A stretch of DNA of 64,000 nt from an uncultured Gammaproteobacteria bacterium (GTDB taxonomy: Bacteria > Patescibacteriota > Patescibacteriia > Magasanikbacterales > UBA922): the NCBI GenBank assembly GCA_964550845.1, contig CAZKAD010000003.1:447-64446 (forward strand), in the 5' to 3' direction. The translations under genes were made by a program, and so were the position numbers. Positions 1 to 64,000 of the stretch are shown one piece after another. Below the pieces are notes generated by a model, which was not told the origin of the DNA, ran no database searches, and saw nothing but the letters and a program-made list of their open reading frames with translations. Positions within the stretch are counted from its first letter, which is position 1; each line of letters begins with the position of its first letter.

Positions 1-52
1 AGTATGTCCAGATGGCTAAAGGAAAGAATTGTCCATCCAAAGAAAAATTCGA

Positions 53-1699
53 ATGCGGAAGCAAGAAGAGTTGGAATTTGAGCTTGTTCGACTCCCACAC
101 AGGCGGAAAATAGAACCCCCCTTGTTCCCAAAAATGCCACAACTCTATCTTGATCTGCTTGGAAACACGAAGAAGATGAAGAAAGATTATGTACATTCTG
201 GTAAGGAATTTGTTCCAAACTATGATAAAGCTCCCTTCCCCAACTATTTTCAAAGTTCTAATTTTGATTATCAACCTGCCAAACGAGAAATTGACGACAG
301 TAATTTTAATATTGACGATAAGGATGAACAAGAAAAGAATGACCATAGCCAAACCGAAAAGTCTAATGACCGCGAAGATAAAAAGCAAAATAGTAATATT
401 CATGACATTTTTCAAAAAGCAAGAGATCGTCACCGAGACAAAGATCGGGAAGGAGATCTGGAAGGAGATAAAGACCGACATCGGGACTCGAGAGACAAAG
501 ATCGAGACTCGAGAGATCGGCATCGAGACAAAGATCGAGAAAGAGATAAAGACCGACATCGAGACTCGAGAGATCGGCATCGAGACAAAGATCGAGACTC
601 GAGAGATCGGCATCGAGAAAGAGATAAAGACCGACATCGAGACAAAGATCGAGACTCGAGAGATCGGCATCGAGACAAAGATCGAGACTCGAGAGAAAAA
701 GACAGACATCGAGATTCAAGAGACCGTCATCGAGATTCAAGAGATTCAAGAGACCGACATCGAGATTCAAGAGACGGAGATGATTCGGATAGAAACGAAC
801 ACGGCGACCCTCTTACGGATTTTCTTCAAGGAACAAGACACATTCGCCACACAAAGGACGCGAGAACACATGTTTCAACTGTCTCCTCAAAGCCGGCTAA
901 CAGAATGCCTCCTTCTCTCACAGAAATCGAAGAGGGTGGAGCTTTTAGTGGAGGTATTCGCAATTTGAATTATGTCTCGAAACAAACCCTTGAAGAGGAA
1001 GCGAAACTTCGAGAATATTTGTTCAAATGGGAATTGATTCGTAATGCGAACAAAGATAAAGCCGCCGAACTTCCTAAGTTTACCATACACAATAAATTGG
1101 ATCAAGTTGTATCTGCTTATGATGACTGGAATCGAAAGACGCAAATTCCTATCGTGATTAATCGCTATCGAAAGTGGCTAATTGGAAGTTTCCATGCTAT
1201 TCAATGGCTTGCCCCTACAATAGGTCTTGATATGTCAGGATTTGTTGAACAACAAAAAGAAGAAATGGACGAATATGAAAAATTGTTGATTGAACTTGGT
1301 GAAAAATCTTGGATGCCTAAATCGAGTTGGCCAGTAGAACTACGTATTGTTCTTGCTGTACTCGGTTCGGCTCTTTCGTTTGCTGCCCAGAAATTGGTAA
1401 TTGATACTATTATGGGTGGAGAATCCAAGTCCGGACAACCCGGACAGCCAATAACTCCTCCAAAACCTCAAAATATTTCAAAACCTATGCCCAAACCTTC
1501 AATTAAGCTTGCAGACTTGCCTGGAGCAAAGAAACAAGAAGAGAAAAAACCTTTAGCGATACCCGAAAAGGCGGCTCTAAATACTCAAAATACTCCGAGC
1601 ACTTCGACCACTCAAAATGGAAAGAATAATTCGCCTCCACTCGAAGAAAAGAAATCTGAGCCAGATAAAAAGCCGGTCATTCCAGTTAAACGTTCCTAA
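53..1699 (+). CDS. RD/RH dipeptide-repeat protein (approx. 120 aa of RDRHRDKDRDS-type repeats) with a C-terminal globular region and a Pro/Lys-rich tail
   Basis: Long ORF. The listed start at 29 is a TTG; the first ATG is at 53, preceded by an in-frame stop at 17-19. The periodic charged repeat and the non-repetitive C-terminal half look protein-like. Confidence 0.6.
   Translation: MRKQEELEFELVRLPHRRKIEPPLFPKMPQLYLDLLGNTKKMKKDYVHSGKEFVPNYDKAPFPNYFQSSNFDYQPAKREIDDSNFNIDDKDEQEKNDHSQTEKSNDREDKKQNSNIHDIFQKARDRHRDKDREGDLEGDKDRHRDSRDKDRDSRDRHRDKDRERDKDRHRDSRDRHRDKDRDSRDRHRERDKDRHRDKDRDSRDRHRDKDRDSREKDRHRDSRDRHRDSRDSRDRHRDSRDGDDSDRNEHGDPLTDFLQGTRHIRHTKDARTHVSTVSSKPANRMPPSLTEIEEGGAFSGGIRNLNYVSKQTLEEEAKLREYLFKWELIRNANKDKAAELPKFTIHNKLDQVVSAYDDWNRKTQIPIVINRYRKWLIGSFHAIQWLAPTIGLDMSGFVEQQKEEMDEYEKLLIELGEKSWMPKSSWPVELRIVLAVLGSALSFAAQKLVIDTIMGGESKSGQPGQPITPPKPQNISKPMPKPSIKLADLPGAKKQEEKKPLAIPEKAALNTQNTPSTSTTQNGKNNSPPLEEKKSEPDKKPVIPVKRS
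430..780. repeat. Coding tandem repeat array with an approx. 33-nt unit (cgagacaaagatcgagactcgagagatcggcat and variants) that encodes the RD/RH repeats
   Basis: Direct reading of near-identical units. The antisense and alternate-frame ORFs at 189..968, 363..770 and 430..678 are artefacts of this periodicity. Confidence 0.85.
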
Positions 1700-1740
1700 T
1701 GGGCTGGTCGAAATAAAATAAAATTTTCTTCTTTTTTGAA

Positions 1741-2277
1741 ATGGGATCATCGACAAAGAAACGACAGAGTAAAAACACGGAGAGGAAGTCGAGACGAAAA
1801 CGGACTTCAGGCCGAAAAAAGAAAAGTAAGCTTCGAAGTCCTTCACATCGAAAAAGGACAAAGAGCAAGCTTCGAAGTCCTTCACATCGAAAAAGGACAA
1901 AGAGCAAGCTTCGAAGTCCTTCACATCGAAAAAGGTCTTCGTATGGAAAAGCATTTGCAATAGTTAAGTTCGAACTATTCGACGAAAGTACTCAGCTCAA
2001 ATATCCTCCACAAGGAGATGAAATTCGAAAGTGGTACGATCAATTATTTGCTAAAATATCACCAATGTACAATGATTTGAACAAGGATGTTTATCTCCTC
2101 TCGAAAAGATGGCTAAGTGATGCTGAACTGAAGCTAACTTTTGTCACATCACTGAAAGATCAATCAGAAGTTGATACATTACTTGAACTTTTAACGGATC
2201 TTGATGATGACGGAAATTATCCAATTCGGGGAATGTTAGTCATACCAAAGGTCTTATCAATTGAATATTCATTTTGA
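1741..2277 (+). CDS. Basic repeat protein (KSKLRSPSHRKRT x3 at the N-terminus) with a C-terminal globular domain; possible DNA-binding or core protein
   Basis: ORF with a 39-nt triple repeat (1830..1935) that encodes Lys/Arg/Ser-Pro motifs. The C-terminal 100 aa are non-repetitive. Confidence 0.55.
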   Translation: MGSSTKKRQSKNTERKSRRKRTSGRKKKSKLRSPSHRKRTKSKLRSPSHRKRTKSKLRSPSHRKRSSYGKAFAIVKFELFDESTQLKYPPQGDEIRKWYDQLFAKISPMYNDLNKDVYLLSKRWLSDAELKLTFVTSLKDQSEVDTLLELLTDLDDDGNYPIRGMLVIPKVLSIEYSF

Positions 2278-2310
2278 AAAAATTTTTTCTTCTCTTCCAA
2301 AACAAAACGA

Positions 2311-2586
2311 ATGGCGAAATCAAAATCGAGATCGCGGCGATCAAAATCGCGACGATCGAAGAGTAAATCTCGATCAAAGCGATCAAAGAAGTATTCTTGC
2401 AAACGTGTCAAGCCAAAGAAGCGAAGCAAGTCGAAGAAATCGAAGCGAGCAAAGAAATCAAAGAAGGAGAAGGTTGAATCAACTCAGTCTCATTCTTTGT
2501 TGGCTAGATTGTCACGCACGAGTGCGAGCGCTGCACCTGCAGACGCGCCAATTGAATGGAAAGCAGGAGTAAATTGGGTAAAGTAA
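2311..2586 (+). CDS. Protamine-like, highly basic SR/KS/KR-rich small protein
   Basis: 91 aa, more than 60% K/R/S (SKSRSRRSKSRRSKSKSRSKRSKK...). The context among other basic proteins supports a real gene rather than a frame artefact. Confidence 0.5.
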   Translation: MAKSKSRSRRSKSRRSKSKSRSKRSKKYSCKRVKPKKRSKSKKSKRAKKSKKEKVESTQSHSLLARLSRTSASAAPADAPIEWKAGVNWVK

Positions 2587-2594
2587 AAAATTGA
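2587..2594 (+). promoter_or_regulatory. AAAATTGA octamer (Mimiviridae-type early promoter) upstream of the Skp1-like gene
   Basis: Exact octamer 66 nt upstream of the ATG at 2660. It is immediately followed by a perfect hairpin, ATCTGGGgtttCCCAGAT (2601..2618), after the stop of the preceding gene. Confidence 0.5.
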
Positions 2595-2659
2595 TTTTTT
2601 ATCTGGGGTTTCCCAGATAAAAATAACAAAATAACATAAATCTTAATCTCACAATCGAA

Positions 2660-3277
2660 ATGTCTACTGAAGAACAAAAGATCGAAACGTCTACTAACGA
2701 ACAAAAGATGGAAATTGAAGGACTTGATGCTGGAGTACAAGATGATTTCATCAAATTGAATTGTCGGGATAAAGTAATCGTTTCTGTGCATAGAAGAGCC
2801 TGTAGACTGTCTTCCTTGTTTCGAGGTTTACTCGAAACTCAGCCATGTGCGCCCGAGCATGAGGTTAAACAGATCGACTCTCATATCATGAAGCTAATTG
2901 TTGAATATCTTGAACATTATCGATACGAAGAACCGAAGATTCTGGAACCTCCATTGAAGACTCCTGATCTAAAGGATCACGCCTCGGAATGGGATTGCAA
3001 GTTTGTTGCATACGACACCCCCGAACAGATGGGAACTTTTCTGACGCTGCTCAATGCGGCAAATTTCTTGGAAATTATTTCGCTGAGAAATCTTTGCTGT
3101 GCAAAGTTCGCCACATTTCTCAAAACTAAAAATGTTGATGCATTGAAGGCATTGTTTAATGTGAAAGCCACGTTGACTCCCAAAGAAGAAAACGAAATTC
3201 GAAAGAAGTACCCCGAATACTTTGCTTGGTTGAAGTCTTCGCAAGAGACAAAAACCGAGAGTAAAGTTGACGAATAG
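2660..3277 (+). CDS. Skp1 homolog (adaptor subunit of SCF ubiquitin ligases)
   Basis: Aligns with Skp1 along its length. The N-terminal BTB/POZ-like part is ...KLNCRDKVIVSVHRRACRLSSLFRGLLE... The C-terminal F-box-binding part is EWDCKFVAYDTPEQMGTFLTLLNAANFLEIISLRNLCCAKFATFLKTKNVDALKALFNVKATLTPKEENEIRKKYPEYFAW, compared with Skp1 [54 protein letters not shown]...EEEAQVRKENQW. The true start may be Met17 (2708). Confidence 0.8.
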   Translation: MSTEEQKIETSTNEQKMEIEGLDAGVQDDFIKLNCRDKVIVSVHRRACRLSSLFRGLLETQPCAPEHEVKQIDSHIMKLIVEYLEHYRYEEPKILEPPLKTPDLKDHASEWDCKFVAYDTPEQMGTFLTLLNAANFLEIISLRNLCCAKFATFLKTKNVDALKALFNVKATLTPKEENEIRKKYPEYFAWLKSSQETKTESKVDE

Positions 3278-3392
3278 CCGAACTCATTGATGTGTGTAAA
3301 TTCGATAATAAAATGATTTTAATTCTTCTCGAAGAACTAAAAATAATACGTACTACTTACTTAAAATAATCTTCAGATGAGAAAGTAAAGTT

Positions 3393-3806
3393 ATGCTAAC
3401 TTTTATTTTTATTCGAAGGATCAATATGTACCATTTTCTTAAGAATTGTTTTCCTTCGTTGACACGCAAAACATACAATTACACTGTCCGATCTCCAAGC
3501 TTTCAAGGATGGGTGATTGGAAAACATCAAAATATTGATGTCTGTTGCTGTGCCATATTCCGTAAAGGACCAAAAATAAAAATGGGCTTATTTGCGGTGC
3601 TTCCACACTATCAAAACAAAGGTTTTGGGAGAGAAATGTACAAATATCTCTGTAATCAATATCATTCTTTCCAATGGACAACTAACACACAAAAAGCATA
3701 CAATTTTTGGATCAAATGCGGAGCCATATTAATTGATACTTACATTATGGATGGAGTTAAATACCATCTGTTCAAGAACGCGCCAGTCGAAGAAAAAAAG
3801 AAATAA
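3393..3806 (+). CDS. Small GNAT-family acetyltransferase-like protein
   Basis: LPHYQNKGFGREMYKYL resembles GNAT motif A (Q/R-x-x-G-x-G/A). Confidence 0.4.
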   Translation: MLTFIFIRRINMYHFLKNCFPSLTRKTYNYTVRSPSFQGWVIGKHQNIDVCCCAIFRKGPKIKMGLFAVLPHYQNKGFGREMYKYLCNQYHSFQWTTNTQKAYNFWIKCGAILIDTYIMDGVKYHLFKNAPVEEKKK

Positions 3807-3892
3807 TTTCCTTTGGGAAATTATTAATTAAACGTCCTTGAAGGACTTTTAAGCGTCCTCGAGAAGGACTTTTAAACGTTCTCGAAAAGAAC
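3805..3892. terminator. Array of 3'-end hairpins shared by the convergent genes 3393..3806 and 3896..4123
   Basis: AATTTCCtttGGGAAATT overlaps the TAA stop. It is followed by TTAAACGTCCttgaaGGAC, GCGTCCtcgagaaGGAC and ACGTTCtcgaaaaGAAC. Confidence 0.6.
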
Positions 3893-3895
3893 TCT

Positions 3896-4123
3896 TTAAA
3901 AATATTTTTCAACCTTATCCTGCATGCTGTCAGGCACAAAAAGATGGTATCCTCCATAGAGAACTCCTAGAGAACCTCCAATAATCATGACGGTATGAAG
4001 GAAAGTTAGAATATTCATTTGAGTACTGGCAACTTGTTGACCATTTCGGCATTTTCGTTCCGAGTCAAGAGCCAATGAGGCGTAGACAAGAATAAAAGCA
4101 GCGACAATAAAAACTGCAAGCAT
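3896..4123 (-). CDS. Small membrane protein with two predicted TM helices
   Basis: 75-aa ORF with two hydrophobic stretches (AVFIVAAFILVYASLAL; VMIIGGSLGVLYGGY). It is convergent with 3393..3806 and shares the terminator hairpins. Confidence 0.4.
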   Translation of the reverse strand: MLAVFIVAAFILVYASLALDSERKCRNGQQVASTQMNILTFLHTVMIIGGSLGVLYGGYHLFVPDSMQDKVEKYF

Positions 4124-4159
4124 TTTCCTTTGGAAGGAAGAAAAAAGAATTTTCTTTTT

Positions 4160-4687
4160 TCAGGGAATGATTGGCTCCGAGACACAATAGACATACCCGT
4201 TATTGAACAAATTTCCATTGGTGGTGAGAGAAAGGGTTTGCATACTGCCATTCAAAAAGAGAGAAATTTTACGCTGAACGAGTGTAAGCTTAATCTTCGG
4301 ATTTCGTGTTGGTAAAATAACTTGCTGGGAAAATAAGTCATCAGGTCCCCGAACCAAGTCGAAAATATGAGCCCCAATAAACTGTGTTGCTTCGGCTCGA
4401 TCAAGACTAAGCAACATTTTTTGAACATCTTTCGGAAGTGAATCGTCCGGTACAACCAGTAAAGTCACTTTTGCTTTCGGATCATTGAGAAGATCTGGAA
4501 AATGTGTTTTTTCAACAAGAGTTTTGTAGATGGAAAAATTTTTATCTTGAAGAGCACTGTAAATTGTCCCCGGTTGAGGAGTCCAAGCAAGATAAGGATT
4601 TTTTGCAAGTGCTCGATCAAAACGAAGTTCACCTACACTGGGAAACTCTTTCGACCATTCTACGTTATACCCGCTGGTGACTGACAT
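4160..4687 (-). CDS. Fasciclin (FAS1)-like domain protein
   Basis: KVTLLVVPDDSLPKDVQKMLLSLDRAEATQFIGAHIF...NGYVYCVSEPIIP matches the FAS1 pattern TVFAPTNEAF..LP......IL.YHVV...NGVIHVID.VL.P. Confidence 0.45.
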   Translation of the reverse strand: MSVTSGYNVEWSKEFPSVGELRFDRALAKNPYLAWTPQPGTIYSALQDKNFSIYKTLVEKTHFPDLLNDPKAKVTLLVVPDDSLPKDVQKMLLSLDRAEATQFIGAHIFDLVRGPDDLFSQQVILPTRNPKIKLTLVQRKISLFLNGSMQTLSLTTNGNLFNNGYVYCVSEPIIP

Positions 4688-4741
4688 CTTTTACAGAAAA
4701 AGATTTTATTTTTCTACGAATAAAAGTTTGACCCCTTCTAA

Positions 4742-5959
4742 ATGTCTTCTTTTTGGCTTGAGGATCCAACAGAATTGTTCCGAAATTTGGAGCTTCTTCC
4801 AAATCCAGGGAGCAATATCGCGTCAAAGTTGAATGCGCTTACGAGATTGGCAGTTGTAGTCGGACTTGGAATTTATCTTCTTAATAAGGACTCAAAAGAG
4901 TCGAGCTCTCTCTGTATAATCACATTTGGTATTCTTCTTTTGTTCATCGTAATCACTGCTTATTATTCAAAGAGTAAGGAAGGTTTCCGACCTCCTCCGA
5001 TGCCAGTAGTTGAAAAGCCTACGCCAACATATCCTCTATCTTCACCAACCGTCAACCTCTCTGGATTGCAAGCAACCCCATTGTGGTATGATCCAAAATA
5101 CGGAGCTGGACCAAAAGAATATCGAGACCCTCCAGTAATTCCACCAAATCCGGCTGATGCTAAATTTTGGGGAGGATTTCAATCGAGGATTAATGAACCT
5201 CGACCACAAATTATTCACTCGAATGTTGAAAGTGTTCTGTTCAAAAATGAACAACCTTATTCACAGCGAATTAGCCTTCCCTCTCGACAGAGAAAAGGAT
5301 TTAAAATTCTTGGTGGACCTCATCAAGACGAACCTGAAATTCCATTTGTTATTGATGACCAGGGACTAAACCCCCCGAATTACACTCGTATTCGAGGATA
5401 TTCGATGCATGATCCGAGTGTTCCTCCTTATTCGAATCTTGAGCTATTATCACCAAGTCAATCTTTTGTTCCGGGAGCTCAAGTCCCTTCGGGACGGTCT
5501 CAACTTCATGCTTATGATGACTTTGCAAATGTTTGGTCTGCCGGAAACACTGACTTTTTGACCTCTAAGATGGCTATTCATCGTACTCATCCCGCGGTTG
5601 ATACTGGAGAATTCCGTCAAGCTTCCACAATTGGTCTGGCAGATTCAATGTACAATCCAACATTTAAACCGTTTGACCCGGCAAGCACTTATTTTAAGAC
5701 CAGTAATAACCCTTATGACGGTTTGTTCATTGGACGAAGTCTAATTGAACACGTTGATATGCGAGCTCCAAATGGTGAAGTTCTTCCCGGTTATTTGAGA
5801 ATGGGATTTACCAGCGACGACTTTATGGATGAAGCGACAAGTCGTCAAGAAGCAGATGAATTGTACTTTCGAGAAGCAATGGTTGCCGATGTTCGTGCTC
5901 GGATGAATGAGCGAGAGCAAGAATTCCGAATGGCACCTGTAATGAATCATTTCATGTAA
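4742..5959 (+). CDS. Pro-rich membrane protein (hypothetical)
   Basis: 405-aa ORF with N-terminal TM segments (LAVVVGLGIYLL; IITFGILLLFIVITAYY) followed by a long Pro-rich region. Confidence 0.6.
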   Translation: MSSFWLEDPTELFRNLELLPNPGSNIASKLNALTRLAVVVGLGIYLLNKDSKESSSLCIITFGILLLFIVITAYYSKSKEGFRPPPMPVVEKPTPTYPLSSPTVNLSGLQATPLWYDPKYGAGPKEYRDPPVIPPNPADAKFWGGFQSRINEPRPQIIHSNVESVLFKNEQPYSQRISLPSRQRKGFKILGGPHQDEPEIPFVIDDQGLNPPNYTRIRGYSMHDPSVPPYSNLELLSPSQSFVPGAQVPSGRSQLHAYDDFANVWSAGNTDFLTSKMAIHRTHPAVDTGEFRQASTIGLADSMYNPTFKPFDPASTYFKTSNNPYDGLFIGRSLIEHVDMRAPNGEVLPGYLRMGFTSDDFMDEATSRQEADELYFREAMVADVRARMNEREQEFRMAPVMNHFM

Positions 5960-6047
5960 AGTGAGAAGTGTAAAGTCCTAAGTAAAAGAAGCATAAAAAT
6001 TGACTCTTTTCTTCTTTTGAAGGAAGAAAAGATTTAATTAATACCCG

Positions 6048-6782
6048 ATGTCACATTCGCCCCAAAAAGGAAATAATCACTGGTCACCAGAATTTGAACG
6101 ATCTCTCCGAGTCATACATGATTATTGTGCTGGATATAGTTGGATGTATTCGCGAGATATTCAAGTTTACACAAAATATTCTTATTATTTGTCAGGTGCA
6201 ATTTTCTTGGTAAGTACTTTATCAAGTTTACTCAATACAATTCAAACTTCTTTTTCAATTGACGATAAAATTTTTGATGCAATCATCGTGATCGTCTCGT
6301 GGTTAACTGTAACATTTTATACCGCATCATACATTAAAGATTATTCAGCCGTGATTAAAGAATTGAACAATCACAAAGCAGAATATGTCGATTTAGCCAA
6401 TACGATTGATCGGCAACTTCAACTTCCACCCGAAGAAAGAGAAAATGTTGAAGATTTTCATCGATGGATTTCGAGTTATTATCAATTACTTGGAAGATGG
6501 TCAGTCGAAATTCTACCTCGGACAGTAGAACAATATCGCGTTCATGCCCAAAAAGAAAATGTTCCCTTCCCGGACGAATTGATCGATTCCTCGAGTAAGA
6601 GATTGACTCAAAAGGAAAATGAAAAGAAGATTGATTTGTTGATTGACAAAGCACTTGCGAATCAAGAACAGAAAGAAGAAAAGAAAGAAGAAAAGAAAGG
6701 GACCCTTCGTGATAAAGATAAAAAAGTTAACCTTTATCAGATTCAATATGAACTCGAACGACTTCGAGGGCACGCCGATTGA
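6048..6782 (+). CDS. Hypothetical membrane protein with a K/E-rich C-terminus
   Basis: 244-aa ORF with TM segments (GAIFLVSTLSSLL; AIIVIVSWLTVTFY). Confidence 0.55.
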   Translation: MSHSPQKGNNHWSPEFERSLRVIHDYCAGYSWMYSRDIQVYTKYSYYLSGAIFLVSTLSSLLNTIQTSFSIDDKIFDAIIVIVSWLTVTFYTASYIKDYSAVIKELNNHKAEYVDLANTIDRQLQLPPEERENVEDFHRWISSYYQLLGRWSVEILPRTVEQYRVHAQKENVPFPDELIDSSSKRLTQKENEKKIDLLIDKALANQEQKEEKKEEKKGTLRDKDKKVNLYQIQYELERLRGHAD

Positions 6783-6886
6783 CAAAGATTGAAATTTTAA
6801 TCCATTATTTTGAAAGTATAGATAAAATTTGTTTAGTATATATACTAAATAAATTAACTGCCTCAAAGATTGAATATTGATTAAGG

Positions 6887-6894
6887 AAAATTGA
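6887..6894 (+). promoter_or_regulatory. AAAATTGA octamer upstream of the cap-modifying enzyme gene
   Basis: Exact octamer 34 nt upstream of the ATG at 6928. Confidence 0.5.
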
Positions 6895-6927
6895 TCCTTT
6901 TTTTCTTTCAATCGGAAAGGAAAGCGA

Positions 6928-9900
6928 ATGGCTGTCTTCTTCGCAAAAAGTCGGGACCCATTTTCAAACTTTTATCCGGTCTCATTTACTGTCGATGATT
7001 TGAAATACTCGAGTTCGGAACAGTATTTTATGGCCTCGAAAGCGAGATTCTTTAAAGATGTTGAAGCGGAGGACCAGATTATGGAAGCGGAATCTCCGAA
7101 AGAACAAAGAGAACTTGGACGTTCAGTCAAAAAGTTTGATCCAAGAGAATGGGATCGAGTTAAATTTAAAATCATGAAACAAGCCCTGTTGATTAAATTT
7201 CAACTTCCAAAGATGAAAAAGTTCCTTGTTGAGAGTCAACGAAAAGTTTTAATTGAAGCTGCACCTTGGGACGCGATTTGGGGAATTGGAATGGATGCTG
7301 ATAAAGCTGTGAATACACCCTTTCGTGAATGGGGAAAGAATGGACTTGGATTCTTATTGATGGAAGTTCGAGATTTTCTCCAAGGTAATTGGATTCAAGA
7401 AGACTTTGGTGTCTCAATGATTGGAAATTTCTATATCGGTGCACATCCAACTGAAGACCAAGCAAAGTTTCTTTTGGGAAAAGGAGTGAATCTATTTGTC
7501 TCCCTTGAGGAAAATCCAAGATATTTATCAGTTGTTGGTCAAGCATCGTCAAAAGTTTTTGCTCTTCCTACAGGAGGTATTCGAAATGATCAAGAGACAC
7601 TTGAATTTCTCGGTTGGTTACGAGATCAATATTTTCTCGGAAAAATCATTTATCTCCATAGTCGAAGAGGAATTGGAAGAACCGGATTGATTGCCAGTTT
7701 ATTTCTGAACTTGTTTCTCGGATATCAACCAAGTGATGCGTTGGATAAAGTTCGAAAATCTATTCATAGTCGAACTAATTTTAACCAGTCCTTCGGGACG
7801 TTTAAGCTTAAATTTATGCCTATTCCAGAAACTGCTTCACAAATAACTCAATTCACTCGTCTTGCCGACGGTGATAAAACCGATATTGATATGTCTGCTT
7901 ATACTCTTGAAGCAGAGAAAGCATGGATGACAAAACTTTCTGAAATTGAGCAAGACGACTTGATGACACGGGAAGATGTCGAATTGTATCAACAAATTGT
8001 ATCTCCTTCCTCTTCTTCAAAGGAAGTGAAAAAGGAAGATGAAATTAAACGTCTTGAAAAGTCTCTTAATCTTCCTGTTGGTGCAATTGAAGATGAGCAA
8101 GAAAATGACCCTCTTGCGGGTGCACTCGCAGAACTTGAACTTCGAAAGAGTGAAGAGAAGGAAGAACTTCGAAAGAGTGAAGAGAAGGAAGAACTTCGAA
8201 AGAGTGAAGAGAAGGACCCATTTGAAGCTGAACTTGAAGCGTTTGAAAATGAGGGTAAAAAAGATCCGCTCGAAGCTGAACTCGAGGCATTTGAGAATGA
8301 AGTAATCGAGCCTGACATCAAAACTTTCCTTGAAGAAGAGGCTAAAGTTGAAGTTAAACAACGAACTTCATTGACCGATCGAGATCTCGAAGAACAATTT
8401 CGACGTTTCGCTAATCAAGAACTTCATCTTCAAGCCGAGGAAGGTACATTTGTTCTTCAATCTGTCTTGAATGATATTTTCAATCGTTTTCTCGAACAAC
8501 AAAATATTCAAATTATCGATGTCGATAAGTTTGAACAAATCGCAATTCCCCTAATTGGAGAACCAGAGAAAATCGAATCAAAAATTCCCGAGTATGATGG
8601 AGATAAATATATTGAATCAAAAGTGTCAAAGTTGAATACTGGTTATCGAGTCAACTTTCGACTTCTTCCCGATGCAAATATTCGAATTACAAAAGTAAAA
8701 TCGCCAAAGCGATCACAAAAGAAGAAATCGAAAAGTGAAACTTTGTCTGAGAAAAAAGATGTTTCTCAATTGAGTCAAATTGAACCACCGAAAGAAGAGG
8801 TGAAAGAAGTGAAGATCGAGAAAAAACTTTCGTCATTTTTGTCCCATTTCTTCCCTGGCGATATTACCTTCATTCAACCGAATATCAATTTCACCGAAGA
8901 AACTTTGCATTATATGTCTCCAATGAGTAAAGCCGACAAACTCGCCGCATTACTTAAGACATATCCTCGTGCACAATTAGTTGTCGATGTTTTTGCTGGT
9001 ATTGGAGGCAATACACTTGGATTTGCTCGTGCAGGATTGCGTGTAGTCGCATATGAACGAGATCCGGAACGATTTAAAATGTTGAGAAATAACGTCCTTC
9101 ATTATCGGTTTGAGAAACAAGTGACGACGATTCGAGGAGAATTTAACCCCGGAAAAGATCTCGATATTATTCGAACTATTCAAAAGATTGAAGCAGACAA
9201 AGTAGTCTTCTTCTTTGATCCTCCATGGCTTCCATCTTTTGTCCAAAACTTTGACAAGTCACAATACATCTTAACTGGAATTACTCTTGCCGGTCAACTA
9301 CTTGAAGACATTGCTAAGAAAACTTTGCAGGAATATGGAGGATCGATATTTCATTTGCCTCCCGGTTACTCACTCAATTTGGCTGGAAGAATTGTTGATG
9401 ATAAATCTGATAACAAAGCGAGATTGATTTACTTTTTTGGCGATCAAATTCAAGCCAATATTGCCAAAGATTACAAACTGCAGATCAATTATGCAACTGA
9501 ATTTCCACGTGAACAATCCGAGGTCAAATATTCTCAAAATGAGTTAGTTGAACAACTGAAAGAAGTTGAACAACAAAAAGTGGAAGCTAAATTGTATCAA
9601 CCTCCGGTCAAAACAGTCTCGGTGGTCTTTCAAACTTTTCTGAATAAAAGCTTTCCTCGACGATCATATCAACATGAACCTTTCCATCCGAAAGCGGTTC
9701 ATAGTGGACAGCGAAAATTACTCTTGTCCGAGATTGAATTCTTGACTCGAGTTCTCTCAAAGGAAAAAACACTCGGTAAAGGCGGATCTTATACTATGCT
9801 TTACGTTGGAGCCGCGCCAGGAATTCATATTCCTTTGCTTGCAAATAAGTTTCCTGAAGTCAAGTTTATTTTGTATGATCCGGCCAAATTTGATATTGCT

Positions 9901-10542
9901 CCATCATCTCAGATCGAAATTCATCGAGAACTTTTCACTGATGAAAAAGTCGAAATGTACAAGAAGACTGAAAATTTATTGTTTGTGAGTGATATTCGAT
10001 CGACGCCGAAACAATTCGATCCAAATCAATCCGGCTTTGATTCGAGTTTTGAACAAGAGGTGATTTTTAACATGGAGCAACAAAAGAAATGGGTGACGGA
10101 ACTTCAACCACTCAGAAGTCTACTTAAATTTCGTCTTCCTTACAATGATCCTGAAAACCCTCGAGATGAACAGGAAACATTTAAATATCTTGATGGTATT
10201 CTTTTTTTCCAAGCTTATCCTCCAGAGCAATCAGGAGAAACTCGGCTTGAAGTTGGACTTCCGTTGAAAGAGACTGGTTATTTTCTTGCCCAGTATGAAC
10301 AGCAAATGTTTTATTTTAATACTCGATATCGGATTCAATCCTTCTCTCATTATTCACAATTTTACGGATGGTCTTATGATACTCTGAGAGAATACTTTAT
10401 TCTTCAAAACTATTACAAATTTCGTGGGATTATCGACAGTGATAAGAAGATCGAATATGATTTTCAAGATCACGACCGGATGGCTCACGGCCCGGAAAAG
10501 AAGATTTTTAACATTCTTCGTAACGCGGCAAAATACGGATAA
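6928..10542 (+). CDS. Multidomain RNA cap-modifying protein: NADAR (YbiA-like) domain, dual-specificity phosphatase / Mce1-like RNA triphosphatase-like domain with the catalytic Cys replaced by Ser, an acidic coiled-coil linker, a Tgs1-like cap guanine-N2 methyltransferase and a poxvirus VP39-like cap 2'-O-methyltransferase
   Basis: NADAR: FSNFYP...SSEQYFMASKARFF...LGR...W....IMKQALLIKFQ...LIEAAPWDAIWGIGMD...LGFLLMEVRDFL, which follows the YbiA consensus. PTP-like: IYLHSRRGIGRTGL, a Cx5R P-loop in which the Cys is Ser (agt at the catalytic position). Tgs1-like: VVDVFAGIGGNTLGFARAGLRVVAYERDP...FFFDPPW. VP39-like: HSGQRKLLLSEIEFLT...GGSYTMLYVGAAPGIHI...KFILYDP, compared with vaccinia VP39 FEGQKKLL..EF / VVYIGSAPGTHI. 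No guanylyltransferase KxDG motif was seen. Confidence 0.85.
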   Translation: MAVFFAKSRDPFSNFYPVSFTVDDLKYSSSEQYFMASKARFFKDVEAEDQIMEAESPKEQRELGRSVKKFDPREWDRVKFKIMKQALLIKFQLPKMKKFLVESQRKVLIEAAPWDAIWGIGMDADKAVNTPFREWGKNGLGFLLMEVRDFLQGNWIQEDFGVSMIGNFYIGAHPTEDQAKFLLGKGVNLFVSLEENPRYLSVVGQASSKVFALPTGGIRNDQETLEFLGWLRDQYFLGKIIYLHSRRGIGRTGLIASLFLNLFLGYQPSDALDKVRKSIHSRTNFNQSFGTFKLKFMPIPETASQITQFTRLADGDKTDIDMSAYTLEAEKAWMTKLSEIEQDDLMTREDVELYQQIVSPSSSSKEVKKEDEIKRLEKSLNLPVGAIEDEQENDPLAGALAELELRKSEEKEELRKSEEKEELRKSEEKDPFEAELEAFENEGKKDPLEAELEAFENEVIEPDIKTFLEEEAKVEVKQRTSLTDRDLEEQFRRFANQELHLQAEEGTFVLQSVLNDIFNRFLEQQNIQIIDVDKFEQIAIPLIGEPEKIESKIPEYDGDKYIESKVSKLNTGYRVNFRLLPDANIRITKVKSPKRSQKKKSKSETLSEKKDVSQLSQIEPPKEEVKEVKIEKKLSSFLSHFFPGDITFIQPNINFTEETLHYMSPMSKADKLAALLKTYPRAQLVVDVFAGIGGNTLGFARAGLRVVAYERDPERFKMLRNNVLHYRFEKQVTTIRGEFNPGKDLDIIRTIQKIEADKVVFFFDPPWLPSFVQNFDKSQYILTGITLAGQLLEDIAKKTLQEYGGSIFHLPPGYSLNLAGRIVDDKSDNKARLIYFFGDQIQANIAKDYKLQINYATEFPREQSEVKYSQNELVEQLKEVEQQKVEAKLYQPPVKTVSVVFQTFLNKSFPRRSYQHEPFHPKAVHSGQRKLLLSEIEFLTRVLSKEKTLGKGGSYTMLYVGAAPGIHIPLLANKFPEVKFILYDPAKFDIAPSSQIEIHRELFTDEKVEMYKKTENLLFVSDIRSTPKQFDPNQSGFDSSFEQEVIFNMEQQKKWVTELQPLRSLLKFRLPYNDPENPRDEQETFKYLDGILFFQAYPPEQSGETRLEVGLPLKETGYFLAQYEQQMFYFNTRYRIQSFSHYSQFYGWSYDTLREYFILQNYYKFRGIIDSDKKIEYDFQDHDRMAHGPEKKIFNILRNAAKYG

Positions 10543-10547
10543 CTTTC

Positions 10548-10566
10548 TGTTCCCCTCGGGGAAAAG
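10548..10566. terminator. 3'-end hairpin GTTCCCCtcGGGGAAAAG directly after the stop of 6928..10542
   Basis: Perfect inverted repeat starting 6 nt after the TAA. The same TTCCC(C)..GGGGAAAAG design recurs at 40875..40894 and 12977..13003. Confidence 0.55.
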
Positions 10567-10572
10567 AAAAGA

Positions 10573-11247
10573 TTAATATTCTGTTTTCATCCACTTAAAA
10601 TTTTGAATCAACAAAAGCAAACGTGGGTCATACAATTCTTGTGTCAAGAAAAAAGACCAAGGATTTTTGTGAATAACATCTTTTGGAACACATTCAACGT
10701 CAGATAATCCCGCTGCAACAATCTCACATAGAGGATCATAACCACAATCAACTTTCTCTCCAATTATCCTCACAATTAATTCAAGGAGATAGTTATGATC
10801 ACAGACGATATCATCTTCTAGGCCATAGTCATGAGAACAGACACTAATTAATCCTTGAGAGTTAACTATTGCAATTTTAGCACAACGTTTTGAATCCTTT
10901 TCGATACCTGTTATACCAGAAAAAGGAAAATTTTTTGGTTCGAAATAAGACTTCTTTAACGTGTCAAAAATCCGATCATTTGGATAATTTTGTTCAATAA
11001 ACTGTTCGAACAATGGTAATTGCTCTAAAGTAAAAACTTTTTGTTCAATTCCATTCCAGATCCAATCTTCCTTCCAAAATATGTTATGGGAGAAGTAAAA
11101 GTAAAGCATTCCTTTTTCGAAAAATTTCTTATCAGTACCGAGATGAAAGAATAAATCCGGGCTATCTTTACAAGGTTGACATTTTTGTACAAATATATTT
11201 GCCGGGACTCGAAAGATTTCAATTGGGTGGAATTGAGGAATTATCAA
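10573..11247 (-). CDS. Member of the 'FLTxDLYDPRLL' family (F-box-like motif at the C-terminus)
   Basis: C-terminus ...NPWSFFLTQELYDPRLLLLIQNFKWMKTEY carries the family motif that is shared with five other ORFs in the window. Confidence 0.7.
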   Translation of the reverse strand: MIIPQFHPIEIFRVPANIFVQKCQPCKDSPDLFFHLGTDKKFFEKGMLYFYFSHNIFWKEDWIWNGIEQKVFTLEQLPLFEQFIEQNYPNDRIFDTLKKSYFEPKNFPFSGITGIEKDSKRCAKIAIVNSQGLISVCSHDYGLEDDIVCDHNYLLELIVRIIGEKVDCGYDPLCEIVAAGLSDVECVPKDVIHKNPWSFFLTQELYDPRLLLLIQNFKWMKTEY

Positions 11248-11256
11248 TGAAGGTTT

Positions 11257-11264
11257 AAAAATTG
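11257..11264 (+). promoter_or_regulatory. AAAATTGA octamer upstream of 11314..11865
   Basis: Exact octamer 50 nt upstream of the ATG. Confidence 0.45.
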
Positions 11265-11313
11265 ACTGTTCAACAAATTTTATTTGATTTAATCAATTTT
11301 AGTATTGTAATAA

Positions 11314-11865
11314 ATGCCCGTCGATAATTACCACTGTATCTACGGCTTCGTGTTCACTTTTGAACAAATTTGGCGGTGGTTTTACCCGAATGTTAAATAC
11401 AACGATGAAGAAAATAGTGGTTGGATGATCGACTTTATTGAGTTGTTTGACAATTCATTTGTACCTCATCGACTAGAAAAGTTTTATTCATTGTTGATGA
11501 AACAATTTCCAAATCAAATGAAAAAATTGTCCCGATTGACGATGAGACGATTACCTCATAATCATTCCTTTCTTCTTCCAAATAAAAATAAATATTCACA
11601 AGTTGCGGTTGGTATCTTTGCCAATATCGAAATGGAAGGAAAGGATGTCTTCTTCGAAATCTTTTATGACAAATATTTTGACCGAATCGAAAAGATCGGT
11701 CAAATTTGCCCGGCTTTGTGCCAAACTGAATGGTTTGATCTAGTAAAACCATTCCTTGTCTCTCCTGACGAGAGAACCGATCTTTTGAATGTGCTTGATT
11801 TCTTCTCTCGAAATGACGATCCGAAATTTTTACTTGTAGGAGACGATTGTGGATGCTGTAATTAA
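11314..11865 (+). CDS. Hypothetical protein ending in GDDCGCCN
   Basis: 183-aa ORF with an octamer promoter and a convergent terminator hairpin downstream. Confidence 0.6.
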   Translation: MPVDNYHCIYGFVFTFEQIWRWFYPNVKYNDEENSGWMIDFIELFDNSFVPHRLEKFYSLLMKQFPNQMKKLSRLTMRRLPHNHSFLLPNKNKYSQVAVGIFANIEMEGKDVFFEIFYDKYFDRIEKIGQICPALCQTEWFDLVKPFLVSPDERTDLLNVLDFFSRNDDPKFLLVGDDCGCCN

Positions 11866-11897
11866 CATCTTTGAATTCATCTCTTGAAAAGGTGGGT

Positions 11898-11922
11898 CTT
11901 TTCATTCCTCGAAAGGAATGAA
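11898..11922. terminator. Perfect 9-bp hairpin TTTCATTCCtcgaaaGGAATGAAA between convergent genes
   Basis: Inverted repeat read directly. It lies between the stops of 11314..11865 (+) and 11942..12952 (-). Confidence 0.6.
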
Positions 11923-11941
11923 ATTTTTAGGATGTTGGTTT

Positions 11942-12952
11942 TTAATCGCTTGGAAGGAACTTTTTGACTCTTTCAAGAGATTTCTTCATTGCGACGAGTT
12001 GATCTACTTCGGGTTTCACAGTCTTATAAGCTTCATCAAACAGCTGAGATAAATCCCAACACCATCCGTAATCTTTTTGTTTCTTAATGAATGCAGCTTT
12101 CATCCAATCGAAAACAATTTCTTCTTCGTTTTCGATTACGATCTTTCTTTTTCGAGGATTTTCAGGCTCATATGGAGGAGAAGGCTCGTTGATTGGTTTT
12201 TCAGCCGTCTTAGCATCTTGAGAAGGCACAACTACTTGTTGAGCAGGCTTGACATCTTGAGCAGGCTCAATTGCAGATTGAGGAGGAGCAGCCATCTTGA
12301 CTTCTTGACGAGACAAATATTGTCGATTATTTCCAATAAAATAATCAGTTTTGCGTCTAAAAGGCATCATGCAGTCAAGGTGATCGATTGACATTCCGTG
12401 TTTATCTTTGAAAACTTGAATAGTTTCAAAGTTATCTTCTTTTGACGCAAACTTTGGATGAACAAATACTCTTTCAAGTACCCATTCATTAAAACTTATG
12501 GGACGATTAGGTCGACAAAAATTGAGATGAGCAACTTGGTCAAAATGATGACCAAATTTTTCATTCAACTTTTCTAGAGAATTGGCTGTAACAACACAAA
12601 ATTCACTTTTGTCTCCTCTACCATTTTCAAAGAAATGACTCAGGATACAAATATATTTTCGAGTTTTTTGGAATTTAATTTTCTTTTGCCCTCCGTTCAA
12701 AATCTTCTTCAAATTATAAACTGCACGGCCATTAGTTACACAAGAAGATTTCAGTTCAAAGACGTCGTTTCCTTGTTTGATCTTTTTTTCTTCTTTGTTG
12801 ATGGCTTTGCTGTAGCTTTTAGCTTCAGCATAAGTAAAGTTATTCTTATTATAAAGAATACAATTGGACAAGATCAATTCGGCACCTTCACGGCCGCGTA
12901 ATTGATCTTTGTAGGCGCGTCGATATGTTACCACAACATGATATTGCTCCAT
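11942..12952 (-). CDS. Hypothetical protein; paralog of 13120..14076
   Basis: Blocks shared with the neighbouring gene: KYICILSHFF/QYICVFSQL, CVVTANSLEKL/AAVMVHSLDRKSIEKI and W.LE.VFVHPKF/WEFEGVFLHPDF, followed by a charged low-complexity tail. Confidence 0.65.
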   Translation of the reverse strand: MEQYHVVVTYRRAYKDQLRGREGAELILSNCILYNKNNFTYAEAKSYSKAINKEEKKIKQGNDVFELKSSCVTNGRAVYNLKKILNGGQKKIKFQKTRKYICILSHFFENGRGDKSEFCVVTANSLEKLNEKFGHHFDQVAHLNFCRPNRPISFNEWVLERVFVHPKFASKEDNFETIQVFKDKHGMSIDHLDCMMPFRRKTDYFIGNNRQYLSRQEVKMAAPPQSAIEPAQDVKPAQQVVVPSQDAKTAEKPINEPSPPYEPENPRKRKIVIENEEEIVFDWMKAAFIKKQKDYGWCWDLSQLFDEAYKTVKPEVDQLVAMKKSLERVKKFLPSD

Positions 12953-13071
12953 TCCGACGTTCTTACTAATTCAAAATTCCCCATTTCTTTTCGATGGGAA
13001 AATCAGTTTTCTCCGAAGAGATCACCGAAGATAAAAATTTTTATTCTTTTTTTCGTTTTCTATAATAGAGG

Positions 13072-13118
13072 GTAAACGTCCTTGGGACTGGTTAAACGTC
13101 TTGAAAGACTGGTTAAAA
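13072..13118. promoter_or_regulatory. Two tandem copies of the conserved intergenic palindromic element (TAAACGTCCttGGGACTGGTTAAA; CGTCTtgaaAGACTGGTTAAAA)
   Basis: Direct reading. Located immediately 3' of the stop of 13120..14076 (-). Confidence 0.6.
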
Positions 13119-13119
13119 T

Positions 13120-14076
13120 TTAGTCAGCGTAATAAGAGTCACCATGACTCTCGACAGTCAAATCAATTGACTCAATCTCTTCTCGGAAAACTTTTCTTGC
13201 CGAAGATGAATCTTCGTCATGTTCCTTTCTCTTTCGAGGAAGTTCTTCCTTGAGATGCATTTTACTCAAGCGAGGTTCATCTTGAGATGAGGAAACCTTT
13301 CGCTTTCTCATCTCCTTGTGTTCGGAGTCAGAATCGGACACGTGATCTTCTTCGTGGAGATGTTTGTTCTCAATTGGGAAATCAACTTCGGTCAAAACTT
13401 CGTCTTCTTCGAGTTTTCGCTTCCCCTTTTTCTCAGGTTTTCTCTGATGGTCAGACCATTCTTCATCGTCACTTGCATCTTCGCCCTTTTCGGCTCTCTT
13501 TTTGTCTCGATTGAATTCACGTTGAAAGTGTGTCGGGACTTTAGTACAAAGATTTGGTGCATCAGGAATAGGGAAGTCCGGATGTAAGAAAACTCCTTCA
13601 AATTCCCAATCACTGAGCTGTTGTCCTTCTGGAATCGAACGAATTTCATCTTTCTCAACAGGGAGTTTTTCCCAGTTTTGACTGATTACTACCCCGACAT
13701 TTTGTCTGGCGTCCTTGAGGACTGATTCAATCTTTTCAATTGACTTTCGGTCAAGTGAATGAACCATCACAGCTGCGAAATTAGATTCTTGATTGGCTCT
13801 TATTTCGACATTCTTTTTGGCCTTTGACAATTGGGAGAACACACAAATGTATTGCCAGTCATCTTCTTGATATTCAGGAGAAATATGCTTAAATTGGACT
13901 CCTTCCGGTCGAGCCTCAATTGTGAAGCCCTTCTTAGCAATCCTCTTTCTAGCGCTCTCAGTTGCTAAATACTTTTCCGCCTGCTGTGCATGATCAGCTA
14001 AACTAACTTGCTTGACAGTGAAAATCCTTTTGGTTGATCGTTCGAAGAAGACGACGAGACTCATTAGCGAAATCAA
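13120..14076 (-). CDS. Hypothetical protein; paralog of 11942..12952, with an acidic/basic C-terminal tail
   Basis: See the paralog blocks above. 318-aa ORF. Confidence 0.65.
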   Translation of the reverse strand: MISLMSLVVFFERSTKRIFTVKQVSLADHAQQAEKYLATESARKRIAKKGFTIEARPEGVQFKHISPEYQEDDWQYICVFSQLSKAKKNVEIRANQESNFAAVMVHSLDRKSIEKIESVLKDARQNVGVVISQNWEKLPVEKDEIRSIPEGQQLSDWEFEGVFLHPDFPIPDAPNLCTKVPTHFQREFNRDKKRAEKGEDASDDEEWSDHQRKPEKKGKRKLEEDEVLTEVDFPIENKHLHEEDHVSDSDSEHKEMRKRKVSSSQDEPRLSKMHLKEELPRKRKEHDEDSSSARKVFREEIESIDLTVESHGDSYYAD

Positions 14077-14138
14077 TTCACTCTACAGATTCAAAATTTA
14101 CTTTATTTCCAATAAAATTATCATTTTTAATAAAAGTA

Positions 14139-14166
14139 ATTAAACGTCCTTTTAGGACTGGTTAAA
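14139..14166. promoter_or_regulatory. Conserved intergenic palindromic element TTAAACGTCCttttaGGACTGGTTAAA; its TTA supplies the stop codon of 14162..14899
   Basis: Direct reading. The stop TAA (minus strand) lies inside the GGTTAAA flank. Confidence 0.6.
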
Positions 14167-14899
14167 TTATTCCGTAGACATACACACTACTTCCAGTTGC
14201 AAATAGTCTTCCAGAAGACTTTGACGTTACTCCCAAACTGCGAATAGGAGCTTGTGTTATTTTTAATGCCATTGGATATGTCATTACCCCGTATGCATTG
14301 GTTTCAAGTGAAGCCCATCCAACACAATCTGGAATAAATATCATTTTTGTTGTTCCAGTTGTAGCTGGATCTGAAATATATAAATTAACGGTTGCAAATC
14401 CATCATTCGGACCCGAAGGCCCTTGTGCAGAAATATCAAATTCTACGTTAGCAGTTGTATTAATTGTCGGGCCAGATCCTTGAAGCGAATATTTATTCAT
14501 AACCGTCGTAATCCCAGGTTCGTCGGGAAAAAATACTCCATATCTAAATGTGCCAGTCGTCGATAATTTCAAGTTAAATAGCACACGAAGAAAGTTATAA
14601 CCAGTCGCGTTAAATGAAAATGTTCCACTCGATACAGTTCCATTATTAAACACAAAACTGGTCAACAAATATTCACCATTGGTTCCATTTGGAGGGCCAA
14701 CCGGCCCAGTCGGTCCTGTTATTCCATTTCCAGAAGGGCCAGTTGGTCCGATCAATCCGGTTGTGCCAACTGGTCCAGGAGATCCCGAAGGACCAGTTAC
14801 TCCAGTCGCACCTCTGATAACCGGAATTAGATTTGTGAACAACGGAGACGTATTATTGCCGAGCCCGGATGTAAATTGAGAAACACGGAAAGAAGACAT
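14162..14899 (-). CDS. Collagen-like protein with GxT/GPT triplet repeats and a C-terminal globular domain shared by a fibre-like family
   Basis: MSSFRVS... N-terminus. Approx. 50 aa of [41 protein letters not shown]. The C-terminal domain ends ...[18 protein letters not shown]. Confidence 0.8.
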
Positions 14900-14957
14900 T
14901 TAATTGGCAAATTAATTTTTATTATTTTCTCAATTCTCCTTTATTCCAAATGAGAAA

Positions 14958-15755
14958 TTAAATTTCCGCGTGAAACGAAATTCGAGATCCAGGTGCAATT
15001 AATCCTCCACTCGAAGGTAACAAAGTAATTTTTGTAATTGCTCCAGTACTATTCCAGAAATGAACACCAGAATATTTTTGCCAATAGAAATACAAAGAAT
15101 CAGCTGGAAACTTTGACGACATTAGTACATCTTCAGAAGAAAATGTTTTTGGTATTCCTGTCACTCCATAAAGAGGAAAATCTATTTTTGCAAAACTATA
15201 GGTTCCAGTTGGGAGTGAGTTCGAAGCCATATTACCAATAAAAGCTCCAGTTAAATTTGATATGTGTAAGGTTCTTGAAATAGTATTGGAATCGTCTGGT
15301 CCGGTTGAAACTAAATAACGACATGCTGTTATATATGGGCCAGTGAGATCATTGATTCGAACCGCTAACCCTGTTCCTGTTCCAACATCAGTCGATCGAA
15401 ATGAACACAAACAAAAGATTTTTGAATATGATAGAGGGAAAGATTGAATTGATATCGAAGCTGTTGCAGAGGTAACAACTGTGGAATAAATTTGAACCAA
15501 TGCTGATCCAGAACCACTTGTGAGTGGACCGGTTGGACCGGTTACCCCAGTGGATCCAGTAGCTCCCGCTGGGCCCGCAACTCCATTGGGTCCAGTTGGC
15601 CCCGTTATTCCTGGAGCTCCAATTGATCCGACAGGCCCGGTTGGCCCGGTTGTTTCGGCATAAATTACTTCGGCTGAAATGGAATATACGGTTGGAACGT
15701 ACGGTTCAAGCAAAGAAACAGTTTTTGCAGCTACTCGAAACGAAGGACGATCCAT
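14958..15755 (-). CDS. Collagen-like protein (GPTGP repeats) with the family C-terminal domain
   Basis: Start set at the internal Met ([11 protein letters not shown]...) to match the paralog N-termini (MSFRVS) and to avoid overlap with 15782..16471. Repeats are [43 protein letters not shown]. Confidence 0.75.
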
Positions 15756-15781
15756 TGATATTTTGCTTCCGAATAAAATTT

Positions 15782-16471
15782 TTAATCGAGAAAATATAGC
15801 GATATTTTTGAGCCTGTCGCAAAATTTCCTCCGCTCACACTGAAAAAGGTAATATTTGACACGCCTGTAGACAATGCAGTTGTAATTAGAACATTTTCGA
15901 TGGAACCTGTATTTGAATCGACCCAACTGCCATGTTCACCAAACATCGTTAATGCATTCGACACATTCCGAGAAAGATTTGAAATGGTCAAGGTTTGAAC
16001 ACCAAAAGCTGTGGTACCAAGACCAGGGGTTTTATACGCATATCCGTATGTTGACGCAAATGCAAATCGAGTTGCATATGTAGATCCAGACAAGGAATAA
16101 TGTACCACATTGACATAAGGTCCAGAACTATTGTTGACTGTAACCCCAACTGGAGAACTGATCACATCCGAGAAACGAGTACACAACAAGGCTCGAATCG
16201 ATTTTATCGGCGAAGGAAATGATGTAAACGAAATCGAACTTGTCGCTCCCGTTAGCGTAACAGAACCAATCACCGACGAAACGATTGCAGCCACCGGGCC
16301 GGTTGGACCAGTTATAGCCGAACCAACTGATCCGGTTGGGCCTGTAGCTCCGGTTGGACCTGTCGCAACTTCTACAAAAGCCGGTCCTGTAGGTCCGGTT
16401 GGGCCGGTTGGGCCTGTAATTGGTAAAACAAGTCCAGGAGGACTGATTGAACTTGACACACGGAATGACAT
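15782..16471 (-). CDS. Collagen-like protein ([11 protein letters not shown] repeats) with the family C-terminal domain
   Basis: [59 protein letters not shown]... The C-terminus [21 protein letters not shown] contains the GNFATGS family motif. Confidence 0.8.
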
Positions 16472-16574
16472 GTTAATTCGGATAATTCAAATAATTTAGA
16501 TAATGTAAAATTTATTTAATCGCAAAATTTGCACAAAGTTCAGTAATTCGATTAAACATTTTCTGCTTAACAAA

Positions 16575-18950
16575 ATGTCTTTCACTATTGTCACTGGACT
16601 GATAGACATTCGTCGAGGAGAATGGAACAGTTATTTTCGTCGGAGCATCCAAAATTACTTTGCCTCAATGACCAAAGGGGTTCTTCGATACGATCATCCA
16701 ATGATTGTATTCATTGAGCAAGAATATTACCCTCAAGTTGTCGAACTCCGCGAAGAGTTTCCAAATACTCGGATTATTCCGGTTACATTGTCGCAAACTT
16801 ATTTGTATCCACAAAGAGACCGTATCGGACAGATTCAATCTTCTTCGGAATACAAAAGTTTACTGCGAGAAGAAAGCAAAGTTAATCCAGAGCATTGGTG
16901 TCCGGACTATGATATCGTCACAATTCAAAAGGCATGTTGGATGCGAGATGCAATTCGAGAAAATCCTTTTTCAACTGAATACTTCGTCTGGATTGATGGT
17001 GGATATAGCAAAGGAACACTTGGTCTGACCATTCCAGCTACACTTGATTTATCTCCAATTCTTCAAATGATGGATTCGTCAAAAATCTTCTTTCAAGTTC
17101 TCGGAGAATCTCCTCGGAATCCATCCTTATTTCCTCTTGACATGACTCCGCTCGACTATTTCAAGAAGAATGATACTTTTATTTCCGGAGGACTTTATCT
17201 TGCAGGTAAAGCAAGTTTACCAATTTTTGATTATTACATTGAATTGGTTGATAAATGTTTACAACAAAATCTGATTGATGATGACCAGTTTTACTGGTTT
17301 CTCTGTATGAATTGTTCCAGATTTGCTCCATCATTTGTAGCTTATTCAATCGATGGTTGGGGTGAAGTATTTGAATTATTGAAAGCTCTTTCATTACCAG
17401 GTCAAAGAAAAATTTCCTCTTCAGCAGAAGAAAAATTTGTCCAAGTCAGTCAGCCAAGGATTGCAGTTCTTCTCACTGGCAATATTCGATCTTGGAAATA
17501 TATTGATAAGGCTTGGATGAAAAATTTTGATTGCTATGCAATCACCTATCCGAATAAATATATGTATCATCCTTTTATTCAATCTCAAATTGGAACATTT
17601 GATAAGAAGATTGATCCAACAGAAGAACTTCGAGACTTTCCTTTTAAGAAGATTTGTACAGTCTCTCAAGATCGAGATGACGAAATGGAAGCAAAAATGC
17701 ACCCTGAAATGAAAAAGATTTATCATGGTTATTATCAATATCATACTTCTCTCGAAGCTTTCCATCAAATATCAGAATTAAATCATTATGATTTTGTGAT
17801 TCGCACTCGATTTGATTTACAACCTCCTCCTGGATTGTTGGACAATTTATATCGAATCCTTTCAGTGTTTGAACCGACATTGTTACTCAACTCACTTGGG
17901 GATTTCTCCAATAAACCCAATCTTCCAATCCAAACCAATTTGAATGAACTTCAAGGAATTGCGGCGAAATCTATTTTGTATCCTCCTGAAACAGCTGCAT
18001 TCTATACTTACAATCCAAATACTATTCCGTCAGATACAGTTTTTATGGGGCCGCCCGAGATGATAAAGAAGTTGTTAAGTTTTGCAATTTCATCATATTT
18101 TCAACCAAGTTCTGAAAATTGTTGGAAAAATCCTCCTCATGGAATCATTCGTGAATTTATCTTGAAAAATCAAATCACTACACATGTTGCCAATTTTGGA
18201 ACGATTTTCAGACCACTTCCTCTTGAAGATCTTCCACCAAGAAAGGAGACTCTTTCAATTGGATTGCTGATTTCTGGGAATCTTCGGGGAAAATCACTTG
18301 CCTTGCCTCCACAATATCTTTTGACTAAACATCATATTACCGTTTATTTTGCTTCTTGGATTGATGAAGATTTTCTTTATGCTATTCAAGATCTCGAGCG
18401 TCTATCAAAACAAGGAATTGAATACCGTCTGATGTTGTTTCCACGTTCAAGTTCTTCGAGAATTGTTGAAAGTAGTTCCTCTACAAATTATCAGACTTAT
18501 CCCGGAATCTGTGGAGAGAAAACATTCGGCAATGCTTGTTCAATGTGGTATCTGTTTGAACAAGGATTGCAAGCAATTAAAACTTCGGAGCAAAAATGCG
18601 ATTTGATTATTCGCTGGCGTCCAGATTTGATTCTCGATTCGAATTGTATGCTTGATGATGAATTGATGTATCAAAGTGTTGAAAAGAATTGTCTGATGAT
18701 GCCGAAGTGGCATGGAAAATTTGGAGATGTCAATCGGCAAATGATGGATCAACTTTTCTGGGGTCCCGTCGAATTGATGCAAAAACTTTGTCTTTATTCG
18801 AGTCGAAAAGAACATTCCGAACAATCCGAATTTGCCCATACCGGAGAAGGGATGCTTGCGAGAATGATTGAAAAGGAAAAGATTTCCCTCGAACGTTTCC
18901 CAGCTCATTATGGGCTAAGGAGGAATGATCGTGTTGAAAAGATTGTTTGA
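16575..18950 (+). CDS. Large hypothetical protein with three internally repeated modules; possibly carbohydrate-modifying, by its position between the collagen-like genes and a glycosyltransferase
   Basis: 791-aa ORF. The repeated module starts are FTIVTGLIDIRRGEW, IAVLLTGNIRSWKY and IGLLISGNLRGKSL. Function is not established. Confidence 0.7.
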   Translation: MSFTIVTGLIDIRRGEWNSYFRRSIQNYFASMTKGVLRYDHPMIVFIEQEYYPQVVELREEFPNTRIIPVTLSQTYLYPQRDRIGQIQSSSEYKSLLREESKVNPEHWCPDYDIVTIQKACWMRDAIRENPFSTEYFVWIDGGYSKGTLGLTIPATLDLSPILQMMDSSKIFFQVLGESPRNPSLFPLDMTPLDYFKKNDTFISGGLYLAGKASLPIFDYYIELVDKCLQQNLIDDDQFYWFLCMNCSRFAPSFVAYSIDGWGEVFELLKALSLPGQRKISSSAEEKFVQVSQPRIAVLLTGNIRSWKYIDKAWMKNFDCYAITYPNKYMYHPFIQSQIGTFDKKIDPTEELRDFPFKKICTVSQDRDDEMEAKMHPEMKKIYHGYYQYHTSLEAFHQISELNHYDFVIRTRFDLQPPPGLLDNLYRILSVFEPTLLLNSLGDFSNKPNLPIQTNLNELQGIAAKSILYPPETAAFYTYNPNTIPSDTVFMGPPEMIKKLLSFAISSYFQPSSENCWKNPPHGIIREFILKNQITTHVANFGTIFRPLPLEDLPPRKETLSIGLLISGNLRGKSLALPPQYLLTKHHITVYFASWIDEDFLYAIQDLERLSKQGIEYRLMLFPRSSSSRIVESSSSTNYQTYPGICGEKTFGNACSMWYLFEQGLQAIKTSEQKCDLIIRWRPDLILDSNCMLDDELMYQSVEKNCLMMPKWHGKFGDVNRQMMDQLFWGPVELMQKLCLYSSRKEHSEQSEFAHTGEGMLARMIEKEKISLERFPAHYGLRRNDRVEKIV

Positions 18951-18987
18951 ACTTTTTGAACTTTTTGAACTTTTGAAATAAAAAGCA

Positions 18988-19236
18988 ATGAGCGCCCATC
19001 GACGGCGGGAGTGTCCCGAATGCGGAGGTTTATCTGCGACCGAATGCAATCATGAATGTGGGACATTTATTTGCCAAGCCCGCGGATGTTCAAGAATTGG
19101 CGACTCCTTTTACTATGATCCTATGGCGAGACATACTGTTCTTGGACATAATCCAAACTGTAATCAATTGAGTTATGATAGTGATACAGATGAGACTGAA
19201 TATGATCAAGAATCTTCTAACGAAGAAGAATATTAA
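18988..19236 (+). CDS. Small Cys-rich (zinc-binding-like) protein with an acidic tail
   Basis: RECPECGG...CNHECGTFICQARGC (8 Cys) followed by a D/E-rich C-terminus. Confidence 0.45.
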   Translation: MSAHRRRECPECGGLSATECNHECGTFICQARGCSRIGDSFYYDPMARHTVLGHNPNCNQLSYDSDTDETEYDQESSNEEEY

Positions 19237-19259
19237 ACGTTTCTTTTCTTTGTAAAACA

Positions 19260-19595
19260 ATGGAGAAATTTCGTTTGATTGAAAATGAAACTGAAAATGT
19301 GATTGCTCTTTTTGATGCAAGCGATGAAGATGATGCTTGGGCACAACTGTTAAATTCATCTGATTACAATGAGATGGTTCAGGAACTACTTGACGGAGTC
19401 AATCTGAAGTATCAGGCCAAATACGGGAAAAAACCTGATCTGGCTTGTTTTACGAGAAATGCGAATGGGAAAGTTGCCAATCTCGAAAAATGCATTATTC
19501 ATCTCAATGTTGCCTATCAAATGATTGAGGGAGAAGAAAGCGATCATGACGAAAGTGACGATGAAGAACTACAAGAAGAATTCGAAGATTTTTAA
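19260..19595 (+). CDS. Hypothetical acidic protein
   Basis: 111-aa ORF in the same orientation as its neighbours. A hairpin spans the next gene's start (TTCGCTTCCAaaaaTGGAAGCGAA at about 19628..19653). Confidence 0.45.
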   Translation: MEKFRLIENETENVIALFDASDEDDAWAQLLNSSDYNEMVQELLDGVNLKYQAKYGKKPDLACFTRNANGKVANLEKCIIHLNVAYQMIEGEESDHDESDDEELQEEFEDF

Positions 19596-19651
19596 TCGCT
19601 TCCGAAAGGAAAGTTAATCAAAGAGAAATAAAGAATTTTTCGCTTCCAAAA

Positions 19652-19918
19652 ATGGAAGCGAAATTTGTGCTTGTAACAGGAAAGACTGGTCCTCGCGCTG
19701 AGGAAGAGGAATTTAAGATTACTGAAGATGAACTGTCGGCTTATACAATTATTCCGCTCAAGCCAGGATATCGAGTTCAACTATGGTGTAGTCATCTTCA
19801 ATTGACCGCCGAATTCGAAGATGAAGAAGAGTTCGAAGAATTGAAAAATTTTTTGAGTAATTATCCGCACAAAGATCGATTGACTCAAATGAAAGAGAGG
19901 AGGAAGAAGAAAAAATAA
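19652..19918 (+). CDS. Hypothetical small protein
   Basis: 88-aa ORF. A convergent terminator element follows at 19972..19996. Confidence 0.4.
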   Translation: MEAKFVLVTGKTGPRAEEEEFKITEDELSAYTIIPLKPGYRVQLWCSHLQLTAEFEDEEEFEELKNFLSNYPHKDRLTQMKERRKKKK

Positions 19919-19971
19919 ATGCTTAGGCAATTCTCCTCGATTAAACTTCTTTGAGACTTTTCGAATTGATT

Positions 19972-19996
19972 ATACGTCTCTTTAAGACTAGTTAAA
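19972..19996. terminator. Conserved intergenic palindromic element ATACGTCTCtttaAGACTAGTTAAA between convergent genes
   Basis: Direct reading. Located between the stops of 19652..19918 (+) and 20006..22171 (-). Confidence 0.6.
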
Positions 19997-20005
19997 TATA
20001 TCTAT

Positions 20006-22171
20006 TTATGCGCTGAGATAAACCCACCTTGCTCGACTAAACATAAATCGAGCTGTACCAAGACTATCTAAAAGGCTTGCAGTTGGTATTGAAATTACAC
20101 TTCCTCCTGCACCTGCAAGATTGCTCCCGTTTTCAGTCGTCAATGTCAATAAATTACTTCCCCCAGTAATTATTACAATCATCATACCTTCATATGCTAA
20201 AGTTATAGGCAATATCAACGTGTAACCGTTAACTGTATCGACATTTTCAAAGTATGTTCCTATCATACTTCCAACTCCTAGATTGAATGTTCCTCCTCCT
20301 TCCGGAATTAAAACTAATCCGTGTGCCCATGTTTTTAATGCCGGTAAATGATCAACGATTAAAGAACTTCTGTAATAATTACTTCCGGTTCCAAATGATT
20401 TGTCATCTTGATGTAAAATAGTCCATCCAGAAGCACTTGTTACATTCACTCGATTACATCCTATTAAACATAAATTTCTTGAATCTGTGGAAGTGCACCC
20501 TGATGAATAAGCCATGAATACACCAGTAGAACGCAAACAGAAACCCGACGGACTTGACAGAAGCATACAACTATCCGATCCAGAAGCTCTTGATCCAGTT
20601 GCCAGCAAAATAGAAACAAATTTGGATGATAATATATTTGAATCGTGCGCGAATAAGATTGAACAATTAACTGGAGAAGGATTTGTTATTGGGTTTATTG
20701 TCGAAACAGCTTCTGGACGGGCATTTAAATTCATTCTGTTATTTGCACCTCCTACAATTAACGAATATAACCCAGCATGCATTGTCGATCCAGATGATAC
20801 TAAAATACCACAGTTTCTCGGGGGTATTATAGCATTCCAATCAAAATTATTGACTAGAATGCTATCTAGAGTTAGTCTATTACCGAATCCTCCCATGATA
20901 AAAGAATTTGAAGATCCTGACATTAAAGATGAAGGTGAAAATAAAATTGCAGAATTATTGCATCGAGCTGAAACAGTCGCATTATTCGAATGTGCAATTA
21001 AACAGTCAGTCGATCCTGACATAATAGAACTTATCGAGCCAATAGATGTGGCTCTTATTGCATTGGTTACTACAGAACTTTCTCCTCCGATTAAATTGCT
21101 TGTATCCGATCCGTTCATTGTTGTAGATTTTGAGCCGATGTTAGAACTATGAATTGAAGAACCGACTGAGCTAGCATATGCTAATAGATTAATATTTTCA
21201 GAAGAAGTAACTGTATTGAATTCTCCGGCAATCATCGAATATGAAGATTGATTAACAGTATTTTGTAGCCCTGATACCACACTTGAACCAGTTCCTCCGG
21301 TCGTAATTGTTCCGGAAATTCCTCCTAATATCGATCCTATTGAAGCTTGATTAACGGGAGTTCTACCAAAAGAGATTGATTCTGTATTTGATAATAGTCC
21401 TTGAGGTCCAGTGACTCCCGTCGGTCCTAAATTTCCTTGAACTCCTTGAACTCCTTGAACTCCTTGCGGTCCAGTTGGTCCAATTGGGCCTTGAACTCCT
21501 TGAACTCCTTGACTTCCATTCGCTCCCGCGGGTCCAGTTGGACCTGTCACACCCTGAATTCCTTGACTTCCGTTTGCACCTGCAGGACCAGTTGGTCCGG
21601 TTGCACCCGTAGGACCATTCGCTCCCGCGGGACCAGTTGGTCCGGTTGCACCCGTGTTAGTTGAGAATCCATCTGCTCCCTGAGGTCCAGTTGGACCTGT
21701 CGCTCCCGCAGGACCATTCGCTCCCGCAGGACCAGTTGGTCCGGTTGCACCCGTATTGGTAGCCGAGCCTGGAATTCCTTGCAATCCGGTTGGACCTGTA
21801 ACTCCGGCTACTCCTTGAGGTCCTGTTGGTCCTGTCGCTCCTGTGCTTGTAGCAGAGCCTGGAATTCCTTGAGGTCCAGAAGGTCCAGTTGGACCTGTTA
21901 TTCCAATTATTCCCTGAGGTCCAGTTGGTCCGGTTGCTCCTGTGCTTGTAGCCGAGCCTGGAATTCCTTGTGGTCCAGTCGGTCCTAAATTTCCCTGTAC
22001 TCCTTGAATTCCTTGTACTCCTTGTGGACCAGTTGGCCCAATTGGCCCTTCAGGACCCTGAGGACCTGTGGCTCCTGTACTTGTTGCAGAACCGGCAGGC
22101 CCTGTTGGCCCAATGCCAGCGCCGAGAAGAAGTAAAGGAGTATAAGAATTAAGGTTAATAATTCTTGACAT
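20006..22171 (-). CDS. Large collagen-like protein with approx. 250 aa of Gxx/GPT triplets at the N-terminus and a Ser/Thr/Asn-rich beta-rich C-terminal region; fibre-like
   Basis: [49 protein letters not shown]... and so on, followed by an approx. 450-aa S/T/N/G-rich region. Confidence 0.8.
21400..22130. repeat. Coding collagen triplet-repeat DNA (GGTCC/AGTTGG periodicity)
   Basis: Direct reading. The periodic 9-nt codon pattern generates the spurious antisense ORFs 21437..21664, 21547..21750 and 21779..21988. Confidence 0.85.
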
Positions 22172-22216
22172 TTTGTCAAAAAATCCTACTTTTTAATAAA
22201 AGTAAGAAAAAAATAA

Positions 22217-23158
22217 TCAATCGAACATAATCTGGTAAAACTTTTTCATTACATTTTCCTCTGAAAAAGCTAAATATGGATTAGCAGTATTAGGAACAGT
22301 ATGCTTTTGCCACAACAATTGTTGCAGTTCTTCAAGATTATGAAACACTTTGATTCGGTCTTGACCAAGTGAAATATGTTCATTATCTTTGGTAATTGTT
22401 GCTGGACAAGTTAGAATAGGTTTATCTTGAATTCCAAATTCGGCAACCGCCAAACCAAATGTTTCTCCTTCTTTTCTGGCGTGAATCATTGCGTCACAAC
22501 CAAGAATATAGTTACCTTTTTCTTCGAGATCAATAATGGTTGGGAGAAAAAGAACTCTTGGGTGAACAATAAATTTATCTGTATTGACAAAGACAAACCA
22601 AAAATCAGGATGGTCGTCAAGATGATCTTGAATTTCCCTCTTGACATAATCAATCGAAAAGGTGTCTTTTCCTCCATGCCGCCCGTAAACATAAGCATCT
22701 ACCGGAATATTCCATTTTTTTCGAAATGCGAGTCTTTTCTGATGATCATTTGGATATTGATGAACAATATGAGGTAACCATTCGGCTTTGTGATCATCTG
22801 CAATTTTCTTTGAGACGCAAGCATATCTTCCATGTGGTTGATAAGCAAAGACCGAGTGAATCAGACATGGAACTTTATCAGTAATCAAATGATCCTTGTT
22901 GCCATATTTAATAATGTAAAGACCATCAATTTCAAATGTTTGTATTTTCTTCTCAACGTCTCTCATGTCAGAAAATTTAACTACTGAATCCCCAAAACGC
23001 TGGGTGAATTTTTTCAATACATCTGGATGTGTCGCATAGTTATAAAAAATCAGCGAGATACCTCCACTCTTTTCATGAGCATCTGCATAATCAAACAAAG
23101 CGACAGTTGTACCTCGTTCACAAAGTTGAACTGAGAGGAAAGCAATGACTTTTTCCAT
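22217..23158 (-). CDS. Glycosyltransferase (GT1/GT4-like C-terminal domain)
   Basis: DAMIHARKEGETFGLAVAEFGIQDKPILTC matches the GT4 E-x7-E motif (EGFGL..LEAMA.G.PVI). Confidence 0.6.
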   Translation of the reverse strand: MEKVIAFLSVQLCERGTTVALFDYADAHEKSGGISLIFYNYATHPDVLKKFTQRFGDSVVKFSDMRDVEKKIQTFEIDGLYIIKYGNKDHLITDKVPCLIHSVFAYQPHGRYACVSKKIADDHKAEWLPHIVHQYPNDHQKRLAFRKKWNIPVDAYVYGRHGGKDTFSIDYVKREIQDHLDDHPDFWFVFVNTDKFIVHPRVLFLPTIIDLEEKGNYILGCDAMIHARKEGETFGLAVAEFGIQDKPILTCPATITKDNEHISLGQDRIKVFHNLEELQQLLWQKHTVPNTANPYLAFSEENVMKKFYQIMFD

Positions 23159-23261
23159 TCCTTTGAAGGAATAGAAACTCTTTTAACCAATTCAAAATGG
23201 CAGTCCTTTATCTTCAAGTAAAAATGATTTTTCTTCTCTTTTTCGAAAAGAAAAATATAAA

Positions 23262-24587
23262 ATGAGTTTTTACATCCTTGACAGAACCTTTCGTCATAAC
23301 TTAATTAAGGCCTCCGAAGAGAAAGATGTGATTCTTCTTTCTGAAGAGAAAGTCAGGAAAAATTGGTCGTCCAATGATCTGCATTTGGTTGACAGCACTG
23401 TCCGAAAAAACAATCAGGCAATAGTTGACAAATCATTTCGTGATTCAAAGACATCAACCGAAGAATATAAGTATACATCATCTCGAATCGAGAATGTGGC
23501 TGGTTCATTTAAAGTTGGTCTTGGAAAGAAACATGTTTACTTTCCAGGTAACTTTATGAAAGAACATTGTGATACCAGAATTTCAGAAAATCACGTTGGT
23601 ACCCTAATTTTGACTGATTCTATTACAGAACTTCGTCTTCATGGAAAGGTTGTGAATGATATTGATCAAAAATGTAAACTCAGCGAAGAAGAATTTAGTA
23701 GTAATCGAACTGGTTTACTCGGATTGGAAAAAGTTTATTCTTTATTCATTCCATTGAATATGCCTCATCAGGTTTTACCTGTTGAAAAGACTCGAGTTTC
23801 ATTTTCTTTTCCTCTCTTCGGCACATTGCATTTAGAAGGAAAAAAAGAAAACAACACATTTGATGAATGGATTCTTGCACAAATTCAGTCAAAAGAATTT
23901 AAGGAATCGTATGCACTCGACCAACAAAAAAGATTGTACGAATTGATTTGTCAAGTTGGTTCTCCGAAACAGATCGATTGGGTAGAGAAATATCTCAATC
24001 TTGATCGACAATGTGAAGTAAGCGAGGAAGCCGAAGGCCCGACCTTTTTGTTTGAAGTTACTTTTGCAGACGGAAAAAAGAAAGTGTTTAATCAAGAAAT
24101 TTCTTTTGGTATTAGCCCTTTAATTTCGAACATACAAGTTTTAGCCGGTACCGCTGCCTTAATTGCACAACTCAAATTGATTCTCGAGGAACGAAAATTG
24201 AACAATGCCAAAGCATTCCAGCTTCCGGAGGAAAAGATTGAACTTCCTTCGATTCCAGAAGGAATGAAGACAAGTGTAATTAAATTTATACTGACTGGAT
24301 ATTATCCATTTCGAGAACTATCTCTTTCGCTACTTACACCTCGAGATCATCAAATCAGAGAGATGTTTGAACATGAAGGCTATGCAGTCTTTTTTTCCTT
24401 GATTAATCAAGGAGATCGAGCTTGGACATTGGATCGAATGACAAATAATTTTGTGATTGCCGATTCAATCGAATATGATATTTTTCACTCGGGATCTGGG
24501 TTCGAATATGGAGATAACCCGGGTACTGATACATATTATTGTATTTCAAAGGGAACCTGGGGCTTTACTTGTCTAAAGACTGTGTAA
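23262..24587 (+). CDS. Hypothetical protein
   Basis: 441-aa ORF with ordinary (non-repetitive) composition. Confidence 0.65.
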   Translation: MSFYILDRTFRHNLIKASEEKDVILLSEEKVRKNWSSNDLHLVDSTVRKNNQAIVDKSFRDSKTSTEEYKYTSSRIENVAGSFKVGLGKKHVYFPGNFMKEHCDTRISENHVGTLILTDSITELRLHGKVVNDIDQKCKLSEEEFSSNRTGLLGLEKVYSLFIPLNMPHQVLPVEKTRVSFSFPLFGTLHLEGKKENNTFDEWILAQIQSKEFKESYALDQQKRLYELICQVGSPKQIDWVEKYLNLDRQCEVSEEAEGPTFLFEVTFADGKKKVFNQEISFGISPLISNIQVLAGTAALIAQLKLILEERKLNNAKAFQLPEEKIELPSIPEGMKTSVIKFILTGYYPFRELSLSLLTPRDHQIREMFEHEGYAVFFSLINQGDRAWTLDRMTNNFVIADSIEYDIFHSGSGFEYGDNPGTDTYYCISKGTWGFTCLKTV

Positions 24588-24625
24588 TTTTTCAAAGCTT
24601 TTCGAAGCTTTGAAAGTTTTTCTAA

Positions 24626-25012
24626 TTACATGGAAGATCCTTTTTCAAAATAATCTTCTCCATAAACTTTACACATTTGCTGATAACGCAAATATTCTTC
24701 ACTCGAAAGTTGAGCTTTTTTCATCTCGACAAAACGATCAAAAAACTTCGACGGACAATCAAGATCTTGAAGCTCTCGATGTTGAAAATCTTGAATTTTT
24801 CCATCTCGAGTACAATGATAACGCATCATATTTGCGTAAAAGAGGATATCAACGCATGATTCTTTTTTCTTTTCTTTTCCAGGCTCTTTTACTTCTGGAG
24901 TTGAGGGGTTGGACGATATCTTAGCCATTGGACGAGGTTGATCTGCTACTAGTTTGGGGATTTCAACAAAGTTTTTTGATGATGATGTTAGTAATGCCAA
25001 TAAATTGAACAT
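24626..25012 (-). CDS. Hypothetical small protein
   Basis: 128-aa ORF. It is preferred over the overlapping + strand ORF 24610..24924 because its composition is more protein-like. Confidence 0.45.
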   Translation of the reverse strand: MFNLLALLTSSSKNFVEIPKLVADQPRPMAKISSNPSTPEVKEPGKEKKKESCVDILFYANMMRYHCTRDGKIQDFQHRELQDLDCPSKFFDRFVEMKKAQLSSEEYLRYQQMCKVYGEDYFEKGSSM

Positions 25013-25100
25013 TTTAATTTTGGGTAAACGTCTTTCAAATTAGTTAAACAAGTAAGGTTCTTTTTAAACAAGCCGATAGGAACAAATCATTTTTTATTCA

Positions 25101-26270
25101 ATGAAGATCATTGGTATTTCAGGTGGTGCCGGAACGGGAAAGGATTTTCTCCTTTCACAATTGTTTATTCCAATGCTGACTCGTGGAAAACCTTACGCAA
25201 TGATGGCTTTTGCCGATCACTTTAAAATGGAATGTATCGTGACAAAAGGATTAGATCGAGCCAAGGTGTTCGGAAGAAAGGATATTGAGACGAGAAAAAT
25301 TCTCCAGATTAAAGGTACAGAAGAAGGGCGGGACATCTACGGAGGTGATTTCTGGGTTCGTATTCTTCGTGAACGAATGATTCAATATCAAGCGAGAGGA
25401 ATCGAATATTTCTTTATTACTGATGTTCGTTTTCCTGAAGAAATTGCATTTGTGCGAAGTCAAGGAGGAGTAGTAATTAAAATTAATGCTCCTGATCGAT
25501 ATCTCGAAGCGATGAGAATTGAAAACGGTAATGATCCGTCGGTAGTTCAACATCGATCTGAAACATCTGTCAAAGAAGAAAAATTCGACTTTACGATTAA
25601 TAATCGATTGACTGATACTGATGTAGCCGATCAAGCTCGAGAAATTGTTTTGATTCTTCGCGAGAGATGGAAATATCAATGCACCGTGTTTTGCGATCTT
25701 GATGACACTCTGGTTGAATGTAATCGTCATTACAAGGAGATTATTGATCAAGTACTTGACAAAATACTGATTGCATATCCTCAGCTTGATCGAAATTTTC
25801 TTCGCTCGAAGTTTCTTGCCGAAGAACATTTAATTGGAGAATTATTCTTCTCTCGAGAAGCTTTTGCAGTCTCTTTGAGTAAATTGGGTCCTCCTGATGC
25901 TCTTGCTTTCACAAGAGAAATTTTCTCTCTTGGAATGAGCGTTCATCAATCTGAGTTTAATCTATTGCCTAGCGCAAGAGAAAATTTATTTACTTTAAAT
26001 AGGAAATTTCATCTCGTGATCACTACAGTTGGAGATCCAGTTGATCAAGTTCGAAAATTGTTTAAAAATGGTCTCTATGGTTTCAAGCTAGAATGCACCA
26101 GCAAAAAAGATGTCGGTTTTTTCCGGAATATGATCGAAAAATATCCATCGAAGCACTATGCTGTAATTGGAGATTCAATTCATGCTGATATTTTACCGGC
26201 AGTCAAAGCTGGTGTTCTTGATATTCATCACATTGAGAATCACAATTTCGGACAACTTCGGTTTGAATAA
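25101..26270 (+). CDS. Fusion of a T4 gp1-like deoxynucleoside monophosphate kinase (N-terminus) and a HAD-superfamily phosphatase (C-terminus)
   Basis: N-terminus MKIIGISGGAGTGKDF (P-loop), compared with T4 dNMP kinase MKLIFLSGVKRSGKDT, plus ITDVRFPEE...GGVVIKINAP. The C-terminus carries HAD motifs I (CDLDDTLV), II (VITTVG), III (K) and IV (GDSIHAD). Confidence 0.65.
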   Translation: MKIIGISGGAGTGKDFLLSQLFIPMLTRGKPYAMMAFADHFKMECIVTKGLDRAKVFGRKDIETRKILQIKGTEEGRDIYGGDFWVRILRERMIQYQARGIEYFFITDVRFPEEIAFVRSQGGVVIKINAPDRYLEAMRIENGNDPSVVQHRSETSVKEEKFDFTINNRLTDTDVADQAREIVLILRERWKYQCTVFCDLDDTLVECNRHYKEIIDQVLDKILIAYPQLDRNFLRSKFLAEEHLIGELFFSREAFAVSLSKLGPPDALAFTREIFSLGMSVHQSEFNLLPSARENLFTLNRKFHLVITTVGDPVDQVRKLFKNGLYGFKLECTSKKDVGFFRNMIEKYPSKHYAVIGDSIHADILPAVKAGVLDIHHIENHNFGQLRFE

Positions 26271-26301
26271 TTGTATGGAAATTTGACTGCAGCGTAAAAA
26301 A

Positions 26302-26826
26302 TTATCTTCTATTCCTCGAAAATGCTCTCTTTTTCATCATCTCCTTGACGAATTTCCTCAAATGTGAGTTATTTTTTGGATCATCTCGAAAACAAGCAAA
26401 TGAAATCCAGCCATTTCCAGTCACGTCGTTTTCTGGATTTGGATCGATTGACAGACAATTCCACTGATCGGGAAAGTCAAAAAATGGATAATAAAAATAA
26501 GTGGTTCCTCCTCCATAGGAATATCGTTTCAATTGGTCAAGTTCTTTAGCGGGGATCTCGATTCCAGTTTCTTCTTTCAATTCGCGTGAGGCAGTTTCAG
26601 CAAGAGATTCTCCTTTCTCTTGTCCACCTTTTGGGAAACCAAGATGTTGATGATAAGTTTCAACTAATAGAAATTTGTCATCTTTAATTGAATGGAGAAT
26701 GACTCCAGCACGAATTCTTCGCTCTTTTTTTGCTCCAATTGGTCTTACATACAACTTTTCTTTCTTTTCAGTCACGAGAGAATACCACACGCATCCACAT
26801 TGTTGATGACGATTGATCGATGACAT
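26302..26826 (-). CDS. Nudix hydrolase
   Basis: Nudix box GFPKGGQEKGESLAETASRELKEETGIEI (G-x5-E-x7-REUxEExGU). Confidence 0.75.
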   Translation of the reverse strand: MSSINRHQQCGCVWYSLVTEKKEKLYVRPIGAKKERRIRAGVILHSIKDDKFLLVETYHQHLGFPKGGQEKGESLAETASRELKEETGIEIPAKELDQLKRYSYGGGTTYFYYPFFDFPDQWNCLSIDPNPENDVTGNGWISFACFRDDPKNNSHLRKFVKEMMKKRAFSRNRR

Positions 26827-26911
26827 TCCAAAAATCTTATCTCTTTACTCGAAAGTTGTTTAATTAAGCTAAAAAATTGAATTTCATTTTCGAAGAAAAA
26901 AGAATATCAAA

Positions 26912-27265
26912 ATGGAGACAAAGGAAGAATATACTCTTGTGATTGTGACGGATGCCGATTGTTATGAAGGTCCGAATGCATATGTACTGAATGAGAAGGA
27001 TTTGACTGATGATGAACGGAAGATGCTTGATTATTGGGTGGAGCAAAATAAGAAGGGAATTCAATTGATTGACTATTGCCGGAGAACTCCATATGAAGAG
27101 CTTGAAGGTGAAGATAAGATGTATGTAATGTCTGCCGAATTGATTACTGGTTGGGATCGACAAAAAAGTGGTGGTCCTCAAGAGCATCCAAAAAGTCAAC
27201 GCGTTAAAAATATGACTCCATATTTGGGTAAGTTGAAACGATTGATTCGATTCTTCAATTGGTAA
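26912..27265 (+). CDS. Hypothetical protein
   Basis: 117-aa ORF. Confidence 0.45.
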   Translation: METKEEYTLVIVTDADCYEGPNAYVLNEKDLTDDERKMLDYWVEQNKKGIQLIDYCRRTPYEELEGEDKMYVMSAELITGWDRQKSGGPQEHPKSQRVKNMTPYLGKLKRLIRFFNW

Positions 27266-27350
27266 ATTTGTGAGTTGGAAAAATGATTTTAATCTCCTTG
27301 GAGATTAAAAGATTCATCGAAATCGACTGATTAAAAGATTCGTCGAAAGG

Positions 27351-27857
27351 ATGTCAAAATTCTACACTGATGAACTCAGACATAAGCCGTTGGCTGAAAT
27401 CAGAGAAATTGTACGTCAGAGAAGTATGAATAATATTTTCAAGCAACTCGAAGATAAACTACTTAAATTTGAACACGATTTTCTCGATAGAAAACTTGAT
27501 GATCAAACTTATCGGTTTGATATTTCATTCGATTTTTCTGTCAATTCTCTTCAACTTGCCCGGGATGTATGTAAGCAAATACGTGCTTGGGCCAAGCAAA
27601 AAGATATTGCTATCGGGAAAATTCCAACGACCACAACTCCGCGTAAAATAAGTGTCGATTTTCAATGGAAGCTTGTTCAAAGACCAACGGGATTTTTCGT
27701 CTTGAAAAATCTCACTCTGCTTGGTCTTTCAAGTGAACAAGAGCAAAGTGTATGGACAAAATTTTTGACCCAAGAACTATATGATCCAAGACTGCTTGGA
27801 TTGATCTATTCATTTTTACATTCCACCAAAACTTCAACGTCTCAAAAAACCAATTAA
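27351..27857 (+). CDS. Member of the 'FLTxDLYDPRLL' family (F-box-like motif at the C-terminus)
   Basis: C-terminus ...LTLLGLSSEQEQSVWTKFLTQELYDPRLLGLIYSFLHS... Confidence 0.65.
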   Translation: MSKFYTDELRHKPLAEIREIVRQRSMNNIFKQLEDKLLKFEHDFLDRKLDDQTYRFDISFDFSVNSLQLARDVCKQIRAWAKQKDIAIGKIPTTTTPRKISVDFQWKLVQRPTGFFVLKNLTLLGLSSEQEQSVWTKFLTQELYDPRLLGLIYSFLHSTKTSTSQKTN

Positions 27858-27858
27858 A

Positions 27859-27880
27859 TTAACTCCTTTCGAGGAGTTAA
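27859..27880. terminator. Perfect hairpin TTAACTCCtttcgaGGAGTTAA 1 nt after the stop of 27351..27857, between convergent genes
   Basis: Direct reading. The same TCCTTTCGAGGA core follows the Pol X stop at 50779..50790. Confidence 0.65.
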
Positions 27881-28027
27881 TGTCCATTTTTTCAATCCGA
27901 AAAACAGAAAAAATCGAAAATAACAAGCTTATTTGCACCTTCGAGAAGATGTAAATATGTGTCGTTTTTTGTGATTTTTCTGTTTACTGGGTAGGAAGTC
28001 AACAGAAGTAAAATCGTTCATTTCCAA

Positions 28028-28615
28028 TTAATCTTCACACGAATTGCATTCGTCGTCCGAATGTTCTTCCTCGGAACGTTTAACCAGTTCTTCGTCAGAA
28101 CGTTTAACCGCAACTGGATAGCCTCGGTTCGCTTCTCGATTTGCATCACTTACCTTGTCTGGGTAACCTTGATCGGCAATTTGTTTGACAAAAGTAACCG
28201 AAATAACCCTTCCTTGACTTTTTTCGCGAAATTGTTCAAGTTGATCGAAAATTTCTTGAGTCAAAGTAAGTTTCGCAAAGCGAGGATAATAGTGAACTAC
28301 AGTATCATCACGAAATTCAGTTAAATATTCGTAAATTTGATCGGCGCCAACATCAACAATATCCGCACAAAATGGAACCAGAAGATCAATCGGGAAAGAA
28401 GGAATTTTGCCAACTTCCAAGTCCCCTTCATCCAAAATGTCGAATAGTTCGTTTAAAATCACCTTATACATTTCAATCATGAACTTTGGTTTATCCACAA
28501 ACGAAGGAAGGGAATCCTTCGAATGATACTCGACGAGAATTCGTCGGAGGTAATCACTCAACAGAGGAAATTCTTCGACGAGAATTGTTTCATTTTTCTT
28601 TTCTTGAGTAGACAT
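28028..28615 (-). CDS. Hypothetical acidic protein; the C-terminus is encoded by terminator-type hairpin repeats
   Basis: Start moved to the internal Met (MSTQEKK...) to remove overlap with the kinase gene. The final codons, (E)LVKRS[DE]EE x2, are encoded by GTTCttcctcgGAACGTTTAACC and GTTCttcgtcaGAACGTTTAACC at 28064..28109. Confidence 0.55.
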   Translation of the reverse strand: MSTQEKKNETILVEEFPLLSDYLRRILVEYHSKDSLPSFVDKPKFMIEMYKVILNELFDILDEGDLEVGKIPSFPIDLLVPFCADIVDVGADQIYEYLTEFRDDTVVHYYPRFAKLTLTQEIFDQLEQFREKSQGRVISVTFVKQIADQGYPDKVSDANREANRGYPVAVKRSDEELVKRSEEEHSDDECNSCED

Positions 28616-28670
28616 TTCTCGAGGATAAAGAATAATTATATTAATTTGTACATTAATATCTAAGAAAGAA

Positions 28671-29510
28671 TCAATTTTCGAAATTAAAATAAGCTGACGA
28701 ATATATTTGTTCAATTGATGGTCTTTTATCAGGGTCTTTATTCAACATCAAAGTAATCGATTCTTTTGCTTGGTCCGAAAAATGTTTCGGAAATGAAATT
28801 TCAGCATTAATAATTTGTCTGAGAGTGTCTGGTTGTTCCTCCATTTCAAATGGAGGAAAGCCGGCTAAGCATTCATAAAGCAAAATTCCAATTTGCCAAA
28901 CATCGACCTTTTTAGTGTCATACAAATTAAGCTGATATTCTTCTCCGTCTTTCAGGTCAGAATTCTGATAAAGAATACCTTTTGCCATTTCGGGACTCAG
29001 ATAATCGAGAGTTCCTCGAAGCTTTCCATACATTAATTTTTTCGTACTATGCCCCCAATCCGCAAGCTTGTAAGTAATCCTATTCTCAAAACTTACACTA
29101 ATGATATTTTCCGGTTTAATATCGAGATGGGCAATATTTTTTTGATGTGCAGATAAGAGACCCGCAAGTACATCTCGAATTATTTGTTTGGTCAACGTTT
29201 CATCAAATCGTTCTTGTTCTACGAGTAATTTGTATAAACTACTAAAACCAAGTTCAAAACCTATACACGGACGTTCTCCATTCAAATCAAAGCCAAAATA
29301 CGCTTGAATAATATTCGGATGTCTTGGTAAGGAAAGATTAATTTTAATTTCATTCTGAATTACGCTTCTTTCATATGCATTTTCTATTTTACAATTGAAG
29401 ACTTTCAAAGCGCAATATTTTCTATCTTCTTTTCTTCGAGCCAAATAAACAGATGCATATTTGCCTGATCCAAGAGGCTTTCCAATTTCAAAATCTCGAA
29501 GCGTATTCAT
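28671..29510 (-). CDS. Serine/threonine protein kinase
   Basis: Motifs LGSGKYASVYLARRK (Gly loop), ALKVF (VAIK Lys), HLDIKPENI (catalytic loop), DWG (DFG variant), SPE and DVWQIGILLYECLAGFPPF. TCAATTTT (the reverse complement of AAAATTGA) lies 32 nt upstream at 29542..29549. Confidence 0.85.
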   Translation of the reverse strand: MNTLRDFEIGKPLGSGKYASVYLARRKEDRKYCALKVFNCKIENAYERSVIQNEIKINLSLPRHPNIIQAYFGFDLNGERPCIGFELGFSSLYKLLVEQERFDETLTKQIIRDVLAGLLSAHQKNIAHLDIKPENIISVSFENRITYKLADWGHSTKKLMYGKLRGTLDYLSPEMAKGILYQNSDLKDGEEYQLNLYDTKKVDVWQIGILLYECLAGFPPFEMEEQPDTLRQIINAEISFPKHFSDQAKESITLMLNKDPDKRPSIEQIYSSAYFNFEN

Positions 29511-29598
29511 CTTGTTATATCAATCGCGCAGACAAAACAGATCAATTTTTAAAATAAATTTCTTTTTATTCAATTTAAACTGGTAAACTTTTAAACTT

Positions 29599-29979
29599 AT
29601 GCCCTTATTCGATTTTGACAGCGATTTGATCGAATTGATCGCAACTGGTCTCGCCTTGCTACTGACCATTGTCGCTTTGATTCGGGGGAACACGTCTGGT
29701 TCAAAGGGTCTAATTATTGCTGCAATTGTTCCTCTAATGATCGGAGCTGGAGTAATGGCCCAAGAAGTAAAGAATGAAGATGAGTTTATCCTTACCCATC
29801 GACGGTTTGTACGCGAGCTTCCCGAGTATGAAATTCCAACTCGATACGGTCCAGCTCGTCAACCAGAGTTTGAAAGCTTACCTGAATATACCCAACCGAT
29901 TGGAGTAGTTCGAAAGAAACGAGATTTCGGCGAGTTTGATATGTCAAAATATTTCGACGACGAAAATGGGAAAGAATAA
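29599..29979 (+). CDS. Small membrane protein (hypothetical)
   Basis: N-terminal TM stretches (LIELIATGLALLLTIVALI; LIIAAIVPLMIGAGVMA). Confidence 0.45.
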   Translation: MPLFDFDSDLIELIATGLALLLTIVALIRGNTSGSKGLIIAAIVPLMIGAGVMAQEVKNEDEFILTHRRFVRELPEYEIPTRYGPARQPEFESLPEYTQPIGVVRKKRDFGEFDMSKYFDDENGKE

Positions 29980-30047
29980 AAATGTTATCCACTCTCCGAA
30001 GAGAGTAGATAAGGAAATGAGCATGTCTTTTTGACTCTCTGAAGTGG

Positions 30048-30716
30048 TTAAATTTGCAACAAAATAATTCCGCCATTAATGAGAGATAAAATATGAGCCA
30101 CATTCACAAAATGGATCATTTCGATTTTGTGAATAGCCAAAGCGAAATTCCAAAGATAAAAAGCGAGCATAGCTAATCGTCTTGATTTTTGCATAGGTAA
30201 CTTGGGAACGATAAATGCTCGTCCTACTGCCAATCCAGCAAGCAAATAAGTTGTCATAAAGACTCGCTGAAGTCCTTCAACTTCAATTACATCAAATGAT
30301 GCCAAAATGACAAAAAAGATCATCATTCCAAAAATAATTACATCGAAAGTCATCTTGAGGAAAATTAAACCACCCACTAAATATGCCTGCCATCGATTTC
30401 CTTCAACATCAACGTCTGGTTGACGACAAAGTGGGCAGTTTTTTAAAGAAGGCTGACATTCTCTGCAAACTTTGGGATTGCATTCAGCAGTACATTTCTC
30501 ATCTCGAGAAAATTTAATTAATGCCGAGTCAAGTGGAACTCCGCAATTTCCTTTCAAACAGACAAGACACACATTTTCATCTTCGAGCTGAGAAGATTGA
30601 TTAACATCAATCTTCATTTCATTGTTTTTTTGATCGCTCAATATTTGAGGAGGTACTTCCTCGGAATTGGATGCAAAATTTTCGCTTCTTTCAACGGTGG
30701 CCAAAAGAGTTTCCAT
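30048..30716 (-). CDS. Membrane-anchored RING-like (C4C4-type) zinc-finger protein with MARCH/viral K3-like topology; candidate E3 ubiquitin ligase
   Basis: CLVCLKGNCG...CTAECNPKVCRECQPSLKNCPLC (9 Cys, no His) followed by 3-4 hydrophobic helices (LVGGLIFLKMTFDVIIFGMMIFFVILASF; LLAGLAVGRAFIV; LAMLAFYLWNFALAI; ILSLINGGIILL). Confidence 0.45.
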   Translation of the reverse strand: METLLATVERSENFASNSEEVPPQILSDQKNNEMKIDVNQSSQLEDENVCLVCLKGNCGVPLDSALIKFSRDEKCTAECNPKVCRECQPSLKNCPLCRQPDVDVEGNRWQAYLVGGLIFLKMTFDVIIFGMMIFFVILASFDVIEVEGLQRVFMTTYLLAGLAVGRAFIVPKLPMQKSRRLAMLAFYLWNFALAIHKIEMIHFVNVAHILSLINGGIILLQI

Positions 30717-30781
30717 TTTCTCTTTTTCGAAAATAGATGAAAAAGAAAATCATTTTTGTTCATAGTTACACAGTGAATATT

Positions 30782-31345
30782 TTAAGGTGCAGGCGAAACT
30801 GCAAAATAAGATCCAGTTGCAAAGTTTCCCTCAGAGAGGAAGAATTGAATTGATGATACCGCGTTTGTGCTCCGGAACAAGCCTTGCATTGTTCCGGATC
30901 TTGCTTCGCTACCAGTTGTCACATGGTTACCAGCCGCAGTAATATTTTTAAACCAAGTAGTATTTTTACAATTTGGAATAATTATACTGGCATTACCGGA
31001 AATTCCAGCCGCAGCTCCATTAGCCGGAAAAGCGTCAAGTGAAAAAGAATTTTGATTGTAAGCGGCAACAACCGCGGTTGTATCATTGACTCCATATGAG
31101 GAAACTTGGTCATAAATGGTTCCCGTATTATTATTTAATCTCATGAACACATTAGCTTTTCCATCACTAGCAGTAAGTCGAGTATTGATATTAACTTGAA
31201 ATGACCCTCCAGCTGGAAGATTATTTAGGTTGACAGATGAGGTTGCAGCCGTTAACACCACACTTGTAACTGGGAGTACCGAGGCAATCAAATTTGTGCT
31301 TGGAATTTGATTCCTCAAATCTGCGCTTTGCGAAATTCTTGACAT
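30782..31345 (-). CDS. Fibre-family protein (shared C-terminal domain, no collagen repeats)
   Basis: The C-terminus ...QFFLSEGNFATGSYFAVSPAP shares the GNFATGS motif and the preceding beta-rich domain with the collagen-like ORFs. Confidence 0.6.
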   Translation of the reverse strand: MSRISQSADLRNQIPSTNLIASVLPVTSVVLTAATSSVNLNNLPAGGSFQVNINTRLTASDGKANVFMRLNNNTGTIYDQVSSYGVNDTTAVVAAYNQNSFSLDAFPANGAAAGISGNASIIIPNCKNTTWFKNITAAGNHVTTGSEARSGTMQGLFRSTNAVSSIQFFLSEGNFATGSYFAVSPAP

Positions 31346-31359
31346 CGGGGAGAAAGCTC

Positions 31360-31382
31360 GATTACTCTTTTTTGGAGTAATC
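31360..31382. terminator. Hairpin GATTACTCttttttgGAGTAATC downstream of 31408..32010
   Basis: 8-bp perfect inverted repeat 26 nt after the stop (minus strand). Confidence 0.5.
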
Positions 31383-31407
31383 GAAATTATTTTTATTCTT
31401 TTTCTTT

Positions 31408-32010
31408 TTACATCGGCACTACAGTGAAAACCGAACCAGTGGCAAAGTCTCCGTCGGATGAGGACAAAGTTACTGAGCTAATTGCACCAGTGCTTCGGAA
31501 GGTCAATTGAGACACTGCTACACGTCCGTCAGTTCCAGATGAGGCATGCGAGCACATCACGTGAATTGGTTTGAACCAATTAGTATTCACTCCAGCAATC
31601 AAGATCTGGGCTTGTCCAGCATTTCCGGTAGCAGATGCATTAGCAGGGAAAACACCAATGGTACCACTGGTTTGGGCATAAGCAATTGAACCGGTTGTTG
31701 TTGATCCGGTGTTTGAAACTGCAATACCATCATAGTTGGCTCCGGTATTGCTATTGCATCGGATAAAAACAGTTCCAATTCCAGTTGCTCCCAACAAGCG
31801 AGACATAACTGAAATTCTCAAATTTGCTGCCAGAGGCAAGGGTGACAAAGTCACTGATGATGTGGAGGCAGCCAAAGCGATTTGTACCGGAGGAACAAAT
31901 CCAACCGTCTGAAGGCCAGGGACGGTATTCAATAGAGCGGGATTTTGAGTGAGTCGCGAAGCCATTGAAGATGAAGTTTCTTTCAGAATCAAATGAAAAA
32001 ATTTTTTCAA
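31408..32010 (-). CDS. Fibre-family protein (shared C-terminal domain, no collagen repeats)
   Basis: C-terminus ...VTLSSSDGDFATGSVFTVVPM. Paralog of 30782..31345. Confidence 0.6.
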   Translation of the reverse strand: MKKFFHLILKETSSSMASRLTQNPALLNTVPGLQTVGFVPPVQIALAASTSSVTLSPLPLAANLRISVMSRLLGATGIGTVFIRCNSNTGANYDGIAVSNTGSTTTGSIAYAQTSGTIGVFPANASATGNAGQAQILIAGVNTNWFKPIHVMCSHASSGTDGRVAVSQLTFRSTGAISSVTLSSSDGDFATGSVFTVVPM

Positions 32011-32014
32011 AAAT

Positions 32015-32602
32015 TTACTTCTTTTCTTTCTCAGGGATCGCGATCATTACATCATTTTCGCAATATCCCGGAAGGAAAGAAAATGAGTAAGTTGTATTCA
32101 GCTCGGTAAGAGATTTTCGAATTTCGGACAAAAAATCAATCTTTCCATAAGACTGTTCTCCCCATGGATACATATTCTTCAGAATTCGGACGTCATCAAT
32201 ACAAATAATATGATCTTTTCGAGGCAAACATTTGAGTGCTTTTAATTCATGAAGCAGAGGACAAAGATTTCGATGGCCCTGGATCTGACTGTTGTCAACG
32301 TGAGCATCGAAGAAAAATAAAGTTCTTTGATTGAAATCTGGATTACCTTCAAGGACTTCGGCAATATCATTACTATCCATTTGCAAGAGAGTTAATCGAT
32401 GAATTGAAAGATCTCGGGCGAAAGCTTGTTTTCCAAGGTCCACCCAATCTTTGCGAAGTTCGACTGAGTACAACTTGCGAAAATCACATTGAATCGCTTT
32501 GCGCAAACTTACGTTGCGACGAGGGTCATACAGCCCTGTTTCGAAATAATTTACAATTTGATGTTTGGCTCGGATTTGTTCAAGATCAAATTCAATCGGC
32601 AT
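32015..32602 (-). CDS. Hypothetical protein
   Basis: 195-aa ORF with only a 4-nt gap to the upstream gene. No recognisable motif. Confidence 0.6.
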   Translation of the reverse strand: MPIEFDLEQIRAKHQIVNYFETGLYDPRRNVSLRKAIQCDFRKLYSVELRKDWVDLGKQAFARDLSIHRLTLLQMDSNDIAEVLEGNPDFNQRTLFFFDAHVDNSQIQGHRNLCPLLHELKALKCLPRKDHIICIDDVRILKNMYPWGEQSYGKIDFLSEIRKSLTELNTTYSFSFLPGYCENDVMIAIPEKEKK

Positions 32603-32644
32603 CTTTTCTTTTCAAAGAAAAGGTTTAACTATCTCAAAAGACTT

Positions 32645-33511
32645 TTATTCATCTCTCACAACTGAAAGAAAATTTAGATGATCAACTACGCAGGCAGCAG
32701 CATTGAAATGTCCTCCGCCTCCAAATTGCTTAGCAATTGCCGAACAATCGACTTTGTCCTTTCCGCGAAAACTGACTGAATATCGCCCATTAAAAGTTTT
32801 CGAATAAAGTACGACAAAATCAATATTATATTGTCTATTCAGAAAGTCTCCAAGGTCACTTCGAAAAGCAGCTTCACATTCTCCAACCAAAACGTTATAT
32901 ATTTTTTGATCGAACGTCAAAGTTGCTCGAACAAACTTTTTAGCCAGTTCTTCCAGCACAAGTTGTTGTCGTCGAAGCAATTCTTTTCCATCTCGAATAA
33001 ATTTATCCAAATTCCAATATTGATGAAGAATTTGGATGTCGACTGGAGTTGGACTTGAAGCAAGAATAACCGCGTTGATCGCCTTTGATTCGTGAAGTTG
33101 AAATTTCCATAGATCTCGATCTCCGATATAATCAATAATTTCGGGTCTTTTCTTTCCAGGGAAGAAATAATCCCAAGTTAATTGAGCTCCACTTCGATCG
33201 AGATCGAAAATAAAATTAGTTTTTGTTTTAATCAATTCTGATTCGTTAGCTGTCTTATGATGATCAATTACAGTTACTTTTTTGGCTCGACAAATTAATT
33301 CTTCCATTACTTTTGGTTCAAAAGTGAGATCGAGAAATAAAATTCTCTGACCATCGACAAAAGAAGGACAATCTTTTGTATTGTAGGGAAAGCCGAGAAT
33401 TTCAACTTTGACTTTATTTTCGTCTGCCCACTTTTGAGCGATCCATCCGGATGCAGCTCCATCATAACAAGGCGAATGATAAAGAATATAATCAAACTCT
33501 TCAATAGTCAT
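32645..33511 (-). CDS. DHH-family phosphoesterase (NrnA/RecJ-like, with a DHHA1 domain)
   Basis: Motif I ILYHSPCYDGAAS, motif III VIDHHK and the DHHA1 motif FGGGGHFNAAA. Confidence 0.7.
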   Translation of the reverse strand: MTIEEFDYILYHSPCYDGAASGWIAQKWADENKVKVEILGFPYNTKDCPSFVDGQRILFLDLTFEPKVMEELICRAKKVTVIDHHKTANESELIKTKTNFIFDLDRSGAQLTWDYFFPGKKRPEIIDYIGDRDLWKFQLHESKAINAVILASSPTPVDIQILHQYWNLDKFIRDGKELLRRQQLVLEELAKKFVRATLTFDQKIYNVLVGECEAAFRSDLGDFLNRQYNIDFVVLYSKTFNGRYSVSFRGKDKVDCSAIAKQFGGGGHFNAAACVVDHLNFLSVVRDE

Positions 33512-33532
33512 TCTTTTTCTGTAAAGAAAAAG

Positions 33533-33595
33533 AAACGTTTAACCAATCCCTCAGGACATTTAGCCACTTCAAAGAGTCCTTCGGGACGTTTAACC
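33533..33595. promoter_or_regulatory. Two copies of the conserved intergenic palindromic element in reverse orientation (GTTTAACCAATCCctcAGGAC...; AGTCCttcgGGACGTTTAACC)
   Basis: Direct reading. Located between the stop of 33601..34827 and the start of 32645..33511 (tandem, minus strand). Confidence 0.6.
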
Positions 33596-33600
33596 AATTC

Positions 33601-34827
33601 TTATTGAGCCGGAGCCGAAAGATCTCCTTCTTCCTTCTTTTTCAGGATCGATTGATCAAGAATAACTTTATCCGGTTTGACATCATCGAGATCGGTACGC
33701 CCTTCCTTAGCCTTAATCACCAATTCTCTTGCAGTCGCTCGGGCATCAACATCATCTTCGTTGAAGAATTTCAAATCGGAACTAACTTGAATTTCTGGGA
33801 GACGATCTGGAACAATTGCAAGATCAAATGGATCTCTGCCGACCAAAAAGCGAAGAATGTTATTTTTCTCATCTGGCACTCCTGCTTCTCGACAGGCGTG
33901 ACGATATCGATCAGCTGCCTCTTTCTCAAGAGCAGGATTCTTTGCATCCATGGTTTGAATCAATCCAATAGTTGCCATCAAAGTATCCTTCAAACGTTTC
34001 ATATTCTTCAAACTCTCATAAATGGCGAAGAACAAATTGGCTCTCTTGACACGAAGAGTAATATATTGTTCGTTTTCATCTACTTCTCCACGAATAGCAG
34101 CATCTTCCTTCTTCTTCAAATTTTCAGCTCGAGCCCGAGCATCTTCAATCTCCTTCTTCTCATGCTCTCGACGCTTTTTCATATCATCACTCATCTCTTT
34201 CTGAAGCTCTTGTTTGAGACCAACCGAGTTTACCTCGAGAACAAAATCGTCGTTATCGTCATCAACCAGAGGAAGAGGATAACCAACTTGACCCATATGA
34301 ATATGATGATAGGAGTCACATTTGTTAATAATTTCAGTTGCGTGAGCTTCGAGATCGGTTTCGTTTGAGAAATTACCTCGATTTTTCAGAATACCATACA
34401 AACCTTTTGAATTCGGTTTCGCTCCTGGAGCGGGAATAAAAGAAAAAGCACAATAATTTTGTCCGTGAGGAATGACACTATCGGCAAATCGAGTTTCAAT
34501 TCGAGGATATTTTGTCACAACCTTTTTGTAAGCCTCTTGAAGTTCGAGGTCAGTCATGCGAATAAACTTTGAGTCAACAGCATTCTCTCTCGGCTTTCTC
34601 GTAGGTTGTTCGGTCAAAAATAGAGTTTCATCTGTATCAGTCAATCGATATCCCTGTTTCTCAAGATGATTGAGCAAACTTGGGACATTGATCCAATTGC
34701 GAGGATTCGATTCCACTGGTTTCGGAGGATCCTGAGTCTTGGTCTCTTGGACCGGAGCTCGCGTCTCCTTCGGATCCGTTTCTTGCTTCGAATCTTGCTT
34801 TGGTTGTTTGACTCTCTTCTTTGGCAT
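33601..34827 (-). CDS. Hypothetical protein with a basic N-terminus and a charged coiled-coil segment
   Basis: 408-aa ORF with a segment EMSDDMKKRREHEKKEIEDARARAENLKKKEDAAIRGE. Confidence 0.65.
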   Translation of the reverse strand: MPKKRVKQPKQDSKQETDPKETRAPVQETKTQDPPKPVESNPRNWINVPSLLNHLEKQGYRLTDTDETLFLTEQPTRKPRENAVDSKFIRMTDLELQEAYKKVVTKYPRIETRFADSVIPHGQNYCAFSFIPAPGAKPNSKGLYGILKNRGNFSNETDLEAHATEIINKCDSYHHIHMGQVGYPLPLVDDDNDDFVLEVNSVGLKQELQKEMSDDMKKRREHEKKEIEDARARAENLKKKEDAAIRGEVDENEQYITLRVKRANLFFAIYESLKNMKRLKDTLMATIGLIQTMDAKNPALEKEAADRYRHACREAGVPDEKNNILRFLVGRDPFDLAIVPDRLPEIQVSSDLKFFNEDDVDARATARELVIKAKEGRTDLDDVKPDKVILDQSILKKKEEGDLSAPAQ

Positions 34828-35018
34828 CTTTCTCGTTTAAAATCTTCTTTAAGTTTGCCATTTCGATTAAAATTCGATCAATTTTCTCTTCGGCTGTTGG
34901 TTCTCGTCCATAGTAAATGTAGCGTCCGAGATAATAAAGTCCGGTTATTGAACCTATTAAGATATCTTTTCCGAGTTGAAAAAGAAAGGAAGCCATCCTT
35001 TCTTTAAGGAAAAATATT

Positions 35019-35351
35019 TTATCTTTTTCCGAGAAGTTCGAAGATAAAACTAATCAATTCAAAGTTATCAACGTAATTTTTATGAATCGAATAGCAAATC
35101 TGATTTTGAGATGAAATAGTTAATTGCTCACCATCTTCAGAGGGAAATCGTTCAACAATCCAAAGACTGTAATTCTCATCATTCAGCAATTTTTTAATCA
35201 ACTGAATCTCCTTTTCATCTTCTGAACCGGGTATTGGACGCATTATTGTTTCAGCCATCAATAAGGAGTGCCAAAATTTTTTATCTTTGTTAGAGTATAA
35301 TGCTGATCTTTTGAATTCGTAGCGAAACTTTATAGGATCCATTTTATTCAT
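35019..35351 (-). CDS. Hypothetical small protein
   Basis: 110-aa ORF whose start overlaps the stop of the upstream gene (ATGA-type 4-nt overlap at 35348..35351). Confidence 0.5.
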   Translation of the reverse strand: MNKMDPIKFRYEFKRSALYSNKDKKFWHSLLMAETIMRPIPGSEDEKEIQLIKKLLNDENYSLWIVERFPSEDGEQLTISSQNQICYSIHKNYVDNFELISFIFELLGKR

Positions 35352-37354
35352 TTTTCTCCAAGTTGAAATCTTTTTCTTGACAATGATTCAGTCAAGTCTT
35401 CAATTTTTTCCGCTGGCTGATACATTTGAATTGAGCCAAATTTCTCCATCACTTCTTCGAGAGGGGCTGATGCTTGAGTTTTCCTTCCTCGTCGAACTCC
35501 GTTCAGATCAAGGGGATTGATAAACATTCGATGGAGAGGAATGTTTCTTTGAATTTGACATCCTTTGTATTCCTCTTGAGGGAAATACAGCTTACCTTCG
35601 GGGGTATAAGCTTCATTAGTAATTGCAGGAATAATTACGGGTCCTCGTTCAGTAATCGCTGGAGCAATAACGAAGTGCCGGAATTTTTCTCGCTCATACT
35701 TGAATGCCAACATCGATTGGACAAAATCTTCATAAAGCACCAAAATATCAACATCAAAATGCAATAAAATCAAAGGAGTATTTTTATCGACATTTAGGTC
35801 GTCATTGGAGAGGCATGGGAAATGAACCGTAAAAGTTTGGGTCGATTTTCTTCCGGGTGAAGAAGTTTCGATTAATCCAAAAATAAACCTCCTTAATCGA
35901 GAGAGTGTACTTCTCCGAATATAACCATTTTGAGCTTCATCGAGAACATTTTGACAATAACGAACAACCCCATAGAAATATCTACGAATCTTATCACTCG
36001 GTGCTAAAATCTTAAACCAATTGATTGGATCAACTTTCTCATATCGAGCTCTCAATTCTCGAGTTCCTCGATCTGCTTCTTCGATATAAGGCGCGACTAA
36101 TCCGCGAACATGTTCGTCAAGATTACCAGTTAATTGAACCGGAATTTGTTTATTTCTTTGAACTCGAAGAATCTTATTAATTTCTCCTGCAAGATCTTCA
36201 ACCATTGCAATTGCATTCTTTCCATCGGGAAAGACGTTCAAAAATCTGGTGTACAATCTTTCTCCAAATTCACTTAGATAACCCATCATTTGTTCAAATG
36301 AATAGCAATAAACCGAATTTCCAAATGAAATGATTAAGTTCGAATTCTTTTTCAAATGTTGATCTACATCAATCTCTGCATTTCCCATCTCAGTTATTTG
36401 TAGACACTTGTCAGGTAATGATTCTTCTTGATTCAGAAAATTAACTGGAGCTCGTTCGTTACTTGAACTGGTGTAATAAACCTTACCATCAGCAATCAAA
36501 TAAGTTACACCTGATTTGTAATCATGGAAAAATTGAGGCATCTCGTCTTCTCCTCGGGCAAGGAAATTCCAATGATTTCGAAATCCGATTGCAACTGTTG
36601 GTCCGTAGCTTGCCGTACCTCCATTTTTCTTTGATTTTTCAGGCCAAGGCAAATTGTTGTTTAAAATGTAAGAGAGTGGATAATCAGCGTTCTTCAAATG
36701 GATCAATGTTGTCCAATTAAATTTAAATCCGCGATCCTGATACTTATGAATTCGTTTGAGTGTTCGAAGCCATTCAAAAGGAGATTGAGTTTCAATTGCC
36801 TTCATTCCGATTGAAGTTTCTTTCTCTGGTAAATAAGTCAGATCAAACATAGTGAAAAATTTTTGTCCATCAAAAAATACTTTACAAACATCGATGTCAA
36901 AATTATTGATTGCGCTCAAAATTGGGTAGGTACTTTCTTTCTCATCTTCATCGGTGTAAAGAACAATAATTTGCACACGAGGAAATTTAGCCTTTTGAAT
37001 ATGATGAAGAAAATGAATATGTTTAACCGTACTTCCAAATCGTAGATAATCTTCGCTTAAACTCTCGGTTCCAAGTTGGCTTGGTAGTTCATAGTCAAGT
37101 TGAAGAAAGTAACTGATTAAATTTTTAACTCCTCTTTGATTTGAGGTCCAAATGTCAACATCTGAATCTGACCATACAACATTCATGATCATTTGAAGAG
37201 GGAAACTTCCGGCGACAACTGCTTGGGACGATCGAAGCACATTTCCAAAGTCTGGGAAGATATTGAATAAATCTTGAACGTTTTTATGGAGCACAACTTT
37301 GTCAATTCGGAGTTGTCCACTTGAAAGTGGTTTGACCTTTTCTTTCAGATCCAT
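35348..37354 (-). CDS. Large protein with a pol-beta-type nucleotidyltransferase-fold motif; tandem paralog of 37391..39592
   Basis: AGSFPLQMIMNVVWSDSDVDIW fits hG[GS]-x(9-13)-DhDh. A third acidic site is FDIDVCKVF. The two copies share FEWLRTLKRIHKYQDRGFKF / YEWFRTLRRVEKYMSRGFSF. Confidence 0.7.
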   Translation of the reverse strand: MDLKEKVKPLSSGQLRIDKVVLHKNVQDLFNIFPDFGNVLRSSQAVVAGSFPLQMIMNVVWSDSDVDIWTSNQRGVKNLISYFLQLDYELPSQLGTESLSEDYLRFGSTVKHIHFLHHIQKAKFPRVQIIVLYTDEDEKESTYPILSAINNFDIDVCKVFFDGQKFFTMFDLTYLPEKETSIGMKAIETQSPFEWLRTLKRIHKYQDRGFKFNWTTLIHLKNADYPLSYILNNNLPWPEKSKKNGGTASYGPTVAIGFRNHWNFLARGEDEMPQFFHDYKSGVTYLIADGKVYYTSSSNERAPVNFLNQEESLPDKCLQITEMGNAEIDVDQHLKKNSNLIISFGNSVYCYSFEQMMGYLSEFGERLYTRFLNVFPDGKNAIAMVEDLAGEINKILRVQRNKQIPVQLTGNLDEHVRGLVAPYIEEADRGTRELRARYEKVDPINWFKILAPSDKIRRYFYGVVRYCQNVLDEAQNGYIRRSTLSRLRRFIFGLIETSSPGRKSTQTFTVHFPCLSNDDLNVDKNTPLILLHFDVDILVLYEDFVQSMLAFKYEREKFRHFVIAPAITERGPVIIPAITNEAYTPEGKLYFPQEEYKGCQIQRNIPLHRMFINPLDLNGVRRGRKTQASAPLEEVMEKFGSIQMYQPAEKIEDLTESLSRKRFQLGEK

Positions 37355-37390
37355 TTTTGGATCGGAAATTTTTATTCTTTTTCTTTCGAA

Positions 37391-39592
37391 TTATTCTTTT
37401 CTTCCATTCCCAGATGAATACCGAAGAATTTCTTCTTCATTGATTGGCTCTTCTTCCGGTTCAAGTCCCGAAGGGACGGATTCAAGTCCCGAAGGGACGG
37501 ATTCAACCGTTTGTTGAATTGGTGGAGGAGGTGATAATTGTTCAATCACTAGAGGAGATCTCCGAATTCCTTTGAGTCGTTCGGCATCTTCGGGTTGAAT
37601 ATTCTTTTTGTCAACAACAGTGTAACTCTTTCCATCAGGTCGATAAATGTGCTGTTCCTTTCGATAGAGTTGATAAACAAGTTTCTCCGATCCAGCTTGA
37701 CAGTGATCGGCCGAAATGTACAATTCGCTTTGTTTTTGTTCATCGTTGACTAAACCATAATTAATTGTGTAATCGAGACGTTTGTGATATCCTCGTTCAT
37801 CTTTCATTGGCTTGAGGACAAAATGTCTCGCTCCAAAAAAGAAGGAGTCAATTGCCATCGTAACCTGTTTAAGTGGAATCAGGAAGTTTCCAGTGAGTCG
37901 AAGAAGAAAATATCCATCTTCAAGAGGGGGATTTTTTGGACTTTTATCTTTACCTGAACAACCAAAGAAAATATTCGAATTTCTTTCACTCGTTTTCCCT
38001 GTGATGTAATATTGATTCTTAATCAGATTAAAAATGCCGTAAACATTGCCTATCATCACTTCGGAATTGTTTGACGCGTCGTCGTTCAAATCCGACAAAC
38101 TATTTGCAATATAGTTCAAGTCTGGATAGTGCCTCAATACACGATTAAAGTTGACATGTTTACTCACTTCTTCTTCAAACTTTTCAAACTGCTCGACCCA
38201 ATTCTTAATGAGTTTATTGAGAAAAGGGAGGATTGAACGATTGCACTGAAATTCTTCCAGATTCCAATTGCAAGAATTTTTGTAAAGAAATCTCAAAGCA
38301 TCGCGATAAGACATCACAGTTGAGCAAAATGGAGTCATAAATTCTTGAGCTTTTGCCAAAAGAGCAATTTTAGGGGAAGATTCAATTCCTTCTGAAGAAT
38401 TTACTTGGAATTGTCTAAGCTCGGGAAATTCAAATCCAAACTCGTTCGGGTCAAACGAAAAAAGTTTGAGAAAATGTTCAATTGAGAAGCAATAAATTTG
38501 ATCTCCAACTTGAATAGTCGCTTTGAAAGTATCTTCAATTTGATCGAATTTTGTCTCATCAAACATAATATAATCGAAGCATTTTGTCGGAAGATCTTCT
38601 TCAATCAATTCGATCGCCTTTCCGAAATCTTTCTTTATTAATTCGATTGAATAGATTACTTCACCATGAATATAGAAATGAAGATGATTGAGTGTCAAGA
38701 CAAGATGGGGAATTTCACCAATTTTTGAAATTTGATCGGCAAGTGAATTCCATTTATTGACATAAGCGTCGACAAAATTTGTACCATATTCATGTGGATA
38801 ATAAGGATATGGCTCTTCTGGTTTTGGATAAACTTTGGCGTACTTTCGAATAAAATTGTACATCGGAGATTCATGAAGAGCATAGTCGAGTCCGGACCAG
38901 TCGAATGAAAATCCTCTTGACATATACTTTTCAACACGACGAAGCGTTCGGAACCATTCATATGGAGACTGTTCAAAAATGGCATTTGAATTGAGTGATG
39001 TTTTACGTTGTTTCAAGTTGGTATTTTCAAATGAAGTGATCAGTTTCTCTCCATCTGTAAACACACAACAAGCGTCAATGTCAAACGATTCGACGAGATC
39101 TTTTAAAGCAACGTTTGCATGAGTTAAAATTGCTTGAACATCAGGTTTCCTTCTATTTGTATCTTGGTAAACGTAGATTGTTCTCACCCATCTCTTCAAT
39201 CTTGAATATGTGTCAGATTCAGTCAAGACAGTTCCATGCTTTACAGGAAGATTATATCCCTGTGCAAGGAGATAAGAAGAGAGTTTTCGAAGTTTATCTT
39301 TATCAGCAATCCAAATATCTACATCCGAATCGCCCCATTTTTCTCCAATTAAATGTTGAAGGGGGAAACTACCTGCAATAATCATTTCATTTTGAGAGAG
39401 AAGATCTTGGAGTCCTGGAAATTGATTGTCAAACCAATTCTGTAGTGAATCTGGCAATCGATGAATCGAAACTTTTCTCTGAACATCAGAAGCTTCACTG
39501 ACTGATTTCAATAAGAAGGGGAATTTATTTTCTGCGATCCCTTCGTTATCGAGCTGCGATGAAGTCGCGCCCATGTTGTCTTTTCCATTCAT
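37391..39592 (-). CDS. Large protein with a pol-beta-type nucleotidyltransferase-fold motif; tandem paralog of 35348..37354
   Basis: AGSFPLQHLIGEKWGDSDVDIW and FDIDACCVF. The C-terminus has a duplicated SVPSGLE repeat (the DNA repeat ccgaagggacggattcaagtc x2 at about 37460..37505). Confidence 0.7.
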   Translation of the reverse strand: MNGKDNMGATSSQLDNEGIAENKFPFLLKSVSEASDVQRKVSIHRLPDSLQNWFDNQFPGLQDLLSQNEMIIAGSFPLQHLIGEKWGDSDVDIWIADKDKLRKLSSYLLAQGYNLPVKHGTVLTESDTYSRLKRWVRTIYVYQDTNRRKPDVQAILTHANVALKDLVESFDIDACCVFTDGEKLITSFENTNLKQRKTSLNSNAIFEQSPYEWFRTLRRVEKYMSRGFSFDWSGLDYALHESPMYNFIRKYAKVYPKPEEPYPYYPHEYGTNFVDAYVNKWNSLADQISKIGEIPHLVLTLNHLHFYIHGEVIYSIELIKKDFGKAIELIEEDLPTKCFDYIMFDETKFDQIEDTFKATIQVGDQIYCFSIEHFLKLFSFDPNEFGFEFPELRQFQVNSSEGIESSPKIALLAKAQEFMTPFCSTVMSYRDALRFLYKNSCNWNLEEFQCNRSILPFLNKLIKNWVEQFEKFEEEVSKHVNFNRVLRHYPDLNYIANSLSDLNDDASNNSEVMIGNVYGIFNLIKNQYYITGKTSERNSNIFFGCSGKDKSPKNPPLEDGYFLLRLTGNFLIPLKQVTMAIDSFFFGARHFVLKPMKDERGYHKRLDYTINYGLVNDEQKQSELYISADHCQAGSEKLVYQLYRKEQHIYRPDGKSYTVVDKKNIQPEDAERLKGIRRSPLVIEQLSPPPPIQQTVESVPSGLESVPSGLEPEEEPINEEEILRYSSGNGRKE

Positions 39593-39626
39593 TTAAAAAA
39601 AGTTTTTTCAAATTAAATACATTCCA

Positions 39627-39875
39627 ATGTCACTTCGGCTAAATTCAAGGATGATGACTCCAAATCGAATCCAACTTGGGGAAGTTTTTGGTGTTCCAAT
39701 CTCAACAGGTAGCGTCGGAAGTTCCGGAAGCAATGAAAATGGAGAAGACATTCGATCAATTGATGAACCTGAGCCAACGCCTCCAAGTGCATGTTCTGGT
39801 GCTCAACAAGGTCTTCGAGAAGACTTGATTCAAGCTCGAATCAATGCGATGACAATGAAAAATCGATATGAATAA
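39627..39875 (+). CDS. Hypothetical small protein
   Basis: 82-aa ORF in a gap between larger genes. Confidence 0.35.
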   Translation: MSLRLNSRMMTPNRIQLGEVFGVPISTGSVGSSGSNENGEDIRSIDEPEPTPPSACSGAQQGLREDLIQARINAMTMKNRYE

Positions 39876-39971
39876 AGATGTGAAATTGAAAAATGATTTT
39901 TTTTGACAGAAAAGAAGGGAAAAATTGTAAAACAGACTCACTTTGATATTTGTTGAAGTATCAAATTGAAA

Positions 39972-40847
39972 ATGTCAATCCGTCTTCATACAATTTCTCG
40001 CGATGTGAATGGTGAACGAAAGGAGTTCATCCAAGCTCTGCCTGCCAAGTTTGACAGTAAGAGATGTGGCTATGGTGATCAGTGTAAACGATTCATCGAG
40101 TACTGGTCGGCGTTCGAACAAAACGTCTTGCCTCATCGAGGAAGAAAGCTTTATCAACAAGCTTTAAAAGCCCATCAAGAAATCTTTAGTGATCCGACCA
40201 AAAAATGTGGGCGAGTTCATCCTACTGAGTTCCCTCATGAGTACGAGTTTCGTACCCAACTGGTGTGGCCAAGTATTCCACATGGTCAAGAGCAATACCT
40301 AAGAAATACTGCTTACTGTGTCGATTACTTTGGTGCATTTCCACTTGGTAAGTGTAAGCGCAAAGATTGTGCTCAAGCTCATGATGTGAAACAACTGGTT
40401 CCACGATTGTGCTTTGATCGTTTGACTTGTCCGTCATATTGCAATCAAACTGGAGAATGCCCTCGTCTTCACCAAGATATCTTGGGGAAGAAATGTGAAA
40501 CAATTGAGGAATGGATGAATCGAACTGGTGATTGTCTCTATCAACCTTTGAACGATATTATTCTACTCGCCAAGATGAAAATCAAGGCGAGAATGAGAAA
40601 ATATGATGACATTCACTTTCAACTCAATGGACGCAAGATTCCAAAGAATAAGAAAAACAAGCCTGCAGTCGAAATCACTTTTGAGAGTGATGAAAGTGAT
40701 GAGAGTGATGAAAGCGAAAAAGAAGAAAGCTCTTGCAATAATAACAATAACAAGAGTGAAAAAGAAAGTCTGTCAAAAACCGAACCAATGGTTTTGTCTG
40801 TTGAAGTGCTTGAACGAACTGTCTCGGCAATTTCATCGAATGAATAA
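39972..40847 (+). CDS. Cys/His-rich protein with an acidic ESDESDESDE tail
   Basis: ATG at 39972 (the listed start at 39966 is a TTG). It contains many Cys, e.g. CGYGDQC, CGRVHP, CKRKDCAQAH and CPSYCNQTGEC. Confidence 0.6.
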   Translation: MSIRLHTISRDVNGERKEFIQALPAKFDSKRCGYGDQCKRFIEYWSAFEQNVLPHRGRKLYQQALKAHQEIFSDPTKKCGRVHPTEFPHEYEFRTQLVWPSIPHGQEQYLRNTAYCVDYFGAFPLGKCKRKDCAQAHDVKQLVPRLCFDRLTCPSYCNQTGECPRLHQDILGKKCETIEEWMNRTGDCLYQPLNDIILLAKMKIKARMRKYDDIHFQLNGRKIPKNKKNKPAVEITFESDESDESDESEKEESSCNNNNNKSEKESLSKTEPMVLSVEVLERTVSAISSNE

Positions 40848-40874
40848 CTGACCGATAACCATCATTACAAAAAT

Positions 40875-40966
40875 CTTTTCCCTTTGGGGAAAAGATAGAC
40901 CCACTTTTGACCAGTCCTCGGGACGTTTAATTAGTTCAAAAAAAATCTTGAAGGGACGTTCAATTT
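40875..40966. terminator. Hairpin CTTTTCCCtttGGGGAAAAG plus two copies of the conserved palindromic element (CCAGTCCtcGGGACGTTTAA; GAAGGGACGTTCAA) between convergent genes
   Basis: Direct reading. Located between the stops of 39972..40847 (+) and 40965..42179 (-). Confidence 0.6.
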
Positions 40967-42179
40967 ATTCTGCTTCAAAAAAGCTTTCAATATCATTGTA
41001 AATACGATTAATCAAGGATTCATCGGCAACTTTCTCTTGAATAGCTTTATTAAGATTTTGTTTGAATTCTGGCAAACGCGATTTGTCAACTTTGCTAACC
41101 GCACTAATCATTTCGGGTATTTCCTCTTGCTTTATCTTAGGATCTAGAATAGACACAATTGTTAAAGCCAATGCAAAATGATCTGCTTTCACAGAAGGTG
41201 GAATGTGATAATTCAATGCATCTAACAATCCAGATGTTTTATCGACATTTCGACATTGAAGCAACGAAGAACTCTCTTTTGTAAAACAACTCTTTCCGAG
41301 ATCTGACAGCGTGGCAACCGGTTTTCCATTTTTCTCGAAGACGAGAATGTTCTTTGGTGCAATTCTTCCATGAACAATACCGTACATATGGAGTACTTCA
41401 AGTTGGTTGTATATTTGGTCGTAAATATCTTCCACCCATTTTGATTTCAATTCTGAAGGCAGTTCAAACAACGGAATTCCAGGATTCCATTTGTAGACCA
41501 GATAGATTATGTTCGGACTAACCTTAAAATCAAGTAACGGAATAAATTCGTTTTCAAATTGAGAGCCGAGTTGGTTCGAAATTTCCCTTAACATTTCAAG
41601 TTCGTGAAGAGGGATAAACTTTCCCATTCCTCCCACAGTGTTTTTCATTGATTTAATGAAAACCTTTTCTTTAGTTGTATCGTCCTGGCCTTCGTATGCA
41701 ATTGATTCTCCATTTGATGAGATTTGCCTTCCAATTGAAAAAGATTTGTTAGAATCGGTAACAAATCCGATTCGACTTCGAGAAATTTCTCCAATACTTT
41801 TTGGAAGTTGAGGTGAAAATTCGGCGATTAATCTTTTCGAGTTACGAAGAGAAGGGAACTTTTCTCGTGATTTTGAACGGAGCTTTTCAGCGAGTAAGTA
41901 ATCTGCATTTTCGGGTAAGATCCGAATTGGCGACGTTCTTTTTGGATGATCATTCAATTTTCTCTTTCCACTATAAGTTTTGATTGATGCTTTTCTCTTC
42001 GAGGAACTCTTCCTTTTCTTCGGACTTGGACTCTTCCTTTTCTTTGGACTCTTCCTTTTCTTTGGGCTTCGAGAAGATTTACGACTTTGTCGCTTTGATC
42101 GGGAAGATTTACGATTTCGTCTCTTTGATCGGGAAGATTTACGACTTTGTCGCTTTGATCGAGATTTTGATTTGGGCAT
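40965..42179 (-). CDS. Protein-kinase-like domain (probable pseudokinase) fused to an N-terminal SPKK/RS-rich basic tail
   Basis: N-terminus MPKSKSRSKRQSRKSSRSKRRNRKSSRSKRQSRKSSRSPKKRKSPKKRKSPSPKKRKSS. Kinase-like core: VFIKSMK, IVHGRIAPKNILVF (where canonical HRDLKPENIL has its catalytic Asp replaced) and LSDLGKS (DLG). Confidence 0.65.
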   Translation of the reverse strand: MPKSKSRSKRQSRKSSRSKRRNRKSSRSKRQSRKSSRSPKKRKSPKKRKSPSPKKRKSSSKRKASIKTYSGKRKLNDHPKRTSPIRILPENADYLLAEKLRSKSREKFPSLRNSKRLIAEFSPQLPKSIGEISRSRIGFVTDSNKSFSIGRQISSNGESIAYEGQDDTTKEKVFIKSMKNTVGGMGKFIPLHELEMLREISNQLGSQFENEFIPLLDFKVSPNIIYLVYKWNPGIPLFELPSELKSKWVEDIYDQIYNQLEVLHMYGIVHGRIAPKNILVFEKNGKPVATLSDLGKSCFTKESSSLLQCRNVDKTSGLLDALNYHIPPSVKADHFALALTIVSILDPKIKQEEIPEMISAVSKVDKSRLPEFKQNLNKAIQEKVADESLINRIYNDIESFFEAE

Positions 42180-42205
42180 ACCGAACTTCTTTCATTCAGG
42201 AAAAA

Positions 42206-43198
42206 TTAATCAAATATTTTTCGAGAAATTTCAACCAATTCGGCATCATGTTGAATCATTTTGCTCAATTCTTCTCGAAAAGATACTTTTTGCGCAGCCT
42301 TGACCGGAAGATATTGAACAAACTTTTGCTTATAAGCAATTCGAATCCCTTGTTCAAGAAGTTGATGGTATAAAATACCTTGTTTAAAGGTCTTAAACTC
42401 TTCTTCATGTCCGGAAAGAATCAATTTGAATTTTAAATTTTGTTCTGGTTTGAGTAATTGAATTACATTATGATCAAGAGGTAAACTGGCATGAATAGTT
42501 TTCTTCCTTGGAGGATAAATGTTAACTGGAATTATTTCTTTAGTCTCAAGTCGATATTCAGTGAGTAGACAATCTTGAGTCTCTCCAAATGAAACTTGCA
42601 TTGAAGAACCAGTATAATGCAAATTGGGAAAAGGTGTTTGACGGTCGTGAATATGACCAGAGATCATCAAAGGATACTTTTCATCCCAATCTTCAACATT
42701 TTCTGCGACAATAGCACCCATTTTCACTTTATTAAATAATTGATGTCCAAAGAAAAGATCAAAATTTTCAATCTTTTCACCAGAGACTTCAACTGCTTCT
42801 CGAAATCTCCCATCTGGCAGATATGGCATCATGCATATGTTATATTTTTTGTCTTGATGGAAAAGTTCAACTTTAGTTAGACGATCTACAATTTGATGAT
42901 CTTTCTTCCATGTTAAATAAGGATGGAGATCTGAGAGAAATTGCGCATTGTTTACATACTCATGATTGCCAACTAGAACATAAGTCGAAGAGTATTTTTC
43001 GCAAAGTTGTACATATTCGAGCATCTTATTCAGACAGAGAGTATGTAAAGTTTCATGTGTATGAAGAGTGTCACCGAGGATAATAATCAATTGATATTTT
43101 GATTGACTCAAATGTTTCTCAAGTTGTGTAAGAAAGACATTAATTTCTGCAAGATTACTCGGTTGAATATGAAGATCTCCAAGAGCCAAAATACTCAT
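42206..43198 (-). CDS. Calcineurin-like metallophosphoesterase
   Basis: Motifs ALGDLH, ILGDTLH, GNHEY and SGHIHD. Start set at the internal Met (MSILALGDLH), which removes the overlap with 43227..43496. Confidence 0.7.
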   Translation of the reverse strand: MSILALGDLHIQPSNLAEINVFLTQLEKHLSQSKYQLIIILGDTLHTHETLHTLCLNKMLEYVQLCEKYSSTYVLVGNHEYVNNAQFLSDLHPYLTWKKDHQIVDRLTKVELFHQDKKYNICMMPYLPDGRFREAVEVSGEKIENFDLFFGHQLFNKVKMGAIVAENVEDWDEKYPLMISGHIHDRQTPFPNLHYTGSSMQVSFGETQDCLLTEYRLETKEIIPVNIYPPRKKTIHASLPLDHNVIQLLKPEQNLKFKLILSGHEEEFKTFKQGILYHQLLEQGIRIAYKQKFVQYLPVKAAQKVSFREELSKMIQHDAELVEISRKIFD

Positions 43199-43226
43199 TT
43201 TATTTCTCAATTGAGAAACAAAACGT

Positions 43227-43496
43227 TCAATTTTTACGAAACGAATTGTACCATTCGCGAAAGACATCTCGGACTTCGGTGTCACTAAGTTTTGCTAACT
43301 CCTCTTTTGAGATGTATTTGAGAAATACCTTCCGGAGATCTTCTTCGGATAAATATTCAAATCCGACAGTTCGATCACGCTTTTTTAATCTTTGATATCT
43401 TTGTTCAATCGCAAACAAGGCTTCTGTTTTTGTATTGAATGGAAGCGTGATTTCAGACAAAATTTCTGGACTTCCTTCATCCTCAAATGATGCCAT
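43227..43496 (-). CDS. Hypothetical small protein
   Basis: 89-aa ORF with ordinary composition. Confidence 0.45.
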   Translation of the reverse strand: MASFEDEGSPEILSEITLPFNTKTEALFAIEQRYQRLKKRDRTVGFEYLSEEDLRKVFLKYISKEELAKLSDTEVRDVFREWYNSFRKN

Positions 43497-43517
43497 TTTT
43501 CGAAATTTTCGAAGTAA

Positions 43518-43880
43518 TTACAATGGATGAATATAAACTTTTGAATCTGGGGAAAGTTTCGGAATTGCTTGAATCAATTGAACAGTTCCCTTTGAATTGG
43601 CGAGAGGAAAACAGAAAATAAATTCAGGTTTCTCAGATAACATTTGGTTGTTCCTTCGTGGACCAGCTGATGCTCCATATTTACTCCATTCAGGAAAATA
43701 GCGTTTAATCTCCCATTTATGTTCGACTGCAAATTCCTCTGCAAATGTATCAGCTCCTCGACATCCTCCTGAGAGGAGAGTTTTCGAGACATTCGGATGT
43801 TGTCGATCAAATTCGAGAAGAACATCCCAAATTACTTTCTTGTCTGCCCATTCACGAGAGCCGGAAACACAAATTTTCAT
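43518..43880 (-). CDS. DUF2493 / SLOG (YspA-related) domain protein
   Basis: ICVSGSREWAD...LLSGGCRGADTFAEEFA...PEWSKYGASAGPRRNNQM fits the DUF2493 pattern (GSR.W...GGa.GAD..Ae.wA...W..Gk.AGp.RN..M). Confidence 0.55.
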   Translation of the reverse strand: MKICVSGSREWADKKVIWDVLLEFDRQHPNVSKTLLSGGCRGADTFAEEFAVEHKWEIKRYFPEWSKYGASAGPRRNNQMLSEKPEFIFCFPLANSKGTVQLIQAIPKLSPDSKVYIHPL

Positions 43881-43910
43881 GATTAATCGGTTCTTTATGA
43901 CGTTTAATTT

Positions 43911-43934
43911 TTTGATATCAAGAATGATATCAAA
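43911..43934. terminator. Perfect 10-bp hairpin TTTGATATCAagaaTGATATCAAA downstream of the SWIB gene
   Basis: Direct reading. Preceded by GACGTTTAATTTTTT. Confidence 0.55.
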
Positions 43935-44032
43935 AATTCAGTTTTTATTTGCAAGGATTAAAATGTACATTCAAGTTATTTTAAGACTAATATCAAGACT
44001 AAGACTAAGAAATTTATTCAATTATAAGATAT

Positions 44033-44881
44033 TTAGTTTGAAGCACTCGCAACAGTCTCGACAACAGCGGGAGCTGCAACCGAAGCACTTGCCGCTGGAT
44101 CGGCAGGGGCACTCGAAGCAGGGGCACTCGAAGCACTCGCGGCGGCAGCAACACTGGCAGGAGTAGCCTCAAACACGTTCGCCAAAGCCTGTTGGAGATT
44201 GCAATAGGTCAGACGATCACCAGCGGATCGTCGCAACAAAACGGCCAAGGTTTGATCAAGAGTGAAAAACTTCTTTTCCTTTTGGTCCTTGAGACCATTC
44301 TCCTTGATGTACTTACAGAGGAGTTGAGAAATCTCAATACGAGACATCTTATCTCCATGAGGACGCTTGGCGAAGTCAGCCATTGCGTCAGTGACCAATT
44401 GCAACTTTCGGAAACCTCCATTGGGGTTAGAAGTAGGTCGTCGAGTCTTCTTTCGAGAGCTGGTCAACAATCGAGTGGTATCACTTTGAATCTTCTTGAC
44501 ACGAGAACCAATTTGACGCAATAGACGAGATCCAGTAGGAACCGTCGACTTCGGTTGTTGCTCCTTTCGCTCGGCAATTGCCTTCAATTCATCATCAACC
44601 AACTTGAGCACCTCAGCAAAAGCAGCACCCAAAGTGGCCTCAGTAATTTCACGTCTCTGACGAGTCTTCTTCTCCGGAACAGCAGGAGTGGCGGGGACGG
44701 GAACATAAGTAGGGACACCATTAACAATTTGAACTACATAGGTTTGTTGAGGGGGGACGGGAGCAGGAGCCGCAGCTACAGGAGCAGCCATCACAGGGAC
44801 CGCAGCAACGGGAGCGGCCACGGCAACGGGAGCAGGAGTCATAGCAACTTGAGCAGACATTTGAAGTTTTGAGTTTTGCAA
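44033..44881 (-). CDS. SWIB/MDM2-domain protein with an Ala/Pro/Val-rich N-terminus and an Ala/Ser-rich C-terminus
   Basis: MSRIEISQLLCKYIKENGLKDQKEKKFFTLDQTLAVLL, compared with the SWIB consensus SRTEVVKKLWEYIKENNLQDPKNKRKIICDEKL. TCAATTTT lies 47 nt upstream, at 44928..44935. Confidence 0.7.
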   Translation of the reverse strand: MQNSKLQMSAQVAMTPAPVAVAAPVAAVPVMAAPVAAAPAPVPPQQTYVVQIVNGVPTYVPVPATPAVPEKKTRQRREITEATLGAAFAEVLKLVDDELKAIAERKEQQPKSTVPTGSRLLRQIGSRVKKIQSDTTRLLTSSRKKTRRPTSNPNGGFRKLQLVTDAMADFAKRPHGDKMSRIEISQLLCKYIKENGLKDQKEKKFFTLDQTLAVLLRRSAGDRLTYCNLQQALANVFEATPASVAAAASASSAPASSAPADPAASASVAAPAVVETVASASN

Positions 44882-45083
44882 TTCGAGTGAAGAGCGAGGG
44901 TTTTATTTCTAATCCGTTACCTTTAGATCAATTTTTTTGTAGTTTTGTTATTAAAGTGATAACTGAGACTCTTTTTAATTTAACCGGTTCGAAAAGTTTA
45001 AAAAAGAGAAAAATAAACAACCCCGATTAAATCGCGGATAAATTAATGATTCAAAATCGCCTCAAGTGAGCAAATAAAAAATA

Positions 45084-45091
45084 AAAATTGA
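45084..45091 (+). promoter_or_regulatory. AAAATTGA octamer upstream of 45194..46504
   Basis: Exact octamer about 100 nt upstream of the ATG, in a divergent intergenic region. Confidence 0.4.
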
Positions 45092-45193
45092 TTATCTATT
45101 TTTTAATTTGAAGAGAAACCCTCCTTCTTAAAGATCCCAAGTATTTCAAACGCTAAAAACTTTCTCTAAATCGAAAACTTCATTACTTTCAAC

Positions 45194-46504
45194 ATGGCTA
45201 CTCAACAACCTACATTTCAACCTCAACAACTTACATTCCAACCTCAACAATCCGATAACTTTTCAATCGTTCCTTCAAATGCAACACCTTGGAACAAATA
45301 CCCTCTCAACACCGCGTCCCAAGATCAAGTCTATCAATGTGGTCAAGAAAACGGAACATTTCTTGGTTATGATTTGAATCGTTTGACATTTACTGAACCA
45401 AAGCTCGAACCCGTGAAATCTGATGACGGAAAGGCAATGCCCGCTTATCGAATCCAAATTAAGGATCGACGTCCGGATGGAAAACTTCAGAATCTCGTCT
45501 TCCGTTTGAAAGAGGCTTATTGCTTCGGAGTCAATCCCTCGACTGATATGAAAGATAAAAATCTGTTGACTGGTTATCAAATTGGCTATGCAATGTGGAG
45601 TCGTGATGGGGCGACTGAAGATGAAAAATATATTACTGATTTGATTGAATATTGGATTGTTGATCGTGTTCTTGATCATTTGATGAAAATCAAAGATACT
45701 GTTTTGCTTGGTGACAAAGATAAGAGAGATCTTCGTAATACAAAGGTTTTTTCTCGTGGTAAGGATAAGGCATCGGGAAAGATTAAGAAAGACGATCCTC
45801 CAATCTGGAATCCAAAGTTGTTTGTTACAAAGACCGGTAAACCCCCAGTACAAACAATTTCAATTCGAACTAAATTTTATTGGAAAGATGTCATTGATGC
45901 CGATGGAGCTCCTGCGGAAGTTGATCCGATGGTCTTTCTGAAGAAAGGTTTTAAGGCAACTCCTTCAATTATTTTGGAAAGTATCTACATTTCAGCTAAA
46001 GGTGAAGTCTTTATTATGTCAAAGGTCCATGAAGTTGATTGCCAACCTGCTGGAGATTTCCTTCCTCGTTTGGGTAAGGTGAGCGAAAATGCAGTACCAG
46101 TTGATCAAGTTTTGTCTGATCCAAAGTATGCTGCTTATCTTACGGCAAAAAAGAGTCTATTGGCTATTATGCTTCCGCCAATCGGAGTGTCTACTTCAAC
46201 AGAAAATCCTTTGCTCTCGACAACTCCTTTGACTACTGGAAATGTCGGTCCGGTTGGAAATGTTGCTCCAATTGGAAACACTGAGCCTCCAAAGACAGAA
46301 TTTTCTGCTCCTCCACTGATGATGAATCTTCCACAAAATGTTCCTGGGATGCCTTCAGGCCCCCAAGTTCCAAGTATTCCGCAAGTTCCCGGTATGCCTT
46401 CAGTTCCTCAACTTCCTTCAGTTCCTTCTATGCCTCAACTCCCAGTTATGCCTCCAAAAGTAACTGCGCTCAATCCCTCAATGGTACCACCTCCTAATCG
46501 ATAA
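45194..46504 (+). CDS. Hypothetical protein with a Gln/Pro-rich N-terminus and a PxxP/VP-repeat C-terminus (possible structural protein)
   Basis: 436-aa ORF. The C-terminus is PGMPSGPQVPSIPQVPGMPSVPQLPSVPSMPQLPVMPPK. Confidence 0.65.
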   Translation: MATQQPTFQPQQLTFQPQQSDNFSIVPSNATPWNKYPLNTASQDQVYQCGQENGTFLGYDLNRLTFTEPKLEPVKSDDGKAMPAYRIQIKDRRPDGKLQNLVFRLKEAYCFGVNPSTDMKDKNLLTGYQIGYAMWSRDGATEDEKYITDLIEYWIVDRVLDHLMKIKDTVLLGDKDKRDLRNTKVFSRGKDKASGKIKKDDPPIWNPKLFVTKTGKPPVQTISIRTKFYWKDVIDADGAPAEVDPMVFLKKGFKATPSIILESIYISAKGEVFIMSKVHEVDCQPAGDFLPRLGKVSENAVPVDQVLSDPKYAAYLTAKKSLLAIMLPPIGVSTSTENPLLSTTPLTTGNVGPVGNVAPIGNTEPPKTEFSAPPLMMNLPQNVPGMPSGPQVPSIPQVPGMPSVPQLPSVPSMPQLPVMPPKVTALNPSMVPPPNR

Positions 46505-46551
46505 AATGATAAAACGATAAAATGAAAGTAGATAAACGAAATAATTAAAAA

Positions 46552-46575
46552 TTCTTCACCTCTCAAGGTGAAGAA
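46552..46575. terminator. Perfect 9-bp hairpin TTCTTCACCtctcaaGGTGAAGAA between convergent genes
   Basis: Direct reading. Located between the stops of 45194..46504 (+) and 46585..47886 (-). Confidence 0.6.
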
Positions 46576-46584
46576 AAATTATTC

Positions 46585-47886
46585 TTATTCTTTTGGTAGA
46601 GAAAGATCGAAGTTTGGAAAAGATGCTCGAAAATCAAGCACTTTTGCACCAACACTCATTGCATATTTTCTTCGTGAAAGATAATGCTTTTCAAGATTGG
46701 GTAAATTGTCTACCAAGTCGACAATAATAGGAGAAACATCTTCTCTACGGACACATCTTCCAAAATATTGTGCAAACATTTCTTCGACATCAGAAGCAAG
46801 GATTAACATATCCAATTTTGGATGATCAAAACCAACTCCACTCTTCGAGAAAGTAGTGACCAGAATTCTTGCATCACGATTGAAATCTGATTTCGATCCA
46901 GTCGTATAATCAACGCTCTCTTTACAGTGCAATAAATTGTAATACAAAGTTTCTGTTTGTTTAACTCTTTTACAAAGAACTAAGATATTTCTGTCTTTAA
47001 ACAGGCGACATAACTGAATGATCCAAATATTTCTCTGATTATGATCGGCTTGAAAAGCTAGCACTGAATTCCAATCAGTTCTTCCTTGCATATTCATTTT
47101 CTTTGGAGGAATCAGTCTTGTTTCGAGTTTGTAGTAGATACATTCAACTTGAAGAGGTACAATAATTCGATCTTCACTAAAATGAAGATCAAGAATTTTA
47201 TCCATTTCGTCACTTCGATCTGGTGTTGCAGTCAAACCAATACAAATTTTAGGGCAAAAATAAAAGAGAGCTCGACTCATCTTTTCGGAACAAATCGCAT
47301 GTGCTTCATCAACAATCAGACAACCAATATTAGCAAATTCTGCTCTGTTTCTTTTCATTACATTAATTGGATTCATTAAGACAAAGTCCGCTGATGGATC
47401 AATTAGCGACTTACTATCAAGCAGCTGAACTTTTGCTTTCGGAAGAACCTTTTCAATAGTTTCCTTCCATTGATCAAATAAACTAATACGATGCATTAAT
47501 ACCATGGTTTGATATCCAAACAAAGAAGCGAGATAAATTGAAGTCAATGTTTTTCCTTTTCCTGTAGCCATAGATAAGAAAGCTGTTCTCACTTTCAACA
47601 ATCGTTCAATTGCTTGTTTAGCAACTTTTTCCTGATATTCTCGAAGTTTTCCTTCAAACGGTAAAGATTTTTGTGTAAACGGAAAAGCTTCATTTGGATA
47701 TTGTTTCAAATATTGACAGCCGAAATAAAAAGGAAGATAGACATTTTCACCATCAATTTCATATGCGTTCACTACAACGCCTTCAGTTTGAATAAATGGA
47801 TTATCTTTACTTCTTACTTCAAGTTGTTGAGTTAAAGTTTCACGCTGTTGCTGTGTAAGTTTTTGAAGAGGAACAGCAATTGACAT
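46585..47886 (-). CDS. SF2 helicase (DEAH box; NCLDV D6/A18-like, XPB-type)
   Basis: Motif I ATGKGKT, motif II LIVDEAH, motif III GLTATPDR and motif VI QYFGRCVRR. Confidence 0.8.
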   Translation of the reverse strand: MSIAVPLQKLTQQQRETLTQQLEVRSKDNPFIQTEGVVVNAYEIDGENVYLPFYFGCQYLKQYPNEAFPFTQKSLPFEGKLREYQEKVAKQAIERLLKVRTAFLSMATGKGKTLTSIYLASLFGYQTMVLMHRISLFDQWKETIEKVLPKAKVQLLDSKSLIDPSADFVLMNPINVMKRNRAEFANIGCLIVDEAHAICSEKMSRALFYFCPKICIGLTATPDRSDEMDKILDLHFSEDRIIVPLQVECIYYKLETRLIPPKKMNMQGRTDWNSVLAFQADHNQRNIWIIQLCRLFKDRNILVLCKRVKQTETLYYNLLHCKESVDYTTGSKSDFNRDARILVTTFSKSGVGFDHPKLDMLILASDVEEMFAQYFGRCVRREDVSPIIVDLVDNLPNLEKHYLSRRKYAMSVGAKVLDFRASFPNFDLSLPKE

Positions 47887-47924
47887 TCAAAGGACTTTTG
47901 AGATTGGTTTTGAGATTGAGATTG

Positions 47925-47968
47925 ATTAAACGCCAGAGGGCTGGTTAAACGCCAGAGGGCTGGTTAAA
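47925..47968. promoter_or_regulatory. Two tandem copies of the conserved palindromic element with a variant stem (TTAAACGCCAGagggCTGGTTAAA x2), in a divergent intergenic region
   Basis: Direct reading. The flanks are conserved and the stem differs (GCCAG/CTGGC) but still pairs, which is a compensatory change. It lies between the starts of 46585..47886 (-) and 48040..49707 (+). Confidence 0.55.
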
Positions 47969-48039
47969 GATTTCTTTCTTCTTCTAAAGACAAAGAGTCA
48001 ATTTTTTGGTACTTACTTTTACTTCCTTAACATCAACAA

Positions 48040-49707
48040 ATGCCTCGTCGATCGACTCGACTTCATTTTCGAAAACTTGAAAATGGCGAAGTCATTCTTC
48101 TGAATGATAATCCAAATAGCGTCGAAGATGACGCAATCGAAGTTGTGACACGTGGAGGAAAGAGAAAACTAATTTTTGATGACGAAGATCAACCAGTTGA
48201 AGTTGATGTTCCTCCATTAGCCCAATTGAATCCTCCAGTTTCAAATATTCAAAAGAATGAGTTTGATCCACTTGAACAAACTTATATCGACTTTTACACT
48301 CTTGTAATTGGGGACGAGAAACTTTCTCGCAAACAAAGAAAATTACTCCGGGGTTATTGTAAAGAAGTGATTCAAGAGCAACCATCAGCTTTAAAGTTAC
48401 TTACGAGTAACATCTTTCATTCAGATAAATTAAAGTTACTTGAAATGCTTCGAGTGTTGAAGGATAAAGATCCGGACTCAGAAGATTATCTTGATTACAA
48501 AAAAGTTTATCAAACTAAATTTGAATCTGCACAGCGAAATTTCGATGAATTGTTAAGTCTACCACCTGATCTACAACGATCTCATACCGAAGAAAAAGAT
48601 CGAATCGACAAACTTGCCCAAAAGAAATCTTTTTCATTTCAAATCATCAATCTTCCTGTTGATGATGAGACTAAACGTTTCATCTATCAACGATATATTC
48701 ACTATGAACGAATGGGTAATAGTGATGATGAAAAGCCAAAACTTGAACAATGGTTGAACACAGTCTTGCAGATTCCGTATAAAGTGTTTATTGATCTTCC
48801 TTCAGAACGAGAATTTTGTTTGCGTAATTTTCGAGATATTCTTGATCGGGAAATTTATGGCATGCAAGTAGTCAAAGAGCAACTGTTGGTCTTTTTGAAT
48901 ACCAAATTGACCAATCCGCATGTTCAGGGATCCAATCTTGCTCTCCTTGGTCCTCCGGGAGTAGGTAAAACAAAAATTGCTCGCTTAATGGCGAAGGCAC
49001 TCAATCTTCCTTTTGCTCAAGTTCCTTGCGGCGGCCTTGAATCAATCGATCGTATCCGAGGTCATTCATATACTTATATTGGTTCTCAACCAGGTGAAAT
49101 AACTTCAGCCGTCCTTTCAATGAAAGCAAACAATGGGGTTATGTTCTTTGATGAATTTGAAAAGATTGGAAGTGAAAAAGCTCATCTGACTAATAGTTTG
49201 TACAATATTTTTCTCCATATTCTTGATCCTGAGCAAAATGGGAACTTTCATGATGATTACCTCGGGCTTGAAATTCCGATTGATCTTTCTCGAATGTGGT
49301 TCATTCTTGCAATGAATAGTTTACCAAATTTTCAACCTTTGATTGACAGATTGTATGTTGTTCAAGTTCCAGCATATACAATTCGAGAAAAGATTATTAT
49401 CGCCCAACGACATTTAATTCCGGAGATTTTCGCTGCATTGAAACTTGATCAAAATAGTATCATATTTACCGATGAAATTATCTCTCGTATTATTCATCAC
49501 TTTAATCTATCCAGTATTCCGGGTTTGAGACAATTAAAGAATATTCTTCGAGAGATTGTGCTAAAGATTCATTTCCTTCAAACGTCAAATCTTCAAATCT
49601 CTTTTCAATTGAAGAATATGAAACTTCCTTACAAACTTCAAGAAGAAGATCTTGATAAACTTCAATTAAATGTGAGTAAAGAAGATCGCCCTTCAATGTG
49701 GACTTGA
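48040..49707 (+). CDS. Lon-type AAA+ ATPase module with no protease domain
   Basis: [54 protein letters not shown]...[12 protein letters not shown]...LHILDPEQN...LAMN..., compared with E. coli Lon [55 protein letters not shown]...LFLLDEIDKMSSD...LEVLDPEQN...FVATSN. The ORF stops about 30 aa after the AAA+ alpha-subdomain and no Ser-Lys protease domain follows. Confidence 0.8.
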   Translation: [555 protein letters not shown]

Positions 49708-49769
49708 AACTCGTCCTTCACCGTGGACTTGAAACTCGTCCTTCACCGTGGACTTGAAACTCGTCCTCG
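49699..49769. repeat. Three tandem copies of a 25-nt hairpin repeat (TGGACTTGAAACTCGTCCTTCACCG); the first copy overlaps the last codons and stop of the Lon-like gene
   Basis: Direct reading. Each unit carries the inverted repeat GGAC..GTCC. The array is followed at 49770..49777 by AAAATTGA for the Pol X gene. Confidence 0.8.
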
Positions 49770-49822
49770 AAAATTGATTAAATTTCTGATTTTTGTTAAT
49801 CAACAAAAATCAATTAATAGTA

Positions 49823-50770
49823 ATGTCCTCAAAGAAAATCGAATTTGAGAGAGGAGTTCCTCGAACTGAGTTTCTCTTTCAACTTGAAGCTCTGACAAGA
49901 GCTGCGAAAGGATTTCGAAAAAGAGCATTCACCAACGCAATTGAATCACTGAAGGGAATCTCAAACGAACTCCTCTATTACAACGATCTTCATGAATTGA
50001 AGGGATTTGGAGAAGGAATGTTAAATCGGTTTCTTGAATATCAGTCAACTGGCCAACTCAAAGAGCTAATTTTTTCTGCCGAAGAACAAGAACGCAAGCG
50101 AGTACTCGATCTTTTTCAAGGTATCTATGGAGTTGGAGAAGTTACTGCAACTGTTTGGTATGAGAAAGGTTTGCGTTCACTTGAAGATTTGATTAAATTC
50201 AATATTCCCTTGACCGATCATCAACGAGTTGGATTGTATTATTACAATCAAATTAATTCGCGAATTGAGCGAAAAGAGATTGATGAATTTAACCAACAAC
50301 TTCAAAAGAAAGTTGTTGAGTTTAATCAAGAAAATAAGGTACAAATTGAAATGAAAATATGTGGTAGCTATCTTCGAGGTAAAACGACTTCTGGTGATAT
50401 TGATGTAATCGTTCGAGAAAAGAATGATCAGTTACCTTGTTTAATTGATAGTCTATTGAAATATTTATATCCACTTGTTCGACATATTCTTGGTCAAGGT
50501 AATGTTAAAATTTTGACTCTTGGAGGATCAACAGATATCCATCGAAGAATCGACTTTGAACTCGTTGAGAATGCAAGATGGCCATTTGCCTTATTGTATT
50601 TCACTGGTTCAAAAGATTTTAATCGACAAATGAGAGAGATTGCAAAAAAGAAAGGTCTTCTTCTCAATCAACGAGGCTTATTTTACGGCAATCAAGAATT
50701 TCTTTACAAAGAAGAAAAAGATATTTTTGATGCCCTCGGAATGACTTACTTATCTCCTGAACAACGATAA
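49823..50770 (+). CDS. DNA polymerase family X (Pol beta-like)
   Basis: GIYGVGEVTATVWYEKGLRSLEDL (HhH), CGSYLRGKTTSGDIDVIV (nucleotidyltransferase motif; compare Pol beta GSFRRGAESSGDMDVLL) and FALLYFTGSKDFNRQMR. Start taken at MSSKK (49823), 46 nt downstream of AAAATTGA. Confidence 0.85.
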   Translation: MSSKKIEFERGVPRTEFLFQLEALTRAAKGFRKRAFTNAIESLKGISNELLYYNDLHELKGFGEGMLNRFLEYQSTGQLKELIFSAEEQERKRVLDLFQGIYGVGEVTATVWYEKGLRSLEDLIKFNIPLTDHQRVGLYYYNQINSRIERKEIDEFNQQLQKKVVEFNQENKVQIEMKICGSYLRGKTTSGDIDVIVREKNDQLPCLIDSLLKYLYPLVRHILGQGNVKILTLGGSTDIHRRIDFELVENARWPFALLYFTGSKDFNRQMREIAKKKGLLLNQRGLFYGNQEFLYKEEKDIFDALGMTYLSPEQR

Positions 50771-50795
50771 CCTCCTTCTCCTTTCGAGGAAAAGG

Positions 50796-50803
50796 AAAAT
50801 TGA
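50796..50803 (+). promoter_or_regulatory. AAAATTGA octamer upstream of 50838..51749, preceded by the hairpin TCCTTTCGAGGA at 50779..50790
   Basis: Exact octamer 35 nt upstream of the ATG. Confidence 0.5.
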
Positions 50804-50837
50804 TTTATTTTGGAAACAAACGGGGAAAAATAAATCA

Positions 50838-51749
50838 ATGACGTCAACTCTTCAGTTTCCGAAGCGACTCGAAGAACATGGAATTAAGATTGTTTTTGCG
50901 ATCGAGAAACCAATCGTCACAATAAGTCATGACAATGTAAACGATTTTACAGTTGACTTTACCGATGAAAAAGCAAGTTTAACCAATCCTAAAGGACGTT
51001 TAACTCGAGGTTGTCGTAAAGAGACAATGAATAAGGGCGAAGAAGGCGATTGGTATTTTCTTCGTTCAAACAATGGTATCTATACAATTCGCAGCAGATG
51101 TGATTGGCAAGTAATTGATCCAAATGGTAAGCCAATATTCAAGCTGGATCATTTTCCTCAACGATGTCCCACAATCTCTCCTTCTGGAAGATATATTTCT
51201 TACGTGATATGCTCTCGTGTCATCGAAAAGACTAAAAGTATACTCATTGATCTTCAAGATCAAAAGATTTTTGAATATATAGGATTACCGGCTAACTTTT
51301 CACCAGATGAAAAGTATTTTGCTTATCCTCTTGTGAATGAGGTGTTTGTTTGCACTACTAAAGATAAGAAGCTTGTTATCCAACATTCTTTTTCAAAATA
51401 CAATCCTCACATTAACACTGTTCTTTTGTCTAACACTCATATCGTCATTATTTGGAGAGGCTTGCATGGAACTATAAAAGTAATGAAAATTGGTGAAAAA
51501 AATGTCACACATACTGATCAATCAGCATATTACCATATTCACTCTCATCTTTATTCTGATGGAACTCTATTATCTGTTGGAACAGATGAAATTAAAAAGA
51601 TCAAGTTTAATTTTGAAGAACCGAAGATTGAATCAGTTCCTCCAAATATCGAGATGAATCAAAAAGACGATTCGGTTCCTTCAAATATCGAGATGAATCA
51701 AAAAGACGATTCGGTTCCTCCAAATATCGAGATGAATCAAAACGTTTGA
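50838..51749 (+). CDS. Hypothetical protein (possibly a beta-propeller) with three C-terminal PPNIEMNQKDDSV repeats
   Basis: 303-aa ORF. 3x 39-nt repeat at 51640..51745. Confidence 0.6.
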   Translation: MTSTLQFPKRLEEHGIKIVFAIEKPIVTISHDNVNDFTVDFTDEKASLTNPKGRLTRGCRKETMNKGEEGDWYFLRSNNGIYTIRSRCDWQVIDPNGKPIFKLDHFPQRCPTISPSGRYISYVICSRVIEKTKSILIDLQDQKIFEYIGLPANFSPDEKYFAYPLVNEVFVCTTKDKKLVIQHSFSKYNPHINTVLLSNTHIVIIWRGLHGTIKVMKIGEKNVTHTDQSAYYHIHSHLYSDGTLLSVGTDEIKKIKFNFEEPKIESVPPNIEMNQKDDSVPSNIEMNQKDDSVPPNIEMNQNV

Positions 51750-51758
51750 ACATTTTAA

Positions 51759-51800
51759 TCATCCTTTGGGATGATTAAACGTCCTTTGGGACTGGTTAAG
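51759..51800. terminator. Hairpin ATCATCCtttGGGATGAT followed by the conserved element TAAACGTCCtttGGGACTGGTTAAG between convergent genes; its TTA is the stop of 51796..52785
   Basis: Direct reading. Confidence 0.65.
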
Positions 51801-52785
51801 TATAAAACTCTTTACGAATTTTCTTCGGAAAAAGATCTTGTAAAGTATCAACTAATTCGGAGTCGTGTTCAATCAAACATTGTAAACATTCTCGTTTATC
51901 TATTTTATTTGCACGAAGTAATATTTCGAGTTCATCTGGATGTTCGATTAAGTGTTCAGAAAATGGACATTCAAGAAAGATAAATAAATCAAGGGAGAAA
52001 TGATATCTCAATATCTTTTCCCAAAGAGGATGACTCTTCGAAAAATATTCAAAGAAAATTTCAATCTGAAAACCACCAAAAGAATTGAAGGAAGTAAACC
52101 TGGTTAAAGACAAATTCCATCTTTGATTAATGTCATCAAGAATTTGATCTCCTGGGAAATATTTCTTTATCATTTGATACCATCGGTGATAATCAATAAA
52201 AGTAAAGTTTAGCGATTGCAAAAAAAGTAGGAAAATTTTCGCCTCGATACTAACTCCATATTCCAAATAAACTGTTCCAGCTTGATGAATATCTTCGGCT
52301 AGATTCATAAAAATAAATTTAATATCATCAAACGAAAGTACATCCTGTTTTCGTTTATACTTCAAGAGTAAATTAAGCAAGTGATATTTTTCTGATACAA
52401 TTACATATACTGAGTATTCGTGCAAAAGTTTAAATCCAGAAATGCAATAATTATTTACCAATGAAAAAATATAATCTATCATTTCCGGTGAAGATAAATC
52501 GATGCAATGATAACTTGTATGCAAAGGTGACCAATAAAATGCGGTTATGTCTCCGCGGATATATTTTTGTGCCGTTTTAATAAAAAGATCATCTGGGAAA
52601 TAACATATCAAACCTCTTGGATAAATGGCTTGTAATTTATCTGCTTGGGAGAGATCAACAAAATTGGTAATTAACAAAAATAATCTTGGATCATACAAAT
52701 CTTTTGTTAAAAAAGAATTCCAATTTGTCTCTCGATTAGATAAACCTGACGCAATTAATTGAATCAAACGGTCAGAAATTGACAT
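51796..52785 (-). CDS. Member of the 'FLTxDLYDPRLL' family, with the motif at the N-terminus
   Basis: N-terminus MSISDRLIQLIASGLSNRETNWNSFLTKDLYDPRLFLLITNFVDLS... Confidence 0.65.
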   Translation of the reverse strand: MSISDRLIQLIASGLSNRETNWNSFLTKDLYDPRLFLLITNFVDLSQADKLQAIYPRGLICYFPDDLFIKTAQKYIRGDITAFYWSPLHTSYHCIDLSSPEMIDYIFSLVNNYCISGFKLLHEYSVYVIVSEKYHLLNLLLKYKRKQDVLSFDDIKFIFMNLAEDIHQAGTVYLEYGVSIEAKIFLLFLQSLNFTFIDYHRWYQMIKKYFPGDQILDDINQRWNLSLTRFTSFNSFGGFQIEIFFEYFSKSHPLWEKILRYHFSLDLFIFLECPFSEHLIEHPDELEILLRANKIDKRECLQCLIEHDSELVDTLQDLFPKKIRKEFYT

Positions 52786-52814
52786 TTCTTAAAGGATTCA
52801 TCCTTTAAGAGAAA

Positions 52815-53429
52815 TTATTTATCTTTGGTCAAGAACTTTGTTTTACCTTTCGTCGTAAGGGCAATAAATTCGATGCCAAATGCGACAAATTTTTGCATTG
52901 CTTGAAGAGAGTCATATGCTTCGATGTGAATCGATAAATTTTGATTCGGAATAGGAGTATCAAAAGAAAACTTCATCGGTGGATTTTCAATATAGGCGAG
53001 TAAATAATCAGTTTCTTCCAATGTTGATGATTTTGTGGTCAATCCCATTTTGACATCTCGAATTGACCATGGAATAGAATGTGTTATTTCTCGAATCAAT
53101 TGGAAAGATTGTGCTTTCGGAATTGTAATTTTTTGTCCAGGTTCAAGTAAAAAATTTACTCTGACTGTGACACCATCAAGATTTTTCTTTTCCGCATCTC
53201 CAAGATAGATATCAAGTAGTGAAATGTAAAAATCTCTACCCATTAAAAGAGGAAGTTCGAAGAAATTCCATTGTTGATTCGCACATGATCGGATTTGACT
53301 AAGAAGATTCTTAACGGAAAGAGGGAAACTAATCGGATTGCATGAAAATTTTCTACCGTATAAAGATAAGTCTTTTTCTTCATTCGGTAAATCCCAGAGT
53401 CGAATAATCTTTTGAGATGAATTATTCAT
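52815..53429 (-). CDS. Hypothetical protein
   Basis: 204-aa ORF. Confidence 0.55.
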   Translation of the reverse strand: MNNSSQKIIRLWDLPNEEKDLSLYGRKFSCNPISFPLSVKNLLSQIRSCANQQWNFFELPLLMGRDFYISLLDIYLGDAEKKNLDGVTVRVNFLLEPGQKITIPKAQSFQLIREITHSIPWSIRDVKMGLTTKSSTLEETDYLLAYIENPPMKFSFDTPIPNQNLSIHIEAYDSLQAMQKFVAFGIEFIALTTKGKTKFLTKDK

Positions 53430-53449
53430 TTGAATGATTCGATAAAGTG

Positions 53450-53507
53450 TTTAACTAGTCCCGAAGGACGTTTAACCAATTCAAAAAGTCCCGAAGGACG
53501 TTTAACC
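53450..53507. promoter_or_regulatory. Two tandem reverse-orientation copies of the conserved element (TTAACTAGTCCcgaaGGACGTTTAACC; AGTCCcgaaGGACGTTTAACC)
   Basis: Direct reading. Located between the stop of 53527..54255 and the start of 52815..53429 (both minus strand). Confidence 0.6.
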
Positions 53508-53526
53508 GTTTCTCTTCAAAGACTTC

Positions 53527-54255
53527 TTAAACCTCACTCAACTTAACATTCTCATTGCCTTCAAATCCAGTAGCTCCAATTGCGACACAAGAAAATCGGC
53601 TTGTCTTACCAGGACCGACTTTAATATTCCGATTACCAATCAAAGTACAACGAATCAAGTGAATCTCTGAATTTTGGTCAACCGAGAGCAAATCTTGATC
53701 GTCACTTGACAATTTGCAATTGTCAAAGAAGACAAATGCCGATGAATTTTTCACGCAGTCGATAAACGAACACTTCTCAGCAATCCATTTTCCAGAGATT
53801 TCCGATTGCCCTTCAAATTCATTATTATCAAGGAAGCCGTCTCCTTTGCCTTGAAAAGAGGTGATGGACGAGTTTTCAAGCGATAACATACTTTTTTCTT
53901 CTGTGTCGAGATGATCGACACACAGATAACTTGCTTGCCGAGAACTCGCTTGATTAAAGATACATTTATTAACTGCCACATTTTGAATGATACCAGTTCC
54001 ATTGACTGAAAGTTGATCAATTCGAATCATTGATGCTACACCTTTCCCCTCAATGTGAATTTGATCTGGAATGGTAACTTTTTCTTCATATTTACCCGGA
54101 TAAATTTGGATGATATCTCCAGGTTTCGCCGCCGAACAAGCAGCTTCAATTGATTGATATTGATCTGGTACAATTAAATTTTTGCTCTGGGAGCTTGGAG
54201 CTTTTGCAAAGAATTGCGTCCTTTGGTGCAAATCAACGAGACGAAACGCCATCAC
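53527..54255 (-). CDS. Hypothetical protein, possibly beta-helix-like
   Basis: 242-aa ORF whose periodic N/C/S-rich segments suggest a parallel beta-helix. No catalytic motif was identified. Confidence 0.5.
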   Translation of the reverse strand: MMAFRLVDLHQRTQFFAKAPSSQSKNLIVPDQYQSIEAACSAAKPGDIIQIYPGKYEEKVTIPDQIHIEGKGVASMIRIDQLSVNGTGIIQNVAVNKCIFNQASSRQASYLCVDHLDTEEKSMLSLENSSITSFQGKGDGFLDNNEFEGQSEISGKWIAEKCSFIDCVKNSSAFVFFDNCKLSSDDQDLLSVDQNSEIHLIRCTLIGNRNIKVGPGKTSRFSCVAIGATGFEGNENVKLSEV

Positions 54256-54350
54256 ACTTTTAGAGAATAAGAATTTTAAGAGAAGATTTTTAATGAAAAG
54301 ATTTTTGAACTACCGAAAGGAAGTGGCTAGTTTTATCTCAAATACACAAG

Positions 54351-54376
54351 TTAAACGTCTCTTCAAGACTGGTTAG
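54351..54376. promoter_or_regulatory. Conserved element TTAAACGTCTCttcaAGACTGGTTAG immediately 5' of the histidine-kinase ATG
   Basis: Direct reading. The element ends 0 nt before the ATG at 54377, in a divergent intergenic region. Confidence 0.5.
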
Positions 54377-56182
54377 ATGCCTCTTCGCAAACTGGCTTTC
54401 TATGTGAATCAACTTGTTTCGACCTCTCTAAATGATTTCTTCTTGAATTGTCTCAAGGAAATTCAAGAACAGACAAAATCTAATTCGGCGAATCTTCGGG
54501 TCTTTAACGGTCCGACAATTCAAACCTCAACAGATTCAATTGAAACAAATATTCATTCGGAGAAAGCAATCATTACGCGATCTATTTATTTTGACGAAAA
54601 AGAATCATGGATACCCTTATTATCTGGAGATAAAGTCTGTGGTCTAATTGGCTTACTCAGTCCAAAAGAGCGTCCAAATCAGTTTGTTGAACAACTAATC
54701 AACTTAATTGTTGCTCGAATTCTATCGATCAAGAAAGAATTACCAAATGATTCTTTTATCTCGAACATGAGTCATGAATTGAGAAATCCTTTGAACGGGT
54801 TACTGGGATATCTTCAAATTCTTGAATCATCGGGGTTAAATTCTGCTCAACAAGGATATCTCTACTCGGCACAAAAATGCGGTTTGAGTTTAATTCGAGT
54901 CGTCAACGATATCTTAGATTACTCAAAACTAATGTCAGGTAAAATGAAGTTAAACGTACAAATTACCAATTTGTATGATTTACTTGGTTTTGTCGAAGAA
55001 ACTCTCCATATTTCAATCCAAGAAAAAGGACACACTTTTACCCTCTTTTTTCATCCAGATGTCCCAAAGATGATTTTAACCGATTCTCAAAAATTAGCTC
55101 AGATTTGTATTAATCTGCTAAGTAATGCAATTAAATTCACACCGGCGAAAGGAAAAATTAACTTTGAAGTAAATCTGATGATCAAAGAAAAAGAATATCT
55201 TATCTTTAAGATTGCCGATACTGGTTGTGGCATTTCAAAAATTCAATCGGATGAATTGTTTCGAACTTTTACTCGACTTCATCATTCAAGAGAAGAGGGA
55301 ACAGGGCTTGGATTAGTTATTTCGAAAAAACTAACCGAATTGCTCTCAGGAACTATTCGTCTTGAAAAATCTTCATCTGAAGGTTCGGAATTTGTTTTTG
55401 AAATTCCACTTCAGAGAGCTCAAGAAGTTCGAAGTTCTCAACTTGGATTTAAGAAAGAAGTTTGTTTATTTGTTTCAGAGAAAGTTCAAACAGAATTAAA
55501 TCCACTGCTATTACGATGGGGAATGAAAGTATTTAATGTTCAATCTTTTTCAGAACTTTTAACAATCTTGAGCAGTTATGTATATGATTTTGAACTTGTC
55601 ATTCTTGAAGATGGAGAAAAAGAATTTGAACAAAATTCGAATAAGATTTGGGAAATTTGTCCAAAAATTCCAATTATACATGCCTGTAAAATCTTACCTC
55701 AAAAGAAGAGTGACTCATATTTTCATCTGCTTAATTTTACTCCAACAGAATTGTACAATTGTATTGCAAGGGCCTTGGAAAATTCTCTCTATTTGAAAAA
55801 GAAAAATTCGATTCGACTTGATCTGAAGAAAAAGATTTTGATTGCTGAAGATGATCCAAGTGGAAGGGAAATTTTGTCTAGATTACTCCAATCAATTGGT
55901 TTCTCGGAAATTGATTGTGCCGAAGATGGTCTTCAAGCCTTGAATATGATTCAAAAGAAAAGTTATTCTTACTTATTCATTGATTTGAAAATGCCGGTTA
56001 TTGACGGGTATGAAGTAATTACCACAATAAATAAGAAACCAAATAAGACAATGAAATTAATTTGTGTTTCAGCATCTGTTACAGATGAAGATAAACAATT
56101 TTGTCAAAAAGCATCTGTTCCATTTCTTGCAAAACCGGTTCAATTTCGAAATCTACAAGACTTGATGGTTTCATTGAGTTAG
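54377..56182 (+). CDS. Hybrid sensor histidine kinase: N-terminal sensor region, HisKA, HATPase_c, a degenerate middle domain and a C-terminal receiver (REC) domain; soluble
   Basis: H-box MSHELRNPLNGLLGYLQIL. N box LLSNAIKFT. G1 DTGCGI. G2 GTGLGLVISKKL. Receiver: ILIAEDDPSGREIL...LFIDLKMPVIDGYEV...LAKP. No TM helices were seen. Confidence 0.85.
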   Translation: MPLRKLAFYVNQLVSTSLNDFFLNCLKEIQEQTKSNSANLRVFNGPTIQTSTDSIETNIHSEKAIITRSIYFDEKESWIPLLSGDKVCGLIGLLSPKERPNQFVEQLINLIVARILSIKKELPNDSFISNMSHELRNPLNGLLGYLQILESSGLNSAQQGYLYSAQKCGLSLIRVVNDILDYSKLMSGKMKLNVQITNLYDLLGFVEETLHISIQEKGHTFTLFFHPDVPKMILTDSQKLAQICINLLSNAIKFTPAKGKINFEVNLMIKEKEYLIFKIADTGCGISKIQSDELFRTFTRLHHSREEGTGLGLVISKKLTELLSGTIRLEKSSSEGSEFVFEIPLQRAQEVRSSQLGFKKEVCLFVSEKVQTELNPLLLRWGMKVFNVQSFSELLTILSSYVYDFELVILEDGEKEFEQNSNKIWEICPKIPIIHACKILPQKKSDSYFHLLNFTPTELYNCIARALENSLYLKKKNSIRLDLKKKILIAEDDPSGREILSRLLQSIGFSEIDCAEDGLQALNMIQKKSYSYLFIDLKMPVIDGYEVITTINKKPNKTMKLICVSASVTDEDKQFCQKASVPFLAKPVQFRNLQDLMVSLS

Positions 56183-56242
56183 AAATTGATGTTTGCGAAG
56201 AAAAAAGTTGATGGGTAGTCAATCAGAAATTTGATTTTTGAC

Positions 56243-56297
56243 AAAAAACCAAGCTTAACGACGTCTAGTTATAGACCGAATTAAGCTTGGTTTTTTT
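56243..56297. terminator. Strong hairpin with a 15-16 bp perfect stem (AAAAAACCAAGCTTAA...TTAAGCTTGGTTTTTTT) flanked by an A-run and a T-run; bidirectional terminator-like
   Basis: Direct reading. Located between the stops of 54377..56182 (+) and 56406..57203 (-). The loop contains a nested GTCTAgttaTAGAC. Confidence 0.65.
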
Positions 56298-56405
56298 CGA
56301 TTTTTCAATATTTTTGACCGTTTTTCCCGACATTTCCGTTCAGGTTGATCTATTGTTAATTTCTCTTTCTTTCAAGAAAGAAAAGTTATTTGACTCTCAC
56401 TTTCG

Positions 56406-57203
56406 TTACTTTTCCGAAGATTGTTCTCCTTTCTCATCAATTGATCCATTTGCATCATCGGCGCCCTCTTGAATAACGGAGAGAGGAGTTGAAGAAATTT
56501 CTCCTGGGGTTTGGAACATTTTCATTGCAGTTCCCACCAGTGCATGAATATCCAGTTGTCCGGCTGAAGCTTGTTGCTCCATATTTTTCACCATCCTCGC
56601 AAATGCGCCATTTTTCATTAATTTAGTTGCAATTGCGATCGGATTACCAGCATTTTCGTCCATCATTGGAGAAATCTCCGCAATCATGTCATGAACTATT
56701 TTTTCTTCGTTAGTCGGCACTGGAGATGATTCGAGAGTTGTCAATAGTTCTCTTGCTTGACTGTCAGGGAAGAGAAGAGTTGTAATTGTCAAAAGATGAG
56801 TCCAAACTGCATCTGCAGTTTTTGGATCGGACTTCTCGAGAATCAAGTTAATTGGAAGATAGATTCGATCGCTATATTTGAGAGTTTGATCAACTGGCTT
56901 TCTTTTTGCAAGGATATCTTTCATATTTCTTACAATGTATTCAGAAAAACAGTTAATATGTTTGAGTACAATTTCAGGCTTAACCACTCCAGGATTAACA
57001 TAAACAAGTAATCTTGCGTAAAGATCGAGAGGACGTTGATGGGTTCCAATTCGGTTTGAACCTGAACCGGAGCCAAAACTCTCACTCAAAGCATTTACAA
57101 ATTCGGAAATAGCCGTAAAGGCAAGCTTTTGGGTATTTGTCAGCATTCTCTGTTTGTAAGAAACAGAGAATACTTTAACCAATTCTTCAGAATGTTTAAC
57201 CAT
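56406..57203 (-). CDS. Hypothetical protein
   Basis: 265-aa ORF. The conserved element GTTTAACCATCCttttGGACGTTTAAC (57194..57220) overlaps its start codon. Confidence 0.6.
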   Translation of the reverse strand: MVKHSEELVKVFSVSYKQRMLTNTQKLAFTAISEFVNALSESFGSGSGSNRIGTHQRPLDLYARLLVYVNPGVVKPEIVLKHINCFSEYIVRNMKDILAKRKPVDQTLKYSDRIYLPINLILEKSDPKTADAVWTHLLTITTLLFPDSQARELLTTLESSPVPTNEEKIVHDMIAEISPMMDENAGNPIAIATKLMKNGAFARMVKNMEQQASAGQLDIHALVGTAMKMFQTPGEISSTPLSVIQEGADDANGSIDEKGEQSSEK

Positions 57204-57265
57204 CCTTTTGGACGTTTAACAAATTGTTCATTTATTTTTACTCCGAAGAGCAAAAATTATCTAAA

Positions 57266-57745
57266 TCACTTAAATAATCGTTGAAGATCGTTATCATTTG
57301 TCACCCATGGAAGCAACCCGTAAGATTGCTGATGATCATAGATAGTCGCATTGTCTCCAATTAGATAACTGCCTTGATAAGACCAGTTCTTTGTTGAGAC
57401 TGAGAATTCAATTGGTTGATCAAATCTCTCAAAGTTGACTTTTTTGTCAAGGATCGTATTGAATTCTTGAACCGCCGATGATGAAAGTTGATTAAATGAG
57501 AGAGATCGAACGGCTAGTTTGTTTCCTTCAATGCGAGCAAACAGACAAACATATCGCTTAAGCACATCATACTCTCTTCCAATCACTTTTGAGAAGATGA
57601 ACTTTTGAGTTCCGTTCGAATTTAAGTTTAAGTTTAACAAATTGCAACTTTTCTCTGCATATTCGGCATTGGTAACATAGCAGCCATGCATAAGATAGTT
57701 ACCTTTGCTTTCAAGAAAAATTGCATAGAGCTCCATCTCGATCAA
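57266..57745 (-). CDS. Hypothetical protein
   Basis: 159-aa ORF. TCAATTTT lies 38 nt upstream (57783..57790). Confidence 0.55.
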   Translation of the reverse strand: MIEMELYAIFLESKGNYLMHGCYVTNAEYAEKSCNLLNLNLNSNGTQKFIFSKVIGREYDVLKRYVCLFARIEGNKLAVRSLSFNQLSSSAVQEFNTILDKKVNFERFDQPIEFSVSTKNWSYQGSYLIGDNATIYDHQQSYGLLPWVTNDNDLQRLFK

Positions 57746-57811
57746 GAAAATTCAATATTTTTGAAATAGTCAAAATTTTAATTCAATTTTCCAAAGTTAC
57801 TTTTCACTCTT

Positions 57812-58810
57812 TTAAGTCTTCGCCAATTCTTCAAGATGACGAAAGTTGTTTGATATTTCTGCCAACATGGTCATATTATCGAATAGTAATGTATCAACTG
57901 ATAAAGCAAGTTCATCCAAATTTTTTGTAGTTTCAAGAATACTTCGCACCAAATCCTTCAAAACATTTTCTTGTTTTTGAATTTCTTGAGCAAGTTTACT
58001 TTTATCTTCAACCACTTCGATCTTTTGTTTTAGTGATGAAAGCAAAGCCGATGTTTTTTCATGAGCTATTGTTAATTTTGCGTGTTGTTGAAGATAAAAT
58101 CTCTTCTTTTCTAAAATCTTTTTACTTGAAGTTAGAATGTTTCTTTTCTGTTCCAACATATTTTGAATCTTAGTTGTTTCGACTTGTTGATTATGGTTCA
58201 AGATTTCATAGAATTGAGAAAGAATTGTTTTAACTCCTTGTGCAACACGAGGTTCTTTGTAAAAGCTTTCCATTGAAAGCGTCAAAAGAATTCTTCGTTT
58301 CTTTGAATTACAATTTGTAATGAAATAACATTGTTCTTTGTTTTCTCGATCAATGACCATACAATCTCCATCAAAAAGTACAGGCTTATATTCAAGAGTT
58401 CGAAAACAAAGTTTGAATCTTTTCATCTGCCGAAGTAAAGCAGCAAATTTATTAACGCTTTTATTCTCTTCGCCCTTGATTGAAATTTGCCTATCATAAA
58501 GATCTACAAATCCAGATTCATTTTGAAGAAATGTGTCAAGATGATCTATTGATTTGTATTTTTGTCTCAATTCAGGCTCGTCGACTCCTTGTATAAATTT
58601 TTCACTCATTTCATCCTTTGGAAGTAACTCAAATTCATATTGGAGTTTCTTTGATGGAATTTTATGCTTACTGGGTACAGAAATTAGAATTGAAAAAGCC
58701 GAATCTAAACTGACAATTTCAAAGTAACGATAGTATCCATCAATAGTGTAATATTTATCAACCAAAAATCCATTTGATTCAAACAATTCAACGCACTTAT
58801 CTACGCTCAT
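57812..58810 (-). CDS. Hypothetical protein with a C-terminal coiled coil
   Basis: 332-aa ORF. The C-terminal half is rich in heptad-like K/E/L (...LAQEIQKQENVLKDLVRSILETTKNLDELALSVDTLL). Confidence 0.6.
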   Translation of the reverse strand: MSVDKCVELFESNGFLVDKYYTIDGYYRYFEIVSLDSAFSILISVPSKHKIPSKKLQYEFELLPKDEMSEKFIQGVDEPELRQKYKSIDHLDTFLQNESGFVDLYDRQISIKGEENKSVNKFAALLRQMKRFKLCFRTLEYKPVLFDGDCMVIDRENKEQCYFITNCNSKKRRILLTLSMESFYKEPRVAQGVKTILSQFYEILNHNQQVETTKIQNMLEQKRNILTSSKKILEKKRFYLQQHAKLTIAHEKTSALLSSLKQKIEVVEDKSKLAQEIQKQENVLKDLVRSILETTKNLDELALSVDTLLFDNMTMLAEISNNFRHLEELAKT

Positions 58811-58844
58811 TGTTTCTGGAATGAATCTTTTTGATCAATTTCTG

Positions 58845-58886
58845 GCGTTTAACTTGTCTGAAAGATGTTTAACTCGTCTAGATGAG
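58845..58886. promoter_or_regulatory. Degenerate pair of the conserved element (GCGTTTAACttgtctgaaagatGTTTAACtcgtctagatgag) in a divergent intergenic region
   Basis: Direct reading. The flanks are conserved and the stems are weaker. Confidence 0.4.
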
Positions 58887-58961
58887 ATTAAATTTTTAAT
58901 TTGTTTTATTAAAAACAAACAAAACATTCGAAAAGACCCAAACAATTGAAATAACCAAAAC

Positions 58962-59249
58962 ATGTCTGACGATTTGATTGCAAATCTTCCAGATGCAAAG
59001 GCAAATCCTCAAGATCGAGCTGCACTGGCTTCTCTCCTCATCGACGATAAGCCATCTTCACAAGATGACTCTTTTCGAAAAGCAATCATTGTAGCAGTAC
59101 TTGTCATGTTGTTTAACAACAGTGAAGTCACAAGTTTACTTGAAAAGAATATTCCCCCAATTCAAGGTTCTCCTCTCGGAATGCTCGTGGTCAAAGGCGG
59201 ACTGGCTGGATTGATTTTCTTTTTGATTTCTTTATTCAATCGATCATAA
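58962..59249 (+). CDS. Small membrane protein (hypothetical)
   Basis: 95 aa with hydrophobic segments (AIIVAVLVMLF; GLAGLIFFLISLF). Confidence 0.4.
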   Translation: MSDDLIANLPDAKANPQDRAALASLLIDDKPSSQDDSFRKAIIVAVLVMLFNNSEVTSLLEKNIPPIQGSPLGMLVVKGGLAGLIFFLISLFNRS

Positions 59250-59281
59250 AGAAAAGGTTAAACATCTTTCCCCGATTTAAA

Positions 59282-59782
59282 ATGGAACCATTGTTGTGCC
59301 ATAATTTTGAAAGTTCTTCAAAAAGCTTAAGTATTCATTATTCAATTTCAAAAGAAAAGATGAAGACATTTTTTCCTCCTCTCTTTCCAACCATTGAAAA
59401 GGAGATGAAAGCCAATTTTCTCTTTCGATTAAACTTTGACGTTCATTTTGATCGTCTTTTGACTCGGCTTCGGGCAGATGTTCGAAATGGATTTGAACAG
59501 TTAACAATTCGATTTCCTTCTCAAAATGGAAATTTCTTTTTGTTGAGAGAATTTGCAGATCAAATTCATACAGGCTTGCGGAGTTTAGGAAATAAAATAT
59601 TTCTAGTCCAAATCACTCCAATCGCCTGGTATATTACCGTCGAAGAATCTGAGCATCGGGCAATTTCTTTGCAGCCTCTTTCATCTGAATTCGAGCATCT
59701 TGATGAATATCCATCTTCGTTTGTAGATTTATTGAAGAAGACAAATCAATACCGGGCTTATCAATCGATATATAATGAATAA
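59282..59782 (+). CDS. Hypothetical protein
   Basis: 166-aa ORF, convergent with the family trio. Confidence 0.5.
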   Translation: MEPLLCHNFESSSKSLSIHYSISKEKMKTFFPPLFPTIEKEMKANFLFRLNFDVHFDRLLTRLRADVRNGFEQLTIRFPSQNGNFFLLREFADQIHTGLRSLGNKIFLVQITPIAWYITVEESEHRAISLQPLSSEFEHLDEYPSSFVDLLKKTNQYRAYQSIYNE

Positions 59783-59809
59783 TTTCCTTACCTCGAGAGG
59801 TAAAGAACA

Positions 59810-60862
59810 TTAAAAAGAGCAAATCGTTATGAGTAATCGAGGATCGTACAAATCTCGAAGCAAAAAGTCCATTAAAATGTCTTCTTGTGACAATCCAGCA
59901 CAGACTAACATGTTTAACATCTTTTGTTCCACATAGATGATTAGGTAGATATTTTTGCGGAAATTTAAAATGTCAATGTACATTCCTTCTTTTTGTTGAT
60001 CTGTCAAAAAGGTCCACTGAGGCATATTTTTTCGAATATCATTATTGATATTGAACGATGTCTTTTCATATCTATACATTGCACAATCATCAAGTACAAA
60101 AAGAGGCAAATCGATATTCGGATATTCTCGAATTGAAGTCAGTGTTTCTGGTTCTTTGTATCCGGGACATCCAATGACTGGAAGTTCGTCGAGAAATTGA
60201 ATTGACGGGAGAAAAAGGATAAATTGGAGTGCTTCAATATCATGGATAAATAATAAATAAACTTTTGTTTTAACGGCGCTCCAAAACTTTAAGGTCGTAA
60301 ATAAATTTCCATTGATTTTTTCATCTGAATCGCCTTGTATGGCTTGTTGAGAAAAAAGAGTTCGAGTGGAAGGTGTATATATTCCTCTTGTTATTTTCAT
60401 CGAAAGAGACGCGACCATTTTTTCTGATAAAATTTTTTCTGTGATCGGTCGATATTCTGTTGCACACACCCTCATCCTGACGCAAATTGGTATATTCAGT
60501 TGATCAAATAACTTCAAGATATTTGCTGGAGCCACGAGGAAAGTTTCTTTTTGATTGTTTGCATCAATCGAGATGATCCATTCTGGCGAATATTCTATCG
60601 ATTTGACTGAAATTAATTTTCTTTGAAAAATACTCTCAATTAATTTCTGAAATTCATCAATGTAAGATTCATGTGAAATCTGACTAAAAATCGAAAGAAT
60701 TAAATCGACTTCTTGATCTGAAAGTCGATTAATGATTGGATTTTCTTTCCCGAGGACGTCAAAGTTGTGGCGAACAGTACTATGATCTTCATCTATATTA
60801 ACTTTCGTTAACGCTGAACAAAAGAATTGATGAAACAAAGATAACTTTTGTCTAGAATTCAT
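59810..60862 (-). CDS. Member of the 'FLTxDLYDPRLL' family (tandem trio member A; F-box-like motif at the C-terminus)
   Basis: N-terminus MNSRQKLSLFHQFF...LSDQEVDLILSIFSQISHE. C-terminus ...LNMLVCAGLSQEDILMDFLLRDLYDPRLLITICSF. Confidence 0.7.
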   Translation of the reverse strand: MNSRQKLSLFHQFFCSALTKVNIDEDHSTVRHNFDVLGKENPIINRLSDQEVDLILSIFSQISHESYIDEFQKLIESIFQRKLISVKSIEYSPEWIISIDANNQKETFLVAPANILKLFDQLNIPICVRMRVCATEYRPITEKILSEKMVASLSMKITRGIYTPSTRTLFSQQAIQGDSDEKINGNLFTTLKFWSAVKTKVYLLFIHDIEALQFILFLPSIQFLDELPVIGCPGYKEPETLTSIREYPNIDLPLFVLDDCAMYRYEKTSFNINNDIRKNMPQWTFLTDQQKEGMYIDILNFRKNIYLIIYVEQKMLNMLVCAGLSQEDILMDFLLRDLYDPRLLITICSF

Positions 60863-60946
60863 TTATTTGTTTATTTAATTGGCACTTCTGGAGACAATTA
60901 AAATCAATTTCCTTACCTCGAGAGGTAACGAAAAATCACTGAGCAT

Positions 60947-61963
60947 TCAACAAAAAGGAAATTCTTCAAAGAAACTGTCATCTGAAAGAGCAAAACAATT
61001 AATTAAATTCAAGATGCGAGGGTCGAATAAATCCCGTGTAAGAAAGTTGTGCCAAGTTCCACCCTGAAATAAACCCGTGCAGATAATCATATTCAACATT
61101 GCTTGTTCATCACAGGTAATTAAATAGATACTGTGGTAATAGTTCTCAATATCATTCTCGGCTTCCCGTAAAGCTTCAAGATCTATCCAACTTGGAATCA
61201 AATTTCCTGCCCAAAATGAAAAGGGTTCTTCGTCATAATCAGGATTAAGATATACAAGCGGGCGGTTAACAAGAGTTTGCCGCTCGACTGATTTAATCAA
61301 ATATGATTGATCAAATGTTATTCCTCGTTTAGCAAAGATTCTCTTCAGTAATGTTGGCGAAGGTAGTTTTAGAATAGCTTCAAATGCCTCTTTACTCTGA
61401 GGCGCCAAAATATAAGTTTTGCTTTTTACAATACTCCAAAACAGTAAAGTTTCAGCGTTAGTTTCATTTAGTTTACTTTCCGAAAATACATCTTCAATTG
61501 TATTTGACCAGTTAATTTGGATAACAGGAGGCAAATCAATTTCTTCGAACAATCCATCGAGCTCTCGTAAATTGTCTTTTACTTCTTGGAAATCAAAAAA
61601 GACAGAGGTTTGAATGTTTAATTCTCGAATGATCGAATCTGCATTCAATTTGACTGGAACGTGTTTATACATATGACGTGTTTCAACACAAACATATTTT
61701 GATGATCCAAAATATCTTTGAAATCCTATAGGCTGCTTGTTGATTAATGCGTCAAGCAATAAACCGACATCATTAGAAATCGATTCTTCTCTTGAAATCA
61801 TCTTAAAGATCGAGATGATTGAAGCGACTTCTTGATCAGTCAATTGTTCAACAATTGGATGAGGTTGGAGCATATCATCGAGTTGGAAATGAGCAATCTC
61901 TTCTTCCGTTTCATACGGAAGAAAAAGATGGCAAATTGTGCTTAATTTTTGTCTGAGATTCAT
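60947..61963 (-). CDS. Member of the 'FLTxDLYDPRLL' family (tandem trio member B)
   Basis: Start set at the internal MNLRQKLSTICHLF, which is homologous to the paralog N-termini and removes the overlap. C-terminus ...LNMIICTGLFQGGTWHNFLTRDLFDPRILNLINCF... Confidence 0.7.
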   Translation of the reverse strand: MNLRQKLSTICHLFLPYETEEEIAHFQLDDMLQPHPIVEQLTDQEVASIISIFKMISREESISNDVGLLLDALINKQPIGFQRYFGSSKYVCVETRHMYKHVPVKLNADSIIRELNIQTSVFFDFQEVKDNLRELDGLFEEIDLPPVIQINWSNTIEDVFSESKLNETNAETLLFWSIVKSKTYILAPQSKEAFEAILKLPSPTLLKRIFAKRGITFDQSYLIKSVERQTLVNRPLVYLNPDYDEEPFSFWAGNLIPSWIDLEALREAENDIENYYHSIYLITCDEQAMLNMIICTGLFQGGTWHNFLTRDLFDPRILNLINCFALSDDSFFEEFPFC

Positions 61964-62012
61964 TGCAGTCCTCCAATAAAGATAAAGAGTAAAATCAATT
62001 TTGCTCTTCTTC

Positions 62013-63074
62013 TTAAATCTCACCAAAATTGCACACATTTGAAATACTAAATTGACTAATTAAAATCAAAACCCGAGGATCGTACAAATCTCGAAGAAGA
62101 AAATTACTCAACTTCCCTTCTTCAAATAAACCGAAACATACGAGATTGTGTAACAATGCGTGTTCAGTGCAAGTAATATAATAACTATTCAAGTAAAAAT
62201 GAACAACATCGGCGTAAATTTCATTATTTATCTCCTCATTTTCGGATGAAACGGGAATTTTCTTTCTCAGATTAAGATGAATGGATGAAAAATCCTTTTT
62301 GTTCTTTGTATAACAGAGATAACAGAGATAAAAGAGAAGATGATTATTATCCGGATATTGTTCGATTGCTTCGAGTGTGTCAGACTGCTCACGAATAAAC
62401 TTTTTGAGTATCTTTGGTGAAGGCAACGAGATTATCGATTCAAAAGCAATACTTGAGAGAGGCATCATTAAATAGACTTTTGATCGAAGAATGCTCCAAA
62501 AGAGTAAAATTTTTTTGTAATTCTCGAGATCAAGATCAACATTGGATGACGGAGAATGATAAACTTGAATCATTGTTGGTAGGCATATTTTATTCGATAA
62601 AATTTTTCCTCGATTAAATGTAGTTTCAAACGGATTTAAATATTTAAGACGCATGAATGTTCGAACATTTAACTGTTCTAACAGTGGACATACTTGTTGT
62701 TTTACATCAACTTCATCCTGCGCGTCAGATGTTTTGATGCTCATGTTCGTGTATTGAATACGAAAGTGATGATAGTCGGTTATTTGACATTCTTTTTTAC
62801 GAATAAGAGCTTCAATAAACAATCCGATATCTGACACATTTCCATTCTCAAAATCAATCATTTCAATCGCTTGAATAATGAGAGAAACTTCATGATCACT
62901 TAGACGTTCCAGACAATTCTCGAAAGTGGTTAAACTTCCCGGAGTACGTTTCGATTCCAGAAATTCGTCGAAACGAAAGTAATGGCCATTGTGTTTGATA
63001 CGTTGTTGAATATTCCGAGTCACATAAACTTGACAAAAAATAGCTAATTTTTGTCGCAAAGTGAAATCAGCCAT
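62013..63074 (-). CDS. Member of the 'FLTxDLYDPRLL' family (tandem trio member C)
   Basis: N-terminus MADFTLRQKLAIFCQVYV...LSDHEVSLIIQAIEMIDFE. C-terminus ...LHNLVCFGLFEEGKLSNFLLRDLYDPRVLILISQF... Confidence 0.7.
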   Translation of the reverse strand: MADFTLRQKLAIFCQVYVTRNIQQRIKHNGHYFRFDEFLESKRTPGSLTTFENCLERLSDHEVSLIIQAIEMIDFENGNVSDIGLFIEALIRKKECQITDYHHFRIQYTNMSIKTSDAQDEVDVKQQVCPLLEQLNVRTFMRLKYLNPFETTFNRGKILSNKICLPTMIQVYHSPSSNVDLDLENYKKILLFWSILRSKVYLMMPLSSIAFESIISLPSPKILKKFIREQSDTLEAIEQYPDNNHLLFYLCYLCYTKNKKDFSSIHLNLRKKIPVSSENEEINNEIYADVVHFYLNSYYITCTEHALLHNLVCFGLFEEGKLSNFLLRDLYDPRVLILISQFSISNVCNFGEI

Positions 63075-63111
63075 TCTTTATTTCATTCGGATAAAGAATA
63101 TTAATTCAATT

Positions 63112-63405
63112 TTACCATAAGAAATAGTAAGAAAACCATGCTCTCGAATAGAGCTTAGTAATGCATTTGGTTCCATCTTTACATCTCATTCCTCCATGAC
63201 GAGCTCGATAACTTCTCCTTCTAACAGGGTCGTTATGGTCTTTGTGTTTCCAGATTCCACCGCCAAGTGAAACTGGAACTGAATCTCGATAATGTTGGTA
63301 ATTTTTGTTTCCGAATGATACTCTCTTTCCATTCGGCAAAATAGCAGTGTATTTGGCGTCGCCTGATCCGCGAACAAAACGAATACCTTTCGGAAGACGG
63401 GGCAT
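63112..63405 (-). CDS. Small basic protein (hypothetical)
   Basis: 97 aa, rich in Gly/Arg/Lys (KYTAILPNGKRVSFGNKNYQHYRD...GGGIWKHKDHNDPVRRRSYRARHGG). Confidence 0.45.
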   Translation of the reverse strand: MPRLPKGIRFVRGSGDAKYTAILPNGKRVSFGNKNYQHYRDSVPVSLGGGIWKHKDHNDPVRRRSYRARHGGMRCKDGTKCITKLYSRAWFSYYFLW

Positions 63406-63437
63406 TTCAAAAAGAGATAATAAATTTCCGAAGAAAT

Positions 63438-63935
63438 TTATTTCAAGAAGTTTAATGCTTGCTGAGCACGTCGGTTAATGTATCCACATTGTCGATCTAA
63501 CTCTTCGGCTGTTATTTTAATCTGTTCAACCGATGGAAGTTGATAATATCCAATGTGTTGCTTTCGAATGTCTTTCAAATCCGAAATTTTATGAACCAAA
63601 GGTCCATCAGCAAGGATCTCAATCGAATGTTGATTAGTTAATGGTCCTTCAAACTTGACTATTCGGAGAAAAGTTGGCTTTTCTGCCGAGCAAAAAACTT
63701 GAGGTTCAAAAAGGACAGAAAGAAACTTGCCCGTCATATCCTCAAACAGAAATAGACTGTAGCGAAAATGATCATTGAAAATGAAGATTATTTTCGAGAC
63801 TAAAAAAGATGTTTTTCTCTTTTCTTCCTTACTCTTCTCTTCTTGATTGAATTGATCTAGCCAAGATTGAGCGTAAAGCTTTGAAGCAGTTTTGTCGAGT
63901 TCAATTGCATCCAAACGATTTTGAAATGGAATCAA
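63438..63935 (-). CDS. Hypothetical protein
   Basis: 165-aa ORF near the window end. Confidence 0.5.
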   Translation of the reverse strand: MIPFQNRLDAIELDKTASKLYAQSWLDQFNQEEKSKEEKRKTSFLVSKIIFIFNDHFRYSLFLFEDMTGKFLSVLFEPQVFCSAEKPTFLRIVKFEGPLTNQHSIEILADGPLVHKISDLKDIRKQHIGYYQLPSVEQIKITAEELDRQCGYINRRAQQALNFLK

Positions 63936-64000
63936 AAACCACTTTAAACTTGCTTCAAGTAACTTTTCAAAGTGAAATGGATCTTTTTGATTAATAAGAT

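What the first reader, a model, noticed from the sequence alone, without database searches (positions are those of the whole stretch)
6928..10542. A 1204-aa fusion combining NADAR, a phosphatase-like domain, a Tgs1-like cap N2-methyltransferase and a VP39-like cap 2'-O-methyltransferase
The largest ORF concatenates four RNA-end-processing modules that are normally separate proteins. The N-terminal NADAR/YbiA domain matches the consensus very clearly. Next come a Cx5R phosphatase-fold domain of the Mce1/BVP RNA-triphosphatase type, a class-I methyltransferase with the trimethylguanosine-synthase signature (VVDVFAGIGGNT...FDPPW) and a C-terminal domain that closely matches the poxvirus VP39 cap-specific 2'-O-methyltransferase. 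There is no guanylyltransferase (KxDG) module, so this is not the capping enzyme itself. It looks like a cap-remodelling enzyme that could make hypermethylated (m2,7G/TMG, cap-1) ends. NADAR domains are linked to ADP-ribose/NAD-derived N-glycoside processing, which raises the speculative possibility that the enzyme processes NAD-capped or ADP-ribosylated RNA ends.
Basis: partly seen in the sequence, partly recalled or inferred. Interest (0 to 1): 0.8.

Follow-up and report, generated by a model that had tools for sequence, protein, structure and literature searches.

The report
Giant-virus cap methyltransferase fused to NADAR
A giant virus has merged two neighbouring genes into one 1204-residue protein: a pair of mRNA-cap methyltransferases joined to an ADP-ribose-removing NADAR domain and a phosphatase-like domain that has lost its catalytic cysteine. 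The combination is unusual, but it is built from known parts.

Summary
The 1204-aa ORF (6928-10542, +) is real, and three of the four domain calls hold. NADAR has all its catalytic residues. The Tgs1-type cap guanine-N2 methyltransferase carries the DPPW motif. The VP39-type 2'-O-methyltransferase has an intact K-D-K-E tetrad and cap-binding residues. There is no guanylyltransferase.

The fourth call is wrong in detail. The phosphatase-fold domain reads HSRRGIGRT, with Ser where the nucleophilic Cys should be, and the whole protein has no cysteine. The domain resembles compact archaeal/atypical DSPs, not Mce1/BVP. It is still under purifying selection, so I read it as a pseudophosphatase.

The "four-module fusion" is really two older two-domain modules. 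In a syntenic relative they are adjacent genes in the same frame, a NADAR-PTP with Cys intact and a Tgs-VP39 gene, separated by one TGA and 33 nt. The Tgs-VP39 pair is widespread in giant viruses. It often sits next to RPB2 and is sometimes fused to the capping enzyme itself. The NADAR-PTP cassette is rare and also occurs fused to an NAD-dependent DNA ligase.

Published work shows NADARs remove ADP-ribose from guanine N2 in DNA and RNA and are inactive on phosphate-end ADP-ribosylated RNA. Verdict: a new variant of known kinds, of moderate interest.

The parts
6887..6894 (+). AAAATTGA octamer (Mimiviridae-type early promoter motif), 34 nt upstream of the ATG
   Evidence: 12 of 23 copies in the window lie within 100 nt upstream of an ORF start in the correct orientation (0.9 expected, P=1.4e-11). 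This is one of them.
6928..10542 (+). The whole fused ORF, 1204 aa, with no cysteine
   Evidence: An identical protein (P0160) and 9 further members of the same 90%-identity cluster occur in NCBI, JGI, ENA and Logan assemblies, plus P0002 at 92-95% identity.
6934..7392 (+). NADAR domain (YbiA subfamily), aa 3-155. Catalytic residues E31, K38, E110, D115 and W118 are present.
   Evidence: Pfam E=1e-41. PDB 8bau (Phytophthora NADAR with ADP-ribose) E=1e-19 and YbiA 2b3w E=1.5e-12. Residue roles from PMC11543638, PMC11125620 and PMC9303266. dN/dS 0.03.
7405..7797 (+). PTP/DSP-fold domain, aa 160-290, read as a pseudophosphatase
   Evidence: Best PDB sequence hit is the SsoPTP C96S mutant 2dxp, E=1.6e-5. 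Foldseek: Tk-PTP TM 0.81, SsoPTP, ShufPTP, VHZ, MKP5 (model confidence is low, pLDDT 67). All Pfam PTP families score below their cut-offs. dN/dS 0.086.
7657..7683 (+). P-loop H244-S245-R-R-G-I-G-R251-T252. The Ser245 codon is AGT at 7660-7662.
   Evidence: Ser aligns with the catalytic Cys of SsoPTP and TpbA. P0007, P0015 and P0166 have HCKGGIGRT. The P0007 codon is TGT, so this is one transversion. All fused-clade sequences read have Ser.
7813..7947 (+). Conserved C-terminal tail of the NADAR-PTP cassette (F-M-P-I-P-E-T ... Q-I-x-Q ... R-L ... Y..E..K.W..K-L), aa 296-340
   Evidence: These residues are invariant across the window, P0007, P0002, P0015 and P0166. No Pfam match.
7942..7965 (+). 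Fusion junction: a relic promoter-like octamer GAAATTGA (7942-7949) and Met346 (7963-7965), which corresponds to the start of the formerly separate downstream gene
   Evidence: In L002 the two genes are in the same frame, separated by one TGA (inside AAAAATGA) and 33 nt. The near-match octamer was found.
7963..8337 (+). Acidic low-complexity linker, aa 346-470. It includes a perfect 27-nt x3 tandem repeat at 8137-8216 (ELRKSEEKE).
   Evidence: The repeat copy number varies between strains. This region has the highest dN/dS, 0.16.
8338..8847 (+). Uncharacterised conserved region, aa 471-640. It is shared only with the 939/945-aa orthologues P0003 and P0163.
   Evidence: No Pfam or PDB match. 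dN/dS 0.08.
8848..9507 (+). Tgs1-type cap guanine-N2 methyltransferase domain, aa 641-860. Key residues: Y662, S664-P665, D687, GIGGN695, E710, D764-P-P-W767, H809-L-P-P-G-Y814.
9643..10539 (+). VP39-type cap ribose 2'-O-methyltransferase domain, aa 906-1204. Catalytic K930, D1022, K1067, E1104. SAM motif YVGAAPG. Cap-binding equivalents Y1072, D1074, E1124 and probably Y914.
   Evidence: Pfam PARP_regulatory E=2e-29. Residue-level alignment to VP39. Residue roles from PMC4402537. Family conservation. dN/dS 0.007.

Best explanation
The ORF is a lineage-specific fusion of two neighbouring genes of a Mimiviridae-like giant virus.

C-terminal part (from about Met346). This is the orthologue of a conserved giant-virus bifunctional mRNA-cap methyltransferase.
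- First comes a Tgs-type guanine-N2 methyltransferase of the DPPW variety, as in MimiTgs and Giardia Tgs2. I expect it to convert m7G caps to m2,7G.
- Then comes a VP39-type, m7G-cap-binding ribose 2'-O-methyltransferase. Which nucleotide it methylates (first, second or third) cannot be told from sequence.

N-terminal third. This is a rare, mobile NADAR-PTP cassette.
- The NADAR is of the YbiA type and has every catalytic residue. I expect it to cut ADP-ribose off the N2 of guanine in RNA or DNA.
- The PTP-fold domain has had its nucleophilic Cys replaced by Ser in this clade. It cannot work as a cysteine phosphatase. Because it is still under purifying selection, it is most likely kept as a phosphate-binding or scaffolding module.

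Origin. The in-frame TGA and 33-nt spacer seen in the split relative were converted to coding sequence, turning two genes into one. The halves are tethered by an acidic linker of about 125 aa that contains tandem repeats.

Shown here: domain identities, motif states, the origin of the fusion, its presence in many independent assemblies, purifying selection on every part, and the association of the methyltransferase pair with RPB2 and with capping enzymes.

Inferred: the substrates, the products, and whether the two halves cooperate. The long flexible linker would allow them to act independently.
For: - Domains.
- Catalytic and motif residues: read against PMC11543638, PMC11125620, PMC9303266, PMC2709555 and PMC4402537.
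- Fusion origin: in syntenic contigs L002-L006 a 342-aa NADAR-PTP gene (P0007, HCKGGIGRT) is followed after 33 nt by a 945-aa Tgs-VP39 gene, in the same frame with one TGA between them.
- The fusion is not an assembly artefact: the fused-clade proteins come from separate NCBI, JGI, ENA and Logan assemblies, and P0002 is 92-95% identical.
- Selection within the fused clade at dS of about 0.5: dN/dS is 0.03 for NADAR, 0.086 for PTP-like, 0.03 for Tgs-like and 0.007 for VP39-like.
- The methyltransferase pair acts on caps: about 18 protein clusters have the same two-domain architecture. The gene lies directly downstream of RPB2 in L007, L008 and L010. Other proteins fuse the same domains to GTase and N7-methyltransferase (P0009, P0045, P0090) or carry them in reverse order (P0017, P0044).
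- Early-promoter octamer at -34.
Against: - There is no biochemistry for any member of these families.
- The Tgs-like domain aligns to TGS1 by sequence only up to PPW. The TGS1 phosphate-binding residues R807 and N808 appear to be Pro and Gly here; about half of the family has Arg or Lys at the R807 position.
- VP39 homologues differ in specificity (PMC4402537, PMC13393146).
- The NADAR-PTP cassette is also fused to an NAD-dependent DNA ligase, so its natural target may be DNA rather than mRNA.
- Outside this clade the methyltransferase gene has no NADAR-PTP neighbour, so the fusion may be functionally incidental.
- The PTP model is of low confidence (pLDDT 67).
- A surviving promoter-like octamer 13 nt before Met346 leaves open separate expression of the methyltransferase half.
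Confidence: 0.6

Rival explanations
1. Incidental read-through fusion. Loss of a stop codon joined two neighbours that have nothing to do with each other. The NADAR-PTP half is a general anti-ADP-ribosylation or NAD-metabolite module, and the other half is the ordinary viral cap methyltransferase. The fusion is tolerated because the long acidic linker lets each half work alone. This overlaps with the best explanation and differs only in denying any cooperation.
For: - Giant-virus genes are not organised in operons, so adjacency means little.
- More distant methyltransferase orthologues sit next to RPB2 with no NADAR-PTP nearby.
- The cassette also fuses to a DNA ligase.
- The linker is low-complexity, varies in copy number and is the least constrained part.
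- The catalytic Cys was lost around the same time, which suggests reduced demands on that domain.
Against: - The adjacency is kept between lineages whose synonymous sites are saturated, despite rearrangements around them.
- The fusion has persisted through dS of about 0.5 with purifying selection on all parts, including the dead phosphatase.
- An independent literature link exists between NADAR proteins and cap-binding or TMG-capped RNPs (SNA-3, PMC9303266).
Confidence: 0.3
2. Guanine-N2 'erase and block' counter-defence. A host or competitor ADP-ribosyltransferase tags the exocyclic N2 of guanine on viral mRNA, possibly on the cap guanosine. NADAR removes the tag. The Tgs domain then methylates the same N2 atom so that it cannot be re-modified. 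The Ser-P-loop domain holds the triphosphate bridge or the ADP-ribose diphosphate.
For: - NADARs hydrolyse exactly the N2-guanine ADP-ribose linkage, on RNA as well as DNA (PMC11543638, PMC11833690).
- ScARP also modifies guanine mononucleotides (PMC11833690).
- Tgs enzymes methylate guanine N2 of the cap (PMC2709555).
- The two activities are adjacent and then fused in this clade.
- C-to-S PTP mutants are the classic substrate-binding, catalytically dead forms. The best PDB sequence hit is such a mutant.
Against: - This rests purely on domain chemistry plus one fusion event.
- I know of no report of cap ADP-ribosylation.
- The cassette also occurs with a DNA ligase.
- Most Tgs-VP39 genes lack any NADAR partner.
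Confidence: 0.1
3. An active Cx5R RNA-triphosphatase-like phosphatase and a NADAR that processes NAD-capped or ADP-ribosylated RNA 5' ends feed substrates to the methyltransferases, which build TMG/cap-1 ends.
For: - A PTP fold is present.
- Cys-containing relatives exist (P0007, P0015), so the ancestral cassette probably had phosphatase activity.
- NADAR is contextually linked to NAD and ADP-ribose systems (PMC9503650).
Against: - Ser replaces the nucleophile and the protein has no Cys.
- BVP, PIR1 and Mce1 are weak sequence hits (E=0.07-0.18) and are absent from the structural top 50.
- NADARs are inactive on phosphate-end ADP-ribosylated RNA (PMC11833690).
- The DPPW Tgs variant is the one linked to the dimethyl cap (PMC2709555, PMC4402537).
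Confidence: 0.05
4. The methyltransferases are not cap-specific. The Tgs-like domain would be an RsmD/Trm-type m2G (or m6A) methyltransferase acting on internal RNA positions. The VP39-like domain would act as an internal or poly(A) 2'-O-methyltransferase or as a poly(A) polymerase cofactor.
For: - An automatic JGI annotation calls a family member 'RsmD'.
- The second half of the Tgs1 profile is not matched, and R807/N808 are not conserved.
- Megavirus Mg18 methylates poly(A) internally (PMC4402537).
Against: - The Trp of DPPW is invariant in the intact members of the family.
- The VP39 m7G-binding residues F180, D182 and E233 have equivalents.
- The same domains are fused to GTase and N7-methyltransferase in other proteins and lie next to RPB2.
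Confidence: 0.12

Closest known systems
Mimivirus L320 (MimiTgs) and Giardia Tgs2, cap guanine-N2 methyltransferases; human TGS1 as the structural reference (PDB 3gdh)
   Same: - Class-I methyltransferase with the Tgs N-terminal extension.
- Motif I VxDxFxGxGGN.
- DPPW instead of SPPW, exactly the MimiTgs/Tgs2 variant (PMC2709555).
- MimiTgs shows that giant viruses can make m2,7G caps (PMC4402537).
   Different: - Here the domain is embedded in a 1204-aa protein and is always followed by a VP39-like domain.
- The sequence after PPW does not align with TGS1.
- The R807/N808 equivalents are Pro and Gly.
- An invariant Tyr (Y662) replaces TGS1 Ser671 opposite the stacking Trp.
- No activity data.
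Vaccinia VP39; Megavirus chilensis Mg18; medusavirus Cap3 methyltransferase (VP39-like 2'-O-methyltransferases)
   Same: - K-D-K-E tetrad and SAM motif.
- Equivalents of the cap-binding residues F180, D182 and E233 (PMC4402537).
   Different: - No evidence that it is a poly(A) polymerase subunit.
- It is fused to a Tgs domain.
- The ribose position it targets is unknown, because family members differ: cap1, internal poly(A) and cap3 (PMC4402537, PMC13393146).
Phytophthora nicotianae NADAR (8bau), E. coli YbiA and phage T4 gp30.3, which are guanine-ADP-ribose hydrolases; C. elegans SNA-3
   Same: - YbiA-family NADAR with E31, K38, E110, D115 and W118.
- NADARs occur in giant viruses (PMC9503650).
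- SNA-3 links NADAR domains to the TMG-capped SL1 snRNP and to CBC-ARS2 (PMC9303266).
   Different: - It is fused to a PTP-fold domain and to cap methyltransferases.
- In the 2022 survey of viral NAD/ADP-ribose systems my word searches found no occurrence of 'methyltransferase', 'PTP', 'DSP' or 'dual-specificity' (PMC9503650), so this architecture is not described there.
- Substrate untested.
Pseudophosphatases of the PTP superfamily (the STYX / MK-STYX type, from my own knowledge) and engineered Cys-to-Ser trapping mutants such as SsoPTP C96S (2dxp) and TpbA C132S (4r0t)
   Same: - PTP fold with the P-loop Arg kept and the nucleophilic Cys replaced by Ser.
- Such proteins bind phospho-ligands but do not turn them over.
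- The best PDB sequence hit is the C96S mutant.
   Different: - This is a natural viral domain that sits between NADAR and the cap methyltransferases.
- Its P-loop gained two Arg (CKGGIGR to SRRGIGR).
- Ligand unknown.
Unannotated metagenomic giant-virus 'cap factory' fusions (P0009: GTase, N7-methyltransferase, Tgs, VP39, another methyltransferase and GT8; P0045 and P0090: TPase, GTase, N7-methyltransferase, VP39; P0005 and P0181: N6/N4-type methyltransferase, Tgs, VP39)
   Same: The same Tgs-like and VP39-like domains are concatenated with other cap or RNA enzymes.
   Different: - None of them carries NADAR or a PTP-fold domain.
- The window protein has no TPase, GTase or N7-methyltransferase.

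Membership tests
NADAR (PF08719), YbiA subfamily | Profile match above the curated cut-off | tested here: met
   143.3 bits against a cut-off of 35.1, aa 8-151 covering profile positions 9-162 of 163.
NADAR (PF08719), YbiA subfamily | Catalytic Glu and Lys seven residues apart (E88/K95 of E. coli C7 NADAR), the last-strand Glu typical of YbiA-type NADARs, and the D/W of the DAxWG motif | tested here: met
   E31/K38 (EQYFMASK), E110 and D115/W118 (VLIEAAPWDAIWGIG) align with 8bau and YbiA. They are invariant in the cassette alignment. Residue roles from PMC11543638, PMC11125620 and PMC9303266.
NADAR (PF08719), YbiA subfamily | Hydrolysis of guanine-N2-linked ADP-ribose (or another ribosyl N-glycoside) | not testable with these tools
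   Needs an enzyme assay.
Cysteine-dependent PTP/DSP phosphatases | PTP fold | tested here: met
   Foldseek: Tk-PTP TM 0.81, SsoPTP, ShufPTP, VHZ, MKP5 (low-confidence model). Sequence hits to SsoPTP at E=1.6e-5 and TpbA at E=2e-4. All Pfam PTP families are below their gathering scores for this protein, although the relative P0015 passes PTP-SAK with 55.9 bits against 27.
Cysteine-dependent PTP/DSP phosphatases | HCx5R(S/T) signature with a nucleophilic Cys | tested here: not met
   The motif is H244-S245-RRGIG-R251-T252. Ser aligns with SsoPTP C96 and TpbA C132. There is no Cys anywhere in the protein. Ser is fixed in all fused-clade sequences read, whereas P0007, P0015 and P0166 have Cys.
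Cysteine-dependent PTP/DSP phosphatases | General-acid Asp | tested here: inconclusive
   The SsoPTP D69 position (PDGG) is T215 here, and is L or T in the Cys-containing relatives. A nearby Asp (D221) is invariant in the cassette.
RNA 5'-triphosphatase branch of the PTP superfamily (Mce1, BVP, PIR1) | Specific similarity to this branch, plus the catalytic Cys | tested here: not met
   BVP 1yn9 E=0.07 and PIR1 E=0.17-0.18, against 1.6e-5 for SsoPTP. None of them appears in the Foldseek top 50. The Cys is absent.
Tgs1 / Methyltransf_15 cap guanine-N2 methyltransferases | Profile match above the cut-off and best structural match, including the N-terminal extension | tested here: met
Tgs1 / Methyltransf_15 cap guanine-N2 methyltransferases | SAM-binding residues D696 and N704 (motif I), the acidic residue D719, and T673-P674 | tested here: met
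   D687, N695, E710 (a conservative change) and S664-P665 (conservative) by alignment. A-G-I-G-G and the Y-E pair (Y709/E710) are invariant; the Asp and Asn positions are conserved in all but a few members. Residue roles from PMC2709555.
Tgs1 / Methyltransf_15 cap guanine-N2 methyltransferases | (S/D)PPW catalytic motif with the m7G-stacking Trp | tested here: met
   D764-P-P-W767, invariant in the family alignment and lost only in decayed members. DPPW is the Giardia Tgs2 / MimiTgs form, and S763D human TGS1 keeps 97% activity (PMC2709555).
Tgs1 / Methyltransf_15 cap guanine-N2 methyltransferases | Cap triphosphate contacts K646, R807 and N808 | tested here: inconclusive
   No profile alignment extends past PPW. 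By motif inspection, F804-L-P-R807-N808 corresponds to H809-L-P-P812-G813. About half of the family has Arg or Lys at the R807 position. The K646 equivalent was not identified.
Tgs1 / Methyltransf_15 cap guanine-N2 methyltransferases | m7G-dependent N2 methylation | not testable with these tools
   Needs an enzyme assay.
VP39 / PARP_regulatory cap 2'-O-methyltransferases | Profile match above the cut-off and the K-D-K-E catalytic tetrad | tested here: met
   102.9 bits against 25.4. K930, D1022, K1067 and E1104 align with VP39 K41, D138, K175 and E207. They are conserved in about 18 of 26 family members.
VP39 / PARP_regulatory cap 2'-O-methyltransferases | m7G cap pocket: Y22 and F180 stacking, D182 and E233 hydrogen bonding | tested here: met
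   Y1072, D1074 and E1124 align with F180, D182 and E233 (roles from PMC4402537). The Y22 equivalent (probably Y914 in the conserved PRRxY) lies outside the HMM alignment, so that single residue is inconclusive.
VP39 / PARP_regulatory cap 2'-O-methyltransferases | Heterodimerisation with poly(A) polymerase; methylation position | not tested
   No poly(A) polymerase was identified in the window. Specificity differs among homologues (PMC4402537, PMC13393146).
mRNA capping enzyme (guanylyltransferase) | KxDG nucleotidyl-transfer motif and the mRNA_cap_enzyme domain | tested here: not met
   No K.DG motif in the 1204 aa and no Pfam capping-enzyme hit at E<=1.

The most novel reading that the evidence does not exclude
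NADAR and the Tgs domain act on the same atom, the exocyclic N2 of guanine. The fusion could therefore mark an unrecognised layer of virus-host conflict at the mRNA cap. A host or competitor enzyme ADP-ribosylates guanine N2 of viral caps or mRNA. NADAR erases the tag. N2-methylation then makes the cap refractory. If true, this would also give a rationale for DMG caps in giant viruses and for the NADAR protein SNA-3 at TMG-capped SL RNPs.
Probability: 0.1. Interest if true: 0.85.

Novelty: new variant of a known kind. Interest (0 to 1): 0.5.

Why it matters
It gives a concrete, testable link between two fields that have not met: nucleic-acid ADP-ribosylation reversal by NADARs, and cap hypermethylation by Tgs enzymes. 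It identifies a widespread but unannotated bifunctional cap methyltransferase (Tgs plus VP39) in Mimiviridae-like viruses. That enzyme could explain how their mRNAs obtain DMG and ribose-methylated caps, and it may be useful as a single-polypeptide tool for mRNA cap engineering. It also documents a clean natural example of a gene fusion caught together with its unfused ancestor state, accompanied by conversion of a phosphatase into a pseudoenzyme.

Tried and rejected
- Full-length word-indexed homology search. It was swamped by the low-complexity linker and returned only two near-identical proteins. The exhaustive HMMER search and domain-wise searches replaced it.
- IMG/VR scan with the VP39-like domain. 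No confirmed relatives.
- Assembly artefact or pseudogene. Rejected: the fusion occurs in many independent assemblies and all parts are under purifying selection.
- Sequencing error at Ser245. Rejected: the AGT codon is shared by the window and the 92-95%-identical relative, and Ser is present in all fused-clade proteins read.
- RNA-triphosphatase-type phosphatase. Rejected.
- Other NADAR hits of about 350 aa (P0026, P0052, P0066). These are tandem-NADAR proteins, not NADAR-PTP.
- Terminator hairpin in the L002 spacer as evidence for separate transcripts. A 10-bp AU stem exists but is not distinguishable from shuffled sequence (z=-1.1), so this is inconclusive.
- Middle region aa 471-640. No Pfam or PDB sequence match.
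- Testing the Y662/W767 cap sandwich on the model. The coordinates are not exposed to scripts.
- Papers on MimiTgs (PMC2661837) and on RNA-repair systems (the source of the 'PTP-SAK' name) are not held in the library. The PTP-SAK annotation therefore rests on the Pfam name only.
- BFVD search for named isolates with the same two-methyltransferase fusion. It found only single-domain or differently fused Tgs-like proteins.

Full report
**1. The observation**

The ORF listing gives one ORF at 6928..10542 (+) of 1204 aa, the longest in the window. Pfam places four things on it:
- NADAR, aa 8-151, E=1e-41.
- A weak PTP-fold signal, aa 167-284. The best family is PTP-NADK at E=6e-4, and every PTP family is below its gathering score.
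- Methyltransf_15, the Tgs1 family, aa 683-767, E=6e-11. Only the first half of the profile is matched.
- PARP_regulatory/VP39, aa 920-1165, E=2e-29.

PDB sequence searches agree. The hits are Phytophthora NADAR 8bau and E. coli YbiA, human TGS1, vaccinia VP39, and, for the phosphatase-like part, SsoPTP and TpbA. There is no K.DG motif and no capping-enzyme domain. So the ORF and three of the four domain calls are confirmed.

**2. The phosphatase call is wrong in the detail that matters**

- The P-loop reads L-H244-S245-R-R-G-I-G-R251-T. The alignments to SsoPTP and TpbA put Ser245 on the catalytic cysteine.
- The best PDB hit is in fact the engineered C96S trapping mutant of SsoPTP.
- The protein has no cysteine at all, where about 17 are expected from the other 50 ORFs of the window (Poisson P=3e-8).
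- Ser is encoded by AGT in the window and in a 92-95%-identical relative. The Cys-containing homologue P0007 has TGT at that position.
- All fused-clade sequences I read have HSRRGIGRTG.
- BVP, PIR1 and Mce1-type RNA triphosphatases are only marginal sequence hits (E=0.07-0.18). They are absent from the top 50 structural matches, which are compact archaeal and atypical DSPs: Tk-PTP at TM 0.81, SsoPTP, ShufPTP, VHZ, MKP5 and PRL-1. The underlying model is of modest quality (pLDDT 67).
- The domain is not decaying. Between the two fused-clade sequences (dS about 0.5) its dN/dS is 0.086. The other values are 0.03 for NADAR and Tgs-like, 0.007 for VP39-like and 0.16 for the linker.

I therefore read it as a pseudophosphatase that is retained for binding or scaffolding.

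**3. What the genome is**

The neighbours include a PBCV-type P9 minor capsid protein, DUF5767, DUF5832 and DUF5891, collagen-repeat proteins, Skp1, PolX, Nudix, AAA and helicase genes. The octamer AAAATTGA is known to me as the Mimiviridae early promoter. It is not enriched overall, but 12 of its 23 copies lie within 100 nt upstream of an ORF start in the correct orientation (0.9 expected, P=1.4e-11). One of these lies 34 nt before this ORF's ATG. This is a Mimiviridae-like (Imitervirales) giant virus, and the ORF is probably an early gene.

**4. The ORF is a fusion of two neighbouring genes**

The exhaustive HMMER search of 1.84 billion representatives found only one other full-length relative. 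It also found two kinds of partial relatives:
- P0007 (342 aa) covers aa 1-342, which is NADAR plus PTP.
- A set of proteins of about 575 aa covers aa 630-1204, which is Tgs plus VP39.

P0007 sits on contigs that are syntenic with the window: Skp1, fasciclin, P9, then P0007. Immediately downstream is a 945-aa gene that carries the acidic region, the middle region and both methyltransferase domains. At the DNA level the two genes are in the same reading frame. They are separated by a single TGA, embedded in a promoter-like AAAAATGA, and by 33 nt. In the window this stretch is coding. A one-mismatch octamer, GAAATTGA, survives 13 nt before Met346, which aligns with the old start codon.

The split state must be ancestral, for three reasons:
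- The methyltransferase pair exists alone in many lineages.
- The NADAR-PTP cassette exists alone (P0007).
- The cassette is also fused to a different partner, an NAD-dependent DNA ligase (P0015 and P0166, on a giant-virus-like contig).

Both Cys-containing cassettes share a conserved tail with the window protein, F-x-P-I-P-E-T...Q-I-x-Q...R-L. The fusion is not an artefact. Fused proteins come from NCBI, JGI, ENA and Logan assemblies, and they differ from one another mainly in the copy number of a 27-nt repeat in the linker.

**5. The methyltransferase half**

Tgs-like domain:
- The family profile hits TGS1 at E=1e-12, with the next family at 1e-5.
- Against the residues defined in the TGS1 structure paper (PMC2709555), the equivalents are: D696 to D687, N704 to N695, D719 to E710, T673-P674 to S664-P665, and S763-P-P-W766 to D764-P-P-W767.
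- DPPW is exactly the variant of Giardia Tgs2 and mimivirus MimiTgs, and S763D human TGS1 keeps 97% activity (PMC2709555). MimiTgs makes a 2,7-dimethylguanosine cap (PMC4402537).
- After PPW there is no sequence alignment. By motif inspection the TGS1 F-L-P-R807-N808 element corresponds to an invariant H-x-P-x-x-Y, with Pro and Gly at the R807/N808 positions in the window and Arg or Lys at the R807 position in about half of the family.
- An invariant Tyr (Y662) occupies the place of TGS1 Ser671, opposite the stacking Trp. It could complete an aromatic sandwich. This is an inference from the alignment, because I could not inspect the model coordinates.

VP39-like domain:
- It has the K-D-K-E tetrad (K930, D1022, K1067, E1104) and the SAM motif.
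- It has equivalents of the m7G-binding residues F180, D182 and E233 (Y1072, D1074, E1124; roles from PMC4402537).
- Which ribose it methylates cannot be told. Mg18 of Megavirus also methylates poly(A) internally (PMC4402537), and a medusavirus homologue is a Cap3 methyltransferase (PMC13393146).

Context of the pair:
- About 18 protein clusters have the same Tgs-VP39 architecture.
- In three separate relatives the gene lies directly downstream of the RNA polymerase RPB2 gene.
- Other metagenomic proteins fuse the same domains to the capping enzyme: P0009 (GTase, N7-methyltransferase, Tgs, VP39, another methyltransferase, GT8) and P0045/P0090 (TPase, GTase, N7-methyltransferase, VP39).
- The two domains occur in the opposite order in P0017 and P0044, and with a third methyltransferase in P0005 and P0181.
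- This is strong contextual evidence that the pair works on mRNA caps.
- A minority of family members have decayed motifs (P0006, P0012, P0031, P0057, P0186). The window protein is fully intact.

**6. The NADAR half**

- The domain has E31 and K38 seven residues apart, E110, and D115/W118 of the DAxWG motif. These are the residues required in characterised NADARs (PMC11543638, PMC11125620, PMC9303266).
- Published biochemistry shows that NADARs of several subfamilies, including the YbiA-type Phytophthora enzyme that is the best PDB match here, hydrolyse ADP-ribose linked to the N2 of guanine in DNA (PMC11543638, PMC11125620).
- NADARs do the same on RNA and are inactive on phosphate-end ADP-ribosylated RNA (PMC11833690). 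Nothing I read addresses NAD-capped RNA.
- In the 2022 survey of viral NAD/ADP-ribose systems, my word searches found no occurrence of 'methyltransferase', 'PTP', 'DSP' or 'dual-specificity' (PMC9503650). A NADAR fused to cap methyltransferases or to a PTP-fold domain is therefore not described there.
- One independent link between NADAR and caps exists. [quoted passage not shown]

**7. Mechanism**

I commit to the following, at about 0.6.
- The C-terminal part is a bifunctional cap-modifying enzyme that converts m7G-capped viral mRNA to an m2,7G cap with ribose 2'-O-methylation.
- The N-terminal part contributes a guanine de-ADP-ribosylating activity and a catalytically dead, phosphate-binding PTP fold.

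Whether the halves cooperate is open. Adjacency conserved across saturated divergence, followed by a maintained fusion, argues mildly for cooperation. The flexible linker, the ligase-fused version of the cassette and the many methyltransferase genes without a NADAR partner argue for an incidental fusion (about 0.3).

The most novel reading that is not excluded (about 0.1) starts from the fact that NADAR and Tgs address the same atom, guanine N2. The protein could erase ADP-ribose from viral caps or mRNA and then block the site by methylation.

**8. Verdict**

The finding is real and mostly correctly described at the domain level. Three corrections apply:
- The phosphatase is a Ser-substituted pseudoenzyme of the minimal-DSP type.
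- The four-domain protein is a recent fusion of two pre-existing two-domain genes.
- The NADAR chemistry points to guanine-base ADP-ribose rather than RNA-end ADP-ribose.

All parts belong to known families, and the combination is new. I rate it a new variant of a known kind, with interest 0.5.

Noticed in passing
window-wide; e.g. 2587, 5996, 6887, 11258, 11293(-), 29542(-), 34878(-), 44928(-), 49770, 50796, 57783(-), 63106(-): AAAATTGA is not enriched overall (23 copies against 23.9 expected). However, 12 of the 23 copies lie 16-66 nt upstream of ORF starts in the correct orientation (0.9 expected). This is a Mimiviridae-type early-promoter signature that helps place the virus.
   Followed up: yes
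window 6928-10542; also 29-1699 and 1741-2277: The 1204-aa protein has no cysteine (17.3 expected, P=3e-8). Its NADAR-PTP half lost all six Cys present in the unfused homologue P0007. Two other ORFs in the window (556 aa and 178 aa) are also Cys-free. Possibly selection against oxidisable residues; unexplained.
   Followed up: partly
window 8137-8216: A perfect 27-nt x3 tandem repeat encodes ELRKSEEKE in the linker. Its copy number differs between otherwise near-identical strains (protein lengths 1177-1213 aa).
   Followed up: partly
window 7942-7949: A promoter-like GAAATTGA survives inside the ORF, 13 nt before Met346, the ancestral start of the methyltransferase gene. The methyltransferase half might still be expressed separately.
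   Followed up: no
window 25101-26270 (+) and 26302-26826 (-); L002 11737-13430: A Nudix gene (a possible decapping or ADP-ribose pyrophosphatase enzyme) is paired with a dNMP-kinase/HAD gene. In the split relative this pair lies two genes downstream of the methyltransferase gene. In the window it is about 15 kb away, with collagen-like and HtrL_YibB genes in between.
   Followed up: partly
L007 2271-7743; L008 2456-7746; L010 1015-7731: In three more distant relatives the Tgs-VP39 gene lies directly downstream of the RNA polymerase second-largest subunit gene, on the same strand. A thioredoxin gene lies upstream of RPB2 in all three.
   Followed up: partly
L011 8001-10925 (P0166); P0015: NADAR, a Cys-intact PTP and an NAD-dependent DNA ligase (adenylation, OB, HhH and BRCT domains) are fused in one 974/975-aa giant-virus protein. 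I did not find this architecture described.
   Followed up: partly
P0009 (2660 aa), P0045, P0090; P0005 and P0181 (L009 6001-8619, 368-kb contig GCA_964602595.1): Very large 'cap factory' fusions exist. P0009 carries GTase, N7-methyltransferase, Tgs, VP39, a further methyltransferase and glycosyltransferase 8. There are also triple-methyltransferase proteins with an extra N6/N4-type (SPPF) methyltransferase at the N-terminus.
   Followed up: partly
P0006, P0012, P0031, P0057, P0186: Some Tgs-VP39 family members have lost SAM-binding or catalytic motifs in one or both domains. P0057 has in addition gained a C-terminal GT8 glycosyltransferase. The scaffold is apparently being re-used as a pseudoenzyme.
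   Followed up: no
window 54377-56182 (+): A hybrid histidine kinase (HisKA and HATPase_c) with a receiver domain is encoded in a giant-virus genome.
   Followed up: no
window 16575-18950 (+) and 20006-22171 (-): A 791-aa protein has an N-terminal bacterial HtrL_YibB domain (E=8e-34), next to a 721-aa collagen-repeat protein. Both are conserved in the 92%-identical relative (L001).
   Followed up: no
window 10544-10572: A GC-cored palindrome (CTTTCTGTTCCCCTCGGGGAAAAGAAAAG) lies directly after the stop codon, between convergent genes. It is consistent with the hairpin 3'-end signals of Mimiviridae, but it is not statistically distinctive (z=-1.5).
   Followed up: partly

Follow-up and report, generated by a model that had tools for sequence, protein, structure and literature searches.

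The DSP domain encoded within a large fusion ORF of the window (the whole stretch of 64,000 nucleotides analyzed here) is probably a lineage-specific pseudophosphatase that has been selectively retained, either to bind a phosphate-bearing ligand or as a scaffold. According to the AF2 model, the Foldseek comparison and a census of the protein family, the phosphatase fold is conserved while a residue essential for catalysis has been replaced, i.e. the Cys of the P-loop is a Ser. Given that this change is fixed and that the domain is under purifying selection, it is best read as a pseudophosphatase kept for a non-catalytic role, in agreement with the initial annotation of this DNA. By analogy with PTP enzymology and with Cys-to-Ser trapping mutants, the domain would have lost its activity and would still bind its ligand.

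Organization of the fusion ORF and fold of the DSP domain

The fusion ORF, delimited from the ORF list and the Pfam matches, extends from position 6928 to 10542 (+ strand, 1204 aa) and encodes, in this order, a NADAR domain, the Ser-containing DSP domain, an acidic linker, a TGS-like methyltransferase, and a VP39-like 2'-O-methyltransferase. An identical protein (P0015) is encoded in an NCBI contig of 65,864 bp. The NADAR domain (6949-7380, +, residues 8-151; Pfam PF08719, E = 1.1e-41, 143 bits) is apparently intact, shows a dN/dS of 0.032, and is placed directly upstream of the DSP domain in the same polypeptide. The DSP/PTP-fold domain, a divergent member of the PTP-SAK family, spans positions 7408-7866 (+, residues 161-313); the phosphatase-like domain delimited in the initial annotation (7408-7830) corresponds to residues 161-301. 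The degenerate P-loop HSRRGIGRTG is located at 7657-7686 (+), with Ser245 encoded by AGT (7660-7662) and Arg247 by AGA (7666-7668), and a lineage-specific insertion of 7 aa, SFGTFKL, is found at 7789-7809 (+, residues 288-294). The acidic, partly repetitive linker (7867-8847, +) matches the C-terminal tail of the NADAR-DSP gene of a sister lineage together with the N-terminal region of the methyltransferase gene of this lineage; for its residues 331-450 dN/dS is 0.17-0.25. The TGS-like cap guanine-N2 methyltransferase domain (8848-9507, +; Pfam PF09445, E = 6.3e-11) includes motif I (VDVFAGIGGN) and motif IV (DPPW), and matches trimethylguanosine synthase in the PDB (3egi/3gdh, E = 1e-10). The VP39-like cap 2'-O-methyltransferase domain (9673-10539, +; Pfam PF01358, E = 2e-29) carries candidate K-D-K-E residues within GQRKL, SDIRS, LKFR and GETRLE, matches VP39 in the PDB (E = 9e-11), and has a dN/dS of 0.008. 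Within the window, no other DSP or HCx5R motif was found that might compensate for the lost activity. The gene content of the contig is giant-virus-like, and includes a PBCV-type P9 minor capsid protein, NCLDV DUFs, collagen repeats, Pol X and a hybrid His kinase.

The assignment of the domain to the PTP fold, already made in the initial annotation, was borne out by structure prediction. The AF2 model of the DSP domain (pLDDT 85, pTM 0.83) shows the alpha-beta fold of PTP/DSP proteins, its P-loop placed between a central strand and a helix, and Foldseek relates it to PDB structures with a probability of 1.00 and TM values of 0.72-0.76 for Tk-PTP, DUSP23 and ShufPTP; a model of the NADAR and DSP domains together reached a pTM of 0.75. 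At the sequence level, phmmer against the PDB retrieved SsoPTP (E = 1e-5), with the HS of the loop aligned to HC, and a profile of the DSP family matched archaeal and VHZ-type PTPs (E = 1e-12 to 1e-13), the best matches being archaeal PTPs and DUSP23.

The Ser residue of the P-loop and the selection acting on the domain

Bases 7657-7686 read CAT AGT CGA AGA GGA ATT GGA AGA ACC GGA and are translated as H S R R G I G R T G, which confirms both the loop and the AGT codon for Ser, in the place of the catalytic Cys, that had been noted initially. Compared with the PTP/DSP signature H-C-x5-R-(S/T), the loop H-S-R-R-G-I-G-R-T keeps the His, the Arg and the Thr, and carries Ser instead of Cys. A sequencing or assembly error that masks a true Cys codon could be suspected, given that Cys is found in the nearest distinct ortholog and that the change from TGT to AGT requires a single base. 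However, Ser is present in 10 of the 10 distinct close-relative proteins that cover the loop, retrieved from NCBI, ENA, JGI and Logan (P0015 among them), and the AGT codon was confirmed in the DNA of four further assemblies obtained from different samples. One of them, strain L007, is at dS = 0.53 from the window clade and shows synonymous changes in the codons that flank the Ser; over 11 codons of the loop region there are five synonymous and zero non-synonymous changes. Since ten distinct proteins from four repositories agree, including a strain at dS ~0.5, the Ser is not a sequencing error, a possibility that we count as already refuted and to which we assign practically no probability; the Cys to Ser change is real and inherited. 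The initial annotation had proposed to inspect the orthologs for Cys or Ser, taking Cys in them together with an error in this genome as a refutation; a Cys-bearing ortholog does exist, at 54% identity, and the sequencing error does not.

This ortholog (P0003) belongs to the sister lineage, the nearest outgroup, and its loop reads HCKGGIGRTS, with the codons TGT for Cys and GGA for Gly. The fusion ORF is colinear with two adjoining genes of the sister lineage (L001), in which the NADAR-DSP gene is separate and lies 33 bp upstream of the co-oriented methyltransferase gene; because these genes are separate in the sister lineage, the fusion to the methyltransferases is recent. Identity between the window and the sister proteins is 54-56% for the DSP domain and 55% for the NADAR domain, thus an accelerated divergence of the DSP domain between the two lineages was rejected, given that overall it has changed no faster than NADAR. 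An argument based on a cap-metabolism operon was also dropped, since the window has no conserved counterpart of the Nudix gene that lies close to the sister locus. Other lineages were searched for in several ways. With the full-length protein only two near-identical relatives were retrieved; in IMG/VR, the NADAR-DSP alignment detected stand-alone NADAR genes with no DSP nearby and the DSP-only alignment gave no matches; and the scan of one JGI metagenome yielded the known sister contig and distant DSPs, with no lineage at 54%-92% identity.

The DSP core shows a dN/dS of 0.066 against the strain at dS = 0.53 (32 synonymous and 10 non-synonymous changes; binomial p = 3e-13), an estimate that, as the other selection values, rests essentially on one deep strain pair, the window clade and L007. 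Constraint is strongest around the P-loop (residues 211-300, dN/dS 0.023-0.030) and lower in the N-terminal half (0.12-0.16 for residues 151-240). Frameshifts and stops are absent from all 10 sequences. The domain is under purifying selection, therefore it is not a pseudogene remnant.

Divergence from the PTP-SAK family and the course of the changes

In Pfam, the DSP domain shows weak matches to PTP-NADK, Tc-R-P and PTP-SAK. With 16.2 bits (E = 0.011) it does not reach the gathering threshold of PTP-SAK (PF22784, 27 bits); the sister protein P0003 reaches 21.9 bits and P0016, the next relative, 55.9 bits, with 40-66 bits for other homologues. The homology of the window domain to PTP-SAK is transitive, as it rests on the phmmer match to P0016 (E = 4.9e-13). 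The window lineage and its sister were compared against 79 other members of the family. In these, Cys91, Gly93 and Asp130 are each present in 79/79 proteins and Arg133 in 78/79, whereas the window lineage lacks all four, the equivalent residues being Ser245, Arg247, Asn and Gln, respectively. From 25 conserved columns in the domain, 17 are retained and eight are lost (Cys91, Gly93, His95, Gly107, Arg125, Asp130, Arg133 and Asn141). The invariant set of PTP-SAK (HCxGGxGR, Arg128, Asp130, Ser/Thr132, Arg133 and F-x-P-x-P-E-T-x-x-Q) is thus incomplete in the window domain, which retains Arg128 and the C-terminal F-x-P-x-P-E-T-x-x-Q motif and, in the P-loop, His244, Arg251 and the loop glycines. 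The 7-aa insertion directly follows the position at which Arg133 is replaced by Gln, and neither P0003 nor any of the 79 family members has residues aligned with it; its pLDDT is below 50, and P0002 carries an additional 7-aa duplication at the same site. Asp130 is already missing in the Cys-bearing sister protein, so this loss is common to both lineages, and therefore the module may have changed its function before the Cys was lost.

These comparisons show that an ancestral module, formed by NADAR and a PTP-SAK-type cysteine phosphatase, lost its catalytic-site residues in steps. Asp130, Arg125 and Asn141 had already disappeared in the ancestor shared with the sister lineage; then, in the window lineage, the Cys to Ser change (TGT to AGT), the replacement of the P-loop Gly by Arg, and the change of Arg133 to Gln with the 7-aa insertion occurred. 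On the same branch, a read-through fusion joined the module to the downstream adjoining gene, which encodes the TGS-like cap N2-methyltransferase and the VP39-like 2'-O-methyltransferase. The fold, the P-loop Arg, the backbone glycines and the F-x-P-x-P-E-T-x-x-Q motif are retained, and the domain is under strong purifying selection. Turnover of a phosphoester through a cysteinyl-phosphate intermediate would be gone, and the role would be non-catalytic: most likely, a phosphate-bearing ligand may be held in the anion-binding loop, as engineered Cys-to-Ser traps do. Alternatively or in addition, the domain may be a structural partner of NADAR inside a multi-enzyme protein. Possible ligands would be a phosphate derived from ADP-ribose, a nucleic-acid end, or the cap triphosphate. 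In PTP-fold enzymes the Cys-to-Ser substitution cuts activity by orders of magnitude, and such mutants serve as substrate traps. The best sequence match in the PDB is precisely an engineered Cys-to-Ser chain of SsoPTP, crystallized with phosphopeptides, and TpbA C132S was crystallized with pTyr; from these crystals it follows that Ser variants of this fold bind phospho-ligands.

Alternative explanations and comparison with known systems

The initial annotation related the domain to the RNA 5'-triphosphatases of metazoan/baculoviral type and suggested that it was kept to bind the 5' (tri)phosphate of the mRNA and to position the cap methyltransferases. The change of Cys to Ser and the fusion to the cap methyltransferases did occur on the same branch, the two genes were already adjoining and co-oriented in the sister lineage, and BVP (TM 0.67) and PIR1 appear among the weak matches. 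In addition, the position of the general-acid Asp of SsoPTP is not Asp here (T215) nor in the family, and RNA triphosphatases likewise lack Asp at the classical general-acid position. Nevertheless, the domain is no nearer to BVP, PIR1 and Mce1 than to generic DSPs, as indicated by the E values for BVP (0.047), PIR1 (0.11) and SsoPTP (1e-5) and by the rank of BVP in Foldseek (20), and its relatives are PTP-SAK proteins; a specific kinship to RNA triphosphatases did not hold. As to a partnership with the methyltransferases, the conserved partner is NADAR, carried by 20 of the 81 family matches either before or after the phosphatase domain, among them proteins of giant-virus MAGs and of a chytrid, while one family match, in a virus, is fused to a NAD-dependent DNA ligase and none to capping enzymes; moreover, cap N2- and 2'-O-methyltransferases act on RNA that is already capped and has no free 5' triphosphate. 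We consequently regard a degenerate RNA triphosphatase as unlikely. A broader version of the link to the cap is that the four-domain protein is a device that guards and modifies the guanine N2 of mRNA caps. The dead phosphatase loop would clamp the triphosphate bridge of the cap or a terminal phosphate, and NADAR would strip ADP-ribose imposed by the host on the cap or on a 5'-proximal guanosine; characterized NADAR relatives take ADP-ribose off guanine N2 in DNA and RNA. That same N2 atom would then be methylated by the TGS-like enzyme, and the 2'-OH by the VP39-like one, so that the viral mRNA would become refractory to a host defence based on ADP-ribosylation. In this scheme it would be adaptive for the phosphatase to lose its turnover, given that hydrolysis would consume the substrate on which the other domains depend. 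If true, this would tie the defence by RNA ADP-ribosylation to viral cap modification, although we consider it improbable.

The strong constraint could also denote a changed rather than a lost chemistry, with Ser245 as nucleophile or with the extra Arg of the loop supporting a different reaction. The dN/dS of 0.02-0.03 at the loop, where only synonymous changes were observed, the conservation of His244, Arg251 and the glycines, and the gain of Arg247 are in line with an enzyme; against it, the same substitution is known to abate PTP-fold activity, trap mutants are among the matches, and three more family-invariant residues (Gly93, Asp130, Arg133) are gone. We know of no natural Ser-nucleophile enzyme with the PTP fold, and a surviving enzyme seems very improbable. 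At the other extreme, the domain could be a decaying relic that only keeps NADAR and the methyltransferases apart, without a function of its own, as the loss of eight conserved positions, the PTP-SAK Pfam score of 16 bits, the indel-prone loop at residues 288-294 and the relaxed N-terminal half would suggest. Yet dN/dS of the core is far below 1, near the P-loop it matches the low values of the intact enzymes and is clearly lower than in the linker, the reading frame is uninterrupted and the fold is predicted with high confidence, which makes a relic improbable as well. The finding cautions against labelling the window domain as an active phosphatase or RNA triphosphatase. It also offers a clean natural experiment, since the NADAR-phosphatase module is common to both sister lineages of giant viruses, with Cys and a stand-alone gene in one of them, and with Ser, further active-site losses and the fusion in the other. 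Their comparison could reveal the normal job of the phosphatase, in a pair (NADAR and PTP-SAK) that is widespread and uncharacterized, and why a dead version is kept.

Among known systems, the closest are the PTP-SAK proteins (PF22784, 'Swiss Army Knife protein, DSP-PTPase phosphatase domain'), which have a homologous domain that is likewise paired with NADAR, for instance in the 'NADAR domain with protein tyrosine phosphatase' of Marseillevirus LCMAC201, in Pithovirus LCPAC101 and in the chytrid Geranomyces variabilis. NADAR and the PTP-SAK group were reportedly defined by de Souza and Aravind in 2012 and by Burroughs and Aravind in 2023. The core H-x-x-x-G-x-G-R loop and the C-terminal motif are common to these proteins and the window domain; in contrast, the 79 members have HCxGGxGR with Asp130/Arg133, and the window domain has HSRRGIGR, Asn130/Gln133 and the 7-aa insertion, falls below the Pfam threshold and is fused to two cap methyltransferases. 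BVP (1yn9), PIR1/DUSP11 and the N-terminal domain of Mce1 share the superfamily fold and, as the window protein, occur in viral and capping contexts; nonetheless, the similarity of BVP and PIR1 to the window domain is marginal, and these proteins have the catalytic Cys and no association with NADAR.

The engineered trapping mutants SsoPTP C96S (2dxp), TpbA C132S (4r0t), DUSP7 C232S and DUSP1 C258S likewise have Ser in place of the nucleophilic Cys of this fold, but their active sites are otherwise intact, whereas in the window domain the changes extend to the Gly of the loop and to two further invariant residues. Pseudophosphatases are already known as a kind of protein, to which the window domain adds a new member, and MK-STYX is an established precedent of a natural Cys-to-Ser pseudophosphatase (PMC2873733). 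As in the domain studied here, MK-STYX/STYXL1 (Cys to Ser) and STYX (Cys to Gly; 2r0b, found among the Foldseek structural matches) keep the DSP fold with a replaced nucleophile and a selected non-catalytic role. In contrast to the window protein, they are animal signalling proteins of independent origin that bind phosphoproteins or G3BP, and they have neither a NADAR partner nor a tie to nucleic-acid or cap enzymes, both of which are present in the fusion ORF.

The fusion gene, its neighbours and the sister locus

The phosphatase-like loop lies in a single long ORF (6928..10542, + strand; 1204 aa), where the bases at 7657-7686 (CAT AGT CGA AGA GGA ATT GGA AGA ACC GGA, + strand) encode H-S-R-R-G-I-G-R-T-G, with the Ser codon AGT, exactly as the initial annotation had it. 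On the same strand, the ORF encodes a NADAR domain (6949-7380, residues 8-151; Pfam E = 1e-41), a DSP-type phosphatase region (residues 167-284) with weak, sub-threshold Pfam matches to PTP-NADK, Tc-R-P and PTP-SAK, a TGS-like cap guanine-N2 methyltransferase (8848-9507; PF09445) and, also within 6928..10542, a VP39-like cap 2'-O-methyltransferase (PF01358). The last two assignments are backed in a PDB sequence search by human TGS1 (E = 1e-10) and vaccinia VP39 (E = 9e-11), respectively, and the signature motifs of both enzymes were found in the protein. The linker contains acidic tandem repeats (approximately 8100-8320, residues ~390-460), three of EELRKSEEK and two of DP(F/L)EAELEAFENE, whose copy number varies among this protein and its close relatives P0001 and P0002.

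Gene content around the ORF suggests that the contig is that of a giant virus (Nucleocytoviricota-like). Encoded there are a PBCV-type P9 minor capsid protein, NCLDV-specific DUFs, kinases, several collagen-triple-helix-repeat proteins (20006-22171, 14958-15926 and 14162-14899, - strand), a family-X DNA polymerase (49793-50770) and a hybrid histidine kinase with HisKA, HATPase_c and receiver domains (54377-56182, + strand). An HtrL/YibB-family protein (16575-18950) is encoded close to the collagen-repeat genes, and other annotated functions are a SWIB/MDM2-domain protein (44033-44881), a DHHA1-domain protein (32645-33511), a dNMP-kinase and HAD fusion (25101-26270) and a calcineurin-like phosphoesterase (42206-43285).

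The sister lineage encodes NADAR-DSP (342 aa) and the TGS-like and VP39-like domains (945 aa) in two genes, with 33 bp between the end of the first and the start of the second; placed end to end, the two products are colinear with the window protein, and the flanking synteny is kept, with the P9 gene upstream. Given that this unfused sister bears the Cys, both events, gene fusion and Cys-to-Ser replacement, are placed on the branch of the window lineage; the searches found no intermediate lineage that would order them. Neither a second DSP nor another HCx5R motif was found elsewhere in the 64-kb window. Downstream of its methyltransferase gene, the sister contig L001 has a Nudix gene in second place (11737-12267); the ORF at the matching place in the window (11314-11865, 183 aa) has no obvious Nudix signature by eye, and no Pfam match is recorded for genes of equal size in the corresponding place of the related assemblies L007 and L008.

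Fold and family of the phosphatase-like domain

Sequence and structural comparisons show that the phosphatase-like domain is real. Using phmmer against the PDB, the HCx5R loop of SsoPTP aligned with the window loop (E = 1e-5), the highest-scoring chain being the engineered SsoPTP C96S mutant, and a profile of the domain with its relatives matched archaeal PTPs, ShufPTP and DUSP23 at E = 1e-12 to 1e-13. The AlphaFold2 model (82 sequences; mean pLDDT 85, pTM 0.83), on which Tk-PTP, DUSP23/VHZ and ShufPTP superpose at TM 0.72-0.76, bears out the PTP fold, so that one refuting outcome named in the initial annotation, a structure prediction without this fold, did not come about. An RNA-triphosphatase ancestry fared worse: the baculovirus RNA 5'-phosphatase BVP ranked 20 by fold and reached E = 0.047 by sequence, PIR1 reached E = 0.11, and no specific link to that branch was seen.

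The relatives score 40-66 bits on the PTP-SAK model (PF22784), the window domain 16 bits and P0003, the sister-lineage protein, 22 bits. When 1.84 billion representatives were searched exhaustively, only three clusters came out at E < 1e-10; a profile search gave 81 family members, 20 of them with NADAR as well, placed before or after the phosphatase domain. BFVD structure searches showed that the same pairing is already annotated in giant-virus MAGs, as in a Marseillevirus LCMAC201 protein ('NADAR domain with protein tyrosine phosphatase') and a Pithovirus LCPAC101 protein. P0016, a metagenomic and probably giant-virus protein of 975 aa, joins NADAR and a Cys-bearing DSP to a NAD-dependent DNA ligase (adenylation, OB, HhH) and BRCT; from this fusion and that of the window, it follows that the same two-domain module was recruited to a DNA-end enzyme and to cap enzymes.

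Fixation of the serine and loss of active-site residues

HSRRGIGRTG is present in all 10 distinct close relatives recovered from NCBI, ENA, JGI/IMG and Logan assemblies (>=90% identity), one of them identical to the window ORF product. At the DNA level AGT is found in the window and four other assemblies, including L007, a strain at dS = 0.53 from the window; in the 11 codons at the loop these two differ by five synonymous and no non-synonymous changes. A sequencing error, one of the outcomes envisaged in the initial annotation, is thus excluded, and Ser holds across the window lineage; Cys is found in the nearest distinct ortholog, P0003 (342 aa, NADAR and DSP only, 54% identity; HCKGGIGRTS, codon TGT), so that one T-to-A substitution, now fixed in the window lineage, accounts for the change. 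P0016, which comes next in relatedness (36% identity), keeps the Cys in HCKGGIGRTG.

The degenerate domain is not decaying. By the Nei-Gojobori method, window against L007, dN/dS is 0.066 in the DSP core (residues 165-285; 32 synonymous and 10 non-synonymous changes, binomial p = 3e-13 against neutrality) and 0.023-0.030 in 60-codon windows around the loop (residues 211-300). Constraint near the loop equals that on the intact enzymes (NADAR 0.032, TGS-like domain 0.033); the N-terminal half of the DSP (residues 151-240) is looser, at 0.12-0.16, and the acidic linker (residues 331-450) gives 0.17-0.25. There is no evidence of a general burst of DSP change between the window and sister lineages, given that the DSP (54-56% identity) is no more diverged than NADAR (55%).

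Active-site residues were lost stepwise. Across 79 aligned family members, with the window and P0003 clade left out, His90, Cys91, Gly93, Gly94, Arg97 and Asp130 are conserved in 79/79, Arg128 and Arg133 in 78/79 and Asn141 in 76/79, and the motif F-x-P-x-P-E-T-x-x-Q is close to invariant. His95, Gly107, Arg125, Asp130 and Asn141 are missing in both the window lineage and P0003. Only the window lineage has, in addition, Ser for Cys91, Arg for Gly93 (GGA to AGA) and Gln for Arg133, and it also gained a seven-residue insertion, SFGTFKL (7789-7809), directly after residue 133; this loop is poorly modelled (pLDDT < 50). P0002 has a further tandem seven-residue duplication, FNQSLGT, at the same site (residues ~285-300), so the loop is an indel hot spot. 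In the column that aligns with the general-acid Asp of SsoPTP, family members carry Ser, Asn, Pro or Thr, and Asp is never conserved there; we infer that the invariant Asp130 may be the acid of the PTP-SAK family.

Possible ligand and role of the domain

In PTP-fold enzymes the thiolate of the loop Cys forms the phospho-enzyme, and Cys-to-Ser mutants are essentially inactive and keep phospho-ligand binding; ligand-bound crystallised mutants of this kind among our matches are SsoPTP C96S, TpbA C132S, DUSP7 C232S and DUSP1 C258S. Because three more family-invariant residues are gone and purifying selection is strong, the DSP domain would have lost substrate turnover and been kept for binding or scaffolding. 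The initial interpretation is supported in part: its pseudophosphatase reading is favoured by the fixed Ser and the purifying selection, and an RNA-triphosphatase ancestry is not supported.

The recurrent partnership with NADAR and the NAD-dependent ligase fusion point to ADP-ribose or NAD-derived phosphates, or nucleic-acid ends, as the ligand, in agreement with the published contextual theme of ADP-ribose-releasing domains coupled to phosphatases of the rhodanese-phosphatase superfamily (PMC9503650). A two-domain model (pTM 0.75) agrees, though weakly, with a single NADAR-DSP unit. The suggestion that the DSP positions the methyltransferases on the RNA 5' end would fit the time at which the fusion arose, but sits a little uneasily with the two methyltransferases, whose substrate is RNA that already has its cap. 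TGS-type enzymes methylate the cap guanine at N2. In DNA and RNA, the characterised NADARs take ADP-ribose off guanine N2 (PMC11543638, PMC11833690), so NADAR and the predicted TGS-like methyltransferase may address the same atom. This suggests a speculative and, in our estimate, very improbable cap-protection scenario, in which NADAR would strip ADP-ribose from this N2, the methyltransferase would then modify it and the dead loop would clamp phosphate.

The window domain most likely joins the natural pseudophosphatases, an already known class that includes the Cys-to-Ser protein MK-STYX (PMC2873733). Its lineage is the only Cys-less member among the ~80 PTP-SAK relatives examined, and it can be compared with a sister lineage that is both Cys-bearing and unfused.

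Follow-up and report, generated by a model that had tools for sequence, protein, structure and literature searches.

A portable three-helix module, the YDPR box, in a giant-virus clade and a virus-encoded Skp1 as its candidate docking partner

Introduction

Only a few adaptor boxes of the cullin-RING ubiquitin ligases are known to us, namely the F-box, the SOCS/BC box, the DCAF H-box and BTB. Ankyrin repeats, leucine-rich repeats (LRRs) and WD40 domains are the classic substrate-receptor scaffolds of these ligases, SOCS boxes recruit Elongin BC together with a cullin, and viruses that hijack the ligases normally copy one known adaptor box. Poxviral ankyrin (ANK)/PRANC proteins bind Skp1, the PRANC domain recruiting targets to the SCF ligase (PMC4353913). 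In the chlorovirus PBCV-1, as described in a review, the Skp1 protein A039L binds the viral ANK proteins A682L and A607R through an F-box-like C-terminal motif (PMC7019647).

Here we describe a segment shared by six proteins in a window of 64,000 nucleotides, the whole stretch of DNA that was analysed. Judged from sequence and structural models, the segment is a self-contained and previously undescribed three-helix module of about 40 residues, which we name the YDPR box. Beyond the chlorovirus system above, our literature search found no earlier description of the motif or of Skp1 in giant viruses.

The module in the window

Exactly six window proteins contain the module hLxxLIxxGL…WxxFLTx[DE]LYDPRLLxLIxxF, which a family HMM detects at 53-66 bits (E 1e-15 to 1e-20), while the next-best of the 1082 window ORFs reaches 9 bits. 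A six-frame motif scan confines it to three dispersed proteins, A, B and C, and a trio, T1, T2 and T3. Gene A (10573-11247, minus strand) has the module at its C-terminus (10597..10737, minus; DPLCEIVAAGLS…WSFFLTQELYDPRLLLLIQNF; 53.0 bits), with an insertion of 9-10 residues in the loop between helices 1 and 2, and its relatives P0008, P0053, P0071 and P0077 conserve an ATG start where the window has ATA. In gene B (27351-27857, plus; 168 aa), which has the relatives P0059 and P0066, the module lies near the C-terminus (27696..27815, plus; FVLKNLTLLGLS…WTKFLTQELYDPRLLGLIYSF; 56.8 bits). Gene C (51796-52785, minus; 329 aa) has it at residues 5-42 (52660..52773, minus; DRLIQLIASGLS…WNSFLTKDLYDPRLFLLITNF; 66.1 bits), preceded by LIQLIASGLS, and this N-terminal position recurs in its relatives P0052 and P0161.

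In the trio the module is always C-terminal. T1 (59810-60862; 350 aa) has it at the very end of the protein (59813..59923, minus; 53.3 bits), and T3 (62013-63074; 353 aa) has it at 62049..62159 (minus; 58.3 bits). T2 carries an LFDPRIL variant (60992..61102, minus; 61.6 bits) in the ORF 60947-62038, whose true start is probably the ATG at 61963, giving 338 aa.

A sequence-only reading of this DNA had already picked out A, B and C, and its three ORFs, the peptides it quoted and the terminal positions it gave are all present in the window; we add the strands. It had called the module identical in the six proteins, and the same module does occur in all of them, but the word is too strong, since the other five share 36-47% identity with that of A over aligned segments of about 40-54 residues and the mean pairwise identity of the 21-residue core is 59%. 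The remainders of A, B and C are unrelated, as had been claimed, with only the 36-49-residue module in common (BLASTP). T1, T2 and T3 are full-length paralogs with 28-32% identity by the same method.

Such repetition might in principle be due to chance or to an artefact at the DNA level, be it a repeat element in the DNA, a recent conversion between genes or a duplication in the assembly. Apart from the repetition itself nothing speaks for this, and several results speak against it. The six copies score far above the 9-bit background, a degenerate DNA pattern for the module core gives four matches compared with none in 100 shuffles, and hundreds of diverged copies are found in independent assemblies. 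The identities of the window modules at the three codon positions are 0.64, 0.72 and 0.42, so that third positions are just 42% identical and synonymous sites are scrambled, which indicates that conservation acts on the protein and does not reflect a recent DNA copy. On this test we reject both gene conversion and a repeat in the DNA as sources of the similarity, and we regard the artefact explanation as scarcely credible.

Fold and autonomy

Models of 98 isolated modules (AF2, pLDDT 85.7) are compact and contain three main helices, in agreement with the three-helix bundle that had been expected from sequence. The predicted layout is a first helix hLxxLIxxG[LF], a second helix WxxFL, an L-Y-D-P-R turn and a third helix LLxLIxxF. 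The D-P-R residues are invariant in 160 of 160 modules, with F, L and Y nearly so, and identity between proteins is 0.53-0.78 within the module compared with 0.32-0.44 for the rest of the protein. YDPR boxes are found C-terminally, N-terminally, internally and alone, and in two loci the module occupies its own exon, a 55/56-nt intron joining it to LRRs. The module does not belong to any larger globular domain common to these proteins, and the proposal of an autonomous unit of about 40 residues stands.

Distribution and partner domains

An exhaustive search of 1.84 billion representatives gave 305 module clusters at 50% identity. The 144 partner regions examined fall into 97 unrelated groups (BLAST), ankyrin, LRR and WD40 among them, and this bears out the idea of a portable motif grafted onto unrelated domains. 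The module is C-terminal in approximately 79% of cases and N-terminal in only 7 of 202, a placement that speaks against a plain analogy with the F-box.

Partners were classified by jackhmmer with the module masked. Among 131 non-redundant proteins there are 22 with ANK repeats, a count drawn from four loci in one environment, 12 with LRRs and 8 with WD40 domains. In most cases (87 of 131), all six window proteins included, the partner has no recognisable substrate-binding fold. The genes for ANK repeats plus box lie in tandem arrays, the box in most of them ending no more than one residue from the stop codon, and some ORFs consist of little beyond the box. A word-indexed protein search for the module returned 6-8 short ORFs, none with a name, and scans of IMG/VR found neither relatives of the module nor the YDPR-box DNA pattern. 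We rejected a bacterial origin, as the genome collections gave, besides one chance match, only two short contigs and a viral MAG that had been mis-binned. Whatever its function, the YDPR-box family serves to mark out a clade of giant viruses that is absent from present viral catalogues.

A virus-encoded Skp1 and early-type promoters

The window also encodes a Skp1 homolog, vSkp1 (2660..3277, plus strand; 205 aa), which is the proposed docking partner of the module. It matches the Pfam families Skp1 (PF01466, 38.6 bits, cut-off 22.3) and Skp1_POZ (PF03931, 24.7 bits, cut-off 21.9). Against human SKP1 the identity is 26% over 157 aa (E 9e-15), and residues 4-149/155 are aligned. Its top matches in the PDB are all Skp1, with residues 31-183 aligned to residues 4-149, while Elongin C gives a weak match to the BTB part only (E 1.6e-3). 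By sequence the ORF is a genuine Skp1, with both the BTB/POZ domain and the C-terminal F-box-binding helices.

Besides vSkp1, a Pfam search of 76 window ORFs found no ubiquitin-system gene, including Elongin B/C, cullin and RING. F-boxes were screened for with a small home-made profile, which may miss divergent viral ones. In the window neither an F-box nor a SOCS box scores above 8 bits, and a scan of 815 kb of such genomes gave 245 modules but a single weak F-box and not one SOCS box. Canonical F-boxes are thus essentially absent from these 815 kb as seen by that profile, and with few or no F-boxes or SOCS boxes there is no competing class of partner for vSkp1, although F-box proteins of the host might be what it serves. 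Contig L082 carries a 51%-identical Skp1 at 3.4 kb from a module, and L086, from a lineage with a GC content of 0.50, a 42%-identical Skp1 with three module ORFs within 10 kb. The flanks of 75 module loci, up to 10 kb each, contained one further Skp1 only. Co-occurrence of Skp1 and module, seen on three contigs, mostly reflects the presence of both genes in one genome.

The octamer AAAATTGA, a mimivirus-type early promoter motif (PMC5294985), is located 66 nt upstream of vSkp1 (2587..2594, plus), 46 nt upstream of gene A (11293..11300, minus), 32 nt upstream of the probable ATG of T2 (61995..62002, minus) and 32 nt upstream of T3 (63106..63113, minus). This suggests that vSkp1 and several module genes may act early in infection; the sharing of the octamer is not significant (4/7 compared with 14/59, P=0.08).

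Tests against known boxes

The segment had been read as an F-box or PRANC motif, an identity that our searches do not bear out. Pfam finds no F-box, PRANC, SOCS box or UBA in the six proteins (E<=1), nor any of these or a recurrent family in 98 isolated modules (E<=10); for PRANC (PF09372) this was the comparison made. The module profile retrieves no F-box protein from PDB sequences at E<=10, its two matches being chance ones at E of about 0.6. Comparison by hhalign gives probabilities of 0.5% for an F-box profile (PF00646/PF12937 family), 0.1% for a SOCS-box profile (PF07525) and 0.4% for a UBA/CUE profile, in which only helix 1 and G-[LF] align, and none of these values places the module in the family concerned. 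The F-box, SOCS-box and UBA reference alignments were made by hand, and each recovers its own family in the PDB: 48 distinct sequences for the F-box, 68 for UBA, and SOCS1-4, ASB7/9 and SPSB3 for the SOCS box. Foldseek found no match for the module fold in the PDB or BFVD. By every sequence test, then, the YDPR box falls outside the F-box, PRANC, SOCS-box and UBA families.

Conceivably the box is nevertheless a genuine F-box/PRANC homolog that has diverged to an extreme degree, as first proposed, and not an analog. The predicted fold has the size and helix content of an F-box (about 40-50 residues, three helices), the partner repertoire and the co-occurrence with Skp1 are shared, and poxviral F-boxes show that drastic change is tolerated (PMC4353913). 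On the other hand all homology tests are negative with working positive controls, the F-box hallmark L-P…I/L…V-C-K-x-W is absent, the conserved positions differ, with G-L, W-x-x-F-L and Y-D-P-R having no F-box counterpart, and the predicted loops are longer than those of an F-box. The arrangement of a box C-terminal to ankyrin repeats is seen in 22 of 131 relatives and in none of the six window proteins, in which Pfam detects no ANK. Homology is in our view quite improbable.

Another reading is that the box recruits a ligase through a different adaptor, be it host Elongin C in the manner of SOCS/BC boxes, host Skp1, DDB1 or the cullin directly, with vSkp1 unrelated to it and serving host F-box proteins. 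A mainly C-terminal box on ANK, WD40 and LRR domains is no worse a fit to the SOCS-box families ASB and WSB than to F-box proteins, the L-x3-[IV]-x3-[LF] spacing in helix 1 recalls a BC box, and the conserved proline ahead of helix 3 recalls the Cul5 box. Poxviruses have ANK/BC proteins besides ANK/PRANC proteins (PMC8695901), and the invariance of YDPR in lineages whose Skp1s share just 42% identity would be consistent with a strongly conserved partner in the host. Against this stand the 0.1% obtained with a validated SOCS-box profile, the lack of an Elongin B/C, cullin or RING partner in the window, and the fact that the sole adaptor encoded by the virus is a Skp1. We consider a different adaptor unlikely.

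Proposed function

The proposal made here starts from what this analysis established: the existence, autonomy, predicted fold and portability of the module, its selection pattern, its partner repertoire, the co-encoding of Skp1 and the absence of a relationship with known boxes. A portable, autonomous module joined to ANK, LRR and WD40 domains in a virus that encodes Skp1 favours docking on Skp1, and the partner repertoire, which matches that of cullin-RING substrate receptors, was counted towards a ligase function. We tentatively propose, at somewhat less than an even chance, that the YDPR box is a new substrate-receptor box docking on the viral Skp1. The box would link a variety of target-binding domains, which are ankyrin, LRR and WD40 in relatives and orphan domains in the window, to a cullin-RING ubiquitin ligase, with vSkp1 as preferred partner and its BTB half forming the bridge to the host cullin. 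Each YDPR-box protein would then act as a substrate receptor sending host or viral proteins to ubiquitination, and several box genes and vSkp1 may be active early in infection. Skp1 binding, ligase recruitment and timing are what we infer. The presence of a virus-encoded Skp1 in the same window is circumstantial support, at the level of sequence, for the adaptor-binding idea of the sequence-only reading, and docking on vSkp1 is made less probable by the finding of no sequence, profile or modelled-fold link to known Skp1-binding boxes.

The box might also have no connection with ubiquitin ligases. It could be a shared tag for addressing or assembly, used for instance in incorporation into the virion or the viral factory, or a domain for oligomerisation or for docking on another conserved viral protein, and many effector-like proteins would be delivered or co-localised in this way. 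This would agree with the lack of homology to any ligase box, with the two thirds of partners that are orphan domains, with the ORFs that hold little beyond the box, and with the terminal position and invariant surface motif, as would be expected of a signal for sorting or packaging. However, we know of no such signal in giant viruses, the recurrent ANK, LRR and WD40 fusions and tandem arrays mirror proven viral ligase adaptors, the co-encoded Skp1 has no other obvious viral clients, and early-type promoters on several members suit effectors more than structural cargo. A tag of this kind thus seems improbable.

Docking on vSkp1 can be extended to a broader proposal, which we put forward as possible but doubtful: that the YDPR box is a ligase substrate-receptor box of F-box-independent origin which co-evolved with the viral Skp1 as a private, virus-specific SCF-like system. 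This system would have expanded until each genome contained dozens of receptors, with ANK, LRR, WD40 or one of many orphan domains, in a freshwater and groundwater giant-virus clade that IMG/VR lacks and that has in part been filed among bacterial MAGs by mistake. If this is true, the pairing of a viral Skp1 with a box unrelated in sequence to the known ones would solve the ligase-hijacking problem in a new way, and large orphan gene families of giant viruses would become candidate receptors, each with a host target. Protein-degradation tools, too, would gain from the box a compact tag for docking on Skp1, one that might be orthogonal.

Comparison with known systems

Cellular F-box proteins of the FBXW and FBXL types resemble the YDPR-box proteins in combining a three-helix box of about 40-50 residues with WD40 or LRR target-binding domains, and F-boxes bind Skp1, of which the window has a homolog. 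The cellular F-box normally lies N-terminal to the repeats, in contrast to the prevailing C-terminal YDPR box, and its conserved residues are different. The SOCS/BC-box proteins (ASB, WSB, SOCS) likewise carry a C-terminal helical box of about 40 residues next to ankyrin or WD40 domains, and in both kinds of box the last helix begins at a proline. The YDPR box differs in having neither the L-x3-C nor the LPxP signature, and the window has no Elongin homolog.

In poxviral ANK/PRANC proteins (PF09372) a short helical box likewise sits at the extreme C-terminus of ankyrin-repeat proteins, and these form multigene families and tandem arrays in a large DNA virus, as do the ANK plus C-terminal-box arrays in relatives of the window virus. 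PRANC has no sequence or profile similarity to the YDPR box and is a truncated F-box of two helices, compared with three predicted helices and a distinct Y-D-P-R turn. It occurs only with ANK, while the YDPR box is found on ANK, LRR, WD40 and about 90 orphan domains, sometimes N-terminally, and poxviruses use host Skp1 where the window virus encodes its own.

In function, the nearest known parallel to the proposed pair of vSkp1 and YDPR box is the PBCV-1 pair of A039L and ankyrin proteins (PMC7019647). In each case a giant virus of a protist encodes its own Skp1 together with viral repeat proteins that carry a C-terminal motif, which in A682L and A607R interacts with Skp1 in the way of an F-box and in the YDPR-box proteins would do so. 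PBCV-1 has two such ANK proteins, whereas the YDPR box is carried by hundreds of proteins with many domain types.

A three-helix module shared by six proteins of the window

The sequence-only reading had described one motif on three otherwise unrelated proteins and on a tandem trio. The open reading frames and peptides given for the three proteins, A (10573-11247, minus strand), B (27351-27857, plus strand) and C (51796-52785, minus strand), agree with our translations, as does the placement of the motif, which is C-terminal in A and B and occupies residues 5-42 of C. In a six-frame scan of the whole window the motif was restricted to these proteins and to T1, T2 and T3 (59810-60862, 60947-62038 and 62013-63074, all minus strand), which are full-length paralogs with 28-32% identity by BLASTP. 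The same method finds A, B and C alike, mutually and against the trio, only over a 36-49-residue module, and their remaining sequences are indeed unrelated. The six copies score 53-66 bits against a family HMM while the next best among 1082 window ORFs scores 9 bits, and a degenerate DNA core pattern has four matches in the window against none in 100 shuffles. That the similarity is an artefact is thereby refuted, and we give this reading practically no weight.

The module is shared by all six proteins, although “identical” was too strong a word, as the other copies are 36-47% identical to that of A over aligned segments of about 40-54 residues; over the 21-residue core the mean pairwise identity of the six is 59%. 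Identities among the modules by codon position are 0.64, 0.72 and 0.42, and only 47% of identical residues use the same codon, so that selection acts on the protein; recent DNA homogenisation of the modules is excluded by the same observations. Within the window families the identity of the module far exceeds that of the rest of the protein (0.64 vs 0.37 for T, 0.61 vs 0.35 for A, 0.78 vs 0.44 for B and 0.53 vs 0.32 for C).

At the start of gene A (11242-11247, minus strand) there is an ATA where relatives keep ATG, the database relative P0008 beginning MIPQFHPIEIF. The ORF as listed begins at a TTG one codon upstream of the ATA, and the next in-frame ATG lies 46 codons downstream; the explanation may be a damaged start, a non-AUG start or a sequence variant. 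The listed start of T2 (62038) overlaps T3. Its true start is more likely the ATG at 61963, which gives the 338 aa of the NCBI record, agrees with T1 and T3 when the three are aligned, and has a AAAATTGA octamer 32 nt before it.

Viral origin and promoter motifs

The window belongs to a nucleocytoplasmic large DNA virus, or giant virus. At a GC content near 0.37 it is tightly packed with genes on either strand, and its Pfam matches include the minor capsid protein P9 domain, the giant-virus families DUF5767, DUF5832, DUF5891, DUF5754 and DUF2738, DNA polymerase X, protein kinases, collagen-like proteins and a hybrid histidine kinase. There are three collagen-triple-helix-repeat proteins (14162-15926 and 20006-22171, minus strand), a 791 aa HtrL/YibB-family protein (16575-18950) and a 1204 aa fusion protein (6928-10542, plus strand) that carries NADAR, a region resembling a phosphatase, a methyltransferase domain of the cap guanine-N2 type and a poly(A) polymerase regulatory (2'-O-methyltransferase) domain. 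The 601 aa hybrid histidine kinase (54377-56182, plus strand), with HisKA, HATPase_c and receiver domains, lies near protein C and is unusual viral cargo; its protein cluster has further members on other contigs, from JGI/IMG, NCBI and Logan. Window proteins are also recorded on an 81,018-bp contig, from sources that include NCBI and Logan.

The octamer AAAATTGA is the early-gene promoter motif of mimivirus (PMC5294985). It occurs 23 times in the window (examples are at 2587, 5996, 6887, 11258, 29542, 34878, 50796 and 63106) against 23.9 expected, with no overall enrichment. Sixteen of the 23 are sense-oriented and 5-130 nt upstream of start codons, compared with a null fraction of 6.4% (P ~1e-14), and the count becomes 18 once gene A and the true start of T2 are included; the sites lie at distances of 30-110 nt, and their placement suggests an Imitervirales-like transcription system. 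The octamer is found upstream of A, T2, T3 and vSkp1, the Skp1 homolog of the window, with a one-mismatch version at T1 and B and none at C. The genes that have it may act early in infection; its excess in this set over other genes (4/7 vs 14/59, P=0.08) is not significant.

The YDPR box is a portable unit

An exhaustive search of 1.84 billion representative proteins with a profile of the module, which we call the YDPR box, returned 305 clusters at E<=0.001, 21 of them at E<=1e-10. Across 160 copies the core consensus is W-x-x-F-L-[T]-[RKQ]-[GDE]-L-Y-D-P-R-L-[LF]-[LI]-x-I-x-x-F, with D, P and R invariant and F, L and Y almost so, and upstream of the core is an amphipathic helix with G-[LF] at its end. 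From a 98-sequence alignment AlphaFold2 predicts a compact three-helix unit (pLDDT 85.7, pTM 0.61).

The box is C-terminal in 107 of 155 database proteins, N-terminal in 14, internal in 17 and on short ORFs in 17; the 202 unique copies in fetched metagenomic loci include 160 C-terminal, 17 internal, 7 N-terminal and 6 standing alone. Outside the module, the sequences of 144 proteins sort into 97 BLAST groups that are unrelated to one another. In two loci of GC 0.51, L003 and L004, the module is a separate exon with an in-frame junction to an LRR domain, and a 55/56-nt GT…AG intron (GTAAGT/GTTAGT…CAG; L003 3990-4045, L004 961-1015) occupies the same position in the linker between them. After splicing, the products align without a break to homologs that lack the intron. 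Both contigs are gene-dense and virus-like, and in the database relative P0086 a similar insertion may be read through in frame. Because its placement varies, its partners form 97 groups and it can have its own exon, the module is not part of a larger shared globular domain, and the portability first proposed for it holds.

Partner domains and distribution

Pfam identified 8 WD40 propellers and 7 LRRs in 147 database hits. An independent census of 131 non-redundant module proteins from metagenomic loci gave 12 LRR, 8 WD40, 2 DUF4116 and 22 ankyrin proteins, the ankyrin counts deriving from four loci in a single groundwater data set, and 87 proteins had no Pfam match. Genes combining ankyrin and box form tandem arrays (nine in L078, six in L072, five in L041), and in most array proteins the box ends <=1 residue from the stop codon. 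Overall there are 245 modules in 815 kb of loci, with a maximum of 12 in 20 kb. Receptors of cullin-RING ligases characteristically bind their substrates through ankyrin repeats, LRRs or WD40 propellers (PRANC/ASB, FBXL and FBXW/WSB), and the YDPR box could be the module by which a variety of target-binding domains dock on such a ligase. Taking all possible adaptors together, we regard this as rather probable. An address or assembly tag with no ubiquitin role is an unlikely alternative, against which this repertoire of receptor scaffolds speaks.

Every carrier found is of metagenomic origin, the assemblies being of freshwater and groundwater (Hainich H41, ERZ724522, ERZ650304 and the JACCD*/JACCE* series). 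By GC content the carriers divide into at least two groups, at 0.33-0.41 and at 0.47-0.57, with one further contig at 0.21. Independent scans of the 2.9 million viral contigs of IMG/VR found no YDPR box, yet there are hundreds in metagenome assemblies, and the catalogue seems to lack the carrier clade. The MAG CALMMZ01 (SRR5676435_bin.113; among L088-L107), filed as “uncultured bacterium” in a GTDB-based collection, has boxes on 12 contigs and is evidently the genome of a giant virus. A Paceibacterota MAG (GC 0.21) and a Babeliales MAG likewise include short contigs with a box (L089; L105).

A virus-encoded Skp1

The 205 aa product of 2660-3277 (plus strand), vSkp1, matches both Pfam Skp1 domains over curated cut-offs and is a genuine Skp1 homolog. 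With human SKP1 it shares 26% identity over 157 residues (E 9e-15), and its top PDB matches are all Skp1. Its residues 31-183 align to 4-149, a span that covers the C-terminal helices which bind F-boxes and are absent from Elongin C; the roughly 30 N-terminal residues that extend the protein are acidic or of low complexity. Apart from vSkp1, the window showed no gene of the ubiquitin system. A search of 5.8 billion proteins found few relatives (8). The locus L082 has a Skp1 51% identical to vSkp1 3.4 kb from a module gene, and L086, of a different lineage (GC 0.50), has one 42% identical with three module ORFs within 10 kb. L086 also encodes a 258 aa histone-fold protein (5360-6136) and a TATA-binding protein (10353-11051). 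The 38,003-bp Skp1-bearing contig of L082 belongs to CALMMZ01 as well, and 17 of 20 stretches from a strict DNA pattern scan are on contigs of that MAG; the bin thus holds both Skp1 and a large family of boxes.

The most probable route to the ligase would be the virus's own Skp1, on which the box would dock; as a complete proposal, docking through vSkp1 falls a little short of an even chance. The box might instead use a different adaptor, Elongin C or host Skp1 for example, which seems improbable to us.

Comparison with known boxes

The sequence-only reading had likened the module to F-box and PRANC motifs. No Pfam family covers it at E<=1 in the six window proteins, none recurs at E<=10 in 98 isolated modules, two Pfam scans of full-length module proteins gave no family in common, and the module profile found no match among PDB sequences. 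Our own reference alignments for F-box, SOCS-box and UBA, each validated against the PDB, retrieved 48, 13 and 68 distinct PDB sequences of F-box, SOCS/ASB/SPSB and UBA type, respectively; hhalign of the module gave 0.5%, 0.1% and 0.4% against them. These results do not support assigning the module to F-box/PRANC, SOCS box or UBA. Our own F-box profile has one weak match in the 815 kb of module loci and nothing >8 bits in the window, and a SOCS-box profile matches in neither. For a domain so short, very remote homology to known boxes may still exist, but that the YDPR box is a true F-box homolog, diverged past recognition, is very unlikely given these comparisons.

No description of the module was found in the literature or family databases, and we regard the YDPR box as a new family of boxes whose function is probably of the kind served by F-box, PRANC and SOCS box. 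Docking on Skp1 would have precedents in chlorovirus PBCV-1, whose Skp1 A039L binds two viral ankyrin proteins via their C-terminal F-box-like motif (PMC7019647), and in the poxviral ANK/PRANC proteins, which bind Skp1 by a truncated C-terminal F-box (PMC4353913).
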